Origin: Candidatus Saccharimonadota bacterium | GTDB taxonomy: Bacteria > Patescibacteriota > Saccharimonadia > QS-5-54-17 | Direction: 5' to 3' | Assembly: GCA_050486185.1 (NCBI GenBank) | Contig: JBJHCT010000001.1 | Location: 178,866-242,865, forward strand | DNA length: 64,000 nucleotides | Part shown: positions 1-64,000 of the stretch, piece after piece | Layout: every line of letters begins with the position of its first letter | Numbering within the stretch: the stretch's first letter is position 1 | The notes under the pieces: model-generated | What the model was told of the DNA's origin: nothing | Seen by the model: only the letters and a program-made list of their open reading frames with translations | Database searches by the model: none | Program-made: the position numbers and the translations under genes

Positions 1-119
1 CCATTAGCGTAAGGCCAGGCTACGAAAACTGCAATTTTTCCCATTTCGTGAATAATTTTATCACGTTCTGGCTGTTCTTCAGAGGATTTCTCTGTAATTA
101 ACTCATGATTCATGTACAT
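1..119 (-). CDS. class I aminoacyl-tRNA synthetase, N-terminal fragment running off the window (MetRS-like)
   Basis: Hand translation of the minus strand gives MYMNHELITEKSSEEQPERDKIIHEMGKIAVFVAWPYANG. PYANG precedes the HIGH motif in MetRS-type enzymes. Only about 40 aa are visible. Confidence 0.4.
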   Translation of the reverse strand, partial: MYMNHELITEKSSEEQPERDKIIHEMGKIAVFVAWPYAN

Positions 120-153
120 ATTATAAACTAAACTTTATAAATAAGCAAATGTA

Positions 154-1134
154 TTAAGATATAATTTCAAATATTTTTTTATCAAATTGCTCAGGCCAAA
201 GCCTAAGTCTTATATAGTTTGCATCTTCTTGTCCAAACTCATCTCCTGAGCGAACAATTATACCTTGTCTTTTTAGTTCGTTTGCAATATTTATTTTATG
301 AGTTTGAATAAATATAAAATTAGCCTCTGTTTTAAAAAACTTTATGTTATTAGATCTTAAAAGCTTATATATCCTCTTCTTGTTCTGCTCATTTTTATTA
401 ATAGTATCTTGTATATACGTGTCTGTTTTTTTAAGAAGATACTCAAAACTATTATATTGTAAATCGCTAATGGAATAAGGGGTTAGTAGTTTTGCTAATA
501 CATTTATATTTTTTGAATTTGAAATGATATAGCCTAACCTTAAGCCAGGAAGCGCATATATTTTTGATAAGGAGCTTACCACATGTACATTTTCATATGT
601 TTCTATACTTTTTATCAATGAATTAATAGCGTAATTAGCAGAGAATCTTAGGTAGGTTTCATCTATTATAAAGTCGTGAATCCTAAAATGTTTTGCTAAA
701 CTAAGTATGTCTTCAGCGCTTATCAGTTTACCCGTGGGATTGTTGGGGTTGCATAATATTACAACAGCTGGCTTATCAATACTTTTACACCTCTTTTTTA
801 ATTTACTTACTACATTTTCTTGAATAGCGTTAACTCTAAATATTTTTGAGTCGTTTTTATTGTAAAATTCATATTCCCAGAATGTTGGGCTTAAAACTAC
901 TCTTGGACGATTTGAGAAATGATCAAGCAATATTCTAATAGCTTCAGTACTACCATTGGTTACCGATATCTGACCTTTTCCTAATGACATTATTTTTTCG
1001 ATAACTGAGTAGTCGTATTTACTATATTGATCACCCGCGTATTTGCCTAGAAAGCTCTCAAGATTTTTTTGTACAAAGTTTAAGTAGTTGATTGGAGGAC
1101 CTAAAGAGTTAAAGTTTTGAGATAAGTCTATCAT
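154..1134 (-). CDS. class I/II PLP-dependent aminotransferase (HisC/CobD-like)
   Basis: 326-aa ORF with NPNNPTG and SSLSKIYALPGLRLGY (PLP-lysine region), both typical of the family. The locus is very AT-rich. Confidence 0.6.
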   Translation of the reverse strand: MIDLSQNFNSLGPPINYLNFVQKNLESFLGKYAGDQYSKYDYSVIEKIMSLGKGQISVTNGSTEAIRILLDHFSNRPRVVLSPTFWEYEFYNKNDSKIFRVNAIQENVVSKLKKRCKSIDKPAVVILCNPNNPTGKLISAEDILSLAKHFRIHDFIIDETYLRFSANYAINSLIKSIETYENVHVVSSLSKIYALPGLRLGYIISNSKNINVLAKLLTPYSISDLQYNSFEYLLKKTDTYIQDTINKNEQNKKRIYKLLRSNNIKFFKTEANFIFIQTHKINIANELKRQGIIVRSGDEFGQEDANYIRLRLWPEQFDKKIFEIIS

Positions 1135-1764
1135 TTAGATGTCTGAATAAATGTTACGTATATATTCAAGAAGCTGGACTAGGTTTTTTTCATTCGTATT
1201 AGGATTGCCTGGCATAAATCGTAAAGGGTAGATTAATGCACCCTCTTCAAATACTCCTTTGTCAGGAATGCTGAATTGGTGTACATGGTATTTACCTTCA
1301 TCAATTATTCTTTTGTGTATAGCCTGATTTATTTGATTAATTTCATTGATTGAAATTCCTTTTATTTCTGGTTTATACATAAACGCTACAGCGTTTATGT
1401 CTACATCGTTTACAGAAACAAAGTCAGTAGACTTATCAACCATATTTTTAAGTTTTAATGCCAGATTATGTCTATCCTCGATAATTAGACCATAACCTTC
1501 TCTTCCAATATTCTTTATCGCAAACCATAGTTTAAGGGACAGCCAAGACTTACTGCCTATGTTTGGTGTAATTTGACCGAAGGCGTACTGTTCTTTCATT
1601 ATTAGGTCAGAAATACTGGAAATACTTTTCATTTTACCTGGATCTTTAACAAGTAGTGCGCTGAGAGTGTAGGGTATATTCATAACTTTATGTGGGTCAG
1701 TTGTAACACTGTCAAAAAGCTCAATTCCTTTTATTTTATGTTTGAGTTCTCTTTGTGTAGATAC
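1135..1764 (-). pseudogene. group II PLP-dependent decarboxylase, C-terminal fragment (N-terminal half missing)
   Basis: The ORF-track protein (182 aa) matches only the C-terminal small domain. Hand-extending the frame upstream gives SVTTDPHKVMNIPY, the D-x-HK PLP-lysine motif, then hits a stop at 1765-1767. No N-terminal major domain is present. Confidence 0.55.
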
Positions 1765-2783
1765 TCAGCGTGACGAAGATCTGCATCAGGACTGTCCAGT
1801 ATGTGTAGTGAGTACTGAAATGGAAGATTTTGGTACGGGCTTAATCCATCAAAATATGGTACTAAAGAAGAAAGCGTTTCATAATCAAAAAAATACAGTG
1901 GATATTCAAACCCTGAGAGAAACTCCGAAATACTATCCCGCTTTATAATCGGTCTGCCCGACCGGCTCGTTTCAAGATATAGGGCCTGTTTGGTCTTTAG
2001 TTTAAAGTCATCGGGTATATCGGAGATTAGATTAATACCAGCATCCTCAAGGTCGGCTAATTGTTTGGAGGTGAGTTGGTATAGGTTATAGATACTATCT
2101 GGCTCAACCTTCATGAGGTGTTTGTAAATATCTAGCCATTCCCGAAAAGCGTCCTTACTAGCTAGCGTAGGTGAAAGATCAGGCTTAACACCAGAGTTAA
2201 GCATATCTATCGCAGCTTGAGACTGCTCGGCAACAAGCTCCCTATTATCCTTAACTTTTTCGGTGATATCGGTTATCTCTGTTAAACCTTTTGCATCTAT
2301 GTCGCCATGGCGTACATACTGGCTGTTTACATGTACGACTGCAATATTTCGCACTTCAAATCCACACCCCTCTAAAACTATTGTTTGAAATGCTAAATCA
2401 ATCTCATGGTCAGGCTTGGCGCTACTACTAGACTTGATCTCATATAGGTCAACAGTTTTGTCATCTACAAGCTCGATAATGTCACAGATGAAGGTGCGGT
2501 CCTCATACTCAAAGCGTCCCTGGAATATAGTGGTTGCACCATCCTCTAAAGCTTTTAGCGTACGTTCAGGTAGCGTTTTATACTCTTCATAATTATCAAA
2601 TCCTAATCTTACTCCACCTGGGAATAGTGATTCTGCATAGGGTTCAAAAGCATTGCCTGTGTCGAATATAGCCTGTAGCTTGTCGCTGACTGGCGGTAGC
2701 TTAGAAGGGTCATGTTTTTTTAACCACAGCCAAGCTGGGTGTTTTAAGTACGTCATGTAGTCTGATTTAGAGAGTTGCATCAT
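1731..2783 (-). CDS. DUF2779-like PD-(D/E)XK (RecB/Cas4-like) nuclease domain protein, probably C-terminally truncated
   Basis: LSKSDYMTYLKHPAWLWLKKH N-terminus, DLYEIKSSSS nuclease motif and YPLYFFDYETLSSLVPY...PFQYSLHIL motif, as I recall for DUF2779. The ORF ends soon after that motif and overlaps the decarboxylase fragment. Confidence 0.5.
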   Translation of the reverse strand: MMQLSKSDYMTYLKHPAWLWLKKHDPSKLPPVSDKLQAIFDTGNAFEPYAESLFPGGVRLGFDNYEEYKTLPERTLKALEDGATTIFQGRFEYEDRTFICDIIELVDDKTVDLYEIKSSSSAKPDHEIDLAFQTIVLEGCGFEVRNIAVVHVNSQYVRHGDIDAKGLTEITDITEKVKDNRELVAEQSQAAIDMLNSGVKPDLSPTLASKDAFREWLDIYKHLMKVEPDSIYNLYQLTSKQLADLEDAGINLISDIPDDFKLKTKQALYLETSRSGRPIIKRDSISEFLSGFEYPLYFFDYETLSSLVPYFDGLSPYQNLPFQYSLHILDSPDADLRHAEYLHKENSNIK

Positions 2784-3888
2784 TCAATTCATCGAGTAAA
2801 CTTCTGTAAATTGCAATAAACTCGTCAATTTCGGAAGATTTTGACATTTGATTTGGTGATATGTACAGCCTGCTGGATTTTATATTTTGATCACTTTTAC
2901 CAAACAATCCCTTTGAAATAACCTGACTGTATAAGTCGCGCAAGACATTAACCATCGGCGATTTTTTTTCATAGAAAAAGTACGAGAGCATTCCGTTTGA
3001 TTCAAACTCGTAGTTATATTTTTCATCAAGAAAGAATGATTTAGCAAAATCTTCATCGCCCCGCTTTGATTTATAGTACTCAATGCGTCCACCGGTTTTT
3101 GTAGAGAGTATCTTATTCAATTCGTGAATTTGTACTGCTTGTTTGACAGTTAGGGCACTCTTATCATACTGGCCAAGCTTCAATATGTTTAGAAATGTTT
3201 CTTCATCACATGGTTCAGAGTCAACATTAGTCCCGGTCTTTTTAGAAGTTGATACTTCCTTCTTAACTTCAGCACCATAGATTTTAGGAATAATTATTTC
3301 AAATGATTTATGCTTATAGTACTCAAGCTCCACAGCATACAAATCAAATCTGCTGTTTTGGTTTACAAAAATCACTAGATCCTTAAGTGCATCATGTAAT
3401 TTGTCCATAAGTACAACGAACTTAATGCTTCCGTCATGAAGGTTAGATCTAATTGTTGCAATGTTATCTGTTGCATCGTCTAGTTCAAAGAAATCGGCAT
3501 AGGCCTGACGAAAAGAGTTGGTAAACTCCTTTTGACAGTGCTCGTCGATTCTTGACTCAAAATCTTCAAAGTTAACAGCATGACGCCATAGAGATGCTCC
3601 ATAGTCTAGAGCCTGTGCTACGACCGTTCGTTTGTCTGGATTTTTATAAAGCTTGGTCTCAACAACATAGATATTGCCGTTTGCGTCAAATCCCAAAGCG
3701 TCTATAGGGCCACTCTTAGTGTTAAACTCTCGTGCCGCAATGAATAAGCGTGTATCTTCGTCTATATCGTAGAGTGGTATTGCATCAGGGTTATCATAAA
3801 TATATTGTTGCAGCTTGTCTTCAAGCCCAAACTGAGACTCATCAATACGTTTTGCGTCTTTCCCGTTTTCAGAAATAATTATTGCCAT
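2767..3888 (-). CDS. PD-(D/E)XK nuclease-like protein (NucS/DUF91-like N-terminal domain) with unknown C-terminal domain
   Basis: GPIDALGFDANGNIYVVETKL gives a D...E-x-K pattern. There is a 17-nt overlap with the downstream nuclease-like ORF. Confidence 0.45.
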   Translation of the reverse strand: MAIIISENGKDAKRIDESQFGLEDKLQQYIYDNPDAIPLYDIDEDTRLFIAAREFNTKSGPIDALGFDANGNIYVVETKLYKNPDKRTVVAQALDYGASLWRHAVNFEDFESRIDEHCQKEFTNSFRQAYADFFELDDATDNIATIRSNLHDGSIKFVVLMDKLHDALKDLVIFVNQNSRFDLYAVELEYYKHKSFEIIIPKIYGAEVKKEVSTSKKTGTNVDSEPCDEETFLNILKLGQYDKSALTVKQAVQIHELNKILSTKTGGRIEYYKSKRGDEDFAKSFFLDEKYNYEFESNGMLSYFFYEKKSPMVNVLRDLYSQVISKGLFGKSDQNIKSSRLYISPNQMSKSSEIDEFIAIYRSLLDELNDATL

Positions 3889-3998
3889 GTTTTGAGTTTA
3901 ACACTTTTTACATACTAAAGTTACTTTCACAAGCCCTATTATTAAGACCCGTACATCATAGGGTGAGTAATTCATGGACTTGCCCTTGGTGTCTGTAT

Positions 3999-4072
3999 TG
4001 GCTGGGGTGCTAGGATTCGAACCTAGGATCACGGTACCAAAAACCGTTGCCTTACCACTTGGCTACACCCCA
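3999..4072 (-). tRNA. tRNA-Gln (anticodon TTG)
   Basis: Hand-folded cloverleaf: acceptor TGGGGTG/CACCCCA, anticodon arm ACGGT-TTTTGGT-ACCGT, T-arm CTAGG-TTCGAAT-CCTAG, encoded CCA. Confidence 0.85.
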
Positions 4073-4188
4073 TCAGTGTAGTTTAGATTATCCTTGATTA
4101 AACACAGCTATTGTAGCAAATCATAGGTATTAGCGCTACGAAAAGGGGTATTGCTTCTAACTCCTATCTATTAGATACTATATCTAAT

Positions 4189-5256
4189 ATGAAAAAGTTA
4201 GGTGATCTAATGCAGCTTAAAGTAGATGTAAGTAATAAAACTATTTTCAGAGTCTTTGCTGTAGCACTAGTATTTTTACTAGCCATACAATTTGTGATGG
4301 TAGCTCGCACTGCTCTAGTACTGATTTTCGTCTCTTTCTTCTTAGCCATAGCATTTAACCCGGTAGTTAGCTATCTGTCACAGTGGATGCCAAGAAAAAG
4401 TCGAGGGCTAGCAACTGCCTCTACCTATGTAGTGGTTATAGTAGTTTTTGGTGTATTGATCTCCTCCCTGCTACCTCCTATCGCTAGACAGACCGGTCAG
4501 TTAATTGATAGCTTGCCAGGATACATACAGCAGCTTCAGGAATCTGATGGAGTTCTGAGCTCTATAGTAGGATATTATGATACCGAGGATGCTGGTACTA
4601 ACTTGCAAGAAGAGCTAACGCAGAGGTTCTCTGGTGCTAGTGAGCCGGTATTAGCTTTCATGGGCCGCATATTTTCAAATGTAGTCTCTACTCTAACTGT
4701 ACTTGTTGTAACCTTCTTCATGTTGGTAGAAGGGCCGCGTTGGGTTAATAAGTTCTGGGATCTACATCCCAAACATCACCGCAAGCACCGTCAGAGTTTG
4801 GCCGATAAGATGTATAGGATTATTACAGCCTACGTCAACGGCCAGCTACTAATAGCCGCTATCAACGGTCTAGTTACTTTCATAGTCTTAAGTATTGTCG
4901 GCATCCCATACGCCCTATCACTAGCCGCTATATCGGCTCTACTTGGTCTAATTCCGGTCATAGGTACTACTTTAGGTGCAGTTATCATCATAACTGTCGG
5001 ACTATTCGAGTCAACAACTGCAGCTATCATCCTAACTATCTACTTCATAGTCTATCAACAGATTGAAAACAACGTTATTCAACCAGCTATACAGTCTAGA
5101 TCACTAGGCATGTCTCCACTTCTAATTTTGATCTCAGTGATTATCGGTTTCTCGCTAGCCGGTATCTTGGGCGGTCTATTAGCTATACCGATTATGGGTT
5201 GCTTGCGAGTTTTGGTACTTGACTACATTAAGCAACATCACCTTGCTAATGCCTAA
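4189..5256 (+). CDS. AI-2E family (PerM-like) transporter
   Basis: Multi-TM 355-aa protein with YFIVYQQIENNVIQP, typical of the AI-2E family. Confidence 0.8.
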   Translation: MKKLGDLMQLKVDVSNKTIFRVFAVALVFLLAIQFVMVARTALVLIFVSFFLAIAFNPVVSYLSQWMPRKSRGLATASTYVVVIVVFGVLISSLLPPIARQTGQLIDSLPGYIQQLQESDGVLSSIVGYYDTEDAGTNLQEELTQRFSGASEPVLAFMGRIFSNVVSTLTVLVVTFFMLVEGPRWVNKFWDLHPKHHRKHRQSLADKMYRIITAYVNGQLLIAAINGLVTFIVLSIVGIPYALSLAAISALLGLIPVIGTTLGAVIIITVGLFESTTAAIILTIYFIVYQQIENNVIQPAIQSRSLGMSPLLILISVIIGFSLAGILGGLLAIPIMGCLRVLVLDYIKQHHLANA

Positions 5257-5287
5257 AAAGAACTCTAAAAAGGAGTTTTAAAGTAAC

Positions 5288-6343
5288 ATGCAGGCAACTA
5301 TCGACATTTCTACCAAGGCAATCGTTAGAAGACTACTATTTGTAGTAGCTTTATTGGCTATAGCTACACTAGCTTACAACCTCCAGGGCGTTATTAGGAT
5401 GTTTATCATCGCCTTTTTCATAGCTTTAGTGATGCATGGACCAACCACTAAGCTGCAACAGTACGTTATAGCTCAAAACCGTAAACTAGCTGCCATAGTG
5501 GCCTTTATGTCGATTGGCTTTGTAGTCTCTGTCGTTATAGCCCTAGTAATACCAGTGATATCAAATCAAGCTAGAGAACTAGCCTTGCAAGCTCCGGGAT
5601 ATTTCCATGATCTGTCTAGTGGGGATGGATTTATATCTACTTGGATGCAGAATCTAGATATAGTTGGTAGTTTCCAGGACTTTCTAGCGAGTATTGCTAG
5701 TGGTTTAACTCTATCAGTTGATTTAATTATCGACGTTGCAGCTAGGGTTTTAGATAACATCATAACCTTCCTATTTACTATAGTTTTAGCCTTTCTGATG
5801 GTAGTTGAAGGGCCAAATTGGGCTAAACAGTCGAAGAAGTTCATACCAAAGTCCGCATCCCCTGCTTTAACTGAGTTGATGCCAAAGATGTACAAGGCAG
5901 TTACTGGTTTTGTGGCAGGACAGATTATTGTCACCTCTATAGCGGCTACAGCTACATTGATACTGTTATTTATATTCGGTGTTCCCGCTCCATTGTCTCT
6001 AGCGGCTGTCATATGGGTGACGGGCCTAATCCCACTCATCGGTAATACTCTAGGCGCAGTTATAGTTGTCGCAGTAGCGCTATCACAATCAGTCTTTGTA
6101 GCTATCTTCCTAGGAGTCTACTACATCATCTATCAGCAAATTGAAAACAATGTTTTTGAGCCGATTGTGCAGTCTAGAACAGTCAGTCTAACTCCACTAT
6201 ATGTCATTATCTCAGCCGTTATAGGTGTTTTTGCCGCCGGCTTTATAGGAGCGTTGATCGCTATACCGGTTGGAGCTTGTGTGAAGATTGTAGCTGAACA
6301 CTTCCTAAATGAGAGTTTAGACCCGGATAAATCTAGTACTTAA
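5288..6343 (+). CDS. AI-2E family (PerM-like) transporter, tandem paralog
   Basis: Multi-TM 351-aa protein with YYIIYQQIENNVFEP. Paralogous to the upstream gene. Confidence 0.8.
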   Translation: MQATIDISTKAIVRRLLFVVALLAIATLAYNLQGVIRMFIIAFFIALVMHGPTTKLQQYVIAQNRKLAAIVAFMSIGFVVSVVIALVIPVISNQARELALQAPGYFHDLSSGDGFISTWMQNLDIVGSFQDFLASIASGLTLSVDLIIDVAARVLDNIITFLFTIVLAFLMVVEGPNWAKQSKKFIPKSASPALTELMPKMYKAVTGFVAGQIIVTSIAATATLILLFIFGVPAPLSLAAVIWVTGLIPLIGNTLGAVIVVAVALSQSVFVAIFLGVYYIIYQQIENNVFEPIVQSRTVSLTPLYVIISAVIGVFAAGFIGALIAIPVGACVKIVAEHFLNESLDPDKSST

Positions 6344-7148
6344 TACAGTAAAGTAAAGCGATGTTACGAGGGCGAGCTTCTGTCCCACCGCTATCTGCAG
6401 TATTGCCGGATATGCTATGAGTATGAGACCCATTACTGGTTGTAGACATAGTGCCATTACGGAAATACATTGTTGCATCATCATGTATCCCACCCTGACT
6501 AAAGCGAGGATTACTGCCGTCTTTTACTCTAAGTCCAGCCGTTTCACCAACAGTAGGTACAGTTATAGTTGGGCTAGATCCATTGTTTGCAATCATACGG
6601 ACTTGATTTAGGTAGTTCTGGGTATGTGTATGTGCTCCATCTGAGGCTGCTGTCAGTGATCCTGAATCATGTTGATGCTCTTTATTTTGATCTGCCTGAG
6701 CTGAACCTAAGTCTCTTCCGGTATCTACCCCTCTACCATCATCCCAAGCCCTAAGAAATTCACCCCTTAAGTCAGGTAGGTTAAAAGTAGTCGACCCATC
6801 ACCTACGCCATATTCAGTACCTATAATTGCAAATAAGTCTGCATACTGAGTGCGAGATACTGCCTGACCGTTACATTTCAGCCAGCCGTCAGGTTCTGCG
6901 TTCATAATAAAGCTCATAATAGCTCCTGGAGGAACCGAGGGTGCGCTGCTGCCAGTCACCCAAGTTGAGGTAGCCTCCTCATAGACCAACGTATCTCCAT
7001 CACTAGGACTATTAGCTGCAAGATTACTAATTTGCTCTAAGTTAATATTTCTCAAGCTACCATCTTGATTGTGGGCCACTTCAAGGAACTCATTTAGTAT
7101 GTCTCCCCAGGTACCAATATCTTCGCCTGGTATAGGCAGACGCGCCAT
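6333..7148 (-). CDS. phage tail collar domain protein (tail-fibre-like)
   Basis: TFNLPDLRGEFLRAW collar motif, C-terminal TEARPRNIALLYCIKY, N-terminal PIPGEDIGTWGDILNEFL as in many fibre proteins. Confidence 0.75.
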   Translation of the reverse strand: MARLPIPGEDIGTWGDILNEFLEVAHNQDGSLRNINLEQISNLAANSPSDGDTLVYEEATSTWVTGSSAPSVPPGAIMSFIMNAEPDGWLKCNGQAVSRTQYADLFAIIGTEYGVGDGSTTFNLPDLRGEFLRAWDDGRGVDTGRDLGSAQADQNKEHQHDSGSLTAASDGAHTHTQNYLNQVRMIANNGSSPTITVPTVGETAGLRVKDGSNPRFSQGGIHDDATMYFRNGTMSTTSNGSHTHSISGNTADSGGTEARPRNIALLYCIKY

Positions 7149-7220
7149 AAACTATCTCCTTAATTAAAAACTATTTTTATATATATATTTTAGCATGAGC
7201 TTAAATATATGAGTAATAAG

Positions 7221-8591
7221 CTACACCCTACTCCATATCTGTCCAGCCGGCGTATCACGCACCTCCAAGCCTTTATCTAGTAGCCTGTCTCTGAGTTCAT
7301 CTGCTAGCTTCCAGTCACTAGCCTCTCTAGCCTGAGAGCGCTTCTCAAGCAGCTCCTTATCACTCTTCTTGATATCGGTAGTTTTAAGCAGGTCTAGTCC
7401 TAACACCTGATCTACTAGTCCTAAATACTCTTCAAACTCCTCTCTTTGGTTCTCACCTACCAAGTAATCAGAGATCATACGAAAACTATCACCTAGCGCG
7501 CTCAAGGCTTTAGGTGTGTTGATATCCTCAGCCATAGCTTTTAGGAAATTATCAGTATGCTTAGTGAAATCTATATTCGAATTATCACTTATGGGCTGCC
7601 AGCGTAAATCTGCTACTGCATGTAAGCTCTTTAGTCTAGTAGCGGCAGTATCTAGTAAATCCCAAGAAAAATCTATACTAGATCGATAGTGGGACTGCAA
7701 TATCAGTAGCCTTAGAGCCATAGGATCATATCCTTTATCTACAACCTCTTTGATAGTATAAAAGTTGCCTTTTGATTTAGCCATTTTAGAGCCTTTAATG
7801 TTTAGGAATCCGCTATGTAGCCAGTACTTAACGAAAGGAGTTTTTCCTGATATGGACTCCATCTGAGTGATCTCTGCTTCGTGGTGTGGGAAGATTAGAT
7901 CTACTGCTCCACCATGGATATCGTACTGGTCGCCAAAGATTTCTTGGGTGATGGCGGTATCTTCTATATGCCAACCCGGCCTACCACTACCAAAAGGAGC
8001 ATGCCACTCCGGTTCATTTGGTTTAGAAAACTTCCATAAACAAAAGTCATTCCAACCCCTCTTTTTATCACTCTCATCTATGCGGCTTTGAGCGTCATCC
8101 TCAGCTATCTCTGCTCGTCCAGATAACTTGCCATAATCAGGAAACTTAGCAATCTCAAAATAGATACCGTCGCCTTTGATGGTGTAGGCAAAACCTTTAT
8201 CTAGTAATACCTCTACTTGTTTGATGATGTTGTCGATATGATCAGTTGCTCTAGCATATTTATCTACAGAAACGTTGTTGAGTAACTTCATATCTTCTAT
8301 GTATAGCTTTTCGTACTTTTTGGCTAGTTCTTGTGGGTCTTTACCCTCAACTTCTGCTCTATCGATAATCTTGTCATCAATATCAGTGATGTTTTGTAAA
8401 TAAAACACCTTATACCCTAAAGCCTTTAGAGTTCTAGCTACTACATCCATAGCTACGTAAGTCTTGGCGTGTCCTATATGGGTATGATCATAAACGGTTG
8501 GACCACAGACAAAGAAGTTGACCCTTGTCTCATCCAGGGGCTTAAAATCTTCTAATTTACCACCTAAAGTATTATGCAGTTTTAGCTGCAT
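7221..8591 (-). CDS. cysS: cysteine--tRNA ligase
   Basis: HIGHAKTY (HIGH) and KMAKSKGN (KMSKS) motifs. 456 aa. Confidence 0.95.
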   Translation of the reverse strand: MQLKLHNTLGGKLEDFKPLDETRVNFFVCGPTVYDHTHIGHAKTYVAMDVVARTLKALGYKVFYLQNITDIDDKIIDRAEVEGKDPQELAKKYEKLYIEDMKLLNNVSVDKYARATDHIDNIIKQVEVLLDKGFAYTIKGDGIYFEIAKFPDYGKLSGRAEIAEDDAQSRIDESDKKRGWNDFCLWKFSKPNEPEWHAPFGSGRPGWHIEDTAITQEIFGDQYDIHGGAVDLIFPHHEAEITQMESISGKTPFVKYWLHSGFLNIKGSKMAKSKGNFYTIKEVVDKGYDPMALRLLILQSHYRSSIDFSWDLLDTAATRLKSLHAVADLRWQPISDNSNIDFTKHTDNFLKAMAEDINTPKALSALGDSFRMISDYLVGENQREEFEEYLGLVDQVLGLDLLKTTDIKKSDKELLEKRSQAREASDWKLADELRDRLLDKGLEVRDTPAGQIWSRV

Positions 8592-9607
8592 TATTTATTC
8601 TCCTCATTACTGTAATACTCATCCATATACTTATCGGCCATTTTAACTAGCTTATTTCTGGCTTGCTTGAGAGATCTAGCCTCTATCCTACAACCAGCGG
8701 CTAGGTCATGTCCACCACCACCGAATTCCTCAGCGATTTTGCGCGCTACGGGTATATGAGCCCTCATAGTTATGGTAAAGAGATTGTGACCCACGTCAGT
8801 GACACCGATACTTAATTTAACGTCCTTAACGGTCAATAGCTCATATTTAATATATTCAGATATTGAGCCTCTAGTTTTCAGCCATTTGCGCAAACGCTTG
8901 CTAGTGCTAAAGATAGCGACTCTACCATCTAAATAGTATTTGGTTTTAGCAGCTAGTTTGCTTTTAGCTCGGTAGGTATCCTTGTCGATAGCAAAAGCCT
9001 GGTCATACTCGTAGTTAATATCGGCTATGTTGATACCATAATCAAGCAGCTCGCCAACTGTCCTGAGATGTTCTGAGCTGATCTTATCGATCATTAATTT
9101 ACGGGTATCATACATATATGCTAGTAATATGAGACGAGCAAACTCTTTATCTATGGGCCAATTTAGCTCTTTAGCGATTCTATAAACTATCTCAGCTGCA
9201 GCCGGAGCATTGCTATCTACAATTTTCAGATCGGCAAAATCAAAAGAGCCGGGTATTTCTGGATGGTGATCAATGATTATGAAGTTCTTTTTCTTAAGCC
9301 CTGGGCCTTGGTCTTTGAGAGCTTGAGAGATTAATTTCTCCTCATTAGTATCAGTTACTATTACAGTGTCGTATTCTTCGGGGAATTCATCGACAAAATA
9401 CTCACCAAATAGCTCCTCGTTAGCTCCTCTGAGCTGTTTGAGGCAGACCAAGGTATTAGCTACGTTGATAGAGTCAAGCCCCAACTTTATAGCTACTGAT
9501 GAGGCTAGACTATCAAGATCGGGATTATCTGGCTGAAGTAATACTACGTGATGAGAATCTAGTAACATATTATCTAGCTGTTTGATGAGCTGTTTGTTGA
9601 TACTCAT
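8591..9607 (-). CDS. DHH family phosphoesterase (NrnA-like)
   Basis: IIIDHHP and GGGHDLAAG motifs. Confidence 0.8.
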   Translation of the reverse strand: MSINKQLIKQLDNMLLDSHHVVLLQPDNPDLDSLASSVAIKLGLDSINVANTLVCLKQLRGANEELFGEYFVDEFPEEYDTVIVTDTNEEKLISQALKDQGPGLKKKNFIIIDHHPEIPGSFDFADLKIVDSNAPAAAEIVYRIAKELNWPIDKEFARLILLAYMYDTRKLMIDKISSEHLRTVGELLDYGINIADINYEYDQAFAIDKDTYRAKSKLAAKTKYYLDGRVAIFSTSKRLRKWLKTRGSISEYIKYELLTVKDVKLSIGVTDVGHNLFTITMRAHIPVARKIAEEFGGGGHDLAAGCRIEARSLKQARNKLVKMADKYMDEYYSNEENK

Positions 9608-10191
9608 ACTGCTTGCCTACCTTCTAGCGCTCTACTGAGGGTGATTTGATCGGCATATTCAAGGTCACTGCCCATCGGTAGACCCCTAGCCAGTCTAGTA
9701 ATCTTAACTTCTGGCAACATCTGGCGGATATAGTGGGCGGTTGCTTCTCCTTCTACACTAGGATTGGTAGCTAGAATCAACTCCTCTATATCACCTTCCT
9801 CTACTCTACTCTTCAAACTCTCTAAATTTAGATGTTCTGGACCGATGCCATCTACCGGTGAAATAATGCCGCCTATGACGTGGTAAACCCCCTCAAAGCT
9901 ACCGGCTCGCTCTATGGCTATGACGTCTAGGGCGTCTTCTACGATAGCGATGATGCCTTGATCTCTTTTGGGGTTCTCACAGATATTACAGGTATCCTCA
10001 CTAGTTAGGTTGTAGCAACTCTGACACTCTTGAATGTTGATGTGAAGATCACTTAGAACTTCTGATAGTCTCTTAGCTTCGCCTGCACCTTTTTTGAGTA
10101 TCGACATAGCTAACCTCTCGGCCGTCCTAGGGCCTACACCTGGTAGTTTATTTAACTCTACAACTAGATCTTCAAGGGCTTTAGGTAGCAT
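9604..10191 (-). CDS. recR: recombination protein RecR
   Basis: LPGVGPRTAERLA helix-hairpin-helix, C4 zinc finger CQSC...CNIC, Toprim region. Confidence 0.95.
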   Translation of the reverse strand: MLPKALEDLVVELNKLPGVGPRTAERLAMSILKKGAGEAKRLSEVLSDLHINIQECQSCYNLTSEDTCNICENPKRDQGIIAIVEDALDVIAIERAGSFEGVYHVIGGIISPVDGIGPEHLNLESLKSRVEEGDIEELILATNPSVEGEATAHYIRQMLPEVKITRLARGLPMGSDLEYADQITLSRALEGRQAV

Positions 10192-10202
10192 TAGCTATTT
10201 CT

Positions 10203-10478
10203 TTAAAATCCCAAGTTGCCTAAATCTGCACTAGCAGACTTCATCTTATCAGCAGCTACTTGTTGTGACTTATTGATCGCTTGAGTGATGGCTGATTCTA
10301 GCCATTTCTCTAGTTTAGCTATATCATCGGTTGCTTCAGGGTCAATAGTTACTTTTTTGACTTTTTGTTCACCGGTAATCTGTACTGTTACAGCGCCATC
10401 TCCAGCGCTAACTTCGACGACCTCTTTACTCAGTTCTTTTTGTAGTTTGCGTAACTGCATAAGTTGTTTGGGATTCAT
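10203..10478 (-). CDS. ybaB: YbaB/EbfC nucleoid-associated protein
   Basis: 91-aa protein in the conserved position upstream of recR. MQLRKLQKEL...VTVQITGEQKVKKVTIDPE pattern. Confidence 0.85.
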   Translation of the reverse strand: MNPKQLMQLRKLQKELSKEVVEVSAGDGAVTVQITGEQKVKKVTIDPEATDDIAKLEKWLESAITQAINKSQQVAADKMKSASADLGNLGF

Positions 10479-10547
10479 ATATTTACCTCTTAATTTAATC
10501 TTTCACTACATTATATCAAGCCTGGAGCTTCTAGGCTAAGTACGCTT

Positions 10548-12119
10548 CTATTCAGTTATGACGTAAAACAGTACTTTGCTTACTATGAGCTCCGAGAATC
10601 GCTTCTCTGCCTGGGCGGTATCTATCTCTAGCTTATCAGCTAAAACTAAAGACTCCTCATTCGCAGCTAATAGGATAGTTGCTTGATCTGATATATCTAT
10701 ACCATCTTCATAGTAGCTAACGTCAATATCACTGCGTTCAAACAGTAGATATTGAATCGGCAGCAGGCTTTGTTCATCAGCTATTACTAAATATTGCTGA
10801 CCTGCTTCTTCCTCTGGCTTTTCCTCTAATATATACTGAGCCATTTCATAGCTATGTTCATAACTAGCTTCGATTGCCTCTTTAGAGTTAGCCCAAGCTA
10901 CGAAGTAGAGGTTGTAGTTGTAAAAGGCGCTGAAACCTACCGATAGTACGATGATAGTAGCACCGATATGCCAAGCTACTACGTTGAATGGGAATACGCC
11001 GCGCCAACGCATTAGTAGTTCACTTAAACCAACTGCTGCTAATAGGTAGATAATCGGCATGGCTGGAGCTAACATTGTAGCGCTAGGAGCTAGCCCTGGC
11101 TCTAAAGTGACCGCTACTATTACAGTGATAGTTAGCAGGATGATTAAACTAGCGTAACGTAAGTTGCGCCATTTCGTAAAAGCTAGAATCAATCCCAGTA
11201 TGAAGAGAATACCGGTAAATGCATTTAAGTGAGCTGTTGTGGGTAGGTTAAACATATATGATGGATCGCCATTAATATGTAACATCATTAGCGTGCTCAA
11301 AAGAGCAGAGAACATATCAGTAAATCCAGTTAAACTAGCGTTAATGCCGCTACTAACTAGTGAGTAGATTGCCAGCGGTAGAGCCATAGCCATAGCTCCT
11401 AACAAAATGATAGCTAGCGGTTTATATACTCGTTTCAATCTATCTTTATGTACAAACCAGCTATAGGTTAATATAGCTAGAACAGATAACGGAATTATCC
11501 ATGTTAATGGATAGATATATAGACCTAGACCCGCTACTAGGCCGGTAGCTGTGTAATGTCTTGCCTTGTTGGTCTTAACCGCTATAGCTAGTAGCCACAT
11601 AGCTGTTGGTAGTATCAACATAGCTAGTGAAAAATCCATTCCCAGTCTGCTGATTTGAGCGGCCCAAGCCGAAGCTGCCATAAAGAATATAGCGATTAAG
11701 CCGGCTCTTTTGGAAAACCAGCTTTTAGCAGCTAGGTAGGTCATCACTACTACTACTATCGATAGTAGGGCCGGTATGATTCTCAGCATTAAGGCACTGG
11801 TGTTAGAAAATAGAGCCAACAGACTCTGTAGATAGATGAAGACTACTGAAGAACCCAATGCTCCTACCTCAGGAGCCATGAGGTTGCCAGACGCTATCTC
11901 TTTAGCTAGTAGCCCTATCTGGGCCTCTGCAGGGTAGATACCGACCGGCAATTGAGCTGATGGTGGCAATATTCCCCAGAGCCTAAATAGAGCAGCTACC
12001 ATCAAAGAGATAATTAGAATCGTCCACTCTCTATGATCTATCGCCCAATCCATGCCGGTTTCAACTAACCCTTGGGCTTTTTTAGCCAGGGTGGATAGTT
12101 GGTCAAACAATGTATTCAT
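10548..12119 (-). CDS. polytopic membrane glycosyltransferase (GT39/ArnT-like)
   Basis: 523 aa with about 10 or more predicted TM helices and a soluble C-terminal domain. The family call rests on architecture only. Confidence 0.45.
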   Translation of the reverse strand: MNTLFDQLSTLAKKAQGLVETGMDWAIDHREWTILIISLMVAALFRLWGILPPSAQLPVGIYPAEAQIGLLAKEIASGNLMAPEVGALGSSVVFIYLQSLLALFSNTSALMLRIIPALLSIVVVVMTYLAAKSWFSKRAGLIAIFFMAASAWAAQISRLGMDFSLAMLILPTAMWLLAIAVKTNKARHYTATGLVAGLGLYIYPLTWIIPLSVLAILTYSWFVHKDRLKRVYKPLAIILLGAMAMALPLAIYSLVSSGINASLTGFTDMFSALLSTLMMLHINGDPSYMFNLPTTAHLNAFTGILFILGLILAFTKWRNLRYASLIILLTITVIVAVTLEPGLAPSATMLAPAMPIIYLLAAVGLSELLMRWRGVFPFNVVAWHIGATIIVLSVGFSAFYNYNLYFVAWANSKEAIEASYEHSYEMAQYILEEKPEEEAGQQYLVIADEQSLLPIQYLLFERSDIDVSYYEDGIDISDQATILLAANEESLVLADKLEIDTAQAEKRFSELIVSKVLFYVITE

Positions 12120-12143
12120 TGGTATCTAGACTCTCCTTTTGAC

Positions 12144-13475
12144 CTATTGTCTTTGTTTTTCTAAATCTCTAAATTGGGTCTTCTCGGCATGGAAGTATAG
12201 TTCAGCCTGCCCAATAGGTCCATTACGGTGCTTTTTGATAAATAGATCGGTAATGCCCTGTCTATCGGTATCGGGATTGTAGTAATCTTCACGGTAAAGG
12301 AACATCACTACATCGGCATCTTGCTCAATACTTCCAGATTCACGCAAATCTGCTAGTTGTGGTATCTGTGGACTTCTAGACTCTACACTTCTAGATAGCT
12401 GTGACAAAGCTAGTACCGGTACATTTAGCTCTCTAGCTAGACCTTTAAGGCCTCTAGATATCTCAGAGACTTCCTGGACACGGTTTTCACCGTAATTACC
12501 TCTACCGCTCATGAGCTGCAAGTAGTCAACGATAATGAGGCCTAGGCCGTGCTGGCTCTGTATGCGTCTAGCTTTAGTGCGCATATCCATAACATTAGCC
12601 ATAGGGGTGTCATCTATAAATATAGGGGCTTCAGATAATACACCCATAGCATCACCGATCTTGGCAAAGTCTTTATCATCTAAGTTACCGGTTCTAAGTT
12701 TCCATGAATCTACACTAGCCTCGGCGCTAAGCAGCCTATCGACTAACTGTTCCTGACTCATCTCTAGAGAGAATAGACCGACCGGTATACCCTCCTCTAT
12801 AGCTACGTGGTGAGCAATATTAAGCGCAAATGATGATTTACCCATAGCCGGCCTAGCAGCTAGGATTAAAAGATCGGAGTTTTGTAAACCTGCTAGAACT
12901 TTGTCGATACTACGAAAGCCGGTAGGTACACCCCGCAATTTGCCTTTATCTTTACTTAGCTCCTCTATTCTATCGAAGCTTTCATTTAAAACATCCCCTA
13001 TTGAACGAAAGGCCTGACGGTTCTTATTCTCTGAAACACCATATAGTAGCTGTTCAGCCTGATCGATCAGCTCGGCCGTATCTTGGCTGTCGCTATATCC
13101 TAGAGTAGTAATTTCTTGAGCTGCACCTATTAGTCTGCGCAGGGTAGCTTTTTTAGCTACTATCTCAGCATATTCTTGTACGTGAGCAGCGCTAGGTACG
13201 GAGTTAGCGAGATCAGTTACGTAACTAGCTCCACCGACTTTTTCGATCAATCCACTGCTCTCTAGTTTTTCGGTAACTGTTAATATATCGATCGGTCTGC
13301 GCTGTTCATACAGCTGCAAAATACTAGAGAATATCTGGCTATGCCGATTTTCATAGAAGTCATTAGTACTAACCATATCGGCTATCTTAATCATAGCTTC
13401 TTGGTCGATTAGAACACTGCCTATTAGGCTAGCCTCGGCTTCAATATTTTGTGGAGGAATCTTATCGGCCACCAT
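12144..13475 (-). CDS. dnaB: replicative DNA helicase DnaB
   Basis: PPQNIEAEASLIGSVL N-terminus, Walker A ARPAMGKSSF, DYLQLM motif. Confidence 0.95.
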   Translation of the reverse strand: MVADKIPPQNIEAEASLIGSVLIDQEAMIKIADMVSTNDFYENRHSQIFSSILQLYEQRRPIDILTVTEKLESSGLIEKVGGASYVTDLANSVPSAAHVQEYAEIVAKKATLRRLIGAAQEITTLGYSDSQDTAELIDQAEQLLYGVSENKNRQAFRSIGDVLNESFDRIEELSKDKGKLRGVPTGFRSIDKVLAGLQNSDLLILAARPAMGKSSFALNIAHHVAIEEGIPVGLFSLEMSQEQLVDRLLSAEASVDSWKLRTGNLDDKDFAKIGDAMGVLSEAPIFIDDTPMANVMDMRTKARRIQSQHGLGLIIVDYLQLMSGRGNYGENRVQEVSEISRGLKGLARELNVPVLALSQLSRSVESRSPQIPQLADLRESGSIEQDADVVMFLYREDYYNPDTDRQGITDLFIKKHRNGPIGQAELYFHAEKTQFRDLEKQRQ

Positions 13476-13518
13476 GCACCTCTTTAATAGTTATTGCCCT
13501 TTAGGGTCGTATTTAACA

Positions 13519-15042
13519 TCATACCGCCTCACCCCCCAATATACTAGTGACTTGAGATATGGCATCTAAATCCTCATCATTACTACCTTCTTGGCTAGTT
13601 TCTGGTTCTACATTGGCTTTACGACTAGCAGATCGTTTGCTCATAACTATATTGAGCTTGATATCGCTACCGGTCGCTTGGTTAAGGGCATCACTGATTA
13701 ATCCATAGTTTTTGGGTTCATTGAGTCTACGGTAGTGAAACTGAAAACCGACTTTGATATTGCAATCTTTATCACCTAAATCAACATCAGTATTAGCTAG
13801 TAGAGAATACAGGGACTGTTGTTTGACTTTAATAATACTTAAAGCTTTGATCCAGGCTTGATTATCAAGCGATTTATTCTCTCGCACCTCTTTAGCAGAT
13901 ACTGGACTTATATCGGTATCTACTGCCTGCTTTTTGGTTTCGGTGTTTTTAACAGTATTTTGGGTTTTAGGACTTGGGTCAGGCTTCTTATCCTTCTTTA
14001 CATCTTCTTTTGAGGCTAAATCTGGCTTTGCATCACTTCTTTCGCTTGAGTTTGAGGTATTAGTAGGGTTACTACTAGTTTCAGTAGCTGCTTTGAGTAA
14101 TAACACTTCTAGGGCAAATTCAGCATGTACTAGATTACTGGGCAGTCTTGAGAGGCTATCTAATAGATTAGAAACTATATCTATCGGTTGGTTATTCTCT
14201 AACCTATTTCTAATTTGTGATCTTAAACTAATTAGTAGTTGTTTGACCAAGACTTGTGGTGATATACCACCACTAATTATCTGATCATATATCTTAATAA
14301 CTTCTTGCCTATCACTAGACTCAACAGCTTCAATCAGTTTGTTGATGTCTTGGCTTTTAGCCAGCCCAACTACAGACTCTACTTCTTTGATTCCTATCTT
14401 TTTAGCTGGTGAAGAGCCGATCTGATCTAGCAAGCTGATACTATCTCTCATGCTACCCTCACCTAGTTCGGTGATGAGCTCAATAGCTGTATCATCTATC
14501 TTGATCTTTTCTAAATCGGCGATTTTGCGTAAGTGAGCTGCTACATCCTGTTTTGAGATAGGTTGGAATGGGAAGTGTTGAGTTCTAGAGATAATGGTGG
14601 CTGGTAACTTATGTGGTTCAGTAGTAGCTAATACGAAGATTACGTGAGATGGTGGCTCTTCTAGGGTTTTAAGTAGAGCATTAAAGGCTGCTGTTGATAG
14701 CATATGGACTTCGTCTATGATGTAGACTTTGTATTTAGTGTAGTTCGGAGCTATATGGACTTTTTCTCTTAACTCACGTATCTCTTCTACTCCATTGTTG
14801 CTAGCTGCATCGATCTCGATTATATCCGGATGATCGATTGCCTCCTCTAGCTCATTGACTCTTCTTGCTAAGATTCTAGCTGCGCTGGTCTTACCCACAC
14901 CTCTAGGGCCGGTGAAAAGGTAAGCATGAGAGATTATCTGATTCTTAACAGCATTCTCTAAAGCTTTTGATACGTAGTCCTGGCCGACTAACTCGGAAAA
15001 ATCCTGACTACGATAGTGACGATATAGAGCTAGTTTGCCCAA
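13519..15042 (-). CDS. dnaX: DNA polymerase III subunit gamma/tau
   Basis: GPRGVGKTS Walker A, IIDEVHMLS and SRTQHF motifs. The start appears to be TTG. Confidence 0.9.
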   Translation of the reverse strand: MGKLALYRHYRSQDFSELVGQDYVSKALENAVKNQIISHAYLFTGPRGVGKTSAARILARRVNELEEAIDHPDIIEIDAASNNGVEEIRELREKVHIAPNYTKYKVYIIDEVHMLSTAAFNALLKTLEEPPSHVIFVLATTEPHKLPATIISRTQHFPFQPISKQDVAAHLRKIADLEKIKIDDTAIELITELGEGSMRDSISLLDQIGSSPAKKIGIKEVESVVGLAKSQDINKLIEAVESSDRQEVIKIYDQIISGGISPQVLVKQLLISLRSQIRNRLENNQPIDIVSNLLDSLSRLPSNLVHAEFALEVLLLKAATETSSNPTNTSNSSERSDAKPDLASKEDVKKDKKPDPSPKTQNTVKNTETKKQAVDTDISPVSAKEVRENKSLDNQAWIKALSIIKVKQQSLYSLLANTDVDLGDKDCNIKVGFQFHYRRLNEPKNYGLISDALNQATGSDIKLNIVMSKRSASRKANVEPETSQEGSNDEDLDAISQVTSILGGEAV

Positions 15043-15136
15043 AGTAATTCATCTCCTCTAACAACTTTTATAACTTTAAGTATGACGCAAACAGCCAATA
15101 AATTCCAGGTAAGCCTGGGGCTGAAATTGTATTGGT

Positions 15137-15727
15137 CTAGCTAGTGATAGCTGCTTCTATAGCTGCCCACTCGGCCGTTTCATCCTCTGGGACTACTGCA
15201 GTAACCTGATCGCCAACTTGAGCTTTGAAATACGTTACGCTAGCTAGCAATACTCTATATTCGATATCATCAACTTTGACGTAGTATTGACCATTACGCT
15301 GCTCAACAGTACCGATGACTTTCTTGCGTGGCACAGGGCCGATCTGTTTGTAGATGAAAGTGCCATCATCAGCGATAGTTAGTTTCAAAATATCACCTTG
15401 AACTAGCTTGGATTTAGAGGCATAGTTGGCCGGCACTGGGTAGGTTTTACCATCTGGGCCAATCATGTTTTGACCATCGAATACACCTTCGATGACTTTA
15501 CCGATATCTTCACTAGAAACATGACGTGAGCTACTCTCTTCATCACCCACTAAACTAATGAGCAACTCTTTAGCTGCGGCTACACTTGTCTCTGCTTCGT
15601 CAAGTAGCGCTCGTAAGCGTTTTATTTGTTTGTCTGCTATGTCTGCCATTTTTGTGTCCTTTAAAAACGTAGAATAAAGCTCCCTAGCTTCATCTCTATC
15701 AACAACTATACTAGTAATAGTATACAA
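15137..15727 (-). CDS. hypothetical protein
   Basis: 196-aa ORF with no recognisable motif. An internal start at MADIADK is possible. Confidence 0.4.
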   Translation of the reverse strand: MYTITSIVVDRDEARELYSTFLKDTKMADIADKQIKRLRALLDEAETSVAAAKELLISLVGDEESSSRHVSSEDIGKVIEGVFDGQNMIGPDGKTYPVPANYASKSKLVQGDILKLTIADDGTFIYKQIGPVPRKKVIGTVEQRNGQYYVKVDDIEYRVLLASVTYFKAQVGDQVTAVVPEDETAEWAAIEAAITS

Positions 15728-15827
15728 AAGTCAAAAAATTTATTCAATATGTTGACTCTGGTTAGTTTTGTTGTACTTATATTTTTTTATACCAAGCTTA
15801 ATTAGTTTCTTTGATAAACTCCATAAC

Positions 15828-16424
15828 TCATCGTGTCACCACTCTCCATCCAAAAACTCGCGTATTACCAGATGGATTATACAGTTCCAGTTTCATGCTC
15901 GATGCAGCCTTAGCTGCAAACAAAGCACTTAGGCCAAATGAGTCACCATTGGCGGCTGTACCATCAGACACTCGACCCAGCGATGAAGTAGTTCGATTTA
16001 TTGCCACTGTGTCATCAATCGTTAGGCGTACGCCTACACCAAAGCCCTGGATCGATCCACCAATCAGCTCAACTGGCACGGCAATATCAAAGATTGTGTG
16101 ATATGAGCTTGCTGATACTGACTGAGAAGTACCTTCGTGAAAGGTTAGCTCTCCTGCGTCTGCGGCTGTGATTGGTAGTACTACAGACTCCCCAATCTGC
16201 CCCTCAACCCATTGCTTATTAGCAACATCAGTGTCATTGACTGGATCTGCTACTTGCAATCTACCCCATTCATCATAGGCTGCTAGCCTACTACCTCCTG
16301 CTGTTGTTCCATCATGTACTCTAAGAGTTTTATTAGTAGTATCTACTGTAACTTCTCTAGCTGCTCCAGTGAAGCTATCGTTATCTGTATTACTACCACC
16401 TCTTAGTTGTACTTGGTCGGGCAT
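15828..16424 (-). CDS. tail-fibre-like protein, Mtd-N-like conserved N-terminal module + unique C-terminal domain (paralog P1)
   Basis: MPDQVQLRGGSNTDNDSFTGAAREVTVDTTNKTLRVHDGTTAGG...DPVNDTDVANKQWVEG is shared with four other ORFs in the window. Confidence 0.8.
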   Translation of the reverse strand: MPDQVQLRGGSNTDNDSFTGAAREVTVDTTNKTLRVHDGTTAGGSRLAAYDEWGRLQVADPVNDTDVANKQWVEGQIGESVVLPITAADAGELTFHEGTSQSVSASSYHTIFDIAVPVELIGGSIQGFGVGVRLTIDDTVAINRTTSSLGRVSDGTAANGDSFGLSALFAAKAASSMKLELYNPSGNTRVFGWRVVTR

Positions 16425-16493
16425 AATCTACCTTTTTATATATAACCCTTATACTAAACCAAATACTCTGGAGTAGTCAATTTTAAGATCAAA

Positions 16494-16527
16494 TAAAAAA
16501 ACCACTACCCTTTTAAAAGTAGTGGTT
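16494..16527 (-). terminator. rho-independent terminator after rplL
   Basis: Minus strand reads accactac-loop-gtagtggt followed by TTTTTTTATTT. Confidence 0.6.
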
Positions 16528-16561
16528 AATTACCCCCTAACCCTAAAGAAGTTTTTTAGCC

Positions 16562-17020
16562 CTAGGCTAGCTCTACGCTAGCACCAGCTTCTTCTAGCTT
16601 AGCTTTGGCTTCTTCAGCTTCTTCCTTAGGCGCGTTTTCTTTAACTGCCTTTGGAGCGCCATCAACTATAGCTTTACTTTCAGCTAGGCCTAGTCCGGTA
16701 ATTTCACGAACTGCCTTGATGACGTTGATCTTGCTAGCACCAGCGTCAGTTAGAGTGATAGTAAACTCACTCTTTTCTTCTGCTGCGCCACCTTCAGCGT
16801 CTCCACCAGCTGCTGGAGCAGCGGCAACTGCCATAGGAGCAGCTGCTGATACACCGAAGTGCTCTTCTAGAATCTTAACTAGTTCGCTTAGATCTAGAGC
16901 GCTCAAGCTTTCTATATCTTTAACTATACTAGCAAACTTTTTAGGTATCTCTACCTTAGTTTCTTCTTTAGTCTCTTTAACTTCCTTAGTATCTTTAGTT
17001 TCTTTCTTATCTTCTGCCAT
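16562..17020 (-). CDS. rplL: 50S ribosomal protein L7/L12 with K/E/T-rich N-terminal extension
   Basis: C-terminal [28 protein letters not shown]...[17 protein letters not shown]. Confidence 0.95.
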
Positions 17021-17048
17021 TTTAATCTCCTTATTTCTTAGTATTAAA

Positions 17049-17573
17049 TTAACTTTTAGCTTGGGCCGCTTTATCTAGTACTGTAACTAGACCTCGCAAG
17101 TTGCCCGATAGTACACCAACAAAGCCAGATAGTGGCGCGGCGATAGTGCCAACAAGCTGAGCTTGCAACACTTCTTTGGCCGGTAGATCAGCTAGTCGCT
17201 TGATCTCCTCAGCCGATAGTACTGTTCCTTGATCATCTATAGCCATGATCGGCTTTAGACTCTCATGTTTCTTGGCGTGTTCTGAGATAGTTTTAGCTAC
17301 TGCAACTGGATCGTTGTAGCCAAAAGCCATAACTACTGGGCCCTCTAGCTCGGATAGGTCCACATCTTTATGGGTTTCAGATACGGCAATCTTCAACATA
17401 GCGTTTTTAACTACTCTGAAGTTACCGCCTTGTTCCTTGATGGCCTTTCGAAGATTCTGAGAATCTTCTACAGATAGGCCGGTGTAGCTAGATAGAACAC
17501 TTAGACTGCTTTTGCTAAGCTCATCTTTGATATCGGCTACTTGAGCCTCTTTTGCTTGTCTGGATATAGCCAT
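17049..17573 (-). CDS. rplJ: 50S ribosomal protein L10
   Basis: Lies immediately upstream of rplL. Typical L10 N-terminus ([18 protein letters not shown]). Confidence 0.9.
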
Positions 17574-17868
17574 AAACTATATTCTCCCTATATATTTAGT
17601 TGATTTTTTAAGTGAGCATAAAAAAAGTCTTTGGATTATCGACCAAAAACCAAAGACCTATCTTTTATCCTTTTTTAGATAGTTACAAAAATATCTATTA
17701 CTAGACCTTTTTTGGTAACTTTCACCTAGGTAGTCTGATTTATTAAGTTCTTTGTTACAAGAACGGCTACGGTCTTTGGCTCACTAGGGATTAATATACA
17801 CTTTAAATAGGCTATTTGTCAAAAAATCCTTCCTAAAAGTTGGCAACAATTGTATACTTCTTCGAGTT

Positions 17869-18513
17869 ATGAGTATAGATGACCAACAATCAGACAACAC
17901 CTTAAGTAGCGATATCGACGCTAAAATTGCCAAGGATATGACTAAGGTAGACTATGAGCAGAAGATCGCTGAGCTAGAGGCGAAAATAGAAGAGCTAGAG
18001 GGTCGAGTAGTGACCGACTTTCTAACCGGTATCTATAATCGGCGCGGCTTAGAGGCATTGATGAACCGTGAATGGAACAGAATTAAAAGACTAGATAGCC
18101 CTAAAAGCCAAATCTTTTCTATAATCTGTATCGATAAGGACAATTTTAAAAGTATTAACGACAAATACGGCCACCTAAGTGGTGATATAGCCCTAAAGTC
18201 CATCGCCGAGCTATTAGAATCGTCCGTGCGAGAAAGTGATATCGTGGCTAGGTTTGGTGGCGATGAGTTTGTAGTAGTGCTACTTTCAACCGATACTGAA
18301 GAAGCTAAGCGGATAGCCGATGAGCTTGTTGATGTAGTAGCTAAGAACAAGATCACTAGTATTGATGGTAGGGACTTCTACTGCAAGATGTCTGCTGGTG
18401 TAAGCACCTATAAAGACCATCAAGATTGGCGCGAAGTCCTACATGAAGCCGACCAGGCGCTACTACAAGTCAAGGCTAAAGATAAAGGCAGAGCCCTTGC
18501 TTACGAGGTTTAA
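17869..18513 (+). CDS. GGDEF-domain diguanylate cyclase with N-terminal coiled coil
   Basis: RFGGDEF active-site motif with upstream DFLTGIYNRRGL. Confidence 0.85.
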   Translation: MSIDDQQSDNTLSSDIDAKIAKDMTKVDYEQKIAELEAKIEELEGRVVTDFLTGIYNRRGLEALMNREWNRIKRLDSPKSQIFSIICIDKDNFKSINDKYGHLSGDIALKSIAELLESSVRESDIVARFGGDEFVVVLLSTDTEEAKRIADELVDVVAKNKITSIDGRDFYCKMSAGVSTYKDHQDWREVLHEADQALLQVKAKDKGRALAYEV

Positions 18514-18707
18514 ATATCCTCTTGTATTAACTGCTTCCAGGTTTTGTAGTTGACAAGAGCCACTTATATCGAGTAATTTAGTTGGTATGTCAGTGCAACC
18601 AATCAATAGAATCATGTTTAGCAGTTCTCCGCTTAGCGGTCTGGTGCTAATTGTGGGTGATATTAGATAGGTTGAAGCCTCTGGCATAAAAAAGTTAAAG
18701 AAATAAC

Positions 18708-18745
18708 AATCCCGGGACTTCAACCAAGAAGCCTCGGGATTTTTA
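18708..18745 (+). terminator. putative rho-independent terminator
   Basis: aatcccgggacttc / gaagcctcgggatt stem (one G-U pair, one mismatch) followed by TTTTT. Confidence 0.45.
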
Positions 18746-18882
18746 ATTTAAAGTGTTTTGATGAAAGCTTTTATCGATAACGATAATAAAAGTTTTCATG
18801 GAATCGCTTCAAAGATTCCAATATTCTTGAGGGGCAACCTTCAGGATGTACATCAACAAAGCGGGAGAAAGGCAGATGAGGG

Positions 18883-19293
18883 ATGGATGCTATCGCGCAA
18901 CAAGAAGTGACTACTGACCCTTGGAGGTATCCGATGTTCGATCCCAAGTACGACAACAGCAACACTCAGCGTCGCCATATGTTGGCGGTCGGCCGAATTC
19001 CTAGACTGATTGGCGATCTAAAGAAAGGCAAAAGAACTCTCGACGAGAAGTTCGTGCGCCTTCTCTACTCGGAGTATCGGGCCTACTGGCGAAGTCGCCA
19101 TCCTTTCCACATGCGGCTGCAGCACTGTCAGATGAAGGAGACCGGTGCCTTCTATGGCTGGTCTCTTGGCAAAATTTTGGAGTACCTCAGCACTCCAGAT
19201 GACACCACCAAGGAGGGTGCTTGCGAGGCTGTATGCATCCTCAGAAATTCCGTCAAGGCTAATGTGGTTGATGACTTACTGGCTCTTAGCTAG
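18883..19293 (+). CDS. hypothetical protein in a locally GC-elevated segment
   Basis: 136-aa ORF with no recognisable motif. Composition looks richer in G+C than the flanks. Confidence 0.35.
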   Translation: MDAIAQQEVTTDPWRYPMFDPKYDNSNTQRRHMLAVGRIPRLIGDLKKGKRTLDEKFVRLLYSEYRAYWRSRHPFHMRLQHCQMKETGAFYGWSLGKILEYLSTPDDTTKEGACEAVCILRNSVKANVVDDLLALS

Positions 19294-19394
19294 AGCCTCA
19301 GACACCACTACTCCCCGGGATTGAGGCTGCAAAGGATGTACTTATCTAGTGAGTAACCCTTACTAGCTTTGGACATCGTGCCTCTTTCCCGACT

Positions 19395-19453
19395 GGGGCG
19401 GCGAGTCATAGTCATGTGGATGATAGATCCATCCTAGGCTGACTCGCCGCCCC
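19395..19453. repeat. perfect 14-bp GC-rich inverted repeat (hairpin) with 31-nt loop
   Basis: ggggcggcgagtca (19395-19408) and tgactcgccgcccc (19440-19453). The loop contains a nested tggat...atcca pairing. It lies between convergent genes. Confidence 0.7.
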
Positions 19454-19474
19454 TAACCAAACACTTCTCCCGCT

Positions 19475-21172
19475 TTAACTTCTATCTAGTAATTCACTAG
19501 TATTATCATAATTTGGCTTTACTGCTAATCCCTTTTTTCTTTGTGTGTAAGTAGAGTCAGCTAAAGTTTCTGCCATATCGAAAGTGGCATCTCTATAGCC
19601 ATAATCTCCACCTGGACGTATTCGTAAATGAGTTAGGTAGTCCCACTGCATAAGAGGGCCACTCATTAGTAATCTAGACTGATGTCCTAGTGGTAGTACG
19701 TGTTGCATAAAACCATAGTCTTGATCTGGGCCTAAGACAGTTTTTATATCTTCATAAAATCTATAGATATTATCATAAAGATCTACCATGTCTTGATTCC
19801 ACTCATCTTCCACAGACCTAAGGCTACTGGTTCTAGAGATGACATGGCTACGATTGAACCCAGTTCTAATTACGGCATCGTGGTTATCGGTCTCTAGCAT
19901 AGTTGCTAACCTGCCCATGGCTCGGTGCCTATTGAAGTCTCTTTGATAGGCTAGCGCAGTATCTATATCCATAACATGACCGCGTATATCAGCAGCGTTG
20001 CGTAAGATATTATGATGCGTGTGATCATTAAAGATAGTTCTTAGTAGATCGGCCTGCTCAACTTCTGGTAGTTGGTTGACAAATCCTAGCGCTTCATCGA
20101 ACCCTATATTAGGCAAGATAGTCATGATATAGCCAGCAACTACTTCATTTCCTGGACGAATTGCAGCATTAGCTTCAATAAGTTCTACGGATGTTTCTTG
20201 AGGACTTGGAGTAGTTTGCAGTCTAGATAGAGATAACTCTTTAAGACGACTAAACTCCGGTGTTTGATCCAGTGACTCTTTGAGTCTTTCGGTATTTTTA
20301 CTAATAGTATCAGAGCCTTTAGCGTACTTAAGTAGTCCTGCTAAATCGGCCTGTATATCCTCGCTGCCTTCGTAGCGTTTTAGGCTGAGCAGTGTAGTTA
20401 GTTGGTCTGCTAATCTTTGGCCATAGAAATCTTGACGTTGATCAAGCTGAGTAATTAAGCTGATAGCTTCTCTGACATCAAACTGCAAGGACATACTAGT
20501 TCTACCGCCAAACGGTATCCAAGCTCTAGCAGCATCCAAAGCTCTTTTGTCCATAGCCCCCTCTTTAGCATCTGGATGCTCTTTTCTAACAAAGTCCATC
20601 AATCCATCTTTTATAATAGGGAACCATTTAGCGAAACCATCGTGAGCTTGACGTTGCAAAACCTCCCAATCCGTCACTAACTGCTGCCTGCGAGCATCTT
20701 CTAAGCCGCTAATATCTACTAGGCTTTCTAGGGCGGTAACTGTTGGGTTCTTCAGCTCGACATATCTAGTAGAGGTTTCTTGACCTCCTACCAAAACCAA
20801 GTGGTTGAATATCCAATATGCCTCGCTCATAGGCAGGTTATTTAGATGCACCATAAGTGGGCTCATGTTGGCTATCGATTGGTGTCCATATCCAAAAAAC
20901 ATATCGATCTTTTCTGAATGGGTTACGTCTCTTATCTCTGCGTAAATACCTTCATGAGGGTCATCACTGCGAGAAGTTCTAGCGCCAGCCCACGGTATGG
21001 CTGCATGAACATCATATCCATCATTAAACTCTACGAACACAGCTGTAATGTCGGTCTCTGAGCTTTTTACATTAAATAGCCTTACACCGGTTTCTTTCGG
21101 GTCAGATACCGATAGCTCGTATTCTGGCGGTAGTTGTTGTGATTCTGGCTTGGTGGTTGTTTGTTCTGACAT
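19475..21172 (-). CDS. ThyX-like FAD-dependent thymidylate synthase, tandem-domain form
   Basis: Two ThyX-like halves. The first has GQETSTRYV and ARAWIPFGGRTS...; the second has FNRHRAMGR and VLPLGHQSRLLMSG...THLR. Only the second half keeps the RHR motif. Confidence 0.6.
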   Translation of the reverse strand: MSEQTTTKPESQQLPPEYELSVSDPKETGVRLFNVKSSETDITAVFVEFNDGYDVHAAIPWAGARTSRSDDPHEGIYAEIRDVTHSEKIDMFFGYGHQSIANMSPLMVHLNNLPMSEAYWIFNHLVLVGGQETSTRYVELKNPTVTALESLVDISGLEDARRQQLVTDWEVLQRQAHDGFAKWFPIIKDGLMDFVRKEHPDAKEGAMDKRALDAARAWIPFGGRTSMSLQFDVREAISLITQLDQRQDFYGQRLADQLTTLLSLKRYEGSEDIQADLAGLLKYAKGSDTISKNTERLKESLDQTPEFSRLKELSLSRLQTTPSPQETSVELIEANAAIRPGNEVVAGYIMTILPNIGFDEALGFVNQLPEVEQADLLRTIFNDHTHHNILRNAADIRGHVMDIDTALAYQRDFNRHRAMGRLATMLETDNHDAVIRTGFNRSHVISRTSSLRSVEDEWNQDMVDLYDNIYRFYEDIKTVLGPDQDYGFMQHVLPLGHQSRLLMSGPLMQWDYLTHLRIRPGGDYGYRDATFDMAETLADSTYTQRKKGLAVKPNYDNTSELLDRS

Positions 21173-21194
21173 CTCGATACCTCCTTAAAGGGTT

Positions 21195-21851
21195 TTACAT
21201 CATCTTCTCTACTTCACTAACTATCCTTTGATGAACTTCATCAGGACTACCGCCACCATCAATCAGTGGGATATTTAAATCCTCTGCTTCCTGCAAATAA
21301 CCGTTCATAATCCTAACCAGAACTCCTTCATCCATGTTTTCGAAGTAGTCCTTACTTCTGGTAGTATCACTTGATATCCTGCGCCTTCTTTCGCCTTCCT
21401 CTAGGTGGATTATCAACTCTAAGTCTGGAGTGGCGTGTGTAGTAGCTCGTCGGCACTCGTCTCTAACGTATTGTAGGTCTAAACCTTCACCATGACCCTG
21501 ATAGACATGTGATGAGAGTCTATTGCGGTCACAAATTACCCACTTGCCAGCATCAAGCTCTGGAGCTATCACCTGCTTCTGAAGCTCGATTCTAGCAGCA
21601 TTAAATAGATACAAATTAGTCTCTGGTTCTCGCTCTAGTTCGGGGTCTTTGAGTGTGGTTCTAATAGCCTCTCCAATTGGAGTGCCACCGGGCTCCCTAA
21701 TATCAGTTCGAGACTCTATACCTTGAACCGCTAGCCATCCAGCCAGCATCTTGACTTGAGTGGTTTTCCCTACTCCGTCTCGGCCCTCTATGACTAGATA
21801 TTTACCTCGTTCTGGCGGTTTTGCTTGCTGGCTTTCAATAGTTCGATTCAC
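21195..21851 (-). CDS. tmk: dTMP kinase
   Basis: IEGRDGVGKTTQ P-loop and DRNRLSSHVYQG. Confidence 0.85.
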   Translation of the reverse strand: MNRTIESQQAKPPERGKYLVIEGRDGVGKTTQVKMLAGWLAVQGIESRTDIREPGGTPIGEAIRTTLKDPELEREPETNLYLFNAARIELQKQVIAPELDAGKWVICDRNRLSSHVYQGHGEGLDLQYVRDECRRATTHATPDLELIIHLEEGERRRRISSDTTRSKDYFENMDEGVLVRIMNGYLQEAEDLNIPLIDGGGSPDEVHQRIVSEVEKMM

Positions 21852-22726
21852 TTGGACCTCCTGCGCTTGTTCTGTAAATCTTTAAGTTGGTGAATCTGAT
21901 CTGGTCTAGCTTTAGGTAGCATCATTTCTGGCTTCCAGTCCTTGATTAGATCTAGTAAGCTGGCACTGCGTTGGTAACTACCGGTATCTTCATAGGAGCC
22001 GGCAACTCTACCAGTACCTTCAAAAACGAACTGGCCAACCTCATAGCCAACCGGTATAGCTGTAGTTTGATTACGGCCATTTTCGGTCTCTACCGTCCAG
22101 CGGTTGATATATCCTGGATCACCTAGTCCTGCATCTCGACATACCTGGATAGCGTTTCTACCAGTAGTACTTCTAGCATACATTCTAGTAGTTCCAGGTC
22201 CCTTAATGCCGATAAATTCATGGCTGTGGTTTAAGTTTTGTTGATGGGGGCCAAATACAAACATAGGGGTATCTTCTGGGATATTTTCCCATTTAGTCCC
22301 GTGATTCTGAGCCGACCATTGTTTATGTGATATAGCTTGGTCTTTTCGGTAGTGTTTCTCTATATCCTGAGAGTCAAACATGTTGTGGAAAGTACCTAAT
22401 TGAGTATCGATTACATAAGTATGCTCACCAAGCACGAAATTGTAACTAGCTGGGTTTAGTTGTGATTCACTGTATGGATATATAACTATATGCCCATCAA
22501 GCAGGGCTTCTTTAATATCGAGGTTGCTATAGACACCGCGGTTTAAGTATTTATTGGGATCGTACTCGATTTCAGCTAATTCAACTCTGAGAGATATATC
22601 TTCTGGTAATTCCACATCACCCCACCCTGATTTCAGAGAACTCTTATATTCTTGAACTTCATTTCTAATAGCTAATCTATCTTTTTTCGATAGTTTACGT
22701 CGGTTGATTAAATTAATCTTTGCCAA
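21848..22726 (-). CDS. dCTP deaminase/dUTPase-superfamily protein (Dcd-like, enlarged)
   Basis: NPASYNFVLG and AGLGDPGYINRWTVETEN resemble Dcd motifs. 4-nt overlap with tmk. The start appears to be TTG. Confidence 0.55.
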   Translation of the reverse strand: MAKINLINRRKLSKKDRLAIRNEVQEYKSSLKSGWGDVELPEDISLRVELAEIEYDPNKYLNRGVYSNLDIKEALLDGHIVIYPYSESQLNPASYNFVLGEHTYVIDTQLGTFHNMFDSQDIEKHYRKDQAISHKQWSAQNHGTKWENIPEDTPMFVFGPHQQNLNHSHEFIGIKGPGTTRMYARSTTGRNAIQVCRDAGLGDPGYINRWTVETENGRNQTTAIPVGYEVGQFVFEGTGRVAGSYEDTGSYQRSASLLDLIKDWKPEMMLPKARPDQIHQLKDLQNKRRRSK

Positions 22727-22810
22727 TTCATCTGCCCTCGTTTTGGTTGAAGTTAATTATGGCATGGCCAATCTCAACCACCAAGCACAGGCGTTTTAGA
22801 ATATGAGGTT

Positions 22811-23770
22811 TTAGATACTACTAATATCCAGCCTTATACTAGGCCCCATACTGGTAGTTAATACAGCTTTTTGCATGTAAACACCCTTTGATGAACCGGG
22901 CTTAGCTGCCTTAATAGCTTGCAGAAGGGTGTCAAGATTGTCTTTAAGTTGTTCTGGTTTATAACTAACTTTACCGACTGCTTGGTGGATTATGCCGTAT
23001 TGATCAACTCGGTACTCTACTCTTCCAGCTTTTAGTTCTTTGACTACTTTAGCTACATCGGTAGTGACTGTACCGGCTTTAGGGCTAGGCATAAGTCCTT
23101 GTGGCCCTAAGACTTTAGCTTGCTTACTTAAGTCTTTCATGACATCAGGATGAGCTACTAGTATATCGAAATCTACCTTACCTTTACTTATCTTAGCTAA
23201 GAGGTCTTCATAGCCTGCTAAATCAGCACCGGCTTTTTTGACCTTATCAACTTCAGAATCCGGTACTATAGCGGCGACTTTCTGAGTTTTGCCGCTACCG
23301 TGAGGTAGTATCACCTGACCCCTAACTAGTTCATCTGATTGCTTAGGATCTACTCCTAGGTTGATGTGGAGTTCAACAGTAGCATCAAACTTCACAGTTG
23401 AGCTGTCTTGAGCTAGCTTGATAGCTTCCTCTATAGGGTATTGCTTGCCCTGCTCAACTTTATCGCGGGCTGCTTGGTAACGTTTACTACTACGCAAATA
23501 TCTTGGTTTCGGTGGGTTAGCTTTAACTTTTGGCTTCTTGTCTTTCCCTTTAGCTGACTCTTCATCTTGCTTTGCAGCTTTAGCCTTGGACTTTGGTTTA
23601 TCATCTTCGTCCTCACTAGTTTTATTCGACTCAGCATCAGCTACAGCCTTGAATATGGCGCTTTTTAGATCATCAGCTCGCTTATATTCATCTGGGTTAA
23701 TACCTAAAGTGGCGGCGTACTCATTGAGCTCGCCACGTTTCATTTGCTTGATTTCGCTTTCAGTTGCCAT
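22811..23770 (-). CDS. rplA: 50S ribosomal protein L1 with about 90-aa N-terminal extension
   Basis: The L1 core starts near KRYQAARDKV...VELHINLGVDPKQSD. It is preceded by an extra helical and K-rich region. Confidence 0.9.
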   Translation of the reverse strand: MATESEIKQMKRGELNEYAATLGINPDEYKRADDLKSAIFKAVADAESNKTSEDEDDKPKSKAKAAKQDEESAKGKDKKPKVKANPPKPRYLRSSKRYQAARDKVEQGKQYPIEEAIKLAQDSSTVKFDATVELHINLGVDPKQSDELVRGQVILPHGSGKTQKVAAIVPDSEVDKVKKAGADLAGYEDLLAKISKGKVDFDILVAHPDVMKDLSKQAKVLGPQGLMPSPKAGTVTTDVAKVVKELKAGRVEYRVDQYGIIHQAVGKVSYKPEQLKDNLDTLLQAIKAAKPGSSKGVYMQKAVLTTSMGPSIRLDISSI

Positions 23771-23781
23771 AGTCTAACTCC

Positions 23782-24111
23782 TTAATTTTCTTCCACTGCT
23801 TTTATAATATAAGTATCAGCTCCGTTTTCTGGAACATGCATAACTCTAGAACCTCTACTCTGCTCTGAGTGAACTATCACTACAGGCCTACTGCCGTTAC
23901 TGCCATAGATATCAGCATCGTATATATCCGGACTAGGTTTTTGATCAACGAGACCTAAGCTCATTCGAGTTATACCTATAAATCCAGATGACAAAAAATT
24001 TGCCGCCCGGTCTCTAGCTTGACGACGAAGTGAGTCGCCTTTGAATTGTCTAACTTCTTTCATGTAATCTCCTTCGTGGTTCAAACGCCAACTATGTATT
24101 GGCTCCCACAA
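23782..24111 (-). CDS. hypothetical protein inserted between rplK and rplA
   Basis: 109-aa ORF (likely start at MKEVRQ). No recognisable motif. Confidence 0.35.
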   Translation of the reverse strand: MWEPIHSWRLNHEGDYMKEVRQFKGDSLRRQARDRAANFLSSGFIGITRMSLGLVDQKPSPDIYDADIYGSNGSRPVVIVHSEQSRGSRVMHVPENGADTYIIKAVEEN

Positions 24112-24124
24112 ACTTTAGTTTATA

Positions 24125-24547
24125 CTAACTCTCTACCTCAACTCCCATGCTACGGGCTGAGCCGGCTACAACCTTCTTGGCAGCCTCTAAATCATCCGTA
24201 TTCATGTCTTGGAGCTTCTCTTCCGCTATCTCAGTAAGTTGGGCTTGGGTAAGTTTGCCTACCTTCTCCTTGTTGGGCTCACCTGAAGCCTTATCTATAC
24301 CGAGCTTTTCTCTGATAATCTCATCGGTAGCTCTACCTTTAACTTTAAAGTCAAAACTACGATCGTCGTAGATAGTGACGTATACTGGCAAGTCTCCTCG
24401 CATCTCTTTGGTCTGTTCGTTGAATGGGTTTATAAAGTCCATCATATTTACACCATACTGACCCAATATAGAGCCTACTGGTGGTGCCGGAGTAGCTTTG
24501 CCGGCCGGAATCTTCATCTTGATATTTGCTATTACTTCTTTAGCCAT
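24125..24547 (-). CDS. rplK: 50S ribosomal protein L11
   Basis: IKMKIPAGKATPAPPVGSILGQYGVNMMDF. Confidence 0.95.
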   Translation of the reverse strand: MAKEVIANIKMKIPAGKATPAPPVGSILGQYGVNMMDFINPFNEQTKEMRGDLPVYVTIYDDRSFDFKVKGRATDEIIREKLGIDKASGEPNKEKVGKLTQAQLTEIAEEKLQDMNTDDLEAAKKVVAGSARSMGVEVES

Positions 24548-24559
24548 GGTTTTCTCCTA

Positions 24560-25108
24560 TTAAACTTTATCTACCTGCAGGGAATCTAGCTCTACAGGAG
24601 TTTCCCTACCGAATATATTAACTAGTACTTTAATCTTGCCTTTTTGTTCATCGATCTCAGCAACATTACCATCAAAGCCTTTAAACGGCCCATCAGTAAT
24701 ATTGACAGCTTCACCTTCGGTAAAGTTCATCTTGTATTTAGGCTCTTCTACACCCATACGCTTCTTGATAGAGCGGATTTCATCATCATCAACTGCTGTA
24801 GGAGTATCACCACTACCGACAAAGCCGGTAACGTTTTGAGTATTGCGGATAGCGTACCAGCTCTCATCACTCATAATCATCTCAACTAATACGTAGCCTT
24901 GGAAGATTTTGTTCTCTACCACTTTACGCTTACCGTTTTTAATCTCGATCTGTTTTTCTTTAGGTACGATCACGTCAAAAACTTTATCGCCCAAATCTAG
25001 TGATTCTACGCGCTGCTTGATACTTTCTGCTACTTTGTCTTCATAGCCAGAATAGGTGTGCAAAGCATACCATTTACGTTGATTGTTCTCTATCTTCTCG
25101 TCATTCAT
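24560..25108 (-). CDS. nusG: transcription termination/antitermination protein NusG
   Basis: KWYALHTYSGYEDKV NGN start and C-terminal KOW (GPFKGFDGNVAEID). Confidence 0.95.
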   Translation of the reverse strand: MNDEKIENNQRKWYALHTYSGYEDKVAESIKQRVESLDLGDKVFDVIVPKEKQIEIKNGKRKVVENKIFQGYVLVEMIMSDESWYAIRNTQNVTGFVGSGDTPTAVDDDEIRSIKKRMGVEEPKYKMNFTEGEAVNITDGPFKGFDGNVAEIDEQKGKIKVLVNIFGRETPVELDSLQVDKV

Positions 25109-25121
25109 TTATATTGCTTCC

Positions 25122-25310
25122 TTATAGTCCTAAGATTAGGTTTTGTAATACTTCTATTAATCCAAAGTCGACAGTTGCGATAAAGGCGGCTACTAGTCCC
25201 GACATTACAATCACCGCAATAGTTAGCTTGATTGATGTTTGTCGATTAGGCCAAGTAACTTTTTCTAGTTCCTGCCATGACTCCTTAAAATAGGTTAGCA
25301 AAGCTCGCAA
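25122..25310 (-). CDS. secE: preprotein translocase subunit SecE
   Basis: 62 aa with ELEKVTWPNRQ and a single TM helix. Lies upstream of nusG. Confidence 0.8.
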   Translation of the reverse strand: MRALLTYFKESWQELEKVTWPNRQTSIKLTIAVIVMSGLVAAFIATVDFGLIEVLQNLILGL

Positions 25311-25499
25311 GACTTCTAATCTCCTTTGGTTATTAGATAGACCAAGACATAGGTTCTTTCAAAAGAAAAAACCTATAAATGTATAGGCCTTTTGTCAATA
25401 ATACTACTATTTTTAGTAGTGGTCAACGTTTTATTGTGGTTTATAACATGAGCAACACTTCTTCTTTGTTTTCTAGTTTGGTCTTGTATCTATTGGGTG

Positions 25500-25589
25500 T
25501 CAAATATCCCAGTGACTGTCGAATGGTTCCGGGTTGCCTTGCATCTCGAAAGTTCCCGCGTCGAGGTCACAGACGATAAGCACGGTCAT
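25500..25589 (-). CDS. 29-aa mini-ORF at the end of the high-GC block
   Basis: Hand translation gives MTVLIVCDLDAGTFEMQGNPEPFDSHWDI. The ATG is preceded by TAGGAGGACACC, where TAG is the stop of the upstream gene. Confidence 0.3.
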   Translation of the reverse strand: MTVLIVCDLDAGTFEMQGNPEPFDSHWDI

Positions 25590-25598
25590 GGTGTCCTC

Positions 25599-26459
25599 CT
25601 ACGGCTCGATTGGATAGCGGATGTAGGCGACCCCGCGTCCACCGCGACCCGAAAAGGGACCTGTGTTACCAGCCGCACCGCCGCCACCTGCGCCTGTACC
25701 ATGCGTTCCGGCACCGCCTGTGGGAGACGCATCGCTACCTCCTGCGCCGCCGCCGCCAGCACCACCGGCACCGCCAGCATCACGACCGCCCCCGCCGCCG
25801 CCACCGCCGCGAATGACGCTCGACCCGGTGAAGTCGGATGACTCCCCGGCCCCACCGGCACCACCTGTCGTCCACGTCGGGCCGTTCGCCCCCGCCGCCG
25901 AGGTTCCACCGCCACCGCCGCCCGAGTCGTCAGCCGAGCCGTCGCCACCGTCGTTCCCTTGACCTGATGATCCACTGCCCCCGGTTGAACGAGATGCTCC
26001 ACCGCCTCCTGAACCTCCTGAGCCACCAACCTGCTGCCCCGAACCAAAAGTACCCCCACCACCGCCGCCACCAGTTGCAGTCACACCCGCAAACGTCGTG
26101 TTCGAGCCTGCATTACCTCGCCCACCGCCGGTTACACCGGCACCTTCTGCACCGACCACCACGGGGTAGACGGAAGCCGCGACCGGGACACTGCCCGTGC
26201 GCCGACCACCGGCACCGCCACCGCCACCGCCACGGATACCCGAAGATCCGCCACCAGCGCCGCCTCCAGCGACCAGGTAATACTCGACTTCTTCGTCCGT
26301 ACCCGGATCTAGAACCGTAAAGTTGGCTGACCCCGCCGCCGCGAACGTATGAAGCCTATACTGCCGACCGTCGATGGTGATGGTCGACTCGGTGCCGCCA
26401 GTTGCCGAGACAGAAACCCACACATCAGACGCAATGATCCCGCGACGAAGCAGCCGCAT
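25599..26459 (-). CDS. glycine-rich tail-protein-like protein (high GC)
   Basis: FTVLDPGTDEEVEYYLVAGGGAGGGSSG...GGGGGAGG and long G-rich tracts, as in phage minor-tail or glycine-rich-domain proteins. The ATG at 26459 overlaps the P2 stop (TGATG). The ORF track's alternative start is 26492. Confidence 0.65.
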   Translation of the reverse strand: MRLLRRGIIASDVWVSVSATGGTESTITIDGRQYRLHTFAAAGSANFTVLDPGTDEEVEYYLVAGGGAGGGSSGIRGGGGGGAGGRRTGSVPVAASVYPVVVGAEGAGVTGGGRGNAGSNTTFAGVTATGGGGGGGTFGSGQQVGGSGGSGGGGASRSTGGSGSSGQGNDGGDGSADDSGGGGGGTSAAGANGPTWTTGGAGGAGESSDFTGSSVIRGGGGGGGGRDAGGAGGAGGGGAGGSDASPTGGAGTHGTGAGGGGAAGNTGPFSGRGGRGVAYIRYPIEP

Positions 26460-27007
26460 CAGGTGACCGCCTGTGCGCCGGTCATAACCCACTCGTTCGT
26501 AGCGTGCTTCGTGAGCACCGCCGTGCCGTACCGGTCGAGCGTCCCCGCTAGACGAACCGTAACCCCAGAGCCACCCACGACGGTCACGCCACCTGCACCG
26601 GCCGCATAGACCTCGATCACACTGCCCACCACAAACGCGACCGACGAGTTAGGCGGGACAGTGACAGTCACCGCGGCGGTATTGGTGAACCGCTTGACCG
26701 TCCCCGCGTCGGCCAGGGCGAGTGTGTAGGTCGTGCCCGATTCGTCAGAGAGCGCGACAGACGCGACAGAGTCGCCAATCTGTCCATCTACGTAGCCCTT
26801 GTTGGCGATATCAGCATCATCGACAGGATCGGCTACTTGGGCGCGACCCCACTCGTCATAGACTAGGAGCTTATGCCCACCAGCTGTTGTTCCATCATGT
26901 ACTCTAAGAGTCTTATTAGTAGTATCTACTGTAACTTCTCTATTAACGCCAGTAAAAGCATCGTTCTCTGCTTCGGTTCCACCTCTTAGTTGTACTTGGT
27001 CTGGCAT
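26459..27007 (-). CDS. tail-fibre-like protein, Mtd-N-like N-terminal module (low GC) + high-GC C-terminal domain (paralog P2)
   Basis: MPDQVQLRGGTEAENDAFTGVNREVTVDTTNKTLRVHDGTTAGG. Base composition switches inside the ORF near 26860-26890. Confidence 0.8.
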   Translation of the reverse strand: MPDQVQLRGGTEAENDAFTGVNREVTVDTTNKTLRVHDGTTAGGHKLLVYDEWGRAQVADPVDDADIANKGYVDGQIGDSVASVALSDESGTTYTLALADAGTVKRFTNTAAVTVTVPPNSSVAFVVGSVIEVYAAGAGGVTVVGGSGVTVRLAGTLDRYGTAVLTKHATNEWVMTGAQAVT

Positions 27008-27083
27008 AGCGTTAGTTACTCTTCCTAAATCCTTATGGATTATTGTTGTCTCTATACTAAGTTAGTGGGGTGAGTTTAGTCAA
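27008..27083 (-). promoter_or_regulatory. conserved promoter/5' UTR of the P-family (copy at P2)
   Basis: Minus strand reads TTGACT-N18-TAGTAT, then aatccataaggatt hairpin, then AGGAAGAG RBS. A near-identical 75-nt block lies upstream of P5. Confidence 0.4.
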
Positions 27084-27258
27084 ATCAGTGTGTGGGGCTA
27101 TACTCCAACAATGCTGAATTCAATCTTGCTTGAGAAGATGAGAATATTGCAAGATGAATAGTAGAAGTTTATAGAGTGAATCTCTCCAATATAAACAGCC
27201 ACTTCCTAAGCAGATATATGGTATATTTTGCTATAATTCTTAAATATTATGGAGAGAT

Positions 27259-27600
27259 ATGAGTAACGATAATACTTTTAAGAATTTTAAGAACTACTAT
27301 CATTCAATCTCAAAACAGAGCTTGGATGAGGAGAGCTTTTTGAGACTAGCTAGTAGAGCTATCTCTGCATACAAAGAAGATCCTAGTATGAGGGAAGATA
27401 TAGCTAGAATAATGACTGGGATTTGGATTAGCAATCTGGACGTAGAAGAAGGTTCAGAGATAGATTTAATAGGCGGTGAATTTGCTGATTTAGAATTACC
27501 AGATGCCCATATTGATATATCTGACTTTAGTAGTGTGGAAGAAAAATGGGGTGCTTTAGAGAAGAAAATTGACCAAGCAATAAGCTCGAGAAAGCAATAA
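27259..27600 (+). CDS. hypothetical acidic protein
   Basis: 113-aa ORF preceded by GGAGAG. No recognisable motif. Confidence 0.4.
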   Translation: MSNDNTFKNFKNYYHSISKQSLDEESFLRLASRAISAYKEDPSMREDIARIMTGIWISNLDVEEGSEIDLIGGEFADLELPDAHIDISDFSSVEEKWGALEKKIDQAISSRKQ

Positions 27601-27641
27601 TAAATTAAATTTTATTCTAAGTCTTCTTGGTCGCCCTCTTC

Positions 27642-27851
27642 TTATTCTTCCTCCTGAGTTTGATCCTCTTCCTCAGGCTGATCTTCTTCAGGGGCTATAA
27701 ACTCACCATCTCTATAAGTCCAGCCTGGGCCGGCTGCACCGGTTACTTCTATTAGTTCTGTGCCTTCTGGTGGTGTGTATTGCGCTTCACCATCCCAAAC
27801 TATAACGTTAGTGACATTGCCGCTTTTGTCTACTACTGCATATCTTCCCAT
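27642..27851 (-). CDS. small hypothetical protein (phage-associated type)
   Basis: MGRYAVVDKSGNVTNVIVWDGE...GWTYRDGEFI resembles small ORFs I recall next to phage tail-fibre genes. Acidic tail. Confidence 0.45.
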   Translation of the reverse strand: MGRYAVVDKSGNVTNVIVWDGEAQYTPPEGTELIEVTGAAGPGWTYRDGEFIAPEEDQPEEEDQTQEEE

Positions 27852-27930
27852 ATTTAACCTCCATTAAAGATTTAAAATATTGATTTTGATAACTAAATTA
27901 TAGCAAATCTTTTATGCTAGGATAGTATAT

Positions 27931-29001
27931 ATGTCAGATTTAATCATACTGCTAGCCTGCTTATACGTCATAGGTCAACTAACTTATGGCTTTAAGGTCA
28001 AATATGCCTTTAGCGATGAATTAGACTCTAATAACGACTCAGATGATAACCTACCGACAGTATCACTACTGATACCGGCCCGAAATGAGACTCATGCTAT
28101 TACTAATGCCTTACATAACGCACTATCTCTAGAGTATCCCAAACTAGAAATTGTAGTGCTTGATGATCAATCGGGTGATAATACGTCAGAGAAGATTCGC
28201 TCCTTTGCTCATGATGGCATTAGATTTATAGAAGGAGAGCCCCTGCCTGAAGGGTGGGTGGGTAAAAACTGGGCCAACCACCAATTAGCTGAAGCTGCTA
28301 GTGGTGAGGTGTTAATTTTTTGTGATGTCGATGTTTGGCTCAACACTCAAGGTTTGCATCTATTGGTAGATCGGGTAGTGCATACTAGATTTAAGGCCGT
28401 CTCAGTAGTACCTAAACTACTACCTAAGAGTGGGCTTGAATTACTACTCTTTCCCGTGCTGCACTGGTTGCTAGTCAGCAGCTCTTATTTAAAGAGTAGC
28501 AATCTCCTAGCCTACAGTGGATTGTTAGCTTTTGATAGGTCGGCCTACCTCAAACACGGCGGGTATGCTAAATATGCCGATAAAGTATTACCAGAGTTTT
28601 GGATGGGAAAAGACTTTAGTAGAACAAGCAGCCTTGGTTTTAAAAGCTACCGCAATAACGGCTTTAATTTTACTTTCAAGAAAAAGCCTTCTAGTCTACT
28701 CGAGTCTCGTCTGCGCTACTTAAGGCCGATGTATAGAGGATTTCCCTTTATAGCGGCTAAACATATCATCTACCTAGCAGCTCCCCTAGCGGCCCTAATA
28801 ACTAGTTTGTGGGTCTATTTAGGAGTCAGCCTTGTATATAGTTTATCTATGCACCAACACATTAAACACTGGTGGTTAATACCCTTAACCTTGCCGGTAA
28901 TCTGTCTAGTAGAGCTAATCCTACTAGCTCTATCAATGTACCAACACCTAAGACAAGAGGTGTCCTGGAAGGATAGAGCATTACAGCCTAGTGCTCACTA
29001 A
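27931..29001 (+). CDS. family 2 glycosyltransferase with C-terminal TM region
   Basis: VSLLIPARNETHAI...LEIVVLDDQSGDNT...FCDVDV (DxD). Confidence 0.65.
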   Translation: MSDLIILLACLYVIGQLTYGFKVKYAFSDELDSNNDSDDNLPTVSLLIPARNETHAITNALHNALSLEYPKLEIVVLDDQSGDNTSEKIRSFAHDGIRFIEGEPLPEGWVGKNWANHQLAEAASGEVLIFCDVDVWLNTQGLHLLVDRVVHTRFKAVSVVPKLLPKSGLELLLFPVLHWLLVSSSYLKSSNLLAYSGLLAFDRSAYLKHGGYAKYADKVLPEFWMGKDFSRTSSLGFKSYRNNGFNFTFKKKPSSLLESRLRYLRPMYRGFPFIAAKHIIYLAAPLAALITSLWVYLGVSLVYSLSMHQHIKHWWLIPLTLPVICLVELILLALSMYQHLRQEVSWKDRALQPSAH

Positions 29002-29024
29002 TTCATAAATAGTTTAGATTTTTA

Positions 29025-30656
29025 CTACTTTTTATCAACTTTGGTTTTAGGATGTTTCGGTATGGCGCAATAAAAGGTAGAGCCTTTATTAAGTTTGCTC
29101 TCAAACCAAACTCTACCACCCATAGACTCAATTAAGCGCTTGGTGATATACAGTCCTAGGCCCGTACCGCCGCTTTGTCTGGTGCGGTAGTCCTCGCTAC
29201 GGTAGAACTTCTCAAAGACATGCTTTTGATCGGAAGAGGATATACCGATACCGCTATCTTCTACAGCTATAACTACCCCATCATCCTCGCTATCGGGTTG
29301 AGCCGATATGACAATCTCCCCTTTTTCGGTGTACTTAATAGCGTTGGTTATAAAGTTCTGCATGATTTCTTTAACAGCATCGACACTAGCCCAAACGCTG
29401 CCAACATCTTTATCGATATCAACTTTAAGTTTTAGATTCTTGTCGCCAGCTTGCTGCTTGTAGTCCTCTGCTATTTTTTCTAGCAATTCCTTAACATCAA
29501 CTTCCCCAACTTTAAGCTGCAATCTACCTCTTTCAGCCTGAGCTAATACATACAAATCATCTACTAGATTACTTAAGAATATTACGTTTTCGTGCGCTTG
29601 TTCTAGGAGTTTGCGCCCATCTTCATTTAGTTGGTCGGCAAACTTAGGTAACATAGCTGTTGATATGTTGGCTTCAGCTATAGCTATGGGGGTACGTAAT
29701 TCGTGTGAGGCTACCGATATGAACTCATCTCTTTGCTCATCCAGTGACTTTTTCTTGGTGATATCGCGCAGTAAGAATATGAAGCCTTCTTGCTGTCTAT
29801 CAGCTCCTGGAGTCGATACAGCCGAGGCATTAATACTCAAGCTGACCTCTGAGCCATCACCAGGATCAAATCCAATATCATCTCTCATCATAGATCCACC
29901 GGCCTTAGCTATATCGGTAACTAGATTAACCGACTGATCTTTGCCATCGTAAAATTTAGCTAGATCGTTGATATTGAGATCTTGCAGTGTTTTGTTGGTA
30001 TCAAATAACTCCAAAGTTGCGCCGTTATATAGCAGGATATTGCCCTTACTATCAGTAGCAATTACGGCATCACGCATACTGTTAATTAGCCTAAGCAACC
30101 TAGCACGCTCGAAATAGAGATTCTGATTGTCTTGTTTGTGAGTATCGGTATCGGCCTGTTGGTAGCTAACTACTCTCTCAAATAGTACTGCCAGAAAAGT
30201 AAGACCTGCCATATATAGACCTATTTGATAGATTAACTCCCCTGATATCGATCCGAACTGTACGGTTACAGCTGCGATGATAGTGCCGAAACTAGCTATT
30301 AAGCTACCTATAGCTCCGAAACGGCCATACCAAATAACGGAAGTAAATAGCAGTAGAGTTAGTATCTGAAAGTACGGACCGAAAATATCGGTAAAGAATA
30401 TCAACAGCACTGCAGCAATACTGTGGTGCAAGATCATCAGCAGACTTTTAACCCTAGGTGCAGTGAAATCTCCTACCGGAAAGAACAGTGCTGGGATAAT
30501 ACCCAGAGCTGGCAAAAGGTAGAAGAGGTTACCTAAAGAGGTAGTAATAGTATCGGTGATGGAGTAATCGATAATGACGGCTGTAGCGATAATAATCTGA
30601 ACTACGTAAACAGACCTATCCTGCCGCATTGACGATAGTGCTTCTTTAAGATTCAT
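29025..30656 (-). CDS. sensor histidine kinase (multi-TM + PAS-like + HisKA + HATPase_c)
   Basis: H-box SVASHELRTPI. N/G boxes NAIKYT, DSGIGI, GGTGLGLYI. Confidence 0.85.
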   Translation of the reverse strand: MNLKEALSSMRQDRSVYVVQIIIATAVIIDYSITDTITTSLGNLFYLLPALGIIPALFFPVGDFTAPRVKSLLMILHHSIAAVLLIFFTDIFGPYFQILTLLLFTSVIWYGRFGAIGSLIASFGTIIAAVTVQFGSISGELIYQIGLYMAGLTFLAVLFERVVSYQQADTDTHKQDNQNLYFERARLLRLINSMRDAVIATDSKGNILLYNGATLELFDTNKTLQDLNINDLAKFYDGKDQSVNLVTDIAKAGGSMMRDDIGFDPGDGSEVSLSINASAVSTPGADRQQEGFIFLLRDITKKKSLDEQRDEFISVASHELRTPIAIAEANISTAMLPKFADQLNEDGRKLLEQAHENVIFLSNLVDDLYVLAQAERGRLQLKVGEVDVKELLEKIAEDYKQQAGDKNLKLKVDIDKDVGSVWASVDAVKEIMQNFITNAIKYTEKGEIVISAQPDSEDDGVVIAVEDSGIGISSSDQKHVFEKFYRSEDYRTRQSGGTGLGLYITKRLIESMGGRVWFESKLNKGSTFYCAIPKHPKTKVDKK

Positions 30657-30696
30657 TTCCTTATGTAGTATATCAGGTTATGCTTATGCTTCTAAT

Positions 30697-31683
30697 CTAG
30701 CTAGTCATACGTAAAATACTTTCTGCAACTACAAAGTAGATGATGATACTGCCAACATCTAAAATTATAGTGCCCAAAGGCCCACTAGCTACAGCTGGGT
30801 CTCGCCCTAATTTAATAAATATTCTAGGCAAGATTACAGCTACTACACCAGCCGTTACTACACTAATTAATACCGCTATAGCTACTATGATAGCTAGGGT
30901 TAAACCACCCAACCACAAGGTAATCGCAGCTGCTAAAAGAGCGCTTAATACTAATCCCATACTCACAGCTACCAAAAATTCACGGGCTAAAATAGAGGTC
31001 AGTTTGCTGGATAGACCAAAAGCGTAAGCTCTGATATAGATAGTCTGTACTTGAGTACCGACAGCATCAGCTAGATAGACTACTAGTGGTATAAAGGCAG
31101 CTAGTAGTATCTGTTCATTTAATGAGGCCTCAAACCAATTAACCACTAAAGCTGCAAGTAAGCCTCCGATTGCACCGTAAACTAACCAAGGTAGTCTAAG
31201 TTTGATTTGTTTAAACACGCCCAATTTACTGCTTAGATCTCTAGCGATCACACCAGACTCTTTGAGCATATCTTCAACATGTTCACTATGTAGGATTTTC
31301 AGTAGTTTATGTGGAGATACTACACCTATGAAGTTATCACCATCCATAACTGGGATTGATTTTAGGCTTTTTTGTAGAGCTAGTTTGACTATGTGTTCCT
31401 GATCAGTTTCTGCTGGAACCGAAGTTATATCACTAGTCATAAAGTTATCTACTCTAGCGCTGTCTGGTTGCATGAATAGCTGCCGGAGCGGCAATATGCC
31501 GGTTAGTTGGTTAGAGTTATCAACTACGTAAACATAATCTAGAGTGTCATACTTATCGGCATTAGCACGCAACAGCTGCATGACTTGAGATACGCTACTA
31601 CCCAATGAAACTGTAGCGATATTGCGATCACAGATAGCGCCGGCAGATTCAGCAGGGTAAGTTTTATTTGAATCAATCATCAA
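30697..31683 (-). CDS. MgtE-like divalent cation transporter (CBS pair + TM domain)
   Basis: CBS-like N-terminal half and a C-terminal 5-TM region with PLVVYLADAVGTQ. Confidence 0.75.
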   Translation of the reverse strand: MMIDSNKTYPAESAGAICDRNIATVSLGSSVSQVMQLLRANADKYDTLDYVYVVDNSNQLTGILPLRQLFMQPDSARVDNFMTSDITSVPAETDQEHIVKLALQKSLKSIPVMDGDNFIGVVSPHKLLKILHSEHVEDMLKESGVIARDLSSKLGVFKQIKLRLPWLVYGAIGGLLAALVVNWFEASLNEQILLAAFIPLVVYLADAVGTQVQTIYIRAYAFGLSSKLTSILAREFLVAVSMGLVLSALLAAAITLWLGGLTLAIIVAIAVLISVVTAGVVAVILPRIFIKLGRDPAVASGPLGTIILDVGSIIIYFVVAESILRMTS

Positions 31684-31760
31684 CTAGTATTATACCTTGC
31701 TTTGGCAAATGTAGTTTATATATGGTTATTCAGATTAGTTAGCTAATGGAGTGATTTAAG

Positions 31761-32075
31761 TTATTTTTTAGGGAACAGACGTCTTTGAGAACCTATGCAG
31801 ATAGAAGAGCCCATCATTCTTGAAATCTCTAGGGTGGCGTCACCTGTGTTAAAGACTACTTCACCACCTTCTTCATAACCTCGACGAGCAACGCTATCTG
31901 CTAACTCTTCTAAATCTATACCGCTAAAGGCAGCTCTACTCAATTCACCGCGAATAATATCTCTCATCTGTAGCCTAACATCATCTGATGGGTATAGAAC
32001 TTCTGCATCGCCTTCCCACGGTTCTCTTAATTCATCTGGATCCGTCAGTACGTTAGGTAGTTCAGGACTATTCAT
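31761..32075 (-). CDS. hypothetical protein
   Basis: 104-aa acidic ORF. No recognisable motif. Confidence 0.35.
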   Translation of the reverse strand: MNSPELPNVLTDPDELREPWEGDAEVLYPSDDVRLQMRDIIRGELSRAAFSGIDLEELADSVARRGYEEGGEVVFNTGDATLEISRMMGSSICIGSQRRLFPKK

Positions 32076-32121
32076 ACTTATATATTACACCACATTTAGA
32101 TATTGCTTCAATCTTTATTTG

Positions 32122-32197
32122 TGGCAGGGGTACCAGGATTCGAACCCGGACTACGACTTTTGGAGAGTCGTGTGCTAGCCGTTGACACTATACCCCT
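32122..32197 (-). tRNA. tRNA-Trp (anticodon CCA)
   Basis: Hand-folded: acceptor AGGGGTA/TACCCCT, anticodon arm CGACT-CTCCAAA-AGTCG, T-arm CCGGG-TTCGAAT-CCTGG, encoded CCA. Confidence 0.85.
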
Positions 32198-32903
32198 TCA
32201 ACTCACTAAATTCAGTATAAATCATTTCTAGTAACTTTCCGAGTCTCCTATCTAGGTATCTTATACTAATGCACCCTGGATAGTTGATACGCTTCGTTTT
32301 ACCGGCATGCTTCTTTAAGTAAGGTTTATGGAACTGATTTATTGGTATTTTTGTTACTTGTGACCAATATTCTGTCTGTGTAAGCGCATCATGATAGCTA
32401 TGTAAATGTATTAATGCTCTAAACTTAGATTCATCTAAATCGAAACACTCCCTTAAATAGCCCATGAATATTCTTACCATATTTGGATCAGAGTTAGCGA
32501 ACTGTATTCCTGCCGATATATCCTTACCCCCTTCACACCAAAATAGCATTGAGCATACTAGTTTTTTGTGAGATATATCTAGATTTATGTTTTTAGCAAT
32601 ATTTCTGGCAGATAAAGTAATTTCTTGATCTCTAGCAAGCTTTCTTTCCTTATTTATAGTTGCTAATTTATTGATATTATCTCTTTGTGTATTCCGGATT
32701 TTATGATTAGAAAAGTCTATACCATTTGAACTAAGCTTTATATCTTTAGTCCATGCATAGGCTGTAGACTTGGCAATATCAAGTTCCTGTGCGATTTCTG
32801 AATAGAAAAAACCTTGTTTTCTTAGCGTTACTGCTTCTTTTTTTATTTTCGAACTATAGCTCACTAATAACATAACCTCTTTATATAAGAAATTATACAG
32901 CAC
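32175..32903 (-). CDS. HTH + LAGLIDADG-like (homing-endonuclease-like) protein; 3' end overlaps tRNA-Trp
   Basis: N-terminal HTH (YSEIAQELDIAKSTAYAWTKD). LFWCEGGKD and NSDPNMVRIFMGYL resemble degenerate LAGLIDADG-type domains. The last 23 nt lie inside the tRNA. Confidence 0.4.
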   Translation of the reverse strand: MLYNFLYKEVMLLVSYSSKIKKEAVTLRKQGFFYSEIAQELDIAKSTAYAWTKDIKLSSNGIDFSNHKIRNTQRDNINKLATINKERKLARDQEITLSARNIAKNINLDISHKKLVCSMLFWCEGGKDISAGIQFANSDPNMVRIFMGYLRECFDLDESKFRALIHLHSYHDALTQTEYWSQVTKIPINQFHKPYLKKHAGKTKRINYPGCISIRYLDRRLGKLLEMIYTEFSELKGYSVNG

Positions 32904-32931
32904 TTAAATCTAATTGAAAAACAAACTCAGA

Positions 32932-33111
32932 TTAGTGTAGCTTCTTCTTTGATTCTCGATATATACTGCGTCTCTTAAGTAGTGGGTTGAACTTCTTAAG
33001 CTCTAATCGCTCTTCAGTGTTTCGAACGTTTTTAGTAGTGGTGTAGGTGCGGTGTCCTGTCTCTGTACACTCCATAGCGACAATACGTCTAGCACCTTGT
33101 TTCTTAGCCAT
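32932..33111 (-). CDS. rpmG: 50S ribosomal protein L33
   Basis: Not in the ORF track (59 aa). Hand translation gives MAKKQGARRIVAMECTETGHRTYTTTKNVRNTEERLELKKFNPLLKRRSIYRESKKKLH. Confidence 0.85.
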   Translation of the reverse strand: MAKKQGARRIVAMECTETGHRTYTTTKNVRNTEERLELKKFNPLLKRRSIYRESKKKLH

Positions 33112-33269
33112 TTGATACCTCTTAAGTTATATATTTAGTTAAACAAGTAAGGATATTTACAGTGATATATTAATAATATAGCCGTTATTATCCGAGAGTT
33201 TTTATCAAACGTGTATTTTACGCTACATATTAACTACATGCAACACCTGCATGTGTAACTACGGCATTG

Positions 33270-33932
33270 TTAGGTCGTGATTCCTAAATCAACTACCATC
33301 TGCCAGACTGGGCGTACAGGATCCCCTACAGTGAAGGTTCCAACAGCAGGATTCCCGCGTGTCTTGAGCGTCATAGGTGAACCTGTCCCTACAAAAAGAT
33401 GTTCACAATAGGCAGAAACATTGCCCGATGCATTTGCGGCGTTATAGATTGCGACTTGCTGTTGGCCGTTCGATCCGTTAGTGATAGTCATATTGCCGCG
33501 ACCAGCAGTTGATCCGGTTAGGACTACCGCGAAAGCCCGATAGGCATATAGGCGGCCAGTCTCGGTATTAAACGTGAACTCAGAGCCAACTAAATCGACA
33601 GAGGCTCCTTCTGAAACAATCTGTTGTGTAGTACGAATATTAAACGCAAATCCTCCTGTACCCCCAGATGTTGCAGATACTACACCGTCGGGCTTGGGAG
33701 TAATAACCCCATCCACATAGCTCTTGTTAGCTACATCAGTGTCATTAACTGGATCTGCTGTTTGCAGCCTACCCCATTGATCATAAGCTGCTAGTTTACT
33801 TCCACCTGCTGTTACTCCATCATGTACTCTAAGAGTCTTATTAGTAGTATCTACTGTAACTTCACGTTGTGCTCCTGTGAAGTTATCATTATCTGTGCTG
33901 CTTCCACCTCTTAGTTGTACTTGGTCGGGCAT
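33270..33932 (-). CDS. tail-fibre-like protein, Mtd-N-like N-terminal module + unique C-terminal domain (paralog P3)
   Basis: The family start MPDQVQLRGGSSTDNDNFTGAQREVTVDTTNKTLRVHDGVTAGG lies at 33932. The 23-aa upstream extension in the ORF track is AT-rich and absent from the other paralogs. Confidence 0.8.
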   Translation of the reverse strand: MPDQVQLRGGSSTDNDNFTGAQREVTVDTTNKTLRVHDGVTAGGSKLAAYDQWGRLQTADPVNDTDVANKSYVDGVITPKPDGVVSATSGGTGGFAFNIRTTQQIVSEGASVDLVGSEFTFNTETGRLYAYRAFAVVLTGSTAGRGNMTITNGSNGQQQVAIYNAANASGNVSAYCEHLFVGTGSPMTLKTRGNPAVGTFTVGDPVRPVWQMVVDLGITT

Positions 33933-34068
33933 AGTGTGTTTACTACCTTTTATAGAATTATATATCATAAGCATAATACTAAATTTATTACTGTTAGACA
34001 ATCTAAAATAAAATCTATCAAACTACTTCTATGGAGTTTGATAGTAAGTTGGTTATAATATTGTCTGT

Positions 34069-34143
34069 GCCCTGATAGCTCAGTGGTAGAGCGCTTCCAT
34101 GGTAAGGAAGAGGTCGCGAGTTCAATCCTCGCTCAGGGCTCCA
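34069..34143 (+). tRNA. tRNA-Thr (anticodon GGT)
   Basis: Acceptor GCCCTGA/TCAGGGC, anticodon arm CTTCC-ATGGTAA-GGAAG, T-loop TTCAATC, encoded CCA. Confidence 0.85.
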
Positions 34144-34217
34144 TATTAAAATAAATAGTTTTTGCTATAATCAGAAGCTGTTAGTATTCGTTTCTTTCCT
34201 GATGATACAATTATTAC

Positions 34218-34628
34218 ATGTCCCTATGTAAGAATTGCAGTACAGGATTAAACAGATTATCTAGTGTTTATTGTTCTAATAAATGCCAGAAAAATTACGA
34301 ATATGCTACGTACATTAAAAAGTGGAAACAAGGTAAAGTTACTGGTAGCAGAGGGGTTGATGCTAAGAATATTTCTAGGCATATTGTTAGATACCTAATC
34401 AGCAAGTATGAAGGTAGATGTGTAGAATGCGGCTGGAACAAGCTTCATCCAGTTACAGGTAACGTTTTACTAGAAGTAGATCATATAGATGGTGACTCGG
34501 ACAATAATCAGGAAGAGAATTTGCAGTTATTGTGTCCAAATTGCCATTCACTTACTAGTACATACAAAAATCTTAATAATGGTATGGGCAGAGAATGGAG
34601 AAGGTCTAAGTATATAAAATCTTCTTAG
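34218..34628 (+). CDS. HNH endonuclease
   Basis: N-terminal Cys-rich region and VDHIDGDSDNNQEENLQLLCPNCHS (H-N-H motif). Confidence 0.8.
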   Translation: MSLCKNCSTGLNRLSSVYCSNKCQKNYEYATYIKKWKQGKVTGSRGVDAKNISRHIVRYLISKYEGRCVECGWNKLHPVTGNVLLEVDHIDGDSDNNQEENLQLLCPNCHSLTSTYKNLNNGMGREWRRSKYIKSS

Positions 34629-34636
34629 TGTTTTTT

Positions 34637-34712
34637 GCCACCTTAGCTCAGTTGGTAGAGCAACGCTCTTGTAAAGCGTAGGTCGTCGGTTCGAGCCCGA
34701 CAGGTGGCTCCA
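34637..34712 (+). tRNA. tRNA-Thr (anticodon TGT)
   Basis: Acceptor GCCACCT/AGGTGGC, anticodon arm ACGCT-CTTGTAA-AGCGT, T-loop TTCGAGC, encoded CCA. Confidence 0.85.
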
Positions 34713-34728
34713 TAAATAACATACATAT

Positions 34729-34815
34729 GCCAGGGTAGCGAAGCGGCCAAACGCATCTGACTGTAAATCAGACGGCTTCATGCCTTCGGGGGTTCGAATC
34801 CCTCCCCTGGCACCA
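34729..34815 (+). tRNA. tRNA-Tyr (anticodon GTA), long variable arm
   Basis: Acceptor GCCAGGG/CCCTGGC, anticodon arm TCTGA-CTGTAAA-TCAGA, long variable arm, T-loop TTCGAAT, encoded CCA. Confidence 0.85.
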
Positions 34816-34821
34816 CATAAT

Positions 34822-34851
34822 TTGACTGTTGTGCCCTAACTACCCTATTAT
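34822..34851 (+). promoter_or_regulatory. putative sigma70-type promoter of P4
   Basis: TTGACT (34822-34827) - 18 nt - TATTAT (34846-34851). Same architecture as the other paralogs. It starts 7 nt after tRNA-Tyr. Confidence 0.35.
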
Positions 34852-34906
34852 CTAAGAATAACCAGTATTTATACTTTTTTTATATAACCAAAGGTAGATA
34901 ATAATC

Positions 34907-35587
34907 ATGCCCGACCAAGTACAACTAAGAGGTGGTACAGAAGCAGAGAATAATAACTTCACAGGAGCAGCCAGAGAAGTTACAGTAGATACTACTAATA
35001 AGACTCTTAGAGTACATGATGGAGAAACAGCAGGAGGAAGTAAACTAGCAGCTTATGATCAATGGGGTAGGCTGCAAACAGCAGATCCAGTTAATGACAC
35101 TGATGTAGCTAATAAGCAGTGGGTTGAAGGGCATGTTAGTGGTGCTGCTACTCGTCGCGCACTTGTGATTCGCGATGATGTTCAAACAATCCCTAATGCC
35201 ACCACTACAGCAATGATATTCCAGACAGAGGTTTATGACGACGATGGCATGTTTGATATCGGATCACCAACCATGCTTGTTGTGCCATCCGGTGCGTCGA
35301 AAGTACGTGTGTCCGCTAGCGTGGTATGGGGAAGTAATGCAGACGGTCTGCGACAAGCGTTTATTGAACGCGACACTGGTGCAGGATTTACTGCGAGCTA
35401 TAACGGAGTAGCCCGGTTCGCAATGGACCCCGGGACTTCCAATCAGGCTTACTGGACAATGGCGACTGCCTGGATTGCATGTGATCCAGGTGATAAGTTT
35501 CAATTAGCTGTGCATCATACACGAGGAACCACTCTGCAAATGCAAGGCAGTGGTCTAACATGGATGATGATGGAGATATTAACATAA
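34907..35587 (+). CDS. tail-fibre-like protein, Mtd-N-like N-terminal module + unique C-terminal domain (paralog P4)
   Basis: MPDQVQLRGGTEAENNNFTGAAREVTVDTTNKTLRVHDGETAGG. The C-terminal part has a C1q/TNF-like beta-sandwich-type pattern (weak impression). Confidence 0.8.
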   Translation: MPDQVQLRGGTEAENNNFTGAAREVTVDTTNKTLRVHDGETAGGSKLAAYDQWGRLQTADPVNDTDVANKQWVEGHVSGAATRRALVIRDDVQTIPNATTTAMIFQTEVYDDDGMFDIGSPTMLVVPSGASKVRVSASVVWGSNADGLRQAFIERDTGAGFTASYNGVARFAMDPGTSNQAYWTMATAWIACDPGDKFQLAVHHTRGTTLQMQGSGLTWMMMEILT

Positions 35588-35658
35588 GGATAATAGATAA
35601 TCCTCATCAATCCTAACTTAGCTTTAATACACGCCACACTAAACCCATCGCAAAAGTA

Positions 35659-36267
35659 TTATGCTGGCATATTCCTAATCTGTTCTCTGACTTCCTCAGC
35701 CTTTTTGTACTGTTTAGCATTTTCATAAGCTTCTAGTAAGTATTCTAGATTTCTAGGGCTAGGGTCTTCTTCTACTACGTCTTCTAATATATCTACTACT
35801 CGTTTATGGTTCTCCATTTTCTGCAATACTTTAGCAAATACCAACATTCTTTTTACGGTCGGCTCTAAATCGATAACTTTTTCTAGTGCCGTAGCGGCCT
35901 CCTCTAGATTGCCGGTTCTAAACTGCAATACTCCTAGGTTGTACAAACTAGCTACTGAAGGAGCCAGTGATGAGGCGATGTCTAAACAGGCTATAGCATC
36001 ATCGGTTCTATTCATACGTGAATACAGTAAACCTAAGCGGTTATATGCTGCTGTGTTTTTTGGATCGTACTTTAATATCTTTAGCAACGCTCTTTCGGCG
36101 CTTTGGTACCTGCCTTTTTCTATAGCAGTCTCTGTATAGCTCCAAAAGCGCTTTATAGCTTGAGTCATTTTGGGAGTTTTAATATCTTGCATGTAGTATT
36201 TTTGGTATCTTTTGACACCTATAACTACCAAGACCATAGCTAATATAAGTAGGCTAATTTCCGCCAT
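35659..36267 (-). CDS. TPR-repeat protein with N-terminal TM anchor
   Basis: TM helix followed by repeated A..Y..LG..Y......A TPR-like units. Confidence 0.65.
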   Translation of the reverse strand: MAEISLLILAMVLVVIGVKRYQKYYMQDIKTPKMTQAIKRFWSYTETAIEKGRYQSAERALLKILKYDPKNTAAYNRLGLLYSRMNRTDDAIACLDIASSLAPSVASLYNLGVLQFRTGNLEEAATALEKVIDLEPTVKRMLVFAKVLQKMENHKRVVDILEDVVEEDPSPRNLEYLLEAYENAKQYKKAEEVREQIRNMPA

Positions 36268-37084
36268 CTACAACCCCTGCGTGATTATTTGCTAATGCGA
36301 CTGTATCTAGTATATAGCGCTTATTAACATTCGTCACCATCAATTCACTTGATTTAATAGTTGCAATCGATTTTTCTAACCAATCTTGATTACCTGCGTC
36401 ATTCTCTAGCATATATCTAGCGTATAGGACGATTTCATCTAATACTTCCGGTAGGTATTCTTGCAAGTCTTTAGCTGCTTTAAGCCTAGAGCTAGGCTGG
36501 CCACTTAGTAGCTGCTCAATTAATTGGTATCTTTCTAGAACCGCTTCTTTAACCTCTTCATCAGCAAGTATGCTGACTAAACGACCTGGCAAGTATCCAC
36601 TCATAACTAGAGCAGCTTCTAGCATGCCTTGATCAACGTCTTTAAACTCTTCACTAGCCCAATCAATCATTTCAGATTTACTTGGTGGTGGGAAATATAG
36701 GGCTTGGCTGCGTGATCTAATGGTCGGCAGTAACGCATAGAGGTCACTGGTGACCATAATGACAGCTACACTCTCTGGCAGCTCCTCAAGTGTCTTTAAA
36801 AAAGCGTTCTGAGCCGCTGCTGTCATCTTTTCAGCTGATTTAATTAATATATAGACAGTCTCTTTATGCCACTGCTTTAGTTTTAGCTGCTTGGTAAGGT
36901 ATTTAATCCCCTCTACTCCGATAGAGCCTTCCTCACCAAATATCTGCACGTTATTTACTCCTAAAGTCTCAACTATAGAGGAGCTCTTACCTATGCCTCC
37001 TGGCCCATAGACTATATAGACTCCAGGGGTCTTGATAGTATCGAGTACCGCATCGCTCTTAGAATTTAACAACATCATCGGCAC
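36254..37084 (-). CDS. holB: DNA polymerase III delta-prime-like clamp-loader subunit
   Basis: GPGGIGKSS P-loop and TIRSRSQALYF (SRC-type motif). Confidence 0.7.
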   Translation of the reverse strand: MPMMLLNSKSDAVLDTIKTPGVYIVYGPGGIGKSSSIVETLGVNNVQIFGEEGSIGVEGIKYLTKQLKLKQWHKETVYILIKSAEKMTAAAQNAFLKTLEELPESVAVIMVTSDLYALLPTIRSRSQALYFPPPSKSEMIDWASEEFKDVDQGMLEAALVMSGYLPGRLVSILADEEVKEAVLERYQLIEQLLSGQPSSRLKAAKDLQEYLPEVLDEIVLYARYMLENDAGNQDWLEKSIATIKSSELMVTNVNKRYILDTVALANNHAGVVDGGN

Positions 37085-37138
37085 CTATTATATAGCTAAA
37101 AGAGGTAGCAGCCAAAACGGGCTACATTTCTTAGATAC

Positions 37139-37822
37139 TTACAAAGACTGCCAGTAGTTGGCCAGTTCATCTGGTAACTCGCTAGTGTAGCTAACCGACT
37201 CACCGCTCATATCGACAAAAGCGATACTTTTAGCATGCAGAAACTGTCTACTCAAACCCTTGGTCGATACTCCATATATGCGGTCCCCTAGTACCGGGTG
37301 GCCTAAGTGAGCTAGATGCACTCTAATTTGATGAGTTCTGCCCGTTAAAATCCTAACTCCCAGTAAACTTTTACCGTCTTTTTCTTCCAAGACTTCGTAC
37401 TCAGTGATAGCCATCTTACCACCAGATCTGACCTGTCTCTTGGCAGGATCCTTTGGCGATCTAGCTATGGGCCACTCGAGTCTTGCTTGTGGCAGTTTTA
37501 ATTTACCGCTAACAGCTGCTAGGTAGTATTTCTCTACCTGCCGGCTTTTAAATAGGCTTTGTAGGTATTCTCTACTTTTAGTATTTTTAGCAACCAATAA
37601 CACTCCAGAAGTATCTCTATCTAGTCGATGAACTATGCCTGGTCGATCAGAACCTGGATCATCTATTTGATCTGCTAGTATCTCTGCGACCGATAAGCCT
37701 ACTGTATCAGATGAGGCTGCATCAGCTTCCCTGCCAGGATGCACCAACATACCGGCCGGTTTATTTACTACCAGGTAATCTGGAGTTTGAAAGATAATTT
37801 CTAGATTATGAGCCATATACAT
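37139..37822 (-). CDS. RluA-family pseudouridine synthase
   Basis: HRLDRDTSGVLL catalytic motif and GRTHQIRVHL. Confidence 0.85.
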   Translation of the reverse strand: MYMAHNLEIIFQTPDYLVVNKPAGMLVHPGREADAASSDTVGLSVAEILADQIDDPGSDRPGIVHRLDRDTSGVLLVAKNTKSREYLQSLFKSRQVEKYYLAAVSGKLKLPQARLEWPIARSPKDPAKRQVRSGGKMAITEYEVLEEKDGKSLLGVRILTGRTHQIRVHLAHLGHPVLGDRIYGVSTKGLSRQFLHAKSIAFVDMSGESVSYTSELPDELANYWQSL

Positions 37823-37864
37823 CAGCTAGTATAGCAGTTGAAACCTAAGGGCTTTAAGTAGGTT

Positions 37865-38281
37865 CTAACGCTTAGTGAACTGTGGAGCCTTACGAGCTCG
37901 CTTGAGGCCGTATTTCTTTCGTTCTTTGACTCTAGAGTCACGTTTGATGTATCCAGCTCGTTTCAGAGTCGATCTAAGCTGATCGTCCATAGCTACTAGG
38001 GCGTTAGCTATAGCTAGTCTGGCTGCATCGGCCTGGCCACTAATTCCGCCACCTTTAATTACCAAAGTTATGCGGTATTTATCTTCTTTATCAAGTAGTT
38101 TTAATGGCTGAGCGATTCTTTGTGATAGTTCTTCGTGGCCGAAATATTCTTCAGCCTTTTTATCACCTACCCAAATACCTTTATCTCCAGAGCTATATAG
38201 CCTAGCAGTCACTACTGCTTCTTTGCGTCTACCGATTCCGTAATAGTATTTCATATGCTTATGACCTTTCTTTCTTACCAT
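37865..38281 (-). CDS. rpsI: 30S ribosomal protein S9
   Basis: YYYGIGRRKEAV and GGGISGQADAARLAIANAL...KRARKAPQFTKR. The true start may be the internal ATG at 38254. Confidence 0.9.
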   Translation of the reverse strand: MVRKKGHKHMKYYYGIGRRKEAVVTARLYSSGDKGIWVGDKKAEEYFGHEELSQRIAQPLKLLDKEDKYRITLVIKGGGISGQADAARLAIANALVAMDDQLRSTLKRAGYIKRDSRVKERKKYGLKRARKAPQFTKR

Positions 38282-38708
38282 CGAGCTTTAGCTCCTCTGG
38301 TTGCTGAGCTTCGTGAGTATGCTCTGCCCCTGGGAACACTTTTAGTCTCAACATTCTACCGTCCCGTAGTTTATTGCTGGGCAGCATTCCTCTAACTGAG
38401 CTGATTATAACTTGGGTGGAGTCTTTATCTAGCTGCTCACTCAAAGTACGTGACTTGATGCCTCCTGGGTAGCCACTGTGTCTGTAGTAGGTTTTAGCAG
38501 CTAACTTATTACCGGTAGTTTTAACCTTATCAGCGTTAATAACGATAATGTGATCACCACCATCAATATGCGGTGTGTAGCTAGCTTTATGTTTACCCAT
38601 CAAGTATTTAGCAACTACAGTTGATAGTCTACCTAACACTACGTCTTTAGCATCAACAACATACCATTTTCTAGCAACTTCAACCGGTCTTTGTGAGTAA
38701 GTTTTCAT
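38259..38708 (-). CDS. rplM: 50S ribosomal protein L13
   Basis: KWYVVDAKDVVLGRLST...YYRHSGYPGG. Confidence 0.95.
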   Translation of the reverse strand: MKTYSQRPVEVARKWYVVDAKDVVLGRLSTVVAKYLMGKHKASYTPHIDGGDHIIVINADKVKTTGNKLAAKTYYRHSGYPGGIKSRTLSEQLDKDSTQVIISSVRGMLPSNKLRDGRMLRLKVFPGAEHTHEAQQPEELKLDGKKERS

Positions 38709-39238
38709 TATTTATCCTCTTTCTTTTTGGCAGCAGAAGCCTTCTTAGCAGCAGGTTTCTTGGTTGTCGTTTTAGTTGCCGTCTTAGCGGTTGATTTAGC
38801 AGCGGTAGTCTTTTTAGTAGTGTCGGCTGTCTTTGTTGTAGATTTAGCAGTAGTAGCAGGCTTAGTAGCTGGTTTCTTGCTGTCTTCTTTAACAAAGCTA
38901 ATTGTAGCCATCTCGGTATTATCACCTCTGCGCCAACCGGCCGACTCAATCCTTAGATATCCGCCAGGTCTAGTCTTAAACCTAGGTCCTAAATCAGAAA
39001 ACAACTTATCTAGTGACTCTTTGGTGCTGATTTTACTCAAAACCAATCTGCGGTTGTGTTGGTTATCAACCTTAGCTTTAGTTATCAGCTTCTCAACGTA
39101 AGGTCTTAGAGCCTTAGCTTTAGGCTTAGTGGTCTTAATACTCTCATGAGTTATTAGAGACTCAGTTAAAGTCTTTAATAGGGCTCGGCGCTGATCGCGC
39201 TTTCTGGATAGTTTATGTCTTTGCGCTGGCAGTGACAT
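38708..39238 (-). CDS. rplQ: 50S ribosomal protein L17 with about 60-aa K/T/A-rich C-terminal tail
   Basis: HRRLVLSK and GGYLRI L17 core, followed by a low-complexity tail. Confidence 0.9.
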   Translation of the reverse strand: MSLPAQRHKLSRKRDQRRALLKTLTESLITHESIKTTKPKAKALRPYVEKLITKAKVDNQHNRRLVLSKISTKESLDKLFSDLGPRFKTRPGGYLRIESAGWRRGDNTEMATISFVKEDSKKPATKPATTAKSTTKTADTTKKTTAAKSTAKTATKTTTKKPAAKKASAAKKKEDK

Positions 39239-40146
39239 TATTTTAGCTCCAGTTCCTTTAGCTTACTTATAACTTCATCTAGGGCCTTAGCGCCGAAGCC
39301 CTTTAGGCCTTTAAGGTCAGAATCATTCATGGCAGCTAGTTGCTTCAGTGTGACTACACCGTTTTTCTCTAATGCATTGAAAGTGCGTTGTGAAAAGTCT
39401 AGATCAGCTACGCTGATGTTTAGATCTTCTGGCTCTTCTTCTGGCTCTTCTACTTCGGCTACAGCATTGCCACCGGCTATGACGTTGAATTGGTTAACTA
39501 GGATAGTAGAGGCTTGTTCTAAGGTGTCTCTAGGATCGATAGTACCATCAGTTTCTATACTGATAATTAGCTTGTCTAGGTCGGTAACTTGTCCGACACG
39601 AGTGTTCTCTACCTTGTATCTAACCTTTTTGATAGGTGAGAATAGGGCATCAAGTCCGATCATGCCTACACCAAAGTTTCCAGCCTGCTCATCAACTGTC
39701 TGATAACCGCGGCCTTTCTCTACCTGTAAGCTCATCTCTAGTTTAGATTTGTCGTTATCTAAAGTAGCAATGATTTGATCAGGGTTGACTACTTCAACCT
39801 CAGAACTACCTTCTAAATCAGCAGCCGTTACAGGGCCTTTGCCCTTTTTGCTGATTTTAAGAGTTTGTGGTTCATCGCTGTAGACTTTGAATCTAATCTT
39901 CTTTAGGTTCAAGCTGATGATCACTACATCTTCTTTAACACCATTTAGAGTGGTGAACTCATGGGTTGCTCCATCAACACTAAAGGCAGTAGCTGCTGCA
40001 CCGCTTAGTGAGGAAAGTAGCACTCGACGCAGTGAGTTGCCGATAGTAACACCGAAACCCCTGTGTAAAGGCTCGATAGTGTACTCACCGACAAAATCGC
40101 TTTCGTCTATAATCTTAACTTCTGGCAAATGAATATTGTATTGCAT
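39238..40146 (-). CDS. rpoA: DNA-directed RNA polymerase subunit alpha
   Basis: PLHRGFGVTIGNSLRRVLLSS N-terminal domain and C-terminal domain with RTFNALEKNGV. Confidence 0.95.
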   Translation of the reverse strand: MQYNIHLPEVKIIDESDFVGEYTIEPLHRGFGVTIGNSLRRVLLSSLSGAAATAFSVDGATHEFTTLNGVKEDVVIISLNLKKIRFKVYSDEPQTLKISKKGKGPVTAADLEGSSEVEVVNPDQIIATLDNDKSKLEMSLQVEKGRGYQTVDEQAGNFGVGMIGLDALFSPIKKVRYKVENTRVGQVTDLDKLIISIETDGTIDPRDTLEQASTILVNQFNVIAGGNAVAEVEEPEEEPEDLNISVADLDFSQRTFNALEKNGVVTLKQLAAMNDSDLKGLKGFGAKALDEVISKLKELELK

Positions 40147-40168
40147 ATATTTCTCCTTCTTTTCTTGC

Positions 40169-40774
40169 TTATCTTGAGTAAAACTCTACTATTAATTGTT
40201 CATTGATCTCAGGCTCTGCCTCATCACGATTAGGTAGACCTGTTACTTTAGCGCTCATCTTACTTTTATTAAAAGAAAGCCAACTTAATTCTGGAGATCC
40301 TTCAATAGTAAGTGACTGGAAGTAAGTGTTTTTCGCACTTTTCGGTCTAATCGTAATCTCATCACCTGGCCTGACTCTAATAGAAGGTATATCTACGCGG
40401 CGTCCATTAAGCATAATGTGGCCATGAGTAACTAGCTGACGAGCTGATTGACGAGAAGTAGCTAGTTGCAGCCTATAAACTACATTATCTAGACGTCTTT
40501 CTAGGTATTGCAATATCAATTCACCGGTTACGCCTTCGCCTTTTTCGGCCTCTTTAACTAATTTACGGAACTGCTTTTCAAGTAGTCCATAGATTCTTTT
40601 GACCTTCTGCTTTTCACGTAACTGCGTAGCATACTGGGTAGGCTTTGATCTTCTAGCACCGGCATTTTCTCCCGGTAGGGACTTTCGCTTGGCCATAATC
40701 TTGTGAGCTTTAGGATGCAAAGCTACACCTTCTCTACGACTTCTTTTAGCAATCGGCATTAAATCTCTAGCCAT
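40169..40774 (-). CDS. rpsD: 30S ribosomal protein S4
   Basis: YATQLREKQKVKRIYG and S4 domain (RLDNVVYRL...ARQLVTHGHI). Confidence 0.95.
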   Translation of the reverse strand: MARDLMPIAKRSRREGVALHPKAHKIMAKRKSLPGENAGARRSKPTQYATQLREKQKVKRIYGLLEKQFRKLVKEAEKGEGVTGELILQYLERRLDNVVYRLQLATSRQSARQLVTHGHIMLNGRRVDIPSIRVRPGDEITIRPKSAKNTYFQSLTIEGSPELSWLSFNKSKMSAKVTGLPNRDEAEPEINEQLIVEFYSR

Positions 40775-40777
40775 ATC

Positions 40778-41173
40778 TTAAACCCTTCTAGCCTTTCTAG
40801 GCCTACAGCCGTTGTGTGGCACACCTGTAACGTCTTTGATACTAGTTACATTGATATCAGTATTCATCAGCGCTCTAATGGCTGCTTCTCGGCCCTGGCC
40901 AATACCTTTAACAAACACCTGAACCTGCTTCATACCGAAAGGCTTAACTTTCTCAGCAGCATTCTCACTAGCTAGCTGGGCGGCATAGGCAGTGCCCTTA
41001 CGAGATCCTTTAAAACCACTAGCACCAGCTGAGGAAGAAGCTAGTGTATTACCCTTGTTATCGGTAAAAGTAACTATGGTGTTATTAAAACTAGCGAAAA
41101 CATGCACCTGGCCGGTTGGGACAGATTTCTTCTGCTTTGCTTTAGTAGTAGTCTTTTTTGTAGCTTGAGCCAT
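40778..41173 (-). CDS. rpsK: 30S ribosomal protein S11
   Basis: [15 protein letters not shown]...[16 protein letters not shown]. Confidence 0.95.
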
Positions 41174-41205
41174 TAAATATTACCTCTTTTATACCTTTCT
41201 TGATC

Positions 41206-41592
41206 TTAAGTTGGCGTTGGAGCCTTATTTTTCGCACCACCAACTGTCATTCTCTTGCCTCGTTTAGTTCTAGCGTTGGTCTTGGTTCTTTGTCCTCGTA
41301 CCGGTAGTCCTGCTTTGTGTCTCATACCTCTGTATGAGTTGATTTCTCGAAGACGAGAAATACTAACTCTAATACGTTGAGCAAGATCTCCCTCAACTTC
41401 GTAATCTTTATCGATAATTTCACGGATCTTACTTAGCTCTGTTTCTGATAAATCTTTGATTCTGACATTCTCATCTACTTTAGCTTTAGCTAGTATCTTT
41501 TGAGAGTTTGCTCTACCAATGCCGTAAACGTATGTCAGCGCAATAACTGCTCTTTTATCATCTGGAATGTTAACTCCTGCTATTCTAGCCAT
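41206..41592 (-). CDS. rpsM: 30S ribosomal protein S13
   Basis: [14 protein letters not shown]...[23 protein letters not shown]. Confidence 0.95.
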
Positions 41593-41595
41593 TTT

Positions 41596-41709
41596 TTATC
41601 CTTGCCTCTGCTTATGTTTAGGGTTTACGCATATAACACGCACCACGCCCTCACGGCGAATAACTTTGCATCTGGCGCAAATCTTCTTGACGCTAGCTTG
41701 AACTTTCAT
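41596..41709 (-). CDS. rpmJ: 50S ribosomal protein L36
   Basis: Not in the ORF track (37 aa). Hand translation gives [37 protein letters not shown]. Confidence 0.9.
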
Positions 41710-41727
41710 ATTAAGCGTTTAAACCCC

Positions 41728-41949
41728 TTATTTATGTCTATAGGTGATTCTGCCCTTCTCTAGATCGTAAGGTGTCATTTCAACTGTCACCTTGTCCCCG
41801 GGCACAATCTTGATGTAGTGCATTCTCATTTTTCCAGCAATAATGCCTGTTATCTCGTGTCCGTTTTCTAAACGCACACGAAACATTGCGTTTGGCAACG
41901 TTTCTAGAATTGTTCCTTCAAATTCTACAACCTGCTTTTTGCTGGCCAT
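41728..41949 (-). CDS. infA: translation initiation factor IF-1
   Basis: [25 protein letters not shown]...[16 protein letters not shown]. Confidence 0.95.
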
Positions 41950-41980
41950 AAGCTACAAGACTCCATTATAAGTAGTGGAC

Positions 41981-41998
41981 AGGGGTTTGTAAACCCCT
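41981..41998. repeat. 18-nt palindromic motif aggggtttgtaaacccct (copy 1)
   Basis: An identical 18-mer recurs at 59277-59294. It can form a GC-clamped hairpin. It lies 32 nt upstream of the infA ATG, before a tataat and ggag. Confidence 0.7.
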
Positions 41999-42206
41999 AT
42001 TTCACAACTTTTTTTATTTGTATTAATTAGCACTATATCACTAGTGGTAGGGATTTGCAAGGATATTAGTTTTGGATAAGCAAAGAATATGTGCTTAATT
42101 AATATCTGGAAATCTTGGATTTGAATAGTGATTACTCTAACGCAACACTCCTGGATCTCTCGCTAGAAGGAGGGTAATACCGTTATTGTTGGCATTTAAA
42201 CCACCA

Positions 42207-42866
42207 CTACATCTTCTCTGCAACAACAGTAATTACCCGATTCCTAAAAGTACTAGTGGCCGAAGATGTCGCATACTTTGCGGTAAACGTAGTAGTACCG
42301 GGGTTCAGCCCGCTAAGCAAAAACGTTCTGGAAGCCGTACCATGTCCTGACCCGGCCCAGGAATTCCCTATAGCACTACGGCTTTGCGCTGTCAGCCCTC
42401 CCCAAGTATCCCCAGCGGCGTATGTATTTGTTCCAGTCGCTGCAAGGTTCATTGACGTCACAACACCAGCACCCGAACCCCACATAAAGGCACTCAGCGA
42501 TACCAGGACTTTACCAGATGCTGGTACGTCGATTTCAATAGAAGGACCAACAGTGGCTAAATCAGTAAAAGATGTGCTAGTGGTTGACTCTTGTGCTGCT
42601 GTTTCTGAACCCTCGAAGCTTATTCCAGACTCTTCAACCACCCCATCTACATAACTCTTGTTAGCTACATCAGTATTATTGACTGGATCTTCTACTTGCA
42701 GCCTACCCCATTCATCATAAGCTGCTAGTCTACTTCCTCCTGCTGTTTCTCCATCATGTACTCTAAGAGTCTTATTAGTAGTATCTACTGTAACTTCACG
42801 GCTTACTCCAGTGAAGCTATCGTTATCGTTTGCTGTACCACCTCTTAGTTGGACTTGGTCGGGCAT
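42207..42866 (-). CDS. tail-fibre-like protein, Mtd-N-like N-terminal module + unique C-terminal domain (paralog P5)
   Basis: MPDQVQLRGGTANDNDSFTGVSREVTVDTTNKTLRVHDGETAGG. Located between secY and infA. Confidence 0.8.
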   Translation of the reverse strand: MPDQVQLRGGTANDNDSFTGVSREVTVDTTNKTLRVHDGETAGGSRLAAYDEWGRLQVEDPVNNTDVANKSYVDGVVEESGISFEGSETAAQESTTSTSFTDLATVGPSIEIDVPASGKVLVSLSAFMWGSGAGVVTSMNLAATGTNTYAAGDTWGGLTAQSRSAIGNSWAGSGHGTASRTFLLSGLNPGTTTFTAKYATSSATSTFRNRVITVVAEKM

Positions 42867-42912
42867 GGTGTTAGTTACTCTTTCTAAATCCTTATGGATT
42901 ACTGTTGTCTTT

Positions 42913-42942
42913 ATATTAGGTTAGTAGAGTAGGTTTAGTCAA
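42913..42942 (-). promoter_or_regulatory. putative sigma70-type promoter of P5
   Basis: Minus strand reads TTGACT (42942-42937) - 18 nt - TAATAT (42918-42913). It begins 6 nt after the secY stop. Confidence 0.35.
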
Positions 42943-42948
42943 CGCTAT

Positions 42949-44256
42949 CTACTTATAACTAGCGTTAATAATCTGTGAGTCGATTTGGCGCAAGCTTTCG
43001 ATACTAACACTGACTACAATCAATAGCCCTGTACCACCAAAGGTTAGAGCTTGTGATCCGGTGATGTATTCACCTATAAAGGGCAGTACAGCTATAAAGC
43101 CTAGGGAGATAGCTCCAAAGAGAGTAATCCTATTAACGATCTTCCTTAGATACTCCTCTGTTTGTTTACCGGGCCTAATACCGGGTATAAAGCCGCCTTG
43201 TTTTTGCAAGTTCTCAGCAATGTCGACTGGATTGAAGACTATACCGGTATAGAAGTAAGTAAAAGCTACTACTAAGCCAAAGTAGGTGAAAGCATAGATC
43301 ATATTGGATGGATCAAACCATACAGTTAAGTTAGTAGCTAGTGTTGCTAGCCAAGCTGCATCGGCATTAGCTAGAATCTGACCGATAAAGGCCGGTAAGG
43401 ACAGGAAGGCTACTGCAAATATGATTGGGATTACACCGGCCGTTAGAATACGGATAGGAAGCTCTGATTCCACCCCGCCATAGCCGCTGTTTTGCATCCG
43501 CTTAGCATAGGAGACTTTAACGATTCTCCTAGCCTCATTGAGCTTAACGATATAGTAAGTGATGATGAGCGAGGCGATTACAAAGAAGCCGACCTGCAGA
43601 ATTTCAGTAGTTGAGGCTTGAACTATCGAAACAGCCTGACCGAAGACACCTGGCAATTGAGCGATGATAGAGGCGGCAATCAATATAGATATACCATTAC
43701 CTACACCCTTCTCACTAATTAACTCACCCATCCACATCAGTAGCATCGAACCGGCCACCATAACTGTAATCATCAACACCCACTCATAGGCACTAGGATT
43801 ACCAATAATATCGGTCTGGCCCACCTGGATAGCTAATTGTCTAATAAAGAAGACGGTACCGATAGATTGGCCGATAGCTAATGGCAAGGTTAGATACCGA
43901 GTATATTGATTGATCTTGCGTCTACCCTCTTCACCCTCTTTTTTCAACTCCGAGAACTTTGGCACCACCTGGGTAAGTATCTGCATGATAATTGAGGCAT
44001 TAATATATGGGCCTAGACCCATTAGAGCAATCGAGAAGTTCGCTACCGCACCACCGGAAAATAGATCAACTAAGCCAAATAGACGATTGCTAGATAGTAG
44101 ATCAGTTAAAAAGTTACTTAAAGTCGCACTATCGGCAAAAGGAATAGGTACATGGGCCATAATCCTGTAGATTAATACCATAAAAAAGACCGCTAGGATT
44201 TTGTTACGTAAATCCTTATTGGTTAAAACGGATTTGAGTATCCTGTTGCCCTCCAT
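42949..44256 (-). CDS. secY: preprotein translocase subunit SecY
   Basis: 435 aa with 10 TM helices. GLGPYINASIIMQIL and conserved operon position. Confidence 0.95.
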   Translation of the reverse strand: MEGNRILKSVLTNKDLRNKILAVFFMVLIYRIMAHVPIPFADSATLSNFLTDLLSSNRLFGLVDLFSGGAVANFSIALMGLGPYINASIIMQILTQVVPKFSELKKEGEEGRRKINQYTRYLTLPLAIGQSIGTVFFIRQLAIQVGQTDIIGNPSAYEWVLMITVMVAGSMLLMWMGELISEKGVGNGISILIAASIIAQLPGVFGQAVSIVQASTTEILQVGFFVIASLIITYYIVKLNEARRIVKVSYAKRMQNSGYGGVESELPIRILTAGVIPIIFAVAFLSLPAFIGQILANADAAWLATLATNLTVWFDPSNMIYAFTYFGLVVAFTYFYTGIVFNPVDIAENLQKQGGFIPGIRPGKQTEEYLRKIVNRITLFGAISLGFIAVLPFIGEYITGSQALTFGGTGLLIVVSVSIESLRQIDSQIINASYK

Positions 44257-44281
44257 GAATATGGACTCCTACCTTTAAGCT

Positions 44282-44761
44282 TTAAGTTACTTTGCTTTCT
44301 TCTGTCTTCTTGGGTTTCTCTGCTGTTTTAACTTTCTCTATGCTACCACCGGCCGACTCTATAGCTTCTTTGGCGGTCTTAGACATTTTAGCCAAGCTAA
44401 CTTTTAGTGATTTTTCTAATTTACCCCTATTGAGTAGCTTAACATCTATCGCCTTATCACTCACTAGTCCTGCACTAATTAGAGCCTGCTTATCAACCAC
44501 GCTTCCAGCTTTAAACTGGTTCAACTGATCGGTGTGGACTACCGCCGGCTTAGCTCTGTTAGATTTAAATCCCCGGCTCTTAGGTATTCTCTTTAGTAGT
44601 GGGTTCTGACCACCCTCAAAGCCTGGACGAGTACCGCCACCGGTTCGAGCGTTTTGACCCTTAGTACCACGTCCGGCCGTTTTGCCACGACCACTACCTG
44701 TGCCGCGTCCGACTCGTCTGGCTTTTTTGCTGCTTTTAGCTTTTAGTTCGTGGTACTTCAT
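44282..44761 (-). CDS. rplO: 50S ribosomal protein L15
   Basis: RVGRGTGSGRGKTAGRGTKGQ. Confidence 0.95.
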   Translation of the reverse strand: MKYHELKAKSSKKARRVGRGTGSGRGKTAGRGTKGQNARTGGGTRPGFEGGQNPLLKRIPKSRGFKSNRAKPAVVHTDQLNQFKAGSVVDKQALISAGLVSDKAIDVKLLNRGKLEKSLKVSLAKMSKTAKEAIESAGGSIEKVKTAEKPKKTEESKVT

Positions 44762-45255
44762 TATTTAACCTCTCCTGATACATCAACATCATCGATTATC
44801 TTATCCAAAGCCTTCATAGTGGCATAGCTGCAGTTAATCTTATTAGATGATCCTAAAGACTTAGATAGAATATCGGATACTCCAGCTGCTAGTAGCACTT
44901 CTCTAACTGCACCGCCAGCAATTACACCAGTACCAGGTCCGGCCGGTTTTAGTAATACCTTAGCTCCTGAGTGTTTAGCCTGAACTTCATGGGGAATAGT
45001 ACCATCATTGAGTGCGATTTTTCTCATATCTTTCTGAGCTCTATCGGTAGCTTTAGAGACAGCGGTACTAACATCAGCACCCTTAGATATTCCAACACCT
45101 ACGCTACCCTCTCCATCACCCACTACTACTAGGGCACGAAAACGGAAACGGCGGCCACCCTTAACTACTCGAGTTACTCTATCTATGCTGATAACTCGCT
45201 CGTCAAGACCTGAGCTTTGTTCTTCTAGTCTGTTATTTCTTTCTCGATTATCCAT
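44761..45255 (-). CDS. rpsE: 30S ribosomal protein S5
   Basis: RVTRVVKGGRRFRFRALVVVGD. Confidence 0.95.
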   Translation of the reverse strand: MDNRERNNRLEEQSSGLDERVISIDRVTRVVKGGRRFRFRALVVVGDGEGSVGVGISKGADVSTAVSKATDRAQKDMRKIALNDGTIPHEVQAKHSGAKVLLKPAGPGTGVIAGGAVREVLLAAGVSDILSKSLGSSNKINCSYATMKALDKIIDDVDVSGEVK

Positions 45256-45569
45256 TAAAACTCCAATCCTCCCTCTCTAGCGGCTGTTGCTAGAGCTTTG
45301 ACTCTACCGTGATATAGCTTACTGCCTCTATCAAAAACTACTTGTTTGATTTTAGCTTTTTGAGCCTTTTTGGCAATATCATCGCCAACATAGGTTGCCT
45401 TATCGGTCAAGCTGCCCTTAACCTTACCAGCCATTGAGCTGCTGTGAGCTAGGGTAATGCTCTTTTCATCATCGATAATTTGAGCGGTAACATTACGGTT
45501 ACTAACACTAACGCTTAAGCGTGGTTTTTGAGAAGTGCCATATACTGCTCTTTGTCTTAATCTGCTCAT
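45255..45569 (-). CDS. rplR: 50S ribosomal protein L18
   Basis: PRLSVSVSNRNVTAQIIDD...VFDRGSKLYHGRVKALA. Confidence 0.95.
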   Translation of the reverse strand: MSRLRQRAVYGTSQKPRLSVSVSNRNVTAQIIDDEKSITLAHSSSMAGKVKGSLTDKATYVGDDIAKKAQKAKIKQVVFDRGSKLYHGRVKALATAAREGGLEF

Positions 45570-46108
45570 TTTGCTACTCCTGCTGCTTTACCGGCTTTGC
45601 GGATTATATACTCGCCTTGGTAGTGAATACCTTTGCCTTTATATGGCTCAGGTGGTCTTAAGGCTCTAATATCGGCCGCAATCTGGCCAATTAACTGTTT
45701 ATTATATCCCGATATAGTAATTACGTTACCTTCCACTTGAGCTTCTACACCATCAGGCAAGATAACTTCATGTGGGTGTGAGTACCCTAAATTCAGTACC
45801 AACTTATTGCCGCTCAAAGATACCTTGAAACCAACTCCTTCAACTTCTAGGACTTTTGAAAAACCTTCACTAACACCAACTACAGCATTGCTAATTAGAG
45901 TGCGAATTAGTCCGTGTTGGGCTCTAGCTTCTGGTTCGTCGTTAGTGCGAGTAATTACTACACTTTCACCGTCTTTGGCTACCTTAACTTGATCTAGAAT
46001 ATCAACATGTAGTTCACCTTTAGGGCCCTTAACGTTAACTTTATCCTTATCGATATCAACGCTAACTCCGCTAGGTATTGTAATTGGCATGATTCCGACT
46101 CTACTCAT
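45566..46108 (-). CDS. rplF: 50S ribosomal protein L6
   Basis: MSRVGIMPITIPSGV...PEPYKGKGI. Confidence 0.95.
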   Translation of the reverse strand: MSRVGIMPITIPSGVSVDIDKDKVNVKGPKGELHVDILDQVKVAKDGESVVITRTNDEPEARAQHGLIRTLISNAVVGVSEGFSKVLEVEGVGFKVSLSGNKLVLNLGYSHPHEVILPDGVEAQVEGNVITISGYNKQLIGQIAADIRALRPPEPYKGKGIHYQGEYIIRKAGKAAGVAK

Positions 46109-46130
46109 AAGATTATCCTTTAGCCTTTCC

Positions 46131-46520
46131 TTAAAATACCTTACATATCAGCTCACCGCCGATACTTTGTTTTTTAGCTTCTCGGCCGTCCATAATGCCT
46201 TTGGAGGTAGATAGGATGACCACACCCCTACCGCCTAACACCTTAGGTATCTCATCTTTAGATGCATAAACTCGACGGCCTGGCTTAGAGATACGGTGCA
46301 ATTCATTGATCGATTTAGTAGCTGAAGATAGATCTATCTCGATAATCTTGGTAGCTGGAGAGTCTCCAGAAACACTGACATTACCTAAGAATCCCTGCTT
46401 TTTAAGTACTTCTGCTATAGCGTGCTTCATTTTGGAATACGGCACCTCTACTCGGTCTTTGTTGACCGCTAAAGCGTTTCTAATTCTGGTTAACATATCT
46501 GCTATTGTATCCAACGTCAT
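46131..46520 (-). CDS. rpsH: 30S ribosomal protein S8
   Basis: DTIADMLTRIRNA...GGELICKVF. Confidence 0.95.
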   Translation of the reverse strand: MTLDTIADMLTRIRNALAVNKDRVEVPYSKMKHAIAEVLKKQGFLGNVSVSGDSPATKIIEIDLSSATKSINELHRISKPGRRVYASKDEIPKVLGGRGVVILSTSKGIMDGREAKKQSIGGELICKVF

Positions 46521-46535
46521 AATCTCCTTTTAATA

Positions 46536-46721
46536 CTACCAACTGGCCTTAGTTATGCCTGGTATTTTACCTTCACTAGCTAATTCCCTAAAACATATAC
46601 GACAAAGCCCAAACTGTCTCATGTAAGCTCTAGGTCGACCACACCTATTACAGCGATTGATTTTCCTAGAACTAAACTTAGGCTTTCTAGCTGCTTTTTC
46701 TACTAATGCTTTTCTAGCCAT
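46536..46721 (-). CDS. rpsN: 30S ribosomal protein S14, zinc-binding type Z
   Basis: 61 aa with [23 protein letters not shown]. Confidence 0.95.
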
Positions 46722-47265
46722 TGTCGCTCCTCTCGAATGGAAAACCCAAAGCTTCTAACAGAGCTTTTGAATGCTCCGAGCTCTTAGAGTCCATAATTAC
46801 GTTAATCTGCAAACCATGAGTAATGTTTAAATCCTCATAGCTTAGCTCTGGAAATATATTCTGATCCTTAATACCTAGTGAGTAGTTGCCACTACCATCA
46901 AAAGCTGTTGGTGATATACCTCTAAAGTCACGCATACGTGGTAATACAACACTAATTAGTCTATCTAGGAACTCATACATTCTCTTGCCCCTTAGAGTTA
47001 CCTTGACACCTATATCGGCACCTTCGCGCAACTTAAAGCCGGCAATGCTCTTCCTAGCTTTGGTAGTTACCGGTTTTTGTCCGGTAATTTTAGTCAAGGT
47101 AGTCTTAGCGGTCTCAAGCGCTCTTGAATCGTTAAGACTGCGTCCAGCACCTACATTAATGACCACTTTTTCTATGCGTGGTACTTCATGTAGGTTGTTA
47201 AGTCCCAATTTACTCTTGAGATCCTTAGCTACTTTCTGCTGGTATTGATCTTGTAATCTGCTCAT
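46714..47265 (-). CDS. rplE: 50S ribosomal protein L5
   Basis: Operon position and KVVINVGAG...[19 protein letters not shown]. Confidence 0.95.
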
Positions 47266-47576
47266 TTGACCTCTTTATTATTTGCCTGTCTATAAACGCG
47301 CTTCTTAGTCTCACCCTTGACTTCATAGCCGACTCGGCTAGCTCTTTTATCTTCATCAGGATGAACCAGACCGACATTGCTCACATCTATTGGAGCTGAC
47401 ATCTCAAATATCCCCCCTTTAGGGTTTTTCTGAGTAGGCCTAGCGGCACGTTTAACTATATTTATACCATCTACGACCACCTTATTCAAGGATGGAATCA
47501 CTTTAGACACGGTACCGACTTTACCCTTGTCCTTACCGGCTCTAACAATTACGTTATCTCCCATGCGGATTTTCAT
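47262..47576 (-). CDS. rplX: 50S ribosomal protein L24
   Basis: KOW motif GDNVIVRAGKDKGKVGTV. Confidence 0.95.
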   Translation of the reverse strand: MKIRMGDNVIVRAGKDKGKVGTVSKVIPSLNKVVVDGINIVKRAARPTQKNPKGGIFEMSAPIDVSNVGLVHPDEDKRASRVGYEVKGETKKRVYRQANNKEVK

Positions 47577-47578
47577 AA

Positions 47579-47947
47579 CTACAGTACCTCCGGTGCTAGT
47601 GAGATAATTTTGGTAAACTTCTTATCCCTTAATTCTCTAGCTACTGGTCCAAAGACACGTGTGCCTCTTGGGTTGTCATTAGCATCGACTATCACAGCTG
47701 CATTTTCATCGAAACGAATAGTAGAGCCATCTTTACGGTTTTTGATGTGATTAGATCTAACTAGAACAGCTCTAACTATCTCTTTCTTCTTAACTCCTGC
47801 GCCTGGTGTAGCTGATTTAACACTGGCTACAAAGATATCACCAATCTTAGCGTAGCGTTTACCACTACCGCCTAAAACGCGAATACACTGTATCTCTTTA
47901 GCACCGCTGTTATCGGCCACTTTTAGTCGGGATTCCTGCTGTATCAT
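47579..47947 (-). CDS. rplN: 50S ribosomal protein L14
   Basis: [27 protein letters not shown]. Confidence 0.95.
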
Positions 47948-48217
47948 CTACTTAGATCCTTTCTCGATGACTTTGATGACTTCCCAGCGCTTACGCTTAC
48001 TGGTCGGTCTAGTCTCGGCAATCTCTACTCTATCGCCAACCTGGTATTGGTTGTCTTCATCGTGAGCTAGAAACTTCTTGGTAATCTTGTATCTTTTGCG
48101 GTACAACGGGTGAGTCTTGAGCCTAGCTACAGCTACAGCTACAGTCTTGTCCATCTTATTAGACACTACATCACCCACTAAAGTTCTGGTTGGTTTTACA
48201 TTTTCAGCTTTACTCAT
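47948..48217 (-). CDS. rpsQ: 30S ribosomal protein S17
   Basis: [30 protein letters not shown]. Confidence 0.95.
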
Positions 48218-48407
48218 CTGTAAGCTCCTTTTCTCTAATCAAAGTCTTAATACGGGCAATATCTTTCCTAAGCTTCCTGCCTTGAGAGTTATCGCTAACT
48301 TTCTGGCTACTAATATCAGTTTGAAACTCTAGCCACTCACTAGTAGTTTTATCTAGCAGTTTCTGTAGCTCTTTGGCTGATTGTTTACGCAATTCTGTAA
48401 TCTTCAT
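48210..48407 (-). CDS. rpmC: 50S ribosomal protein L29
   Basis: 65 aa in the operon position between rplP and rps[18 protein letters not shown]. Confidence 0.9.
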
Positions 48408-48832
48408 TATTCCGTCTCTCCTGCTGTGTGCCTGATGATGAACTTAGTTTTAACCGGTAGTTTATGGGCAGCTAGCCTCATAGCTTCTCTAGCTATTTCC
48501 TCACTTACACCAGACATTTCAAAAAGCATAGCACCGGGTCTAACTTTAGCCACGAAAAACTCTGGGGCACCTTTACCACTACCCATAGGGGTTTCATTAG
48601 GTTTCCTAGTTACCGGTGTATCTGGGAAGATGCGAATCCAGATTTTACCACCTCTTTTAACGTATCTAGTCATAGCTCGACGTGATGCCTCTATCTGTCT
48701 AGAGGTGATTCTAGCTGTTCCGTGTGACTGTAGCCCATAGCTACCAAAAGATACTTCATTAGCACGGTGAGCTAGGCCTTTAACACGGCCCTTCATCACT
48801 TTGCGGTATTTAGTTTTATTCGGTAGTAACAT
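48407..48832 (-). CDS. rplP: 50S ribosomal protein L16
   Basis: [16 protein letters not shown]...IWIRIFPD. Confidence 0.95.
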
Positions 48833-48834
48833 AA

Positions 48835-49461
48835 CTACTCCTCCCCCTTGTATATCCAGACCTTAACACCTATAACGCCGTATGTGGTGGTAGCCTTAAC
48901 GCTAGCGTAGTCGATATCAGCTCTGAGTGTGTGTAGCGGTATAGAACCAACCGCTTCTTTTTCAACTCTAGCCATCTCAGCGCCATTTAACCGGCCTGAA
49001 ACCATAATCTTAATACCTTTAGCACCAGATCTCATGGTAGCATCTGCACTAGATTTGATAGCTCGCCTGAAAGATATTCTGCGTTCTAACTGAGAAGCGA
49101 TATTATCGGCTACTAACTTAGCGTATAGCTCAGGCTTTTTGATCTCTTCGATATTGAGCGTAATAGGTCCTTCAACTAGTTGTGATAGTTTATTCTTCAA
49201 CATCTCTACGCTCTCACCACCACGGCCGATAACTACTCCAGGTCTAGCTGTATAGATGTTAACTATTAGTGAATTAACCGATCTTTCGATCTCTATTTTG
49301 TTGATAGCGGCTCTACGGTCAAGCTGCTTTTCGATTAGTTCACGAATCTTGATGTCTTGATTTAAGGTTTTAGCATAGTCACGCTTAGGAGCAAACCACT
49401 TGGACTGCCAATTCTTATTGACCTGCAACCTCATGCTAGTTGGGTTAACTTTGTGACTCAT
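48835..49461 (-). CDS. rpsC: 30S ribosomal protein S3
   Basis: [11 protein letters not shown] and KH domain GVVIGRGG. Confidence 0.95.
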
Positions 49462-49796
49462 TATTTAGCCTCTTTCTTTTCTAATTGCACGACTACATTA
49501 CTTAGTCTGTGCCTCTGTGGTTTAACGGTACTCTTACCACCTATTTTGAATCTTTTAATCATACCGGCAGTATTAACATTGATATCGGCAATCTTGAGCT
49601 CATTAATATCGAGCTTGTCGTTATGTTCAGCATTAGCAGCGGCACTTTTGATGATCTCAGATAGATGTTTAGCAGCGCTTCTGGGGGTATTCTCTAAGAT
49701 TACTAGAGCATCAGCTACATCACGCTTTCTAACTAAAGCGGCTACTACACCTAATTTACGTTGGGAAGTCTTCACTCCCTTAGCTATAGCCTTCAT
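49461..49796 (-). CDS. rplV: 50S ribosomal protein L22
   Basis: Operon position and [21 protein letters not shown]. Confidence 0.95.
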
Positions 49797-50071
49797 TCTG
49801 AATCTCCTTTAGCTAGTTTTCCACCGTGTCTAATAAATTTCCTAGTGGGAGCAAACTCGCCTAGCTTATGGCCAACCATATTTTCACTAACAAAGACAGG
49901 CACATGAACTCTGCCGTTATGTACAGCAATCGTCTTACCTACCATCTCAGGAGTGATAGTTGAGCCTCTAGCCCAAGTTTTGATAATGGTCCTATCATTG
50001 GTACCTAAAGACTCCACCTTCTTTTGAAGGCGTTCATCAATGTATGGTCCTTTTTTAAGTGATCTTCCCAC
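49793..50071 (-). CDS. rpsS: 30S ribosomal protein S19
   Basis: [11 protein letters not shown]...[11 protein letters not shown]...[11 protein letters not shown]. Confidence 0.95.
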
Positions 50072-50072
50072 T

Positions 50073-50903
50073 TTATCTCCTACTCTTATTTCTTGATCTA
50101 ACTATTAGCTCTTGGCCGCGCTTACGTCTACGGGTCTTCTTACCTATAGCAATCTTACCTGTAGGTGTACGTGGCAAGCGTCCAGGTCCAGATAGACCCT
50201 CTCCACCACCCATAGGGTGATCGACTGGGTTCATAGCCTTACCGCGAACACTTGGTCTCTTACCTTTACGACGATTGCGACCAGCACTGCCAATAGTGAT
50301 ATTTTGGTGCTGTTCGTTACCAACGCTGCCTAGTGTAGCGTAACAGTTCTGATGTATCAAGCGAACCTCACCACTAGGTAGTCTGACGAAAGCGTATTCG
50401 CCCTCTTTAGAGGTTAGCTGGGCTCTAGCACCAGCACTACGGACTAGCTGTCCACCTTTGCCGATATGCATCTCGATATTGTAGATACTACTACCTAGAG
50501 GAATACTAGCTAGAGGTAACCTATTACCAGGCTTAATAGCTGCTTCACTGCCTGCCTCAATCTTGTCTCCGACACTCATCTTGGCACCGGCTAGAATGTA
50601 GGCATACTGTTCATCTTCAGTTTTAATCAAAGCGATTCTAGCAGTTCTGTTAGGGTCATACTCGATAGATTCAACTACTCCTTTGATGCCATCTTGGAGC
50701 CTAAAGTCTACTTGGCGATATTTACGCTTAGAGCCGCCACCACGATGTCGGGTAGTAATCTTGCCGTCGTTACCGCGACCAGATATCCTTTGCTTAGGTG
50801 CAGTTAAGGATTTCTTGGGTTTCTTAGCCGTGATTGAGGAGGTGTCTTGAGATGTCATATCCCTTCTACCTGGTGTAGTTGGTTTGTATTTTTCAACTGC
50901 CAT
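50073..50903 (-). CDS. rplB: 50S ribosomal protein L2
   Basis: [12 protein letters not shown] and [18 protein letters not shown]. Confidence 0.95.
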
Positions 50904-51196
50904 TACTCACTCCCCTCAAATAGCTTAATACTGTCGCCATCTTTAACTCGCACGTAGGCTTGTTTTAGATCGCTTCTTTCACCGGTAATAAATCTGCGAC
51001 CTCTACGAACGTAGGTACGCTTGGTTTTGCCTTTATTAATCTTGGTACGCACAGATTCAACCCCTACTTCGTATCTATCAGACACTGCCTTAGCGATCGA
51101 TATCTTATCGGCGCTTTTTGGTACATAGAAAACGTAAGTATTCTCTTCATCTGCGAGAACAATAGCTTTTTCAGAAATGGCAGGTTTTAATAACAT
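50903..51196 (-). CDS. rplW: 50S ribosomal protein L23
   Basis: Operon position and YVFYVPKSADKISIAKAV. Confidence 0.9.
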   Translation of the reverse strand: MLLKPAISEKAIVLADEENTYVFYVPKSADKISIAKAVSDRYEVGVESVRTKINKGKTKRTYVRRGRRFITGERSDLKQAYVRVKDGDSIKLFEGSE

Positions 51197-51197
51197 C

Positions 51198-51833
51198 TTA
51201 TTCTCCTAGCCTTTCGCTGATTAGCTTTAGGGCCGGCTTAGTAATAAGTAGATTATCACTGTCGATAACTTGCTTGGTATTTAGGCTACTAGCCAGTACT
51301 ACTTGAACTGATGATATATTGTTAGCCGCACGTTTTAGGTCTTCGCTGACTTCATCAACCACTAATAGAACGTTTCTGTTGAGTTTTAGCTTATCTAGTA
51401 TAATCTTTAAACTTTTAGTCTTGCCGTCTTTGGCTTCAAGAGCCTCGATGATAGCTATATTGCCGCTACTAGCCTTGAGACTTAAAGCTTGTCTTATAGC
51501 TAATCTACCAGCTGTCTTATTCAGCTTTTTACTGTAGTTGCGCTCTTTGAGTGGGCCGAAAGTAATTCCACCACCGCGCCAGATAGGGCTACGGATCGAT
51601 CCAGCTCTAGCTCGACCGGTACCCTTTTGTCTCCATGGCTTTTTACCACCACCGCGGACATTGCTTCTAGTTTTAGTGTGGGCACTAGATTTGCGTCCGT
51701 TGCTCATATGAGTCTCATATGCTTGTTTGAGTAAGTGATGGTTTGCAACGTCTTCGCCAAACACTACCTTTGATAGGGTAGTAGCTTTGGTGGCCTTAGC
51801 CCCAGTCTTGGTGTAAGTTGCTGCAGTCGCCAT
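51198..51833 (-). CDS. rplD: 50S ribosomal protein L4
   Basis: GGGKKPWRQKGTGRARAGSIRSPIWRGGG. Confidence 0.95.
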   Translation of the reverse strand: MATAATYTKTGAKATKATTLSKVVFGEDVANHHLLKQAYETHMSNGRKSSAHTKTRSNVRGGGKKPWRQKGTGRARAGSIRSPIWRGGGITFGPLKERNYSKKLNKTAGRLAIRQALSLKASSGNIAIIEALEAKDGKTKSLKIILDKLKLNRNVLLVVDEVSEDLKRAANNISSVQVVLASSLNTKQVIDSDNLLITKPALKLISERLGE

Positions 51834-52444
51834 TACTCTTTATCCCCTTTAGATTCAATTACCACAATGCCGCCTTTATTACCTGGAACTGCACCGCTAA
51901 TAGCTAGGATGTTATCAGTCGTATCAACAGCCTCGATTTTCAGTCCCTTAGTAGTAACTTTTTCATCACCCATACGACCAGGCATCTTCCTACCCTTATA
52001 GACCTTTTGTGGGTACATAGAACCAATACTTCCAAGTTTGCGTTTGCTTTGAGAACCATGGCTCATAGGGCCTCTACTGAAGTTATGTCGCTTGATAGTG
52101 CCGGCAAAACCTTTACCTTTACTAATACCACTAACTGTAACCTCGTCACCAACTTCAAAGTTAGAGACATCTACTTTGTCGCCAACTTTAGCATCAGAAC
52201 TTAACTTAAACTCACGCAAGTACCGATGGTTAGACTTGCTAGACTTTAAGTGTCCTGCCTGGGGCTTGCTTTGGTGCTTTGCCTCTCCATAACCTAGTTG
52301 CACAGCCTCATAACCATCTTTGTCTGAGTTTTTTAGGGCTGTAATAGTGCACGGGCCAGCCTCTACCAAAGTAACCGCCTTGGCGCTAGAGTCATCTGTA
52401 AAAATTTGTGTCATGCCGAGCTTACGCCCGATGATAGCTTTCAT
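51833..52444 (-). CDS. rplC: 50S ribosomal protein L3
   Basis: MKAIIGRKLGMTQIF...GKGFAGTIKRHNF. Confidence 0.95.
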   Translation of the reverse strand: MKAIIGRKLGMTQIFTDDSSAKAVTLVEAGPCTITALKNSDKDGYEAVQLGYGEAKHQSKPQAGHLKSSKSNHRYLREFKLSSDAKVGDKVDVSNFEVGDEVTVSGISKGKGFAGTIKRHNFSRGPMSHGSQSKRKLGSIGSMYPQKVYKGRKMPGRMGDEKVTTKGLKIEAVDTTDNILAISGAVPGNKGGIVVIESKGDKE

Positions 52445-52559
52445 CTTAGTTATTCCTTATCTAAACATAAAAATACTGCTACGAATTATACCTTTACTTT
52501 CAGGTATCTTCTAGCAGTCTCCGCCTAAAATATAGCGAATCTGTGTTTATATCCTAGGA

Positions 52560-52589
52560 ATTGTAACAGTATATTTCCCCAGGTGTCAA
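52560..52589 (-). promoter_or_regulatory. putative sigma70-type promoter for rplC and the downstream ribosomal operon
   Basis: Minus strand reads TTGACA (52589-52584) - 18 nt - TACAAT (52565-52560). This leaves a 5' UTR of about 115 nt before rplC. Confidence 0.4.
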
Positions 52590-52606
52590 CTGTAGTAGCG
52601 AAAAAT

Positions 52607-53656
52607 CTATTTCCACTTACCTATAGCTGCATAACCTATTATAGTTTCTGTGCCAGAAGCCCTCTGATTGACATCTATACCCCTGATCGAAATGCTAGTG
52701 GTGGATATAGCGCTGACGGTGCCCCATGAAGCACTAGTACCCCACTTAAAGACAGTGGTTAGAGGTGTTGGGGTTTCAGAAAATTGCTGGGGGAAGGTGT
52801 ACGCCCTAACACCTTGGTAGAGACTACCGTAGGCGTTGTCAATGCTTTGATCGGTCACGGTTTCGACCTTGTGAATAATCATAGTTCCATCAGACCATTT
52901 CACCCAATTACCATTACTATCAGAACCGGACTCTACAACGGGAGCACCATTAGATACTAGGCCCCCTGCAACTACAGTACCGCTAAACTCTACTTCGCTA
53001 GTGCTGTGATCAACCGCTATAACATCTTCATCTTTTTGATAGTTCCATAACCTAATATCACTACTGGGCTGATCAAGATACCATAGCCATTTGCTCTCTG
53101 ATGAATCAGCTAGAGCAAAGCCGTGATAACTTGATGATCTGACCCGAATGTGCCCGCCCAAAACATCGAATATAGTGTTGGAGCTATTTGTACCTGGATT
53201 AACATTATTAACCCCTATCCTGCCCCCAGAATCTATATACAATCTGGCTTGAGAGTCTACGCCATCCCATATATATAAATCTCTAGTATTGTTACCGTTG
53301 TAGTCGGTGCCTATATTAAACCGGCCGGCACCTTGTTGTCTGAATTTAATTTCGCTATCCATACGAGTAGCAGAGTCTTTATCTATAGTGATGCCGCCCC
53401 AGTTATCGTTATGACGAACATGCAGCTTTGTTCCCGGAGTATCTGCGCCTATACCTACCCTACCATCTAATCTATAGATATCGTTCCCGCTAACTACCCA
53501 TGAAGACAGAGAAGAAGGCGTTATCCAGGCAGTATCATAATCATTAATAGAATCCTTGGCTAAAACATCACCACTAGCACCGCCAGCCGGAATGCCTTTC
53601 CCACCACCACCTCCTAGCGGCACCAACTCGCCATTTTGTTTTATCCAACGTGTCAT
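52607..53656 (-). CDS. tail-fibre-like protein T3 (gp53-like C-terminal receptor-binding-type domain)
   Basis: GRVGIGADTPGTKLHV fibre motif. C-terminal GSDSNGNWVKWSDGTMIIH...YTFPQQFSETP pattern, as I recall for fibre tip domains. Confidence 0.7.
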   Translation of the reverse strand: MTRWIKQNGELVPLGGGGGKGIPAGGASGDVLAKDSINDYDTAWITPSSLSSWVVSGNDIYRLDGRVGIGADTPGTKLHVRHNDNWGGITIDKDSATRMDSEIKFRQQGAGRFNIGTDYNGNNTRDLYIWDGVDSQARLYIDSGGRIGVNNVNPGTNSSNTIFDVLGGHIRVRSSSYHGFALADSSESKWLWYLDQPSSDIRLWNYQKDEDVIAVDHSTSEVEFSGTVVAGGLVSNGAPVVESGSDSNGNWVKWSDGTMIIHKVETVTDQSIDNAYGSLYQGVRAYTFPQQFSETPTPLTTVFKWGTSASWGTVSAISTTSISIRGIDVNQRASGTETIIGYAAIGKWK

Positions 53657-53746
53657 TTTGTTGATTATTATACTCTCTTAGTAATACCTATAGATTAGCA
53701 CAAGCATATATCAGTCTCAAAAAAACACACAAACATTTAGCTAATG

Positions 53747-54526
53747 CTAAGTAGGCACTGCATCTACTCTATAATAGAGCCCCGTCTTCTCACTGTCACT
53801 ATCATTTAGGGTACCGGCCTGTCCTGTTAAGTTAAAATTAAAACTGTGAGTGCCGGAATTGAGAACTACCATGCCAATCCCAGCGGTTGTGCGCACGTGA
53901 CTATCACCTGTATTAACAGGCATAGCTACTCTTCTTATACTATTTCCATTAACTAGGGCATCGATATAAAACCAGCTAGTGGTTGTAGCACCACTGGGCC
54001 TTGCTGAAACGTTGAAATCCACGCTCAAAACCGCATTAAAGGGTAGCTCTATTTCTATATCTGTACTAAAAAAGTTAGTACCCCTATCCCAAGTACCTTT
54101 TGCAGCCTGGTCTTGAGCTAGAGTTAGAGCAACGTTATTGGCTCTAATCCATCCATCAACATCTAGCCTAACTTGCGGGTTTTCCACTCCTATACCTACT
54201 GAGCCGCCGCCGCTAGGCATAATCTTGATATCTTCACCCGCACCAGAAACAATGTTGTGACCGTTAACGTCTAAGTCACCTCCCAGTTGTGGCGAGTCAT
54301 CCTCCACTAATTTAGATATAGTACTCATACTATTAACTGTCCCTGCAACTTCATCTATTGCAGACTTAACATCTGTAGCGAGTAATCCTGATTCAGTATT
54401 GTCGTATGAAAGACTACTTATATCAATGCTAGCTTCAGATAAATCTATGGTGCCATCTGGATGCAAGACTATATTAGAATCCATAGCATCGGGATGCTGT
54501 ATTTTTGTAGTCTTAACGGTACTCAT
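53747..54526 (-). CDS. tail-fibre-like protein T2
   Basis: DVKSAIDEV, DDSPQLGGDLDVNGHNI and GSVGIGVENPQVRLDVDG motifs, all typical of phage fibre proteins. Confidence 0.7.
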   Translation of the reverse strand: MSTVKTTKIQHPDAMDSNIVLHPDGTIDLSEASIDISSLSYDNTESGLLATDVKSAIDEVAGTVNSMSTISKLVEDDSPQLGGDLDVNGHNIVSGAGEDIKIMPSGGGSVGIGVENPQVRLDVDGWIRANNVALTLAQDQAAKGTWDRGTNFFSTDIEIELPFNAVLSVDFNVSARPSGATTTSWFYIDALVNGNSIRRVAMPVNTGDSHVRTTAGIGMVVLNSGTHSFNFNLTGQAGTLNDSDSEKTGLYYRVDAVPT

Positions 54527-54532
54527 ACTTAA

Positions 54533-55408
54533 TTAACCTTCTAGCCAAAAGCCCCTAGTATAAATATTCTCCACCCAGGGTTGCCAACCACCCGAGTAAG
54601 CCCATATATAGAACCTACCCTCGGAATCCGTCTCTACATCATACTCTATACCCCATCTATCCACACCCACCCCCTGTATAGCAGGGGCATGGGAGGTCCA
54701 AGCATTCCCCGTAGTTGGATCGCCAAATGGTTTAGTCATCCAAAGCATTCCCGAAGCGCCAAGTCTTCTGGTAACTATATATAATTTTACCGCACCTATA
54801 CGACCAATTACTCCCTGTGGCAAGTGCTGACTCATATCTATTAGCTGTGGGCTGGTCGATAGTGGATTTTGTGTAAATATACTACTGGAAGCTAAAGGTG
54901 ATGATTTATCTAATCTATAGTATGCTCCTAGAGCTTTATAGTTAGAGAACTGTTCGTATCTAATGTTGTCGCCAACCCTCACCTCTCCATCAACATGCAG
55001 ACTGGCTTGTGGGTCATCTGTACCTACACCCACCCTGTTATCTGTAGTATTTACGCTAATAGTAGGGGTTTGGCCATCTGAAACCTTGAAAGCTTCAGTG
55101 TTGTTAGTGGCAACATCAACAGGGCCACTAAAGCTAGCCCCATCTAACGGGGCCTTTTTACTATCTAACTCATCGATTGCTTCCTTAACATTGTTTGCAC
55201 TAACAGTAGAGTTGGTATTGTCATAAGTGATACTGCTATTAGTGTCGATATTAACATCAGAGATATTGACCTTGCCGTCTTGATTGAAGGTAATATTGGC
55301 ATCTACAGCTTCAGGGTGTTTAATTGATGTAGTTTTAATTTCCCCAGTTTCTACAGTATTGGTATCCACTACATCACTAATTATTCTATTGGCCTTTATA
55401 TCAGACAA
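54533..55408 (-). CDS. tail-fibre-like protein T1
   Basis: The N-terminal module is paralogous to T2 (TTSIKHPEAVDANITFNQDG...YDNTNS...NVKEAIDEL). NRVGVGTDDPQASLHVDG motif. Confidence 0.7.
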   Translation of the reverse strand: MSDIKANRIISDVVDTNTVETGEIKTTSIKHPEAVDANITFNQDGKVNISDVNIDTNSSITYDNTNSTVSANNVKEAIDELDSKKAPLDGASFSGPVDVATNNTEAFKVSDGQTPTISVNTTDNRVGVGTDDPQASLHVDGEVRVGDNIRYEQFSNYKALGAYYRLDKSSPLASSSIFTQNPLSTSPQLIDMSQHLPQGVIGRIGAVKLYIVTRRLGASGMLWMTKPFGDPTTGNAWTSHAPAIQGVGVDRWGIEYDVETDSEGRFYIWAYSGGWQPWVENIYTRGFWLEG

Positions 55409-55511
55409 AATAACACCTCTTTATACTTAATTTTAATTAGGAGTTAAAACTACTAATACATATATACTACGCAAGCTACAAACAAGGTGTCAAATCAGTC
55501 ACGCTTAGGTA

Positions 55512-57281
55512 TTATCCCACTCTACCTAGTAATATGGCTACTTCGCTATCTACTGGCCACGGATTAAATTTACAACCCTGCAAGTCTATAGACTGTTGCA
55601 ACATCACTGGAGCCGGTGCTCCTGGAGTAGGGCAGTTTAGATGACCAAAGCCAAGTAGGTGACCGGCTTCATGATTGACCACCATATGACGGTAATCTCG
55701 CAAATTCCCACCGGCCTCATTCCAAGAAGGTGTAGCATTTCTCCACCTAACATCATTAATAATGACATCTCTACCGACTCGGCAACTATACTCTGCTGAG
55801 CAGAGAGTAGAGAAACTAGTCAGCTGATCAGCTGCTGCCAGCCAGATAGTGAAATCACTCACACCACTATCTACTCTGCGGAATCCTACGTCACTTCTAG
55901 ACCATCCTCGGCTATCACCTAGAGTTTGGGCAACCAATACTGCAAACTCATTAATATCAGCTACTGTATCCCCTCTAGTAGCGATATTGTAGGTCAATAC
56001 TAAGCTAGGACTTTTAATGCAATACTCTATAGAGCCCTCACCTAGTTCTACCTCGTCTGATTTAGCTGATATAGCTAATATGTAGCATTGATCTTCCAAA
56101 AAACTACCATCTACTACCCCTGATAGATTTACACTTAGTCTATCCTCGCTATTGAGGCTATCTAGTTGATTTGTATCTAAGGACATTCTTTCATCTATAC
56201 TTAGTGGCTGTTGATCACTATCGACAACAAGCTCTAAAGATTTAATAGTTGGCCCGCTTTTATGCAGCATAATATCAATACTTAACTCATCTCCAGATGA
56301 AACCTCTACAGAGCTGGTTGAGATCTCTAAATCTAGAGAAGACTCCTGGGGGTAGGCAAAAACTAACAAAGTTTCTGAGCCGACATATGGAGCATATACA
56401 GAAGCAGCCGAGAGACGTAAATCAAAACTATGACCTCTAATGACGTCTAAGATATTGGTGGTAGCAAAATCACTGTGCCACTCAGTAGAGCAATTTATGC
56501 TTCTTGGACAGTTATCACTAACAAATTGATACCCTGCACCCTTACTGGGTAGACCCTCATCAGTTTGAGTAGTAATATCACCACACTCTAGGTAGTTGAT
56601 ACACCACAGCTGATGAGACTCATCTTCATTGATAATATCTACACTACCTCCATCATCGACCCAAACAGCCGCCTTGTCGGCAAAATCACCATAAACCGGT
56701 GTCTCAAGATCTAAATTAGTATTCGCTATATCGATACTAAAGGGGTTTAATCTACTTAAGAGTGATGGCTTTTTAATAAACTTGGGAGACTTAGAGCTAG
56801 TAATGTCTTGGTTTAGATTTGGTACTCCTAATCTTACGTATTCTGCCCTAGCGCCGCTGTAGCGATATTGATCTGACAGTAAGTCTATAGTTTCATCAAT
56901 ATCACTACTACAAGCATGCTCACCACCGGTAGCTATATAAGTTGGCTCTTCTTCGATAGTCAGAGGCTTGTTAATATCATCTGCTTTGCCGTAAAGACTG
57001 AAGCTTCTAACTTGGTAATGCATTCCCTCTTGATTCCAGATCTCTGAGTCACTCTCATCATTACTACCATCGCTACTTTCTTCACCACCATCCCAGGAAG
57101 CGACTACATCACCATAGGAGACCTGGCACTGAGAATAATTAACATCAGCTATTACTGGATAACTAAACCACCAATAACCCCAAGAGGCTGTAGCTACTGC
57201 CAAGATACTCACAAGAGATATCAGTAGAGTCTTTGGTGAAGTTACTAGTTGCTTCATCCAAGCTCGGATTAATTTCATCAA
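55512..57281 (-). CDS. membrane-anchored metzincin-motif protein (DUF3152-like C-terminal domain)
   Basis: N-terminal TM helix. C-terminal CRVGRDVIINDVRWRN...YRHMVVNHEAGHLLGFGH (HExxHxxGxxH)...APAPVMLQQS, as I recall for actinobacterial DUF3152. Confidence 0.65.
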   Translation of the reverse strand: MMKLIRAWMKQLVTSPKTLLISLVSILAVATASWGYWWFSYPVIADVNYSQCQVSYGDVVASWDGGEESSDGSNDESDSEIWNQEGMHYQVRSFSLYGKADDINKPLTIEEEPTYIATGGEHACSSDIDETIDLLSDQYRYSGARAEYVRLGVPNLNQDITSSKSPKFIKKPSLLSRLNPFSIDIANTNLDLETPVYGDFADKAAVWVDDGGSVDIINEDESHQLWCINYLECGDITTQTDEGLPSKGAGYQFVSDNCPRSINCSTEWHSDFATTNILDVIRGHSFDLRLSAASVYAPYVGSETLLVFAYPQESSLDLEISTSSVEVSSGDELSIDIMLHKSGPTIKSLELVVDSDQQPLSIDERMSLDTNQLDSLNSEDRLSVNLSGVVDGSFLEDQCYILAISAKSDEVELGEGSIEYCIKSPSLVLTYNIATRGDTVADINEFAVLVAQTLGDSRGWSRSDVGFRRVDSGVSDFTIWLAAADQLTSFSTLCSAEYSCRVGRDVIINDVRWRNATPSWNEAGGNLRDYRHMVVNHEAGHLLGFGHLNCPTPGAPAPVMLQQSIDLQGCKFNPWPVDSEVAILLGRVG

Positions 57282-57288
57282 TTAACTC

Positions 57289-57555
57289 CTAAATATTGGT
57301 AGCGTCTAACACTATACCTATTGGTGCTACTAGACTCAAAATAGCAGCTATCAGTAAAATTGCGTACTCTATCTTGCGGTCTATCTGGAAATGATCGTGT
57401 GAGGCGAAAATAAGTCCTAGTATTAGACCTACGGGTACGGGTAGGTTTATAAACCCTACCTTTAGCCAGATAGCTCCCACCAAGAAATACATCAAGATTT
57501 TAAGAAAATACAGACTATCAGGCTCTTGTTTGTTTGTTTGTTTACTCTTAACCAT
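57289..57555 (-). CDS. small membrane protein (3 predicted TM helices)
   Basis: 88-aa hydrophobic ORF ending 7 nt before the metzincin-like gene. Confidence 0.45.
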   Translation of the reverse strand: MVKSKQTNKQEPDSLYFLKILMYFLVGAIWLKVGFINLPVPVGLILGLIFASHDHFQIDRKIEYAILLIAAILSLVAPIGIVLDATNI

Positions 57556-57594
57556 TAGCTATATATTACTGTTAATCTCTGCTACGTGCAAATT

Positions 57595-57629
57595 AAAAAC
57601 CCTTGAGCGAATAACGTCCAAGGGTTTTT
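57595..57629 (-). terminator. rho-independent (bidirectional) terminator directly after rpsJ
   Basis: aaaaacccttg-(13 nt)-caagggttttt. On the minus strand the stem is followed by TTTTT. Confidence 0.65.
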
Positions 57630-57658
57630 ATAAGTAGTTAGGTTAGCTAAATCTACAT

Positions 57659-57985
57659 CTACATCTTGATTTCTGTATCTACACCGCTAGGTAGATTCAG
57701 ATTCATCAAAGAGTCAATCGTCTTATTAGTAGGCTCACTAATATCAATTAATCGCTTATGAACTCGCATCTCAAACTGTTCACGAGAAGATTTGTAGATA
57801 TGTGGACTCTTAACTACTGTGTAACTACTTCTATCGGTCGGTAGTGGAATGGGGCCAGCAACCTTCGCACCAGTTCTAAGAGCTGTTTCGATAATCTGTT
57901 TAGCTGATTGATCTATCAGCTTATGATCATAGGCCTTAAGTCTGATACGAATACGTTGCTTAGTGGGTGCTTCGGAAGTAGCCAT
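57659..57985 (-). CDS. rpsJ: 30S ribosomal protein S10
   Basis: [21 protein letters not shown]...GPIPLPT...HKRLIDI. Confidence 0.95.
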
Positions 57986-59166
57986 TATTTATTGATTTTG
58001 GTTACTACACCAGCACCAACGGTCTTACCACCTTCACGAATAGCGAAGCGCAAGCCCTCTTCCATGGCGATTGGCTGAATTAGTTTAACTTTGAAAGTCA
58101 CATTATCACCTGGCATGACCATCTCGGCGCCTTCTGGTAGTTCTACCTCACCAGTTACGTCAGTGGTTCTGAAGTAAAACTGTGGCTTATATCCCTTAAA
58201 GAATGGGGTGTGTCGTCCACCTTCCTCTTTGTTTAGAATGTAAACTTCTGCATCAAATTCTGTGTGTGGAGTGATAGTTCCTGGCTTAGCTAGTACCTGT
58301 CCGCGCTCGATATCTTCACGCTCAATACCTCGAAGCAAGATACCAACGTTATCACCGGCCTGACCGCTATCTAGGTTCTTGTTGAACATCTCAACACCGG
58401 TAACGATCGATTTAGTAGTGTCTTTAAGTCCGACGATCTCTATCTCGTCGTTAACATTAACTACACCTTGTTCAATTCTACCGGTAGCTACAGTACCACG
58501 TCCTTTAATAGAGAAAACGTCCTCTACTGGCATCAAGAAGTCTTTGTCGATTTCACGCTTTGGCTCTTCGAAGTACTCATCCATAGCTTTAACTAGCTCC
58601 ATGATTGAGTCTTGGTGTTCAGCTTCACCCTCGATAGCCTTAAGAGCGGAACCCTTAATGATCGGAGCTTCTGCATCAAACTCGTACTTCTCTAGAAGTT
58701 CACGAACTTCCATCTCAACTAGTTCAATTAGATCTGGGTCGGCTAGATCGGTCTTGTTTAGATAAACAATAATACTTGGTACACCTACCTGACGAGCAAG
58801 CAAAACGTGCTCTCTAGTTTGTGGCATAGGGCCATCAGCAGCAGATACTACCAAAATAGCACCATCAACCTGAGCAGCACCGGTAATCATGTTTTTAACG
58901 TAGTCGGCGTGTCCTGGCATGTCGACGTGGGCGTAGTGTCTGTTCTCCGACTCGTACTCTAGGTGGGTTGTAGAGATGGTAATACCACGCTCTTTCTCCT
59001 CTGGTGCCTTGTCGATCGCTTCATAGGCAGTAGCTTTGTTAATTTCGCTAGGAACCTTTTCAGCTAGTACTGCAGTAATAGCAGCACTCAAAGTAGTTTT
59101 ACCGTGGTCCACGTGGCCCATAGTACCTACATTAATGTGTGTCTTGTCTCTTTTAAAATCAGCCAT
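57985..59166 (-). CDS. tuf: elongation factor Tu
   Basis: [18 protein letters not shown] and NKTD GTPase motifs. 393 aa. Confidence 0.97.
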
Positions 59167-59275
59167 ATTTAATACTCCTTATTGGATTTTAATTGATATA
59201 GTAATATTTTTGCTAAATATTTGCATGCGAAATACGCACACGATTTATCATCAGTTTAGAATTATACTTTAGCCC

Positions 59276-59295
59276 CAGGGGTTTGTAAACCCCTG
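59276..59295. repeat. 18-nt palindromic motif aggggtttgtaaacccct (copy 2, extended to 20 nt by c/g)
   Basis: Identical to 41981-41998. It abuts the fusA stop codon (59296-59298). Confidence 0.7.
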
Positions 59296-61377
59296 CTACT
59301 CCCCTGTTTGTACGCCAATGATTTCATCGGCAATATTCCTAGGTACTGGCTCGTAACGATCAAGCTCCATAGAGCTAGCAGCTCTTCCTTGGGTCATCGA
59401 TCGAAGATCTGTAGTGTAGCCAAACATCTCAGCTAGAGGTACGAAGGCATCGATGATTTTAGAGTTAGATCGATCTTCCATCTTCTCGACTCTACCTCTT
59501 CTAGAGTTAATGTCACCCATAACTTCACCCATGAAGTCTTCTGGAGTAATTACCTCTACTCGCATGACCGGCTCAAGCAGTACTGGTGCAGCTCTCTTAA
59601 CAGCGCTTTGAATAGCCATAGAACCGGCGATCTTGAAGGCTACTTCTGAGGAGTCGACGTCATGGTATGAACCATCGTGTAACTTCACAGCTACATCTAT
59701 AACTGGATATCCAGCGATAATACCGCTAGCTAGAGCCTCTTTAATGCCCTCTTCTACTGGCTTGATGTACTCTTTAGGAATAGATCCACCAACTATAGCG
59801 TTCTCAAACTCAAAACCTTCACCACGTTCTCTTGGCTCAACATCGATAATGACATGTCCATATTGACCGCGACCACCAGTTTGGCGGATAAACTTAGCCT
59901 CAACGTCTTTAACCGGTTTCGTGATAGCTTCACGATAAGCAACTTGCGGCTTACCAACGTCAGCTTCAACCTTGAACTCTCGCTTCATCCTATCGACGAT
60001 AATGTCTAGATGTAGCTCACCCATACCGGCTACGATAGTCTGACCTGTCTCATCATTTGTAGAGACTTGGAAAGTTGGGTCTTCTTCGGCTAGTTTCTGT
60101 AAAGCTATAGACATCTTCTCCTGATCGGCCTTAGTTTTAGGTTCAATCGCTACAGCTACAGGAGGTTCTGGGAAAACTATATTCTCTAACATAATTGGAT
60201 TCTTCTCATCACACAAAGTATCTCCAGTAGTAGTGTCTTTAAGACCTACAGCAGCAGCTATATCGCCGGTAAAGACCTTATCAACATCCTCTCTAGAGTT
60301 AGCGTGCAATCTAACGATTCTACCTAAACGCTCCTTAGTACCGGTATTGGAGTTAAGTGCATACGACCCAGCTTCAACTGTACCTGAATAGACTCTGAAG
60401 AAGGTCAGCTTACCGACATATGGATCAGTAGCGACTTTAAAGGCTAGGGCCGAAAATGGCTCCTCATCAGATACTTTTCTACTAGCAGGCTCACCGCTAC
60501 TAGGGTCTTCACCCTCTATGGCTGGAACGTCTAATGGTGAAGGTAGGAAATCAACAGCAGCATCTAATAATTTCTCAACAATAACACCGCGTCCATCACC
60601 ACCACTAACGACAAAAAACTTACCGGTTAAAACAGCGGCTCTAACGGCCCTTTTAATCTCATCAACACTTAACTCACCCGCCTCTAGATACTTCTCTAAT
60701 AATTCATCGTCATGCTCTAAAGCTGCTTCAATTAGCTGTTCGCGGTAGGTTTGGCATTTCTCCACCATATCTTCTGGTACATCACCGACCGTAAGCTCTT
60801 TGTCGGTAAAATCACTGTAACTGTAGGCTTTCATCTCTATTAGATCGACTATACCGTTGATAGCTTGCTCAAAACCTATAGGTAGATGGATCGGGTAGGC
60901 GTGTTTGCCTAGACGTTCATGGATAGTATCTAAACTAGAGTAGAAATCTCCACCGGTTTGGTTGATTTTGTTGATAAAGCAGATTCTAGGTACACGGTAT
61001 TTATCGGCCTGACGCCAAACAGTTTCAGACTGTGGCTCTACACCCATCTTGCCGTCAAATATAACTAATGCTCCGTCTAGCACTCTAAGGGATCTCTCTA
61101 CCTCAACTGTAAAGTCGATGTGACCTGGAGTATCGATAATGTTGATGCGGTGCTCGTTCCAAAAACAGGTAGTAGCAGCCGAAGTAATAGTAATGCCTCG
61201 CTCTCTTTCCTGCTCCATCCAATCCATAGTAGCTTCACCTTCATGAACTGCACCAATCTTGTGCGTTAAGCCAGTTCGATACAGTATACCTTCAGTAACG
61301 GTCGTTTTACCGGCATCGATGTGAGCGATGGTTCCTACGTTTCTAGTATTTTCCAGTGAGTATTCTCGATTAGACAT
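59296..61377 (-). CDS. fusA: elongation factor G
   Basis: [17 protein letters not shown] and NKIN motifs. 693 aa. Confidence 0.97.
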
Positions 61378-61412
61378 TTTCTATTCCCTAACTTATTTAA
61401 GTTTTTAGTTAT

Positions 61413-61889
61413 TTAAAATCTAGCTAGATGCGCAAAGGCACGGTTAGCTTCAGCCATCTTGTGAGCATCTTCTTTTTTCTTAAAGGTTTCGCCGGCGTTA
61501 TTGTAAGCATCGATAATCTCATCAGCTAGAATCAGATACATCGGCTTACCGCTGCGCTTGCGAGTAGCTTGAACCATCCACATCATAGCTAGGTGAACCT
61601 GTCGGCTACCTTTAACTTCGAAAGGTATCTGGTAGTTAGCACCACCAATACGTCGACCCTTGACCTCTAGTTGTGGGTAGACATTACGCATAGCTGTTTC
61701 AAAAACATCCAAAGCTGGCTGTTTGGTGCGTTTTTCTACTTCTTCTAAAGCAGCATAAACTATACCTTCAGCTTTAAGTTTTTTACCGTCTTTCATCACC
61801 TTATTGATGAAGCGCTGGACTAATACGCTATTATACCTGCGATCTGGCTGAATTTTACGTTGTAGTGATTTAGTCTTTTTTCTTGGCAT
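61413..61889 (-). CDS. rpsG: 30S ribosomal protein S7
   Basis: PDRRYNSVLVQRFINKVM...ANRAFAHLARF. Confidence 0.95.
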   Translation of the reverse strand: MPRKKTKSLQRKIQPDRRYNSVLVQRFINKVMKDGKKLKAEGIVYAALEEVEKRTKQPALDVFETAMRNVYPQLEVKGRRIGGANYQIPFEVKGSRQVHLAMMWMVQATRKRSGKPMYLILADEIIDAYNNAGETFKKKEDAHKMAEANRAFAHLARF

Positions 61890-61912
61890 CTTAGTTTATC
61901 TCCTGCTTGTTT

Positions 61913-62320
61913 CTAGCTCTTCTTAGTTCCGTATTTACTTCTACTAGTGGTACGCTCACTGACTCCACCGGTATCGAAGCTACCACGTACGATGTGATAT
62001 CTCACACCTGGTAAGTCTTTGACTCTTCCACCTCTAACTAAAACTACTGAGTGCTCTTGTAAGTTGTGGCCTTCACCAGGTATATAGGCGGTAATCTCTT
62101 TACCGTTAGTTAGTCTCACACGAGCGATTTTTCGCAAAGCTGAGTTAGGTTTCTTAGGAGTCTGAGTAGTGACACGTAAACATACACCTCTCTTGAATGG
62201 AGATGGCTTGGTGTAGTTTTTGTTAGCCAACTGGTTGTTGACATGGTGCAAGGCGGCCGACTTTGACTTCGACTTAGTGCTCTTGCGTGGTTTGGAAATT
62301 AATTGGTTAATCGTTGGCAC
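61913..62320 (-). CDS. rpsL: 30S ribosomal protein S12
   Basis: MPTINQLI...[10 protein letters not shown]...[13 protein letters not shown]. Confidence 0.97.
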
Positions 62321-62371
62321 TTTATAGTGTCTCCTCTTTTAGAACCAGATTGTAGCTTAGCAGATGACGCA

Positions 62372-64000
62372 TTAGGCTTCAACCCCTTGAGTCTCTAAAT
62401 CAGCTACTGGGTCAGCCTCTTCAGCCTCTACTTCTGGAACATATCCAGTACCAACCGGTATCTTACGACCAATGATGACGTTTTCTTTTAGACCGTACAG
62501 TCTATCGGTGCTACCAGATGTAGCAGCGTTAATTAAGACTCTAGTAGTGTCCTGGAAGGAAGCCGCAGATAGCCATGAGTCGGTGCTCAATGAGGCTTTA
62601 GATATACCTAGTAATAGTTGTTTGTAGGTAATTGGCTGTTTGCCATCTTGACTGAGTTTTTGGTTCTCTTCAATCACAGTAGATCTAGCTACAACATCAC
62701 CGGATACAAATAGACTATCCCCTGAATCCTCTACTTGGACTCTTGATGTCATCTGTCTGATGATAGTCTCAAGGTGCTTATCTGAAATACCTGCACCCTG
62801 CAGAGTGAACACCTTTTGTACTTCGTTCATGACGTGACGCTGTACTTCAGAGGTACCGGTTAGCTTCAATAGATCTTGTAAGTTGACTGAGCCCACTATT
62901 AGTTGTTGACCGGCAGTAACTTTATCACCGTCTTTTACTAACAAGCTCTTGTATCTAGGGATGGTATATTCAGTGGCGCCAACTTTTTCGCCTTTAATCA
63001 CCACCTTGGTCTTAAGCACTTTAGCTATACCCTTGATAGTGGATGTAACGGTCTTCTTGTAGTCTGGGGAAGCTACTACTACATCACCGGCTTCAACTTC
63101 CTGGCCATCCTTGACCATAGCTATCATACCTTTAAGTGGATGTGAGCTAGTAGCATCACCTTCAGGAGAGATTCTCACTTTGTAGTGGTTTTCTTTCTCG
63201 CTTATATGTACAGTACCGCCGATATCAGCAATTTGCGCTAGACCTTTTGGATTTCTAGCTTCAAACAGCTCTTCAACTCTAGGTAGTCCCTGAGTAATGT
63301 CATCTCCGGCTGCACCACCACCGTGGAAAGTTCGAAGTGTTAGCTGTGTACCAGGCTCACCGATAGCTTGAGCTGCCATAACACCTACGGGTACACGTAA
63401 GCCCACCATCTGACCGGTAGATAGGTCTACACCGTAACAGTCACGGCAAACACCACGCACCGATTGACAGGTTAGTAAGCTGCGTATTTTAACTTGATCG
63501 ATATCGCTTGCAACTATTTCAGCAGCTGCTTCTTTACTAATTAGTTCACCGGCTTTAACGAACTTGCCGATATTCTCAGCAGCGATTCTGCCGGCTAACC
63601 TGTAAGCTAGGTCGCCACCAATCTCCTCAGTCTCATGACGATCAATGATGATACCATCTCTATCGCCACAATCATCTTCGATAGTAAAGGCGTCTTGCGC
63701 TACATCAACTAATCTCCTAGTCAAATACCCTGAGTCGGCAGTCTTTAGAGCGGTGTCGACTAGTCCTTTTCGTGAACCCCTAGCATCGATAAAGTACTCA
63801 ACGCTAGTTAGACCCTCTTTGTAGTTACTCTTGATTGGCAGCTCAATGATATTACCGTAAACATCCTGTCTTAGACCGATCATACCGATGATCTGTGACA
63901 CGGCACTAAGTTTAGCTCTAGCCTTAGAAACTACAGTAATAGTTGTAGAGTTGTTTTGCTCAGCAAAGCTGCTTTCTACGGCACCTTGAAGTTTTTCGTT
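62372..64000 (-). CDS. rpoC: DNA-directed RNA polymerase subunit beta-prime, C-terminal part (continues beyond window)
   Basis: SQIIGMIGLRQD...GYLTRRLVDVAQD...GEPGTQLTLRTFHGGG. By hand translation the frame stays open upstream of 63901 to the window edge. Confidence 0.95.
   Translation of the reverse strand, partial: NEKLQGAVESSFAEQNNSTTITVVSKARAKLSAVSQIIGMIGLRQDVYGNIIELPIKSNYKEGLTSVEYFIDARGSRKGLVDTALKTADSGYLTRRLVDVAQDAFTIEDDCGDRDGIIIDRHETEEIGGDLAYRLAGRIAAENIGKFVKAGELISKEAAAEIVASDIDQVKIRSLLTCQSVRGVCRDCYGVDLSTGQMVGLRVPVGVMAAQAIGEPGTQLTLRTFHGGGAAGDDITQGLPRVEELFEARNPKGLAQIADIGGTVHISEKENHYKVRISPEGDATSSHPLKGMIAMVKDGQEVEAGDVVVASPDYKKTVTSTIKGIAKVLKTKVVIKGEKVGATEYTIPRYKSLLVKDGDKVTAGQQLIVGSVNLQDLLKLTGTSEVQRHVMNEVQKVFTLQGAGISDKHLETIIRQMTSRVQVEDSGDSLFVSGDVVARSTVIEENQKLSQDGKQPITYKQLLLGISKASLSTDSWLSAASFQDTTRVLINAATSGSTDRLYGLKENVIIGRKIPVGTGYVPEVEAEEADPVADLETQGVEA

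Follow-up and report, generated by a model that had tools for sequence, protein, structure and literature searches.

Why should a tiny and probably parasitic bacterium carry, among its core genes, several copies of what looks like the attachment end of a phage receptor-binding protein? The question is raised by a 64-kb stretch of a Candidatus Saccharimonadales (CPR) genome, here called the window, in which a first-pass annotation had pointed out five dispersed genes (P1-P5) with a common 5' part and had read them as a domesticated repertoire of receptor-binding proteins. All five ORFs are intact, and the ORF list bears out the positions and strands first given for them (Table 1); for P3, an alternative upstream TTG start would give 33270-34001. 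The family was the only repeat recovered by a whole-window repeat search, and a six-frame motif scan found exactly five module copies, so the count of five stands for the window; the family itself is larger, with at least nine Mtd_N members on the 264.5-kb contig, of which four lie beyond the window and all nine have intact ORFs. Several related reduced genomes retain the family, with the copies of related MAGs at other loci, and P1-P5 are part of a lineage-specific multigene family.

Table 1. Positions of the genes and associated features in the window
Feature	Position	Strand	Description
Collar-domain fibre-like solo gene	6333-7148	-	directly after cysS; without Mtd_N; PF07484 1e-26; phrog_523 1.1e-49
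P1 gene	15828-16424	-	198 aa; Mtd_N + neck (CDS nt 1-231 = 16194-16424) + unique 121-aa tip; Mtd_N 45.8 bits
48-nt core, P1	16308-16355	-	AAA at the R position
P1 promoter-like site	16451-16480	-	TTGACT-N18-TAGTAT
rplL intrinsic terminator	16500-16527		between rplL and P1, preceding the P1 promoter-like site
High-GC island (~1.35 kb)	25550-26890	-	GC 0.57-0.83 vs 0.43 in housekeeping genes
Gly_rich_2 ORF	25599-26459	-	fibre-like, without Mtd_N; PF21722 4e-17; phrog_2295 1.9e-39; GC 0.675
P2 gene	26459-27007	-	182 aa; Mtd_N + variant neck + 105-aa tip of Gordonia-phage minor-tail type
48-nt core, P2	26891-26938	-
P2 promoter-like site	27054-27083	-	TTGACT-N18-TAGTAT
P3 gene	33270-33932	-	220 aa; Mtd_N + neck + 143-aa tip of a rare short-fibre tip family
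P3/P4 inverted-repeat pair	33701-35138	.	232-nt arms, 88% complementary, 77-nt exact run
48-nt core, P3	33816-33863	-
P3 promoter-like site	33973-34001		TTGTCT-17-TATTAT
P4 promoter-like site	34822-34851	+	TTGACT-N18-TATTAT
P4 gene	34907-35587	+	226 aa; Mtd_N + neck + 149-aa tip akin to Staphylococcus-phage tail/baseplate proteins
48-nt core, P4	34976-35023	+
P5 gene	42207-42866	-	219 aa; Mtd_N + neck + 142-aa TNF/C1q-like jelly-roll tip of mycobacteriophage minor-tail type; between secY and infA
48-nt core, P5	42750-42797	-
P5 promoter-like site	42913-42942	-	TTGACT-N18-TAATAT; starts 7 nt past the secY stop codon

A phage-type anchor with different tips

The part common to P1-P5 comprises 76-77 aa, with 50 invariant columns within aa 1-75 of the protein alignment, and beyond approximately aa 77 the proteins are unalignable, in agreement with the earlier description of a shared start that gives way after about 75 aa to distinct C-terminal domains. 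Its likeness to the BPP-1 protein Mtd, pointed out in the first-pass annotation, proved to be real on profile search: Pfam Mtd_N (PF18454) was matched at 40-50 bits by all five proteins (cut-off 26.3), phmmer matched residues 3-52 of PDB 1yu0 (BPP-1 Mtd; E = 1.4e-11), and phrog_9648, a 'tail protein', matched every N-terminus (5/5). On these similarities, the N-module counts as a genuine Mtd_N domain and has its homologue in the N-terminal residues of Mtd, the trimeric protein of BPP-1. Mtd_N occupies aa 1-47 and is followed by a clade-specific neck at aa 48-76 (...YDxWGRLQVADPVNDTDVANKxYVDG); a C-terminal head of 105-150 aa is the third part. With this build, all five are short receptor-binding proteins of the phage type. 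Viral matches to the module end at aa 47 (best 77-79% identical), and none of the sampled viruses had an N-module plus neck close to that of this clade; one real siphophage encodes a 175-aa tail protein consisting of Mtd_N and neck. Among 37 N-module records, the Mtd_N anchor was found in no actinophage. Purifying selection on the module is indicated by the invariance of 50 of its ~76 residues against variation at synonymous sites beyond the core described below.

The tips are phage receptor-binding heads, drawn from a pool of phage receptor-binding tips. That of P2 matched phrog_8780 (1.6e-16) and, by tblastn, six phages, all of Gordonia (50-54% identity), with no other phages matched. The P4 tip matched phrog_13989/11660 and PDB 9euf_B (E = 1.5e-6), and 239 of its 249 tblastn matches were Staphylococcus phages. 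All 85 matches of the P5 tip were Mycobacterium phages; this tip is a TNF/C1q-like jelly-roll (AF2 model with mean pLDDT 83.5, the tip mostly >90). Named cultured phages among the top 50 BFVD structural matches were mostly actinophages, and tip homologues with taxonomic names came from Pseudonocardia and Streptomyces only. The tips of P1 and P3 had no informative relatives: P1 lacked any phage or PHROG match, and P3, for which the predicted structure model was unusable, had just 16 relatives among 1.84 billion representatives, with other N-modules on these.

Recombination in the module and exchange of tips

The 48-nt core that had been reported as invariant, GAAGTTACAGTAGATACTACTAATAARACTCTTAGAGTACATGATGGA, indeed occurs five times without a mismatch (0.00 expected). 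It shows codon-level excess conservation (15/16 vs 13/33, p = 4.6e-4), synonymous identity in P2 is 16/16 within the core vs ~50% outside it (p ~1e-4), and in a cross-genome control the same core codons differ among the copies of a related genome; the core is homogenised within the source genome only. P3 and P4 share a tract of 137 nt (CDS nt 70-206), shorter than the about 150 nt first estimated, with exactly the two mismatches that had been counted, and a permutation test identified a P3-P4 conversion tract at CDS nt 132-204 (p < 2e-4). A tRNA-Thr gene, an HNH endonuclease gene, a second tRNA-Thr and a tRNA-Tyr lie between the arms of this inverted pair. The shared 5' unit is a mosaic among the copies, and the proposal that recombination or gene conversion acts on the N-module is supported by the permutation tests and by the P2 core.

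Recombination at this 5' unit, or a short distance 3' of it, gives the genes new tips, and several observations favor the exchangeability suggested at first. The repeat arms (226-232 nt) all terminate at CDS nt 226-232, so that their ends cluster at the module boundary; the protein P0256 carries a tip 79% identical to that of P5 behind a non-Mtd_N N-terminus; and the same tip families recur at other loci in a related genome. In addition, the P2 tip is a high-GC graft, whose junction with the foreign segment coincides exactly with the 3' end of the core: the island begins directly 3' of the invariant core (CDS nt 117) and ends just beyond the Gly_rich_2 ORF, and the GC3 of P2 is 0.26 at nt 1-69, 0.47 at nt 118-231 and 0.77 in the tip (housekeeping genes, 0.374 +/- 0.037). 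The Lejia copies likewise combine a low-GC3 N-part with a higher-GC3 tip. The Gly_rich_2 ORF and the P2 tip form part of one foreign segment, and translation of this ORF appears to be coupled to that of P2, since its start codon (ATG) overlaps the stop codon of P2.

Solo genes among core loci

Capsid, portal, terminase, tube, tape-measure, baseplate, integrase and lysis genes were absent from the ~47 window ORFs scanned, as the first-pass annotation had noted, and its view of the copies as solo genes among core loci is likewise supported. Each appears to be a separate unit with its own predicted sigma-70-like promoter, as judged from consensus matches: TTGACT-N18-TAnnAT occurs four times in 64 kb vs 0.26 expected, all four sites immediately precede a family gene, and purine-rich motifs (AAGG/AGGA) lie 5' of the ATG in 5/5. 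P2 and P5 also have in common a 73-nt block that begins at the -35 element and stops just short of the ATG (63/73 identical). In the one syntenic relative compared (L100; RpoA 69% identical), the secY-infA gap is 100 nt and no Mtd_N gene lies between the TPR gene and rpmG; P3, P4 and P5 look like lineage-specific insertions because they are absent from these sites, and the case of fixed old paralogs in relatives is thereby rejected. The ribosomal-protein block (37.8-52.4 kb and 57.6-64 kb) was identified solely by synteny with L100.

The same phenomenon is seen in a different family, represented by the Collar-domain gene near the start of the window, for which 1603 phage records with diverse hosts were found.

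Possible functions

The overall first-pass interpretation is partly supported. We infer that the family is domesticated, and we give an about even chance to the reading that its members are host-recognition lectins, serving recognition of, or attachment to, the bacteria on which this epibiont lives. The constant Mtd_N and neck would trimerise and dock all members onto one putative common partner, the variable heads would bind different surface ligands, and new tips would probably be gained from foreign (phage) DNA, with the conserved module as the anchor for recombination. The Saccharibacteria in culture live on Actinobacteria, and this, together with several tips that are closest to those of Mycobacterium, Gordonia and Staphylococcus phages and an anchor undetected in actinophages, makes host recognition or attachment the most likely function. 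The host-range reading is not unique, since tips like those of phages with Gram-positive and mycolate hosts would be expected as well from phages infecting the monoderm Saccharimonadales itself.

No signal peptide, transmembrane segment or LPXTG motif was found in P1-P5 or the Collar protein, and the missing signal peptide is the chief difficulty for the host-recognition reading. Assembly on a phage-like particle is therefore a live alternative, although we consider it rather unlikely. The proteins would then be receptor-binding proteins of a phage-derived particle encoded elsewhere in the genome (a tailocin, a resident prophage, or a domesticated element of GTA-like or other kind), made in the cytoplasm and docking on the tail through Mtd_N, with the loci as accessory host-range cassettes. 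Phage receptor-binding proteins are assembled in the cytoplasm, the lack of signal or anchor in every copy is as expected of virion proteins, and all characterised Mtd_N domains serve in attachment to the virion. Two Mtd_N proteins of the same contig (P0022 and P0025) have C-termini that differ in a DGR-variable-region-like pattern and show weak FGE-sulfatase/CLec similarity, like true phage Mtd; each of P2, P0019 and P0020 is followed by an ORF that overlaps it and is apparently coupled to it, and the L101 phage gene likewise has an ORF close downstream. The scattered loci may also be compared with the dispersed fibre and spike loci of RcGTA. However, the structural genes are missing not only from the scanned window ORFs but also from ~100 kb flanking the Mtd_N genes of related genomes, each gene has its own predicted housekeeping-type promoter instead of belonging to a late operon, and the copies lie inside ribosomal and cell-division operons of a reduced genome of roughly the 1-Mb class.

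Phage debris of a selfish or neutral kind is an improbable explanation. The genes would then be fragments of phage receptor-binding protein genes, captured by a small genome that is naturally competent and prone to recombination and then multiplied through duplication, with no function for the organism. Saccharibacteria are naturally competent (PMC10633639), mobile DNA is abundant in the region (the HNH endonuclease gene between the tRNA genes, an ORF of HTH/LAGLIDADG-like type and, in L100, a GIY-YIG gene), and the foreign segment of P2 is unameliorated; yet the family ORFs in the window and on the contig are all intact, the N-module is under purifying selection, promoter-like sites and purine-rich motifs accompany 5/5, several related reduced genomes keep the family, and transposon-like ends and target-site duplications were not found.

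Very improbable, in turn, is a role as anti-phage decoys, in which host proteins with a phage anchor would co-assemble on the progeny of Mtd_N-type phages and leave them with useless or mis-targeted tips. Apparently cytoplasmic proteins, constitutive-looking promoters and a strictly conserved anchor, with tips irrelevant to sequence conservation, would suit it, but no PADLOC defence family was matched, the sampled viruses lack a close N-module plus neck, and the upkeep and renewal of diverse, intact, well-folded binding heads would be left unexplained. Hardly credible at all are simple old paralogues without exchange or cassette behaviour, for although P2 stands at much the same distance (170-176/228 nt) from every other copy, another genome's included, this reading is already contradicted by the empty syntenic sites of L100, the significant mosaics, the synonymous identity of the core in the source genome only, the compositional junction of P2, and the same tip behind other N-modules.

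With regard to host recognition, one saccharibacterium, Ca. Mycosynbacter amalyticus, is a parasite of Gordonia and relies on the mycolic-acid layer of this host (PMC11880426). The family is proposed as an analogue, in short form, of the repertoire of MAT fibres in Bdellovibrio (PMC10769870), with the difference that all MATs, and all known saccharibacterial pilins, have signal peptides, whereas P1-P5 do not. If the host-recognition reading is true, this family may be how the epibiont recognises the bacteria it lives on.

Anchor module and invariant core

The five ORFs P1-P5 were recovered as the first-pass annotation had described them, and a six-frame motif scan found exactly five copies within the window. 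The likeness to Mtd of Bordetella phage BPP-1 noted there proved real: a profile-HMM search of the N-module matched Pfam Mtd_N (PF18454; 37 model positions, gathering score 26.3 bits) in all five at 40.4-50.4 bits, aa 5-41 corresponding to model positions 1-37, and direct phmmer alignment to solved Mtd, which covers the two copies P4 and P5, paired aa 3-52 of P4 with aa 3-52 of 1yu0 (E = 1.5e-11) and P5 with the same Mtd residues (E = 4.2e-9). The N-terminus of every copy also matched PHROG 9648 'tail protein', and AF2 monomer models of the N-module had a pLDDT of ~72-90. The Mtd_N module is widespread among phages and extremely conserved: IMG/VR contigs have it at the head of proteins of ~100-1,400 aa, up to 77-79% identical, and cultured phages with it include cyanophages, vibriophages, BPP-1-like phages and pelagiphages. 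What is common to viruses is limited to aa 1-47; the neck that follows (aa 48-76) is specific to the bacterial clade.

The module carries 50 invariant residues inside aa 1-75, and the proteins are unalignable beyond ~aa 77. A repeat search of the whole window recovered the P1-P5 family alone, with arms of 226-232 nt that are 75-88% identical; at the nucleotide level, identity drops off at CDS nt 226-232 in every arm, so that the break falls sharply at a single module boundary. The 48-nt core described earlier occurs five times with 0 mismatches (0.00 occurrences expected), whereas the near-identity claimed for P3 and P4 needs trimming: its two mismatches are exactly that, but it extends over 137 nt (CDS 70-206), not ~150 nt.

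Codon identity and mosaic structure point to recombination among the copies. For invariant amino acids, codons are identical in all five copies at 15/16 positions of the core versus 13/33 in the rest of the module (Fisher p = 4.6e-4). In P2, the copy that diverges most, synonymous identity to P3, P4 and P5 is 16/16 in the core versus ~50% outside it (p = 6e-5 to 4e-4). GENECONV-style permutation gave a global p < 2e-4 and identified two tracts, one between P3 and P4 (nt 132-204; p < 2e-4) and the other between P2 and P4 (nt 34-42; p = 4e-4). As a cross-genome control, the same 16 core codons differ at 7-9 synonymous sites between the copies of a related genome, which argues that the core was homogenised within the source genome and is not a universally constrained nucleotide element; the homogenisation proposed earlier is thus upheld for the core, within this genome. 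Pairwise identity over 228 nt was 190-202 among P1, P3, P4 and P5, 202 for the pair in L001 (a locus of another genome, GCA_040904145.1) and 167-174 between genomes.

A functional RNA, DNA or recombinase site at the core was rejected, since its synonymous sites are unconserved in the related genome and its predicted fold is not significant (z = +0.65); Rfam matches over the window were tRNAs only, with none at the core. Transposon-like mobility was also rejected, neither flanking direct repeats of at least 9 nt nor shared 3' ends being found around the copies.

Genomic setting, synteny and the P2 graft

Scanning of the window's ORFs showed housekeeping genes, among them rplJ/rplL, dnaX, dnaB, recR, cysS, nusG, tmk, rpmG, secY, infA, rpmJ, rpsM and rpoA, besides two more solo genes of fibre-like type, the Collar protein gene and the Gly-rich ORF. 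As had been noticed, the copies lie amid core loci, their neighbours being rplJ/rplL, dnaX, nusG, tRNAs, rpmG, a TPR gene, secY, infA and rpsM, and no virion, integrase or lysis gene was present among the scanned ORFs, so that no phage or prophage tail-morphogenesis module surrounds them. The motif TTGACT-N18-TAnnAT occurs exactly 4 times in 64 kb versus 0.26 expected, 27-56 nt upstream of P1, P2, P4 and P5; P3 has a promoter-like TTGTCT-17-TATTAT, and an intrinsic terminator with a 12-bp stem separates rplL from the P1 promoter. P2 and P5 have in common a 73-nt block (63/73 identical) starting exactly at the -35 element, and the upstream regions of P1, P3 and P4 share a ribosome-binding-site motif only. 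Each family gene therefore appears to be its own transcription unit. A structured RNA in the P2/P5 leader was rejected, only a 5-bp hairpin no different from shuffled sequences being formed.

Features of the window and of loci in other genomes
Feature	Position	Strand	Remarks
P1	15828-16424	-	Mtd_N-bearing ORF
P2	26459-27007	-	Mtd_N-bearing ORF
P3	33270-33932	-	Mtd_N-bearing ORF
P4	34907-35587	+	Mtd_N-bearing ORF
P5	42207-42866	-	Mtd_N-bearing ORF
Collar protein gene	6333-7148	-	Phage-Tail-Collar solo gene, 271 aa, no Mtd_N; PF07484 1e-26; phrog_523 1e-49
Gly-rich ORF	25599-26459	-	Gly_rich_2; phrog_2295 2e-39; ATG overlaps P2 stop codon
Possible mini-ORF	~25510-25598		29 aa (MTVLIVCDLDAGTFEMQGNPEPFDSHWDI)
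High-GC island	~26,890 to 25,550		1.35 kb
GGDEF diguanylate cyclase gene	17869-18513	+	stand-alone
ThyX-matching ORF	19475-21172	-	565 aa; ThyX (Thy1) match over aa 63-242 only
HTH + LAGLIDADG-like ORF	32175-32903	-	overlaps tRNA-Trp
HNH endonuclease gene	34218-34628	+	between two tRNA-Thr genes
Hairpin motif, first copy	41980-42016		just upstream of infA
Hairpin motif, second copy	59276-59312		upstream of gene block near 59.3 kb
L098, T4SS genes	3232-5785		six tandem T4SS_pilin paralogues, TrbL and PrgI
L098, Mtd_N gene and overlapping ORF	491-1768		163 aa and 425 aa
L095, Mtd_N gene and overlapping ORF	10459-11688		153 aa and 409 aa
L001, coupling ATPase and Mtd_N gene	17459-20113		VirD4/TrwB-like ATPase, Mtd_N gene directly downstream
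L085, Mtd_N gene	10001-10468		solo, 155 aa
L100, HTH/LAGLIDADG-like homologue and GIY-YIG endonuclease gene	15012-15668 and 16032-16415		tRNA/rpmG region
L099, contig end	4564		where P4 would be

In the syntenic relative L100 (RpoA 69% identical), gene order is the same (S10 operon-secY-infA-rpsM-rpoA-TPR gene-rpmG-mgtE), the secY-infA gap is 100 nt with no gene at the P5 site, and the TPR-rpmG interval holds neither P3 nor P4, only an HTH/LAGLIDADG-like ORF running into tRNA-like sequence. The simpler possibility raised beforehand, that relatives carry the same five genes as old fixed paralogues, did not hold and was rejected: the P3-P5 sites are empty in L100, and the copies in the related Lejia Saccharimonadales MAGs are at other loci, namely inside the dcw cluster, beside a sortase gene and near T4SS pilin genes, with P5-type and P2-type tips at loci that have no relation to the window's own. 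Sparse sampling of the clade leaves one good syntenic comparison (L100). An N-module scan found three loci on genome contigs and six on metagenome contigs, none of the latter with the clade-specific neck. The contig of the closest relative (L099, RpoA 83%) stops exactly where P4 would be, and another related contig (L003/L098) begins inside the N-module core, which suggests that the N-module repeat breaks assemblies, probably those from short reads; with several related contigs broken at or beside it, members of the family are probably lost from the assemblies, and hence the counts, of CPR MAGs.

Several other features of these regions were observed. The tRNA/rpmG region is a mobile-DNA hot spot with an HNH endonuclease gene and an HTH and LAGLIDADG-like ORF, whose homologue fills the syntenic site in L100, where a GIY-YIG endonuclease is also present. 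The hairpin-forming motif CAGGGGTTTGTAAACCCCT(G) occurs twice and may be an operon-leader or terminator element. Given its limited ThyX match, the 565-aa ORF is a long fusion or extension, and the diguanylate cyclase gene adjoins the rplJL operon on the opposite strand. The Collar protein gene lies directly downstream of cysS; the N-terminus of its product (MARLPIPGEDIGTWGDILNEFL...) resembles another fibre N-module, and its best phage matches are Pseudomonas phi3-like tail fibres (46% identity).

Base composition sets P2 apart. Housekeeping genes had a GC of 0.431 +/- 0.021 and a GC3 of 0.374 +/- 0.037, and the GC3 of P2 rises from 0.26 (nt 1-69) through 0.47 (nt 118-231) to 0.77 in the tip; the Gly-rich ORF, 3' of P2, has a GC of 67.5%. 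In a 60-nt sliding profile, the high-GC island stretches from the 3' end of the invariant core to slightly beyond the Gly-rich ORF. P2 is therefore a composite in which promoter, leader and the first 117 nt are local and the rest belongs to a foreign high-GC segment. This segment brought the remainder of the Mtd_N module, the variant neck, the tip and the partner ORF. The variant neck (HKLLVYDxWGRAQV) also occurs in the protein P0012, and the Gly-rich ORF appears to be translationally coupled to P2. Lejia copies are alike, with a GC3 of 0.17-0.26 in the N-part and 0.37-0.61 in tips or partners. As there are no target-site duplications and no shared 3' ends, we infer homology-anchored rather than transpositional insertion, and the P2 locus would offer a clean natural case of homology-anchored grafting of foreign DNA in a reduced genome. 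A possible mini-ORF follows the Gly-rich ORF in the same foreign segment, and related genomes have direct fusions of Gly_rich_2 to Mtd_N. The GC3 of N-modules (window and Lejia loci) is 0.17-0.33, markedly below the housekeeping value, a difference that may stem from a codon preference of their own or from an anchor of lower-GC origin.

Heads, paralogues and related phage proteins

The heads of P2, P4 and P5 are homologous to known phage tail-protein heads, no relatives of the P3 tip were found beyond distant ones in short fibre-like proteins, and the P1 tip gave no match. Exchangeability of the tips, as proposed earlier, is borne out by the finding of tip families behind many different N-modules: the protein P0256 carries a tip 79% identical to that of P5 behind a non-Mtd_N N-terminus, the P3 tip's rare relatives have LTAANMN-type or Collar-type N-modules in front of them, and other homologous tips follow collagen repeats or actinophage-style N-termini. 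The P5 tip is predicted from its model to be a TNF/C1q-like jelly-roll; the model of the P3 tip, built on a shallow alignment, was unusable (AF2, pLDDT < 50).

When 50,697 phage records were searched by tblastn, the P5 tip matched 85 records, all from Mycobacterium phages and annotated as minor tail or hypothetical proteins, and the P2 tip matched six, all from Gordonia phages (50-54% identical across 80-94% of its length). The P4 tip matched 249 records (239 from Staphylococcus phages, plus a few others), and the P1 tip, the P3 tip and the Gly-rich ORF matched none. The N-module matched 37 records, 0/37 being actinophages. The exclusivity of the P5 and P2 tips is not caused by the database, since the Collar protein matched 1,603 records from many different hosts. 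Of the top 50 structural matches of the P5 model in BFVD, those from named cultured phages were mostly actinophage proteins, and the taxonomically named sequence homologues of the P5 tip were from Pseudonocardia and Streptomyces only. Taken together, the tblastn results for anchor and tips suggest that the proteins are chimeras of two sources, with an anchor undetected in actinophages and heads that, judged by homology, are common to phages of mycolate/monoderm bacteria.

The wider family includes nine Mtd_N proteins on the source contig (264,553 bp), of which P0006, P0015, P0022 and P0025 lie outside the window, and the closest named relatives are Candidatus Saccharimonadales MAGs. The C-termini of P0022 (364 aa) and P0025 (367 aa) have in common ...RGGxW...AGVFALxL...PS....GxGFRVAWYA, with differences between the two at interspersed positions, a pattern that resembles a DGR variable region on a C-type-lectin (CLec/FGE-sulfatase) scaffold and suggests that a DGR is active or recent in the genome, or in a prophage within it. 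P0025 has weak FGE-sulfatase similarity, the relative P0021, likewise outside the window, has Lcl_C, and further tips in related genomes include Gly_rich_2, Lcl_C, a right-handed beta-helix and others. P1-P5 themselves are not recognizable as DGR variable proteins, having no CLec, FGE-sulfatase or Lcl_C match in Pfam; a second copy of any tip, as expected of a template repeat, was absent from the whole-window repeat search, and no reverse transcriptase was found among the window ORFs scanned with Pfam.

Other observations concern related genomes. The T4SS genes of L098 lie ~2 kb from an Mtd_N gene, and in L001 an Mtd_N gene directly follows one for a coupling ATPase. At the Lejia loci L095 and L098, the ORF following the short Mtd_N gene overlaps it by 4 nt and matches nothing in Pfam or PHROG, that of L095 having a GC3 of 0.58 in a 41% GC genome; these ORFs may encode partner proteins of short Mtd_N fibres. 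In a small-genome bacterium (L085; GCA_964313715.1, 887-kb contig), a solo Mtd_N gene with cellular neighbours immediately follows genes for Pom and SLT_2 (lytic transglycosylase), and such solo genes may be more widespread in reduced genomes.

Mtd, a trimeric receptor-binding protein with the shape of a pyramid, sits at the ends of tail fibres (PMC2408619). The N-terminal ~50 residues of P1-P5 are homologous to it (61% identity over aa 1-51 by tblastn), but its C-type-lectin domain is DGR-diversified and its gene is in a phage tail module, whereas the tips of P1-P5 are unrelated (that of P5 TNF-like) and their genes stand solo among cellular core genes; Mtd-like C-termini occur solely in the out-of-window paralogues P0022 and P0025. 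Minor tail proteins of actinophages (phrog_7565 and phrog_8780) have C-termini homologous to the heads of P5 (36-44% identity to Mycobacterium phages) and P2 (to the Gordonia phages), but their N-terminal and shaft parts are unrelated, and Mtd_N was detected in no actinophage record. Short phage Mtd_N tail proteins are in the same size class as P1-P5 and likewise combine Mtd_N, a short neck and a small head, often with a downstream ORF. In the gut siphophage PV036453.1 (a Syntrophomonadaceae phage with a monoderm host), a 175-aa Mtd_N and neck 'tail protein' gene lies downstream of tape-measure and distal tail genes and is followed by a further ORF, a context which indicates that such short proteins are genuine virion components; tandem short Mtd_N genes (120/176 aa) were found on IMG/VR contigs. 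These phage genes are in tail modules, whereas P1-P5 bear promoter-like sites of their own and have no virion genes nearby.

Constant promoter/5' units with variable 3' parts and inter-copy recombination are known from multigene families of surface variation such as vlp/vsa of Mycoplasma and pilE/pilS of Neisseria, and the P1-P5 family has the same features. However, each of its copies is complete with a promoter-like site, there are no silent cassettes or repeat-tract switches, no site-specific recombinase or invertase was found among the scanned ORFs, and the loci are dispersed among essential operons, so that crossovers between direct copies would delete essential genes. Nor do the loci form a shufflon, the copies being full genes with a start codon and a promoter-like site.

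Proposed role and biological meaning

The best-supported interpretation is that P1-P5 are putative short trimeric binding proteins in which Mtd_N and the neck would dock all family members alike and the heads differ. By analogy, their closest functional precedent would be the MAT family of Bdellovibrio, which comprises 21 phage-fibre-like trimers with an invariant N-domain, presumed to dock to the own cell surface, swappable tips, surface location and, for one MAT, prey-glycan binding (PMC10769870). Both are dispersed multi-copy fibre-like repertoires, with a constant N-domain and diverse C-tips, of a bacterium living on bacteria. MATs, however, have a signal peptide and another, beta-rich N-domain of ~130 aa, neither of which P1-P5 possess, and are long fibres (constructs of 1,031-1,151 residues; PMC10769870), whereas P1-P5 are Mtd_N proteins of 180-230 aa without export signal in a monoderm CPR bacterium.

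Export is the major gap in the interpretation as binding proteins. P1-P5 have no signal peptide, transmembrane segment, LPXTG motif or hydrophobic N-terminus, whereas saccharibacterial pilins, like MATs, have signal peptides. That two related-genome copies adjoin T4SS genes, noticed post hoc, is suggestive of non-Sec export. Alternatively, P1-P5 may be assembled in the cytoplasm on a phage-derived particle whose genes lie elsewhere, as short Mtd_N proteins are part of virions in phages; the scanned ORFs of the window contained no virion gene. A role as decoys in defence is less likely, and PADLOC gave no match for P1-P5, the Collar protein or the Gly-rich ORF (NCBIfam gave none either). That the genes are junk DNA is likewise less likely, each copy being complete and having a promoter-like site.

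Extending the interpretation as binding proteins, it is conceivable, although rather doubtful, that a CPR epibiont has taken over phage receptor-binding architecture for host recognition and renews its heads from phages of its host bacteria by recombination at the Mtd_N core. The head donors would then be phages of mycolate Actinobacteria, possibly also of Firmicutes. Cultured Saccharibacteria grow on Actinobacteria (PMC10633639), and Ca. Mycosynbacter amalyticus is a parasite of Gordonia amarae that needs the mycolic-acid layer of its host (PMC11880426).

The concept, through the MAT precedent, and the Mtd_N domain are already known; new are the Mtd_N anchor, the very short proteins, the setting in a CPR epibiont, homology-anchored tip grafting and tips related to those of host phages. 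A literature search found no paper on Mtd_N or tail-fibre-like families in Saccharibacteria, and a 2026 preprint remarks briefly that, across CPR, a 'tail fibre-like protein' occurs near the pam pilus operon. Host recognition by Patescibacteria has so far been linked to type IV pili, a T4SS, unnamed adhesins and a new pilus (PMC10633639, PMC12206443, 10.64898/2026.03.03.709456). The mechanism by which these ultrasmall bacteria choose their hosts is largely obscure, and a repertoire of the P1-P5 type bears on it: recombining phage-type heads on a constant anchor would amount to a second, modular recognition layer, parallel to MAT fibres, and, since several heads are specifically related to tips of Mycobacterium and Gordonia phages, this uncultured lineage is predicted to have mycolate Actinobacteria as hosts. 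If the epibiont reading is true, P1-P5 would be delivered to the surface independently of Sec, for instance through the patescibacterial T4SS, and the tip set of a Saccharimonadales genome would predict its host range.

Follow-up and report, generated by a model that had tools for sequence, protein, structure and literature searches.

Why should two stretches of DNA that flank a handful of tRNA genes be nearly perfect inverted copies of one another? Does the pair mark a segment that turns over, or two genes that copy from each other? The question arises in a window of 64,000 nucleotides (the whole stretch of DNA that was analysed) from a Candidatus Saccharimonadales (TM7/CPR) chromosome, where a sequence-only reading had seen inverted arms at 33710–33932 and 34907–35135 and had taken their identity as a sign of ongoing conversion or inversion. 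The reading preferred here, with a probability of about 0.7, is that the repeat follows from the structure of a gene family: its arms belong to paralogs between which gene conversion would occur, with no dedicated device.

A family of small genes with tail-fibre-like tips

Which genes carry the arms? Searches with tblastn and blastn found five N-modules in the window; the 264-kb contig as a whole has nine or more members of the same family. They are small genes, in which an N-module of ~75 residues (the first ~50 having the Mtd_N fold known from phage tail-fibre proteins) is followed by a copy-specific C-terminal domain resembling a tail-fibre tip. Homology searches and Pfam identify P1 (198 aa; 15828–16424, minus strand) downstream of rplJ–rplL, P2 (182 aa; 26459–27007, minus strand) and P5 (219 aa; 42207–42866, minus strand) between secY and infA. 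The arms belong to the other two, P3 (220 aa; 33270–33932, minus strand; Mtd_N E 1.4e-12) and P4 (226 aa; 34907–35587, plus strand; Mtd_N E 2e-13). Family members adjoin highly expressed or translation-machinery operons. All five copies in the window pass the Pfam gathering cut-off for Mtd_N (PF18454), scoring 40.4–50.4 bits against 26.3; their residues 1–51 are 55–61% identical to the N-terminus of Mtd, and a sequence search matches Mtd chains in the PDB at E 1.4e-11. An AF2 model of the N-module has a pLDDT of 84–92, and its best Foldseek matches are PDB entries 1YU0–1YU4, over 48 residues at 2.3 Å. Across genomes the protein sequence of the N-module is strongly conserved, the most similar ones found being those of a MAG that carries P0002 and P0013.

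What about the tips? A blastn search found no second copy of any of the five in the window. The tip of P4, which matches PHROG tail families, is related to the C-terminal parts of Staphylococcus phage GP-PDE, Caulobacter phage and cyanophage tail proteins, and that of P5, also found through PHROG, is similar to minor tail proteins of Mycobacterium phages. The unique tip of P3 has no phage match (phage tblastn aligned the N-module only), and for the tip of P1 there were no phage matches. P2, judged from its base composition and homology, is chimeric, with a foreign GC-rich tip joined to a resident 5' end. Its first 117 nt are of the resident AT-rich type; GC3 then rises from 0.08–0.23 to 0.4–0.9 at codon 40, on the edge of a block that is invariant in the family (see below), and from this codon on the gene is GC-rich and similar to minor tail proteins of Gordonia phages, the phage matches beginning at residue 40. 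The idea that all tips derive from actinophages finds only partial support, as it fits P2 and P5 and does not fit P4, with P1 and P3 lacking a phage match. Fold matches for the P4 tip were set aside as meaningless, the AF2 pLDDT being <50 outside the N-module.

How far does the likeness to Mtd of the Bordetella phage BPP-1 go? Like Mtd, P1–P5 combine an N-terminal module that stays constant with a C-terminus of ligand-binding type that varies. Unlike Mtd, the family is chromosomal in a bacterium, has many copies and encodes proteins of only 180–230 aa, and its members differ from one another in tips that are unrelated, instead of varying inside one hypermutated region. The tips of P1–P5 have no C-type-lectin or FGE-sulfatase match in Pfam; P0025, another paralog on the contig, has a weak FGE-sulfatase match (E 3.6e-4), below the cut-off. 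A DGR in the window was considered and rejected, there being no reverse transcriptase, no Avd (tblastn with BPP-1 Brt/Avd, best E 0.36) and no template repeat. A literature search returned no paper describing this Mtd_N family in Saccharibacteria. A preprint (10.64898/2026.03.03.709456) briefly mentions that a 'tail fibre-like protein' is encoded close to a pilus operon in CPR.

The inverted repeat and the locus around it

The repeat search gives one long inverted repeat of 232 nt, 88% complementary, with 974 nt between its arms. The left arm (33701–33932, minus strand) is the first 232 nt of P3 from its ATG at 33932, and the right arm (34907–35138, plus strand) the first 232 nt of P4 from its ATG at 34907; alignments show both to be N-module-coding, and they make up the opening ~77 codons of these divergent genes. 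The arms first drawn are thereby confirmed with slightly different limits, and so is their description as 5' modules belonging to a divergent pair of paralogs whose C-terminal tips differ. The likeness is unevenly spread. When P3 and P4 are compared in register, counting columns from both ATGs, there is no mismatch in columns 1–29 (0/29), 14 of the 40 columns from 30 to 69 differ (35%), the core in columns 70–206 has 2 mismatches in 137 (98.5% identity), and columns 207–231 have 11 in 25 (44%). The longest run free of mismatches is 77 nt (columns 130–206). The core, delimited by alignment and a permutation test, lies at 33727–33863 in P3 (minus strand), with the perfect 77 nt at 33727–33803, and at 34976–35112 in P4 (plus strand), with the perfect 77 nt at 35036–35112. 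An estimate of about 150 nt at about 98% identity had been essentially right.

Short-read assemblers are able to mis-thread near-identical repeats. Is the repeat peculiar to this assembly? Run SRR31311414 has been assembled independently in Logan (L082); that assembly matches positions 35083–41391 of the window at 100% identity, and its contig ends at 35083, exactly 30 nt (k-1) inside the 77-nt perfect repeat. This break inside the repeat means that the repeat is in the reads, and therefore not a peculiarity of the assembly; the Logan support for the perfect repeat extends to its outer 30 nt only.

The segment between the arms contains tRNA-Thr(GGT) (34069–34143), tRNA-Thr(TGT) (34637–34712) and tRNA-Tyr(GTA) (34729–34815), all on the plus strand and found by both ARAGORN and Rfam, and a free-standing HNH endonuclease ORF of 136 aa (34218–34628, plus strand; Pfam HNH E 5.9e-7, PHROG HNH families). 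This bears out the earlier inventory of a 975-nt segment, which measures 974 nt. The two putative promoters that had been located inside it correspond to promoter-like hexamers matching the consensus: TTGTCT-17-TATTAT before P3 (33973–34001, minus strand) and TTGACT-18-TATTAT before P4 (34822–34851, plus strand; 10/12 matches). A promoter scan counts no more sites than in shuffled sequence, though the placement before P3 and P4 is right; read by eye, a promoter-like motif of the TTGACT/TTGTCT type stands upstream of each family copy.

Is the segment an island, as the sequence-only reading called it? The nearest available relative, L083 (GCA_040876925.1), points to something else: the tRNA genes are a native syntenic cluster, and the insertions are P3, P4, the HNH ORF and ORF242. 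In L083 the order is a TPR gene, four genes on the opposite strand, the Tyr, Thr(TGT) and Thr(GGT) tRNA genes on the opposite strand, rpmG and tRNA-Trp, with no P3, P4 or HNH gene at the locus. The window has the same arrangement except for the insertions P3, HNH, ORF242 and P4 replacing four small genes. The conserved flanks, both with orthologs in L083, are rpmG (ribosomal protein L33; 32932–33111, minus strand) on the left and the TPR protein gene (35659–36267, minus strand) on the right, and tRNA-Tyr is identical to the L083 copy at 84/87 nt. The HNH ORF was inserted between the two tRNA-Thr genes, where the L083 spacer is 50 nt only. The insertion of P3 separates tRNA-Thr(GGT) from the rpmG promoter, whose motif is kept downstream of the P3 stop codon. 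Because the order and orientation of the tRNA genes with respect to TPR, rpmG and tRNA-Trp match L083, the assembled orientation is probably the ancestral one; the argument uses one close outgroup, L083, with partial support from L177. The nearest relatives have ~57% amino-acid identity in a neighbouring DNA polymerase III delta'-like (holB-like) gene, and among the relatives found there was no closely related strain with both P3 and P4, and none closer than that ~57%. The 87-nt tRNA-Tyr pattern had 0 matches in a metagenome scan.

Probable gene conversion among the paralogs

How, then, did the arms arise, and how did their cores become so alike? P3 and P4 were inserted at the two ends of the native tRNA-Thr/Thr/Tyr cluster, and it is because they sit on opposite strands that their 5' modules form an inverted repeat. 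Non-reciprocal homologous recombination (gene conversion) between the two would account for the near-identical core, as one case of a process in which the N-modules of the whole family evolve in concert within this genome. The evidence comes from a single consensus assembly and begins with a GENECONV-style permutation test, in which P3 and P4 have an unbroken run of 31 polymorphic sites in common (p<5e-5, pairwise as well as globally). Outside the core the affinities change. In columns 211–231, P3 groups with P5 (17/21) and P4 with P1 (17/21), and in columns 30–67 P4 has a run in common with P2 (pairwise p=3e-4). Synonymous sites are homogenised as well: among the core codons that specify the same amino acid, 2 of 45 differ between P3 and P4, against 7–13 in pairs with P1 or P2. 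The pair is less exceptional than the earlier statement made it, since P5 also has 2 synonymous codon differences in the core from P3 and 2 from P4. Part of the P3–P4 likeness may accordingly go back to a recent ancestor shared by a P3/P4/P5 sub-family, and not to an event particular to the pair.

The pattern extends to the other copies. Blocks 1–29 and 68–117 are nearly invariant across the five copies in the window, even in P2, which is otherwise 65–72% identical, and no two copies differ at more than 2 of the 50 positions of block 68–117. Against the copies in another genome, GCA_040904145.1 (the one genome used for this comparison), the same block is identical at 39–46 of 50 positions. The two copies in that genome are themselves identical at 38/38 positions of columns 30–67 and have 6 differences in block 68–117. 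As a different block is homogenised there, the invariance is genome-specific and not a universal constraint on the DNA. A conserved RNA element in the arms was also considered and discarded: Rfam gives tRNAs only, and the invariant blocks vary in the other genome. Significant mosaic tracts, incongruence from segment to segment and similarity that is higher within the genome than between genomes, synonymous sites included, were all found, as concerted evolution would predict. The tracts appear to be short, with recurring boundaries, and the paralogs to be mosaics of one another. Recombination genes are present as well, RecR being encoded in the window and RecO in a relative. Cassette replacement of the pilE/pilS type does not describe the family, which has no common 3' element and in which each copy has its own start codon.

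Inverted paralogs that evolve in concert by RecA-dependent conversion are familiar from tufA/tufB of Salmonella and E. coli and from rRNA operons. P3 and P4 resemble tufA/tufB as inverted paralogs whose synonymous identity would be kept by conversion and whose inversion is possible in principle, and the type of evidence is the same (mosaic tracts, and identity greater within than between genomes). They are unlike tufA/tufB in that homogenisation is confined to the 5' ~210 nt, beyond which the genes are unrelated, in having very short tracts, and in the distance of only 974 nt between the repeats.

Does the segment also turn over? Crossing over within the 77 perfect nt could turn the 974-nt segment round and swap the promoters and the first ~43–69 codons; the earlier reasoning, which had such a crossover invert the segment and exchange promoter and first ~40–70 codons, was correct. 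A stronger version has RecA-dependent crossovers between the arms flipping 33933–34906 appreciably, so that both orientations coexist and promoters and N-terminal parts are exchanged between tips. This we regard as unlikely. In E. coli the minimal processing segment for RecA recombination is ~25–50 bp, which the 77 perfect nt within a 137-nt tract exceed; RecR is encoded in the window, crossovers often accompany conversion tracts, and an inversion would break no gene and should be nearly neutral. The orientation of the tRNA genes has moreover changed repeatedly at this locus among Saccharimonadales, more distant members having other tRNA orientations. These changes, however, occurred elsewhere without P-family arms, for example in L008 and L021, two distant Saccharibacteria loci from a contig scan anchored on an RluD-like neighbour, in both of which tblastn found the arms absent. 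Comparison with a related genome had been proposed as a check on inversion, and the segment has the same orientation as in L083, which is without the arms, no inversion being seen there; the Logan unitig merely breaks at the repeat. Nor is high identity by itself a sign of reciprocal exchange, because such an exchange swaps sequences without homogenising them. Of the two processes originally offered to explain the identity, conversion is therefore kept, on the mosaic test, the concerted evolution and the chimeric P2, and inversion is left without support. The sequence offers no evidence for a DNA-inversion switch, and no switch function is seen because both genes keep a putative promoter in either orientation.

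Could the likeness have arisen with no recombination, P3 and P4 being simply the youngest duplicates, in which purifying selection holds the N-module protein constant? The conservation of the N-module protein across genomes and the invariance of core columns 68–117 in every paralog would suit such a history, which is nevertheless very improbable. Synonymous sites are identical too, the permutation test rejects a uniform spread of the P3/P4 differences, and the two genes diverge by 35% and 44% in the segments on either side of the core, where they group with different paralogs; these segment-wise groupings exclude a simple duplication tree.

The Gin, Cin, Pin and Min invertible segments classically carry tail-fibre genes, and in Mu G/Gin, phage P1 C/Cin, e14 P/Pin, p15B Min and the R64 shufflons, as in P3 and P4, a repeat lies within tail-fibre-like coding sequence near the boundary between N-part and tip. 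A programmed switch of the Mu G-segment, P1 C-segment or shufflon type, in which a site-specific recombinase changes the tip, is nonetheless scarcely credible here: the topology is opposite to a layout with promoter and N-part outside and tips inside, since both ATGs, the promoters and the N-modules are inside and the variable tips outside, such that neither orientation selects or silences a tip and both tips are predicted to be expressed either way; the arms are long (232 nt) and imperfect, with graded similarity and no short, defined crossover sites; the neighbours at the locus are only the HNH ORF and an ORF in which nothing but an HTH domain is recognised; and searches with Pfam, NCBIfam and PHROG of the flanking ORFs and most ORFs in 1–32 kb found no serine invertase or tyrosine recombinase, returning HNH, HTH, TPR and housekeeping families only.

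What the family might do

With conversion between paralogs as the preferred reading, the repeat itself is ordinary, a textbook outcome of opposite-orientation paralogs under conversion, and more interest lies in the gene family. The repeat serves as a marker of homologous recombination shaping a multi-copy tail-fibre-like family in an ultrasmall, host-dependent bacterium. Phage tail fibres (T-even gp37/38 and those of phages P2, Mu and P1) evolve as mosaics, recombining where their N-terminal or shaft segments are conserved. The P family is similar in having a conserved 5' module with interchangeable tips of receptor-binding type, in that its tips match unrelated phage tail families, and in the sharp junction of resident 5' end and foreign tip in paralog P2. 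It is unlike these mosaics in that its genes are dispersed on a cellular chromosome beside translation-machinery operons and do not form a phage tail module.

Might the N-module be a recombination handle, with which an epibiotic Saccharimonadales cell captures, shuffles and expresses phage receptor-binding tips and so sets its host range? This is a speculative and rather improbable proposal. Tips from phages, including those of the likely actinobacterial hosts, would be docked on the cell surface by a common N-terminal adaptor, and the P3/P4 inverted repeat would be the visible trace of an active tip-exchange system. Hints in this direction are the P2 chimera, the Mycobacterium-phage-like tip of P5, the highly expressed neighbours and the at least nine copies on the contig; the actinophage match may reflect database bias. 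If the P proteins do determine attachment to the host, a reduced genome could diversify its host range at little cost by recombining at the common 5' module.

A degenerate N-module pattern, searched in metagenomes, occurs on 28 contigs, most of them short; as each has a single copy, they carry no information on paired arrangements. In assembly and annotation work, the family gives rise to contig breaks and perhaps to mis-joins.

An inverted repeat around native tRNA genes

P3 (33270-33932, minus strand, upstream of rpmG) and P4 (34907-35587, plus) are divergent genes whose first ~77 codons are the arms of an inverted repeat. A repeat search over 32-37 kb found a single long inverted repeat (33701-33932 / 34907-35138), with arms of 232 nt that are 88% complementary, lie 974 nt apart and align without gaps from the ATGs at 33932 (minus) and 34907 (plus). 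The longest perfect stretch is 77 nt (33727-33803 and 35036-35112). Is the repeat present in the reads? In an independent assembly of run SRR31311414 (Logan), a contig matches 35083-41391 at 100% identity and ends k-1 = 30 nt inside the perfect repeat. Since it breaks exactly k-1 into the repeat, the repeat is real in the reads. The sequence-only reading had described this repeat and its tRNA/HNH spacer; repeat search, alignment and Logan assembly show that description to be right but for a few bases. Between the arms lie tRNA-Thr(GGT), a 136-aa HNH endonuclease ORF, tRNA-Thr(TGT) and tRNA-Tyr, together with correctly placed promoter-like hexamers for both P3 and P4, which are consensus matches only.

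What was the locus like before the arms? All loci are described here along the strand that encodes the RluD-like protein, the DNA polymerase III delta'-like (holB-like) protein and TPR, and 'opposite' or 'co-oriented' refers to that strand. In the nearest relative, L083 (GCA_040876925.1; its holB-like gene is ~57% identical in amino acids, and its TPR and rpmG sequences are visibly similar), TPR is followed by four small opposite genes, by tRNA-Tyr, tRNA-Thr(TGT) and tRNA-Thr(GGT), all opposite, and then by rpmG and tRNA-Trp. The window reads TPR, P4 (opposite), Tyr, Thr(TGT), HNH and Thr(GGT) (all opposite), P3, rpmG, ORF242 and Trp. tRNA order and orientation are identical, and therefore the tRNA cluster is native; of the 'tRNA/HNH island' first proposed, the HNH gene stands as an insertion and the tRNAs do not. 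By this gene order P3, HNH and ORF242 are insertions, P4 sits in the slot of the four small genes of L083, and the orientation as assembled is probably ancestral in this clade. Downstream of the P3 stop codon, the half of the ancestral spacer next to rpmG is kept, with the motif GCGTAAAATACAC.

The HNH gene (34218-34628) is free-standing, between tRNA-Thr genes that are 50 nt apart in L083, and the PHROG families it matches best are HNH homing endonucleases of phages. It is pure speculation that double-strand breaks by an HNH-type enzyme might stimulate local conversion. ORF242 (32175-32903, minus), a 242-aa ORF between rpmG and tRNA-Trp whose 3' end runs ~23 nt into the tRNA, has an N-terminal HTH as its sole domain (HTH_23 / HTH_Tnp_1, weak); its C-terminal 150 residues gave no family or PDB match. 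It is missing from L083, where an 89-nt spacer takes its place, and, like HNH, it may have come in as a selfish or homing-type element.

Probable gene conversion, no sign of inversion

Mismatches between P3 and P4 are strongly uneven along the arms. In columns counted in nucleotides from each ATG, there are none in columns 1-29 (0/29), 14 in the 40 columns 30-69, only 2 in the 137 columns of the core (70-206) and 11 in the last 25 (207-231). In columns 30-67 P3 and P4 are 66% identical, as different as any pair, and P4 has a run in common with P2; in columns 211-231 P3 is closest to P5 (17/21) and P4 to P1 (17/21). A GENECONV-style permutation over 76 polymorphic sites found a P3/P4 run of 31 shared polymorphic sites, a length unmatched in 20,000 permutations, pairwise or global. 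At core synonymous sites P3 and P4 differ in 2 of 45 same-amino-acid codons and pairs with P1 or P2 in 7-13 codons. P5 equals the P3/P4 closeness at these sites; thus the pair is less exceptional than first thought, and its identity had been overstated as outstanding among the paralogs.

Blocks 1-29 and 68-117 are almost invariant across all five window copies, even in P2, whose identity to the other copies is elsewhere only 65-72%. Is this a universal DNA or RNA constraint? In the related genome GCA_040904145.1 the two copies are homogenised in another block, columns 30-67 (38/38 identical), and carry 6 differences in block 68-117; the invariance is therefore genome-specific. These two Mtd_N/Gly_rich_2 genes, at 10001-10969 (+) and 16330-17370 (-) of the comparison locus L081, are convergent and ~5.4 kb apart, with mraY-ftsW-murG between them, and their N-modules are 89% identical, including a 38-nt perfectly identical block. 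The window is therefore not alone in having an inverted pair of the Mtd_N family.

These sequence comparisons support gene conversion between P3 and P4, and as a sequence feature the repeat is nothing unusual: inverted paralogs held similar by gene conversion are a familiar kind. The high identity had been taken as a sign of ongoing conversion or inversion. The first half is borne out by mosaicism, synonymous sites, concerted evolution and the chimeric paralog P2 (below); the second finds no support there, since reciprocal exchange swaps sequences without making them identical, and high identity therefore argues for conversion and is silent on inversion. Inversion of the segment between the arms is not indicated; its tRNAs are oriented as in L083. 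It is physically plausible that RecA flips the segment now and then through a crossover in the 77-nt perfect stretch; the window encodes RecR. A search of the ORFs around the P3/P4 locus found no invertase and no other recombinase gene, and no switching function of an inversion is evident. Compared with Mu-G-type switches the geometry is reversed, with promoters and N-modules inside the segment and tips outside, so both tips are predicted to stay expressed in either orientation. A structured RNA in the arms is dismissed, the only Rfam matches being four tRNAs.

In three genomes more distant than L083 the tRNAs are oriented otherwise: Tyr and Thr(TGT) are opposite and Thr(GGT) co-oriented in L008 and L178, and all three are co-oriented in L021. 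No P-family arms were found in L008 and L021, and therefore rearrangement here appears not to need them. Between TPR and rpmG, Thr(GGT) and the pair Thr(TGT)-Tyr occur in at least three strand arrangements among Saccharimonadales (L008, L021, L083, L178 and window 34069-34815), and this stretch appears to be a small rearrangement hotspot, independent of the P genes.

A tail-fibre-like family among translation operons

Less ordinary than the repeat is the family itself, multi-copy, headed by Mtd_N, with tail-fibre-tip-like ends, and scattered among Saccharimonadales translation-machinery operons in a window that is otherwise typical of small bacterial genomes, ribosomal-protein operons included. 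The N-module occurs five times in the window and in at least four further proteins on the same 264,553-bp contig. All five P proteins pass the Mtd_N Pfam gathering score, they share 55-61% identity over residues 1-51 with the Mtd N-terminus of Bordetella phage BPP-1, and an AF2 model of the module (pLDDT 84-92) superposes on Mtd crystal structures. The C-terminal tips are mutually unrelated and resemble different phage tail proteins. P2 (26459-27007, upstream of secE-nusG) matches Gordonia-phage minor tail proteins, P5 (42207-42866, between secY and infA) those of Mycobacterium phages, and the P4 tip a Staphylococcus-phage GP-PDE tail protein and Caulobacter-phage and cyanophage tail proteins; for P1 (15828-16424, following rplJL) and P3 the phage search matched the N-module only.

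P2 is a chimera. Its first 117 nt have a GC3 of 0.08-0.23; from codon 40 on GC3 is 0.4-0.9, a jump that coincides exactly with the edge of the invariant block, and its Gordonia-phage similarity starts at residue 40. Recombination within the N-module has therefore put a foreign tip behind a resident 5' end. The family thus combines a homogenised 5' module with at least one recently acquired GC-rich tip. P2 from codon 40 (26459-26890) and an ORF at 25599-26492 (minus; 297 aa, glycine-rich; Pfam Gly_rich_2 E 4e-17, phrog_2295 E 2e-39) make up a ~1.35-kb island (25550-26890) of 60-76% GC in a ~42% GC genome, inserted upstream of secE-nusG-rplKA. The island appears to have been acquired horizontally, and recently, from a high-GC donor. 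Related MAGs encode Mtd_N/Gly_rich_2 fusion proteins (P0008, P0010).

What could such tips be for? The searchable literature yielded no description of an Mtd_N-headed tail-fibre-like family in Saccharibacteria; a CPR pilus preprint mentions a co-localised 'tail fibre-like protein' without analysis (10.64898/2026.03.03.709456). Gordonia-parasitising Saccharibacteria are known (PMC11880426), which makes actinophage-like tips suggestive; the actinophage fit concerns only two of the five tips, in a phage database heavily biased towards actinophages. A role of the N-module as a handle by which recombination captures host-recognition tips is improbable. Cassette replacement is rejected, as the genes have no 3' element in common and each has its own start codon and, by eye, a promoter-like motif upstream. 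A diversity-generating retroelement (DGR) in the window is rejected, with no window match to BPP-1 Brt or Avd and no tip with a second (template) copy there. Two paralogs on the same contig outside the window, P0022 and P0025 (364 and 367 aa), have an N-terminal Mtd_N and a weak C-terminal FGE-sulfatase / C-type-lectin-like match (E 3.6e-4, under cut-off), a putative full Mtd-like architecture, as in DGR targets.

P2 and P5 have ~75-80 nt of upstream sequence in common (27008-27085; 42867-42945; region from 26931), with TTGACT-N17-TA(G/A)TATA(G/A)A promoter-like elements and a small hairpin (AATCCATAAGGATT), and upstream of P1, P3 and P4 only the AAAGGTAG ribosome-binding motif is common; 5' leaders in the family are therefore of two types. 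The secY-infA slot is the usual site of adk and map. It holds a tail-fibre-like gene both in the window (P5, co-oriented with the operon) and in L083 (3979-4656, opposite strand, 225 aa), the two having only the motif 'GRLQVADPV..D..N.GYVD' in common. The window also encodes a tail-fibre-like protein of another kind, a 271-aa ORF (6333-7148, minus) with a Phage Tail Collar domain (PF07484, E 1e-26) and without Mtd_N.

Follow-up and report, generated by a model that had tools for sequence, protein, structure and literature searches.

Many bacteria, Bacillus subtilis among them, carry the gene order secY-adk-map-infA. The secY-infA junction of the Saccharibacteria DNA analysed here, a stretch of 64,000 nucleotides referred to as the window, holds neither adk nor map and carries instead a gene that we call P5. 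This raises the question of whether P5 took the place of two essential genes, and of where it came from and what it might do. The ORF coordinates that the sequence-only reading of the DNA had assigned to secY, P5 and infA all hold (Table 1), and P5 is, as had been proposed, an additional gene between secY and infA that has a promoter-like element of its own. The order around the gap, rplO-secY ... infA-rpmJ-rpsM-rpsK-rpsD-rpoA-rplQ, is the same as in the canonical spc/alpha region of, for example, B. subtilis, and the SecY protein is 93% identical to that of the Saccharimonadales MAG JBBDOS and 86% identical to that of SLRF01000045.

Table 1. Coordinates, in the window, of the genes and sequence elements of the secY-P5-infA locus and of the P5 paralogues.
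Feature	Position	Strand	Description
P1	15828..16424	-	Immediately downstream of rplJ-rplL
P2	26459..27007	-	Chimera of native N-module and high-GC tip; promoter and leader in common with P5
P3	33270..33932	-	
P4	34907..35587	+	Divergent from P3 across a tRNA/HNH segment
infA (IF-1)	41728..41949	-	73-aa ORF; followed by rpmJ and rpsM
infA promoter	41965..41998	-	TTTACA-17-TATAAT; 11/12 match
P5-infA promoter spacer	41999..42206	-	Compared by blastn with the L006 and L001 gaps
P5	42207-42866	-	219 aa; sole substantial ORF of the 999-nt gap 41950-42948
P5 tip	42210..42629	-	Residues ~80-219; TNF/C1q-like jelly roll
P5 N-module	42636..42866	-	Codons 1-77; Mtd_N plus motif GRLQVEDPVNNTDVANKSYVDG
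P5 5' leader	42867..42912	-	Common to P2; alignment and P2/P5 blastn match
P5 promoter-like element	42913..42942	-	TTGACT-18 nt-TAATAT; 9/12 to consensus
secY	42949..44256	-	435-aa ORF; final gene of the spc-type ribosomal operon

That the window lacks adk and map, which had also been claimed, was borne out by every search. With E. coli Adk and Map as queries, tblastn returned chance matches (best E 0.12 and 1.7, respectively), and the Adk P-loop signature is absent from all six frames. Neither ADK nor Peptidase_M24 Pfam domains were found among the roughly 50 non-ribosomal window ORFs scanned, where the sole nucleoside-monophosphate kinase is a thymidylate kinase at 21195-21851. Set against the order seen in many bacteria, this absence could be taken to mean that P5 replaced adk and map, its insertion being tied to the loss or relocation of the two genes. 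That adk and map normally sit at this position is, however, a premise that fails for Saccharibacteria. In none of 80 related loci does either gene occur within 10 kb of secY, and a mere 76-278 nt separate secY from infA in 46 of 68 related Saccharibacteria loci; adk and map are missing here, compared with the canonical region, in all Saccharibacteria examined. The cultivated Southlakia epibionticum ML1 has IF-1 next to SecY, and its adk-map pair is located at a distance of about 260 kb, where it adjoins ftsA-ftsZ (PMC10633639 Table S1). Because the relatives and S. epibionticum also lack both genes at this junction, their absence is old, clade-wide and unrelated to P5. The relocation is older than P5 by the full depth of the clade, so that replacement fails as a causal link and is in our judgement highly improbable. 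P5 displaced neither gene, since the spacer was already without both across the whole clade, and the synteny itself is of minor weight, an adk- and map-less region downstream of secY being a clade-wide trait of Saccharibacteria.

Comparison of the same spacer in six related loci, L001-L006, whose infA products are 85-96% identical to that of the window, places the arrival of P5 within one lineage. In L001-L005 the spacer measures 101-161 nt and has no insert. In L006, the closest relative (SecY 93%), it holds a different fibre-like ORF on the strand opposite to P5, and a full-length P5-type homologue, P0004, lies on another contig adjoining a sortase. With a short spacer in five of these loci and a different gene in the sixth, identical P5 orthologues in the gap of close relatives, which would have pointed to an ancient fixed arrangement, were not found. 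The paralogues P3 and P4 are likewise missing at the syntenic sites of L001 and L006. Unrelated cargo of 0.5-3.9 kb occupies the secY-infA spacer in 22 of the 68 loci. The spacer thus tolerates unrelated insertions in many lineages and is an insertion hot spot, a common landing site for accessory genes in Saccharibacteria. No mobility signature seen around P5 explains its insertion: direct or inverted repeats flanking the gene are short and at chance level, a search for a target-site duplication around it gave none, and no recombinase gene occurs among the ORFs of the gap.

The promoter-like element of P5 begins 6 nt past the secY stop, as claimed (TAG, ATAGCG, then the hexamers). The region contains three promoter-like matches and shuffled sequence gives 3.0; the P5 promoter is backed by its conservation upstream of the paralogue P2, and not by the consensus match alone. 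An alignment shows both hexamers and the following 5' leader conserved there, and the P2/P5 blastn match starts about 75 nt upstream of the ATG. Since P5 and P2 share both, the promoter-like element and the leader moved with the gene.

The 18-nt palindrome reported in the gap is present at 41981-41998, albeit as an imperfect 8+2+8 inverted repeat (AGGGGTTT-AC-AAACCCCT). It is no part of the P5 unit: the repeat is centred on the -35 box of the infA promoter, and this promoter also occurs in relatives that lack P5. Of 45 sequences inspected, 41 have its hexamers ahead of infA, L001-L006 included, mostly 14-21 nt from the ATG. The inverted repeat belongs to this group-conserved promoter and is older than P5, and the Saccharibacteria infA differs from its counterpart in the canonical spc/alpha region in having a conserved promoter of its own. 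We also considered the palindrome as a P5 terminator or the end of a cassette; this was ruled out, the palindrome being part of the conserved infA promoter region. No terminator-like site was detected on either side of P5, towards secY or towards infA. By blastn, the ~100 nt of the gap nearest infA are common to L006 and the distal ~150 nt of the spacer are unique to this genome; the entire 257-nt spacer folds better than its shuffles (z = -3.05).

P5 itself consists of two modules separated by only about 30 residues. Its N-terminus matches Mtd_N (Pfam PF18454, E 2.7e-10, above the gathering score), and residues 3-51 align to residues 3-51 of Mtd from phage BPP-1 (PDB 1YU0, E 4e-9). The tip matches the C-terminal end of the 882-position profile phrog_7565 (E 1.9e-25) and 103 phage records, 85 of them from Mycobacterium phages, with 36-44% identity among the Mycobacterium phage matches listed; it also has BFVD matches. 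Its nearest relatives are virion or minor tail proteins encoded by actinobacterial phages. The tip shares 74% identity with P0002, a protein encoded on an uncultured, actinophage-like phage contig by a gene that adjoins the portal gene. Contigs of this phage occur in SRR29149963, SRR29149960 and SRR29149942. Its portal is 47-48% identical to Streptomyces phage portals, and its gene order is shared with theirs; together with the endolysin, these two features group the phage with Streptomyces phages. Its putative host is assigned solely from similarity to Streptomyces phages. Were the P0002 phage instead to infect Saccharibacteria, the tip would target the organism's own surface, which would count against a role in host binding. 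The same phage encodes an Mtd_N protein of its own, whose N-terminal sequence is unlike that of P5. The GC3 of the P5 tip is 0.40, like that of housekeeping genes. P5 was found to have neither a signal peptide or lipobox nor a transmembrane segment or sortase motif, which counts against display on the surface. Among the scanned window ORFs there are no portal, capsid, tape-measure or baseplate genes of a phage or prophage.

P5 is, as had been stated, a member of a family: a tblastn search with P5 identifies five window loci that share the first ~75 residues and then diverge, with 50 invariant N-terminal positions in the alignment. No 3' end shared among the paralogues was detected. Proteins of the P5 family measure 182-243 aa. 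In the window, each copy comes with a promoter-like site as well as a Shine-Dalgarno-like sequence, and a single contig of 264,553 bp is reported to encode nine N-module proteins. Purifying selection acts on the N-module, whose dN/dS is 0.17-0.79 overall, 0.17-0.33 for most pairs and about 0.2 at dS up to 1.0. At the module junction of P2, GC3 rises from 0.32 to 0.76 and GC jumps abruptly to 66%, and the P2 tip matches minor tail proteins of Gordonia phages; a search for the donor of this high-GC tip gave a best non-self protein of 64% identity. A high-GC Gly_rich_2 gene follows P2, for which tblastn against phages was empty, perhaps from low-complexity masking. The window further holds a Collar-domain fibre gene (ORF 6333-7148) with a homologue in the same phage contig as P0002. 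Two proteins from the 264,553-bp contig, P0034 and P0035, join Mtd_N to a weak match to the FGE-sulfatase domain, which has the C-type-lectin fold. The supplementary tables for S. epibionticum contain no Mtd_N, Collar or Gly_rich_2 entries, and for this reason the family is no general requirement of an epibiotic lifestyle.

These data allow us to propose, with moderate confidence, that P5 is a recent, lineage-specific, phage-derived modular fibre gene in the secY-infA spacer whose product would take part in host binding. Most likely P5 is a trimeric fibre that has been domesticated and whose predicted function is to bind actinobacterial hosts, and the family may help a Saccharibacteria parasite to recognise its host bacteria. 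According to this model, P5 entered the short spacer dividing the spc-type operon, which ends with secY, from the infA-rpmJ-rpsM unit, and would be transcribed both from its own promoter and by read-through from secY, given that no terminator-like site separates the two genes. The protein would form a trimeric fibre in which the common N-module docks to a shared structure of the cell, and the tip, which can be exchanged, binds a glycan on the surface of the actinobacteria on which Saccharibacteria live. New tips would be gained by recombination just past the conserved N-module, P2 being a putative fresh example. At 219 aa P5 is very short and has none of the long stalk of known fibres, an observation that speaks against a fibre. 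A broader version of the model, which we put forward only tentatively, is that this environmental Saccharibacteria lineage maintains a growing set of mini-fibres built on one Mtd-type docking module, with tips captured from phages of actinobacterial hosts and the genes seeded with their own promoters at housekeeping junctions. Family genes are found at secY-infA, after rplL, before secE-nusG and, in a relative, at ftsI-mraY, and the GC jump within P2 could be a tip capture caught midway.

Other readings of the family start from the same phage homologies. P5 and its paralogues could be inert phage debris, left by prophages or by competence uptake, with no function in the cell. The phage origin of both modules, the lack of an export signal, the unameliorated foreign DNA held by P2 and the differing insertion sites among close relatives would all fit such debris. 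Five intact copies in the window and nine proteins on a single contig would be unexpected of it, as would so many functionless genes in a small genome, and the selection acting on the N-module (dN/dS about 0.2 even at dS up to 1.0), the expression signals at each copy, the host-like codon composition of the P5 tip and the lack of other phage structural genes nearby argue against it further; we consider this reading unlikely. About equally unlikely is a role in phage defence or self-recognition, in which the tips bind the cell's own receptors, as in superinfection exclusion or as decoys, or the N-module poisons the assembly of Mtd-type phages. An intracellular role of this kind agrees with the missing signal peptide, with the homology to receptor-binding proteins and with the part played by the N-module in phages, where it docks the fibre to the tail; the occurrence of homologues of the P5 tip and of the Collar-domain gene in one phage contig additionally shows gene flow with that phage. 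The phage, however, groups with Streptomyces phages, and its Mtd_N protein differs from P5 in N-terminal sequence. Moreover, the tips of P5 and P2 match tail proteins of Mycobacterium and Gordonia phages, viruses of the host phylum rather than of Saccharibacteria.

A slightly smaller probability attaches to the paralogues being alternative fibres of a phage-like particle, such as a tailocin, a gene transfer agent or a resident prophage, whose genes would lie elsewhere in the genome. A common N-module with swappable tips is how phages fit several fibres on one baseplate, P5 has no export signal, and the window also holds the Collar-domain fibre gene and the Gly_rich_2 gene; yet genes for a baseplate, sheath, tube, capsid or terminase are absent from the 64 kb, and the family genes are scattered singly among housekeeping operons instead of being clustered. 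Diversity-generating retroelements are common in bacteria of the candidate phyla radiation, and the homology of the N-terminal domain to Mtd, together with the FGE-sulfatase matches of P0034 and P0035, invites the idea that P5 is the variable protein of such an element, like Mtd of BPP-1. This is very doubtful: the P5 tip is a TNF/C1q-like jelly roll and does not have the C-type lectin fold, the window holds no second, template-like copy of the tip DNA, and there is no reverse transcriptase among the window ORFs scanned.

Domesticated fibres that bind actinobacterial hosts remain our preferred reading, and if it is true, phage-derived fibres bearing the tips of host-phylum phages would be concrete candidates for determinants of host range. 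The parasite would be borrowing host-recognition hardware from the viruses of its host, and the tips might aid prediction of the hosts of uncultured Saccharibacteria from sequence. Host identification and binding by ultrasmall epibiotic bacteria are described as largely unknown (PMC11623550), with type IV pili as the main known factor in epibiont host binding. The literature searched gave no earlier description, from Saccharibacteria or Patescibacteria, of Mtd proteins or of proteins resembling tail fibres or TNF.

Three known systems bear comparison with P5. The first ~50 residues of Mtd from the Bordetella phage BPP-1 are homologous to the P5 N-terminus residue for residue, and this segment lies at the N-terminal end of what is, in Mtd, a trimeric receptor-binding protein. 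Beyond it the two proteins part: Mtd goes on to a beta-sandwich and a C-type-lectin variable domain diversified by a retroelement, whereas P5 goes on to a TNF/C1q-like tip. Minor tail proteins of actinophages (phrog_7565; Mycobacterium phages Cuke, Angel and Herbertwm, among others) have a tip homologous to that of P5. Their genes form part of virion modules and the proteins are as a rule far longer, in contrast to P5, which stands alone in a cellular setting between secY and infA and has another N-terminal module. The MAT fibres of Bdellovibrio bacteriovorus resemble the P5 family in combining an invariant N-terminal domain with variable C-terminal tips. MAT proteins measure ~600-1,100 aa, have long intertwined beta-prism stalks and are displayed on the surface, and their N-domain has no homologue in the PDB (Caulton et al. 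2024, PMC10769870). The P5 family, known here from its sequence, is by comparison small and almost without a stalk, and its Mtd_N domain is unrelated to the N-domain of MAT. The targets differ too, being Gram-negative prey for MAT and, as we suspect, Actinobacteria for the P5 family. If our proposal is correct, these genes would add to the Bdellovibrio MAT fibres a second, independent instance of a bacterial parasite or predator reusing the receptor-binding architecture of phages.

The sequence-only reading held that P5, one member of a gene family, fills the secY-infA gap where adk and map normally sit. The lack of both genes in the window was borne out: tblastn searches with the E. coli Adk and Map proteins produced chance-level matches only, the Adk P-loop signature was absent from all frames, and Pfam scans of approximately 50 non-ribosomal ORFs detected no M24 peptidase and, among nucleotide kinases, thymidylate kinase only. 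The 80 loci retrieved with SecY, from genomes almost all labelled Saccharibacteria or Saccharimonadales, were each searched for secY, infA, rpmJ, rpsM, adk and map. SecY identity to the window was 93% for L006, the closest relative, 86% for L001 and 72-75% for L002-L005. Both secY and infA were found in 68 loci, lying 76-278 nt apart in 46 of these. The published gene table of a cultivated Saccharibacterium, Southlakia epibionticum ML1, agrees with this synteny (PMC10633639 Table S1): IF-1 (SEML1_0452) and SecY (SEML1_0453) are adjacent with 117 nt between them, and some 260 kb from these an adenylate-kinase-family gene (SEML1_0172, PF00406) adjoins map (SEML1_0173), the pair lying just upstream of ftsA and ftsZ. 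Given that no FtsZ signature was found in the window, the missing adk-map pair is unsurprising. The expected arrangement is true of textbook bacteria and not of this lineage; absence of adk-map after secY is ancient and unrelated to P5, which as a synteny anomaly is largely explained and ordinary for the Saccharibacteria clade. All 80 loci lack adk and map matches in the 10 kb around secY on either side, and displacement of the pair by P5 is excluded as extremely improbable.

The layout of the gap, the promoter-like site after the secY stop and the inverted repeat were all confirmed from the ORF list and the sequence. The predicted fold of the P5-infA spacer (-58.9 kcal/mol, z = -3.05) was more stable than that of any of 200 shuffles, and a search of the spacer for terminator-like sites was negative.

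Features of the secY-infA gap and other loci in the window
Feature	Position	Strand	Description
secY	42949-44256	-	435 aa
secY-P5 spacer		-	82 nt
P5 promoter-like element	42942-42913		TTGACT-18 nt-TAATAT, after secY stop and ATAGCG
P5	42207-42866	-	219 aa
P5-infA spacer	41950-42206	-	257 nt
Inverted repeat	41981-41998		AGGGGTTT-AC-AAACCCCT
infA	41728-41949	-	followed by rpmJ, rpsM, rpsK, rpsD, rpoA, rplQ
Ribosomal protein L17	38708-39238		approximately 55-residue Lys/Thr/Ala-rich C-terminal tail
P3 and P4	33270-35587	P3 -, P4 +	divergent
HNH endonuclease gene	34218-34628		between P3 and P4
Gene just downstream of P3	32175-32903	-	242 aa
P2	26459-27007		
High-GC island	25500-26830		approximately 1.3 kb, 60-67% GC; starts inside P2 just after the N-module; includes a 29-aa ORF
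Gly_rich_2 gene (PF21722)	25599-26492		in high-GC island
Ribosomal protein L1	22811-23770		319 aa; Pfam match from residue 123 only, hence a long N-terminal extension
Phage Tail Collar protein	6333-7148	-	271 aa; PF07484, E 1e-26; many tail-fibre PHROGs

A promoter match of 11/12, TTTACA-17-TATAAT, ends 15 nt before the infA start, and the inverted repeat is centred on its -35 hexamer. Of the gap, only the last 100 nt or so before infA align with L006 and L001. Of 45 sequences inspected, 41 have a match of at least 10/12 to this promoter ahead of infA, in most cases at 14-21 nt from the start codon. The sequence GGGGTTTACA is common to the window, L001, L003, L005 and L006, with GGGTTTACA instead in L002 and L004; the right arm of the repeat, AAACCC(C), occurs in the window and L006 only. 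Together the centring, the alignment with relatives and the conserved promoter indicate that the 18-nt palindrome is an infA element that predates P5.

With a separate promoter for infA, the secY-infA spacer divides two transcription units, which probably explains why it accepts insertions. Cargo of 0.5-3.9 kb, unrelated between lineages, was present in 22 of the 68 loci (L006, L020, L023, L028, L030-L032, L035, L036, L038, L041, L043, L045, L046, L053, L055, L057, L060, L061, L066, L072 and L080). One group carries a 3.8-kb CopY-like regulator and copper ATPase; elsewhere we found sortase-like genes (two loci) and various hypothetical proteins. Insertions seem to recur at this spacer. In the synteny check on relatives, the spacer of L001-L005 had no insert, and the 1.4-kb gap of L006 held a 225-aa ORF on the opposite strand, which has only the short motif GRLQVADPV..D..N.GYVD in common with P5 and weakly matches phage tail families. 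The nearest full-length P5-type protein of the L006 genome, P0004 (43% identical), lies on another contig adjoining a sortase gene, and a homologue 48% identical to P5, P0003, is in yet another context. Repeats flanking P5, whether direct or inverted, did not exceed chance. These data show that P5 is a lineage-specific insertion at an operon boundary.

The first approximately 75 residues of P5, the N-module, are common to five window genes (P1-P5), with complete divergence beyond; DNA-level sharing among the five is confined to the initial 210-240 nt of the coding region. A further stretch of approximately 75 nt upstream, including the promoter-like hexamers and the leader, is common to P5 and P2; the promoter-like element is borne on the cassette. 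A database search returned nine family proteins, exact copies of P5 and P2 included, whose only recorded contig is one of 264,553 bp. Pfam identifies the N-module as Mtd_N (E 1e-10 to 1e-13), and the module aligns residue for residue, over positions 3-51, with the tropism determinant Mtd of Bordetella phage BPP-1 (E 4e-9). No recognisable export signal was found in P5. On the 264,553-bp contig outside the window, P0034 and P0035 (364-367 aa) have, besides Mtd_N, a weak hit to FGE-sulfatase (C-type-lectin fold), and are possibly true Mtd-like targets of a diversity-generating retroelement. The N-modules of P3 and P4 form a 229-nt inverted repeat (91% identical) around a 975-nt segment with tRNA-Thr(ggt), the HNH gene, tRNA-Thr(tgt) and tRNA-Tyr, which could be invertible. 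The same tRNAs and HNH gene occur in L001, arranged differently, and P3 and P4 are missing from the syntenic region of both L001 and L006. The gene just downstream of P3 has weak helix-turn-helix matches of transposase/terminase-small-subunit type (HTH_23, HTH_Tnp_1, Terminase_5) and may be a trace of mobile DNA.

Residues 90-214 of P5 match the extreme C-terminus of the phage minor-tail-protein family phrog_7565 (E 1.9e-25), and the C-terminal part, or tip, matches 85 Mycobacterium phage records, at 36-44% identity among the matches listed. The tip is predicted to adopt a TNF-like fold; comparators include Bacillus exosporium ExsFA and BclA and several phage fibre heads. Most Foldseek hits among viral models were proteins of tailed phages, and those with a named host include phages of Actinoplanes, Streptomyces, Arthrobacter and Propionibacterium. 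Of all relatives, the closest to the tip is P0002 (74% identical across 151 residues), whose gene immediately follows the portal gene in phage contigs. Full-length comparison of this phage's portal with portals of large Streptomyces phages gave 47-48% identity, and the two share the gene order ribonucleotide reductase, endolysin, portal, variable gene, protease, capsid, with P0002 in the variable slot; matches to its endolysin come from Streptomyces, Mycobacterium and Gordonia phages. These similarities assign a host to the donor phage indirectly. Together these data show phage ancestry of both P5 modules and a modular architecture. The Collar protein of the window is, in its C-terminal part, 49% identical to the Collar fibre of L084, a contig carrying P0002.

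In P2, composition shifts abruptly after the N-module (GC 0.47 to 0.66, GC3 0.32 to 0.76), and the high-GC tract runs on through a glycine-rich tail-type gene to approximately 25500; the genome as a whole has 42% GC. Minor tail proteins of 18 Gordonia phages match the P2 tip, whose best non-self homologue is only 64% identical. On composition, P2 appears to have arisen by the recent in-frame joining of foreign, high-GC, phage-type DNA to a resident N-module, and the Gly_rich_2 gene looks like a neighbouring tail gene captured along with the tip. Because the P5 tip has a GC3 like that of the host (0.40) and its DNA is only 70% identical to the phage gene, it was captured earlier than the P2 tip. 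P1 lies directly after rplL and P2 before secE-nusG, and in a close relative (L090, JBBDUB010000005.1) a 322-aa member with Mtd_N and a glycine-rich domain (6001-6969) sits co-directionally between ftsI and mraY in a cell-division/cell-wall cluster, with a second member 5 kb away. These sites show that housekeeping-operon junctions are a recurring placement of the family.

On the sequence evidence, P5 and its family are probably phage fibre modules that an epibiotic bacterium has domesticated. Inert phage debris is an unlikely alternative, as N-module dN/dS is 0.17-0.33 for most pairs (dS 0.14-1.0), and this purifying selection indicates working genes rather than decaying copies. Among working roles, an anti-phage or self-binding function is improbable, and so, a shade more, is service as fibres for a particle encoded elsewhere; a retroelement variable protein, a highly improbable reading, is excluded for P5 itself. 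As a domesticated fibre, P5 would form trimers, as Mtd and TNF-like lectins do, and would be docked to a common partner by the shared N-module. Its tip may bind a surface carbohydrate of an actinobacterial host, since Actinobacteria support the growth of cultivated Saccharibacteria (PMC10633639) and phages of the same phylum are the source of the tips. The family members are plausible candidates for host recognition, and we found no description of them in the literature searched. In function, the nearest precedent is the Bdellovibrio MAT family, in which an invariant N-domain carries swapped tips, some TNF-like, and which is displayed on the predator surface, with one member binding glycans (PMC10769870). 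P5 is not itself a MAT member: its N-domain differs, and it is shorter by a factor of four to five.
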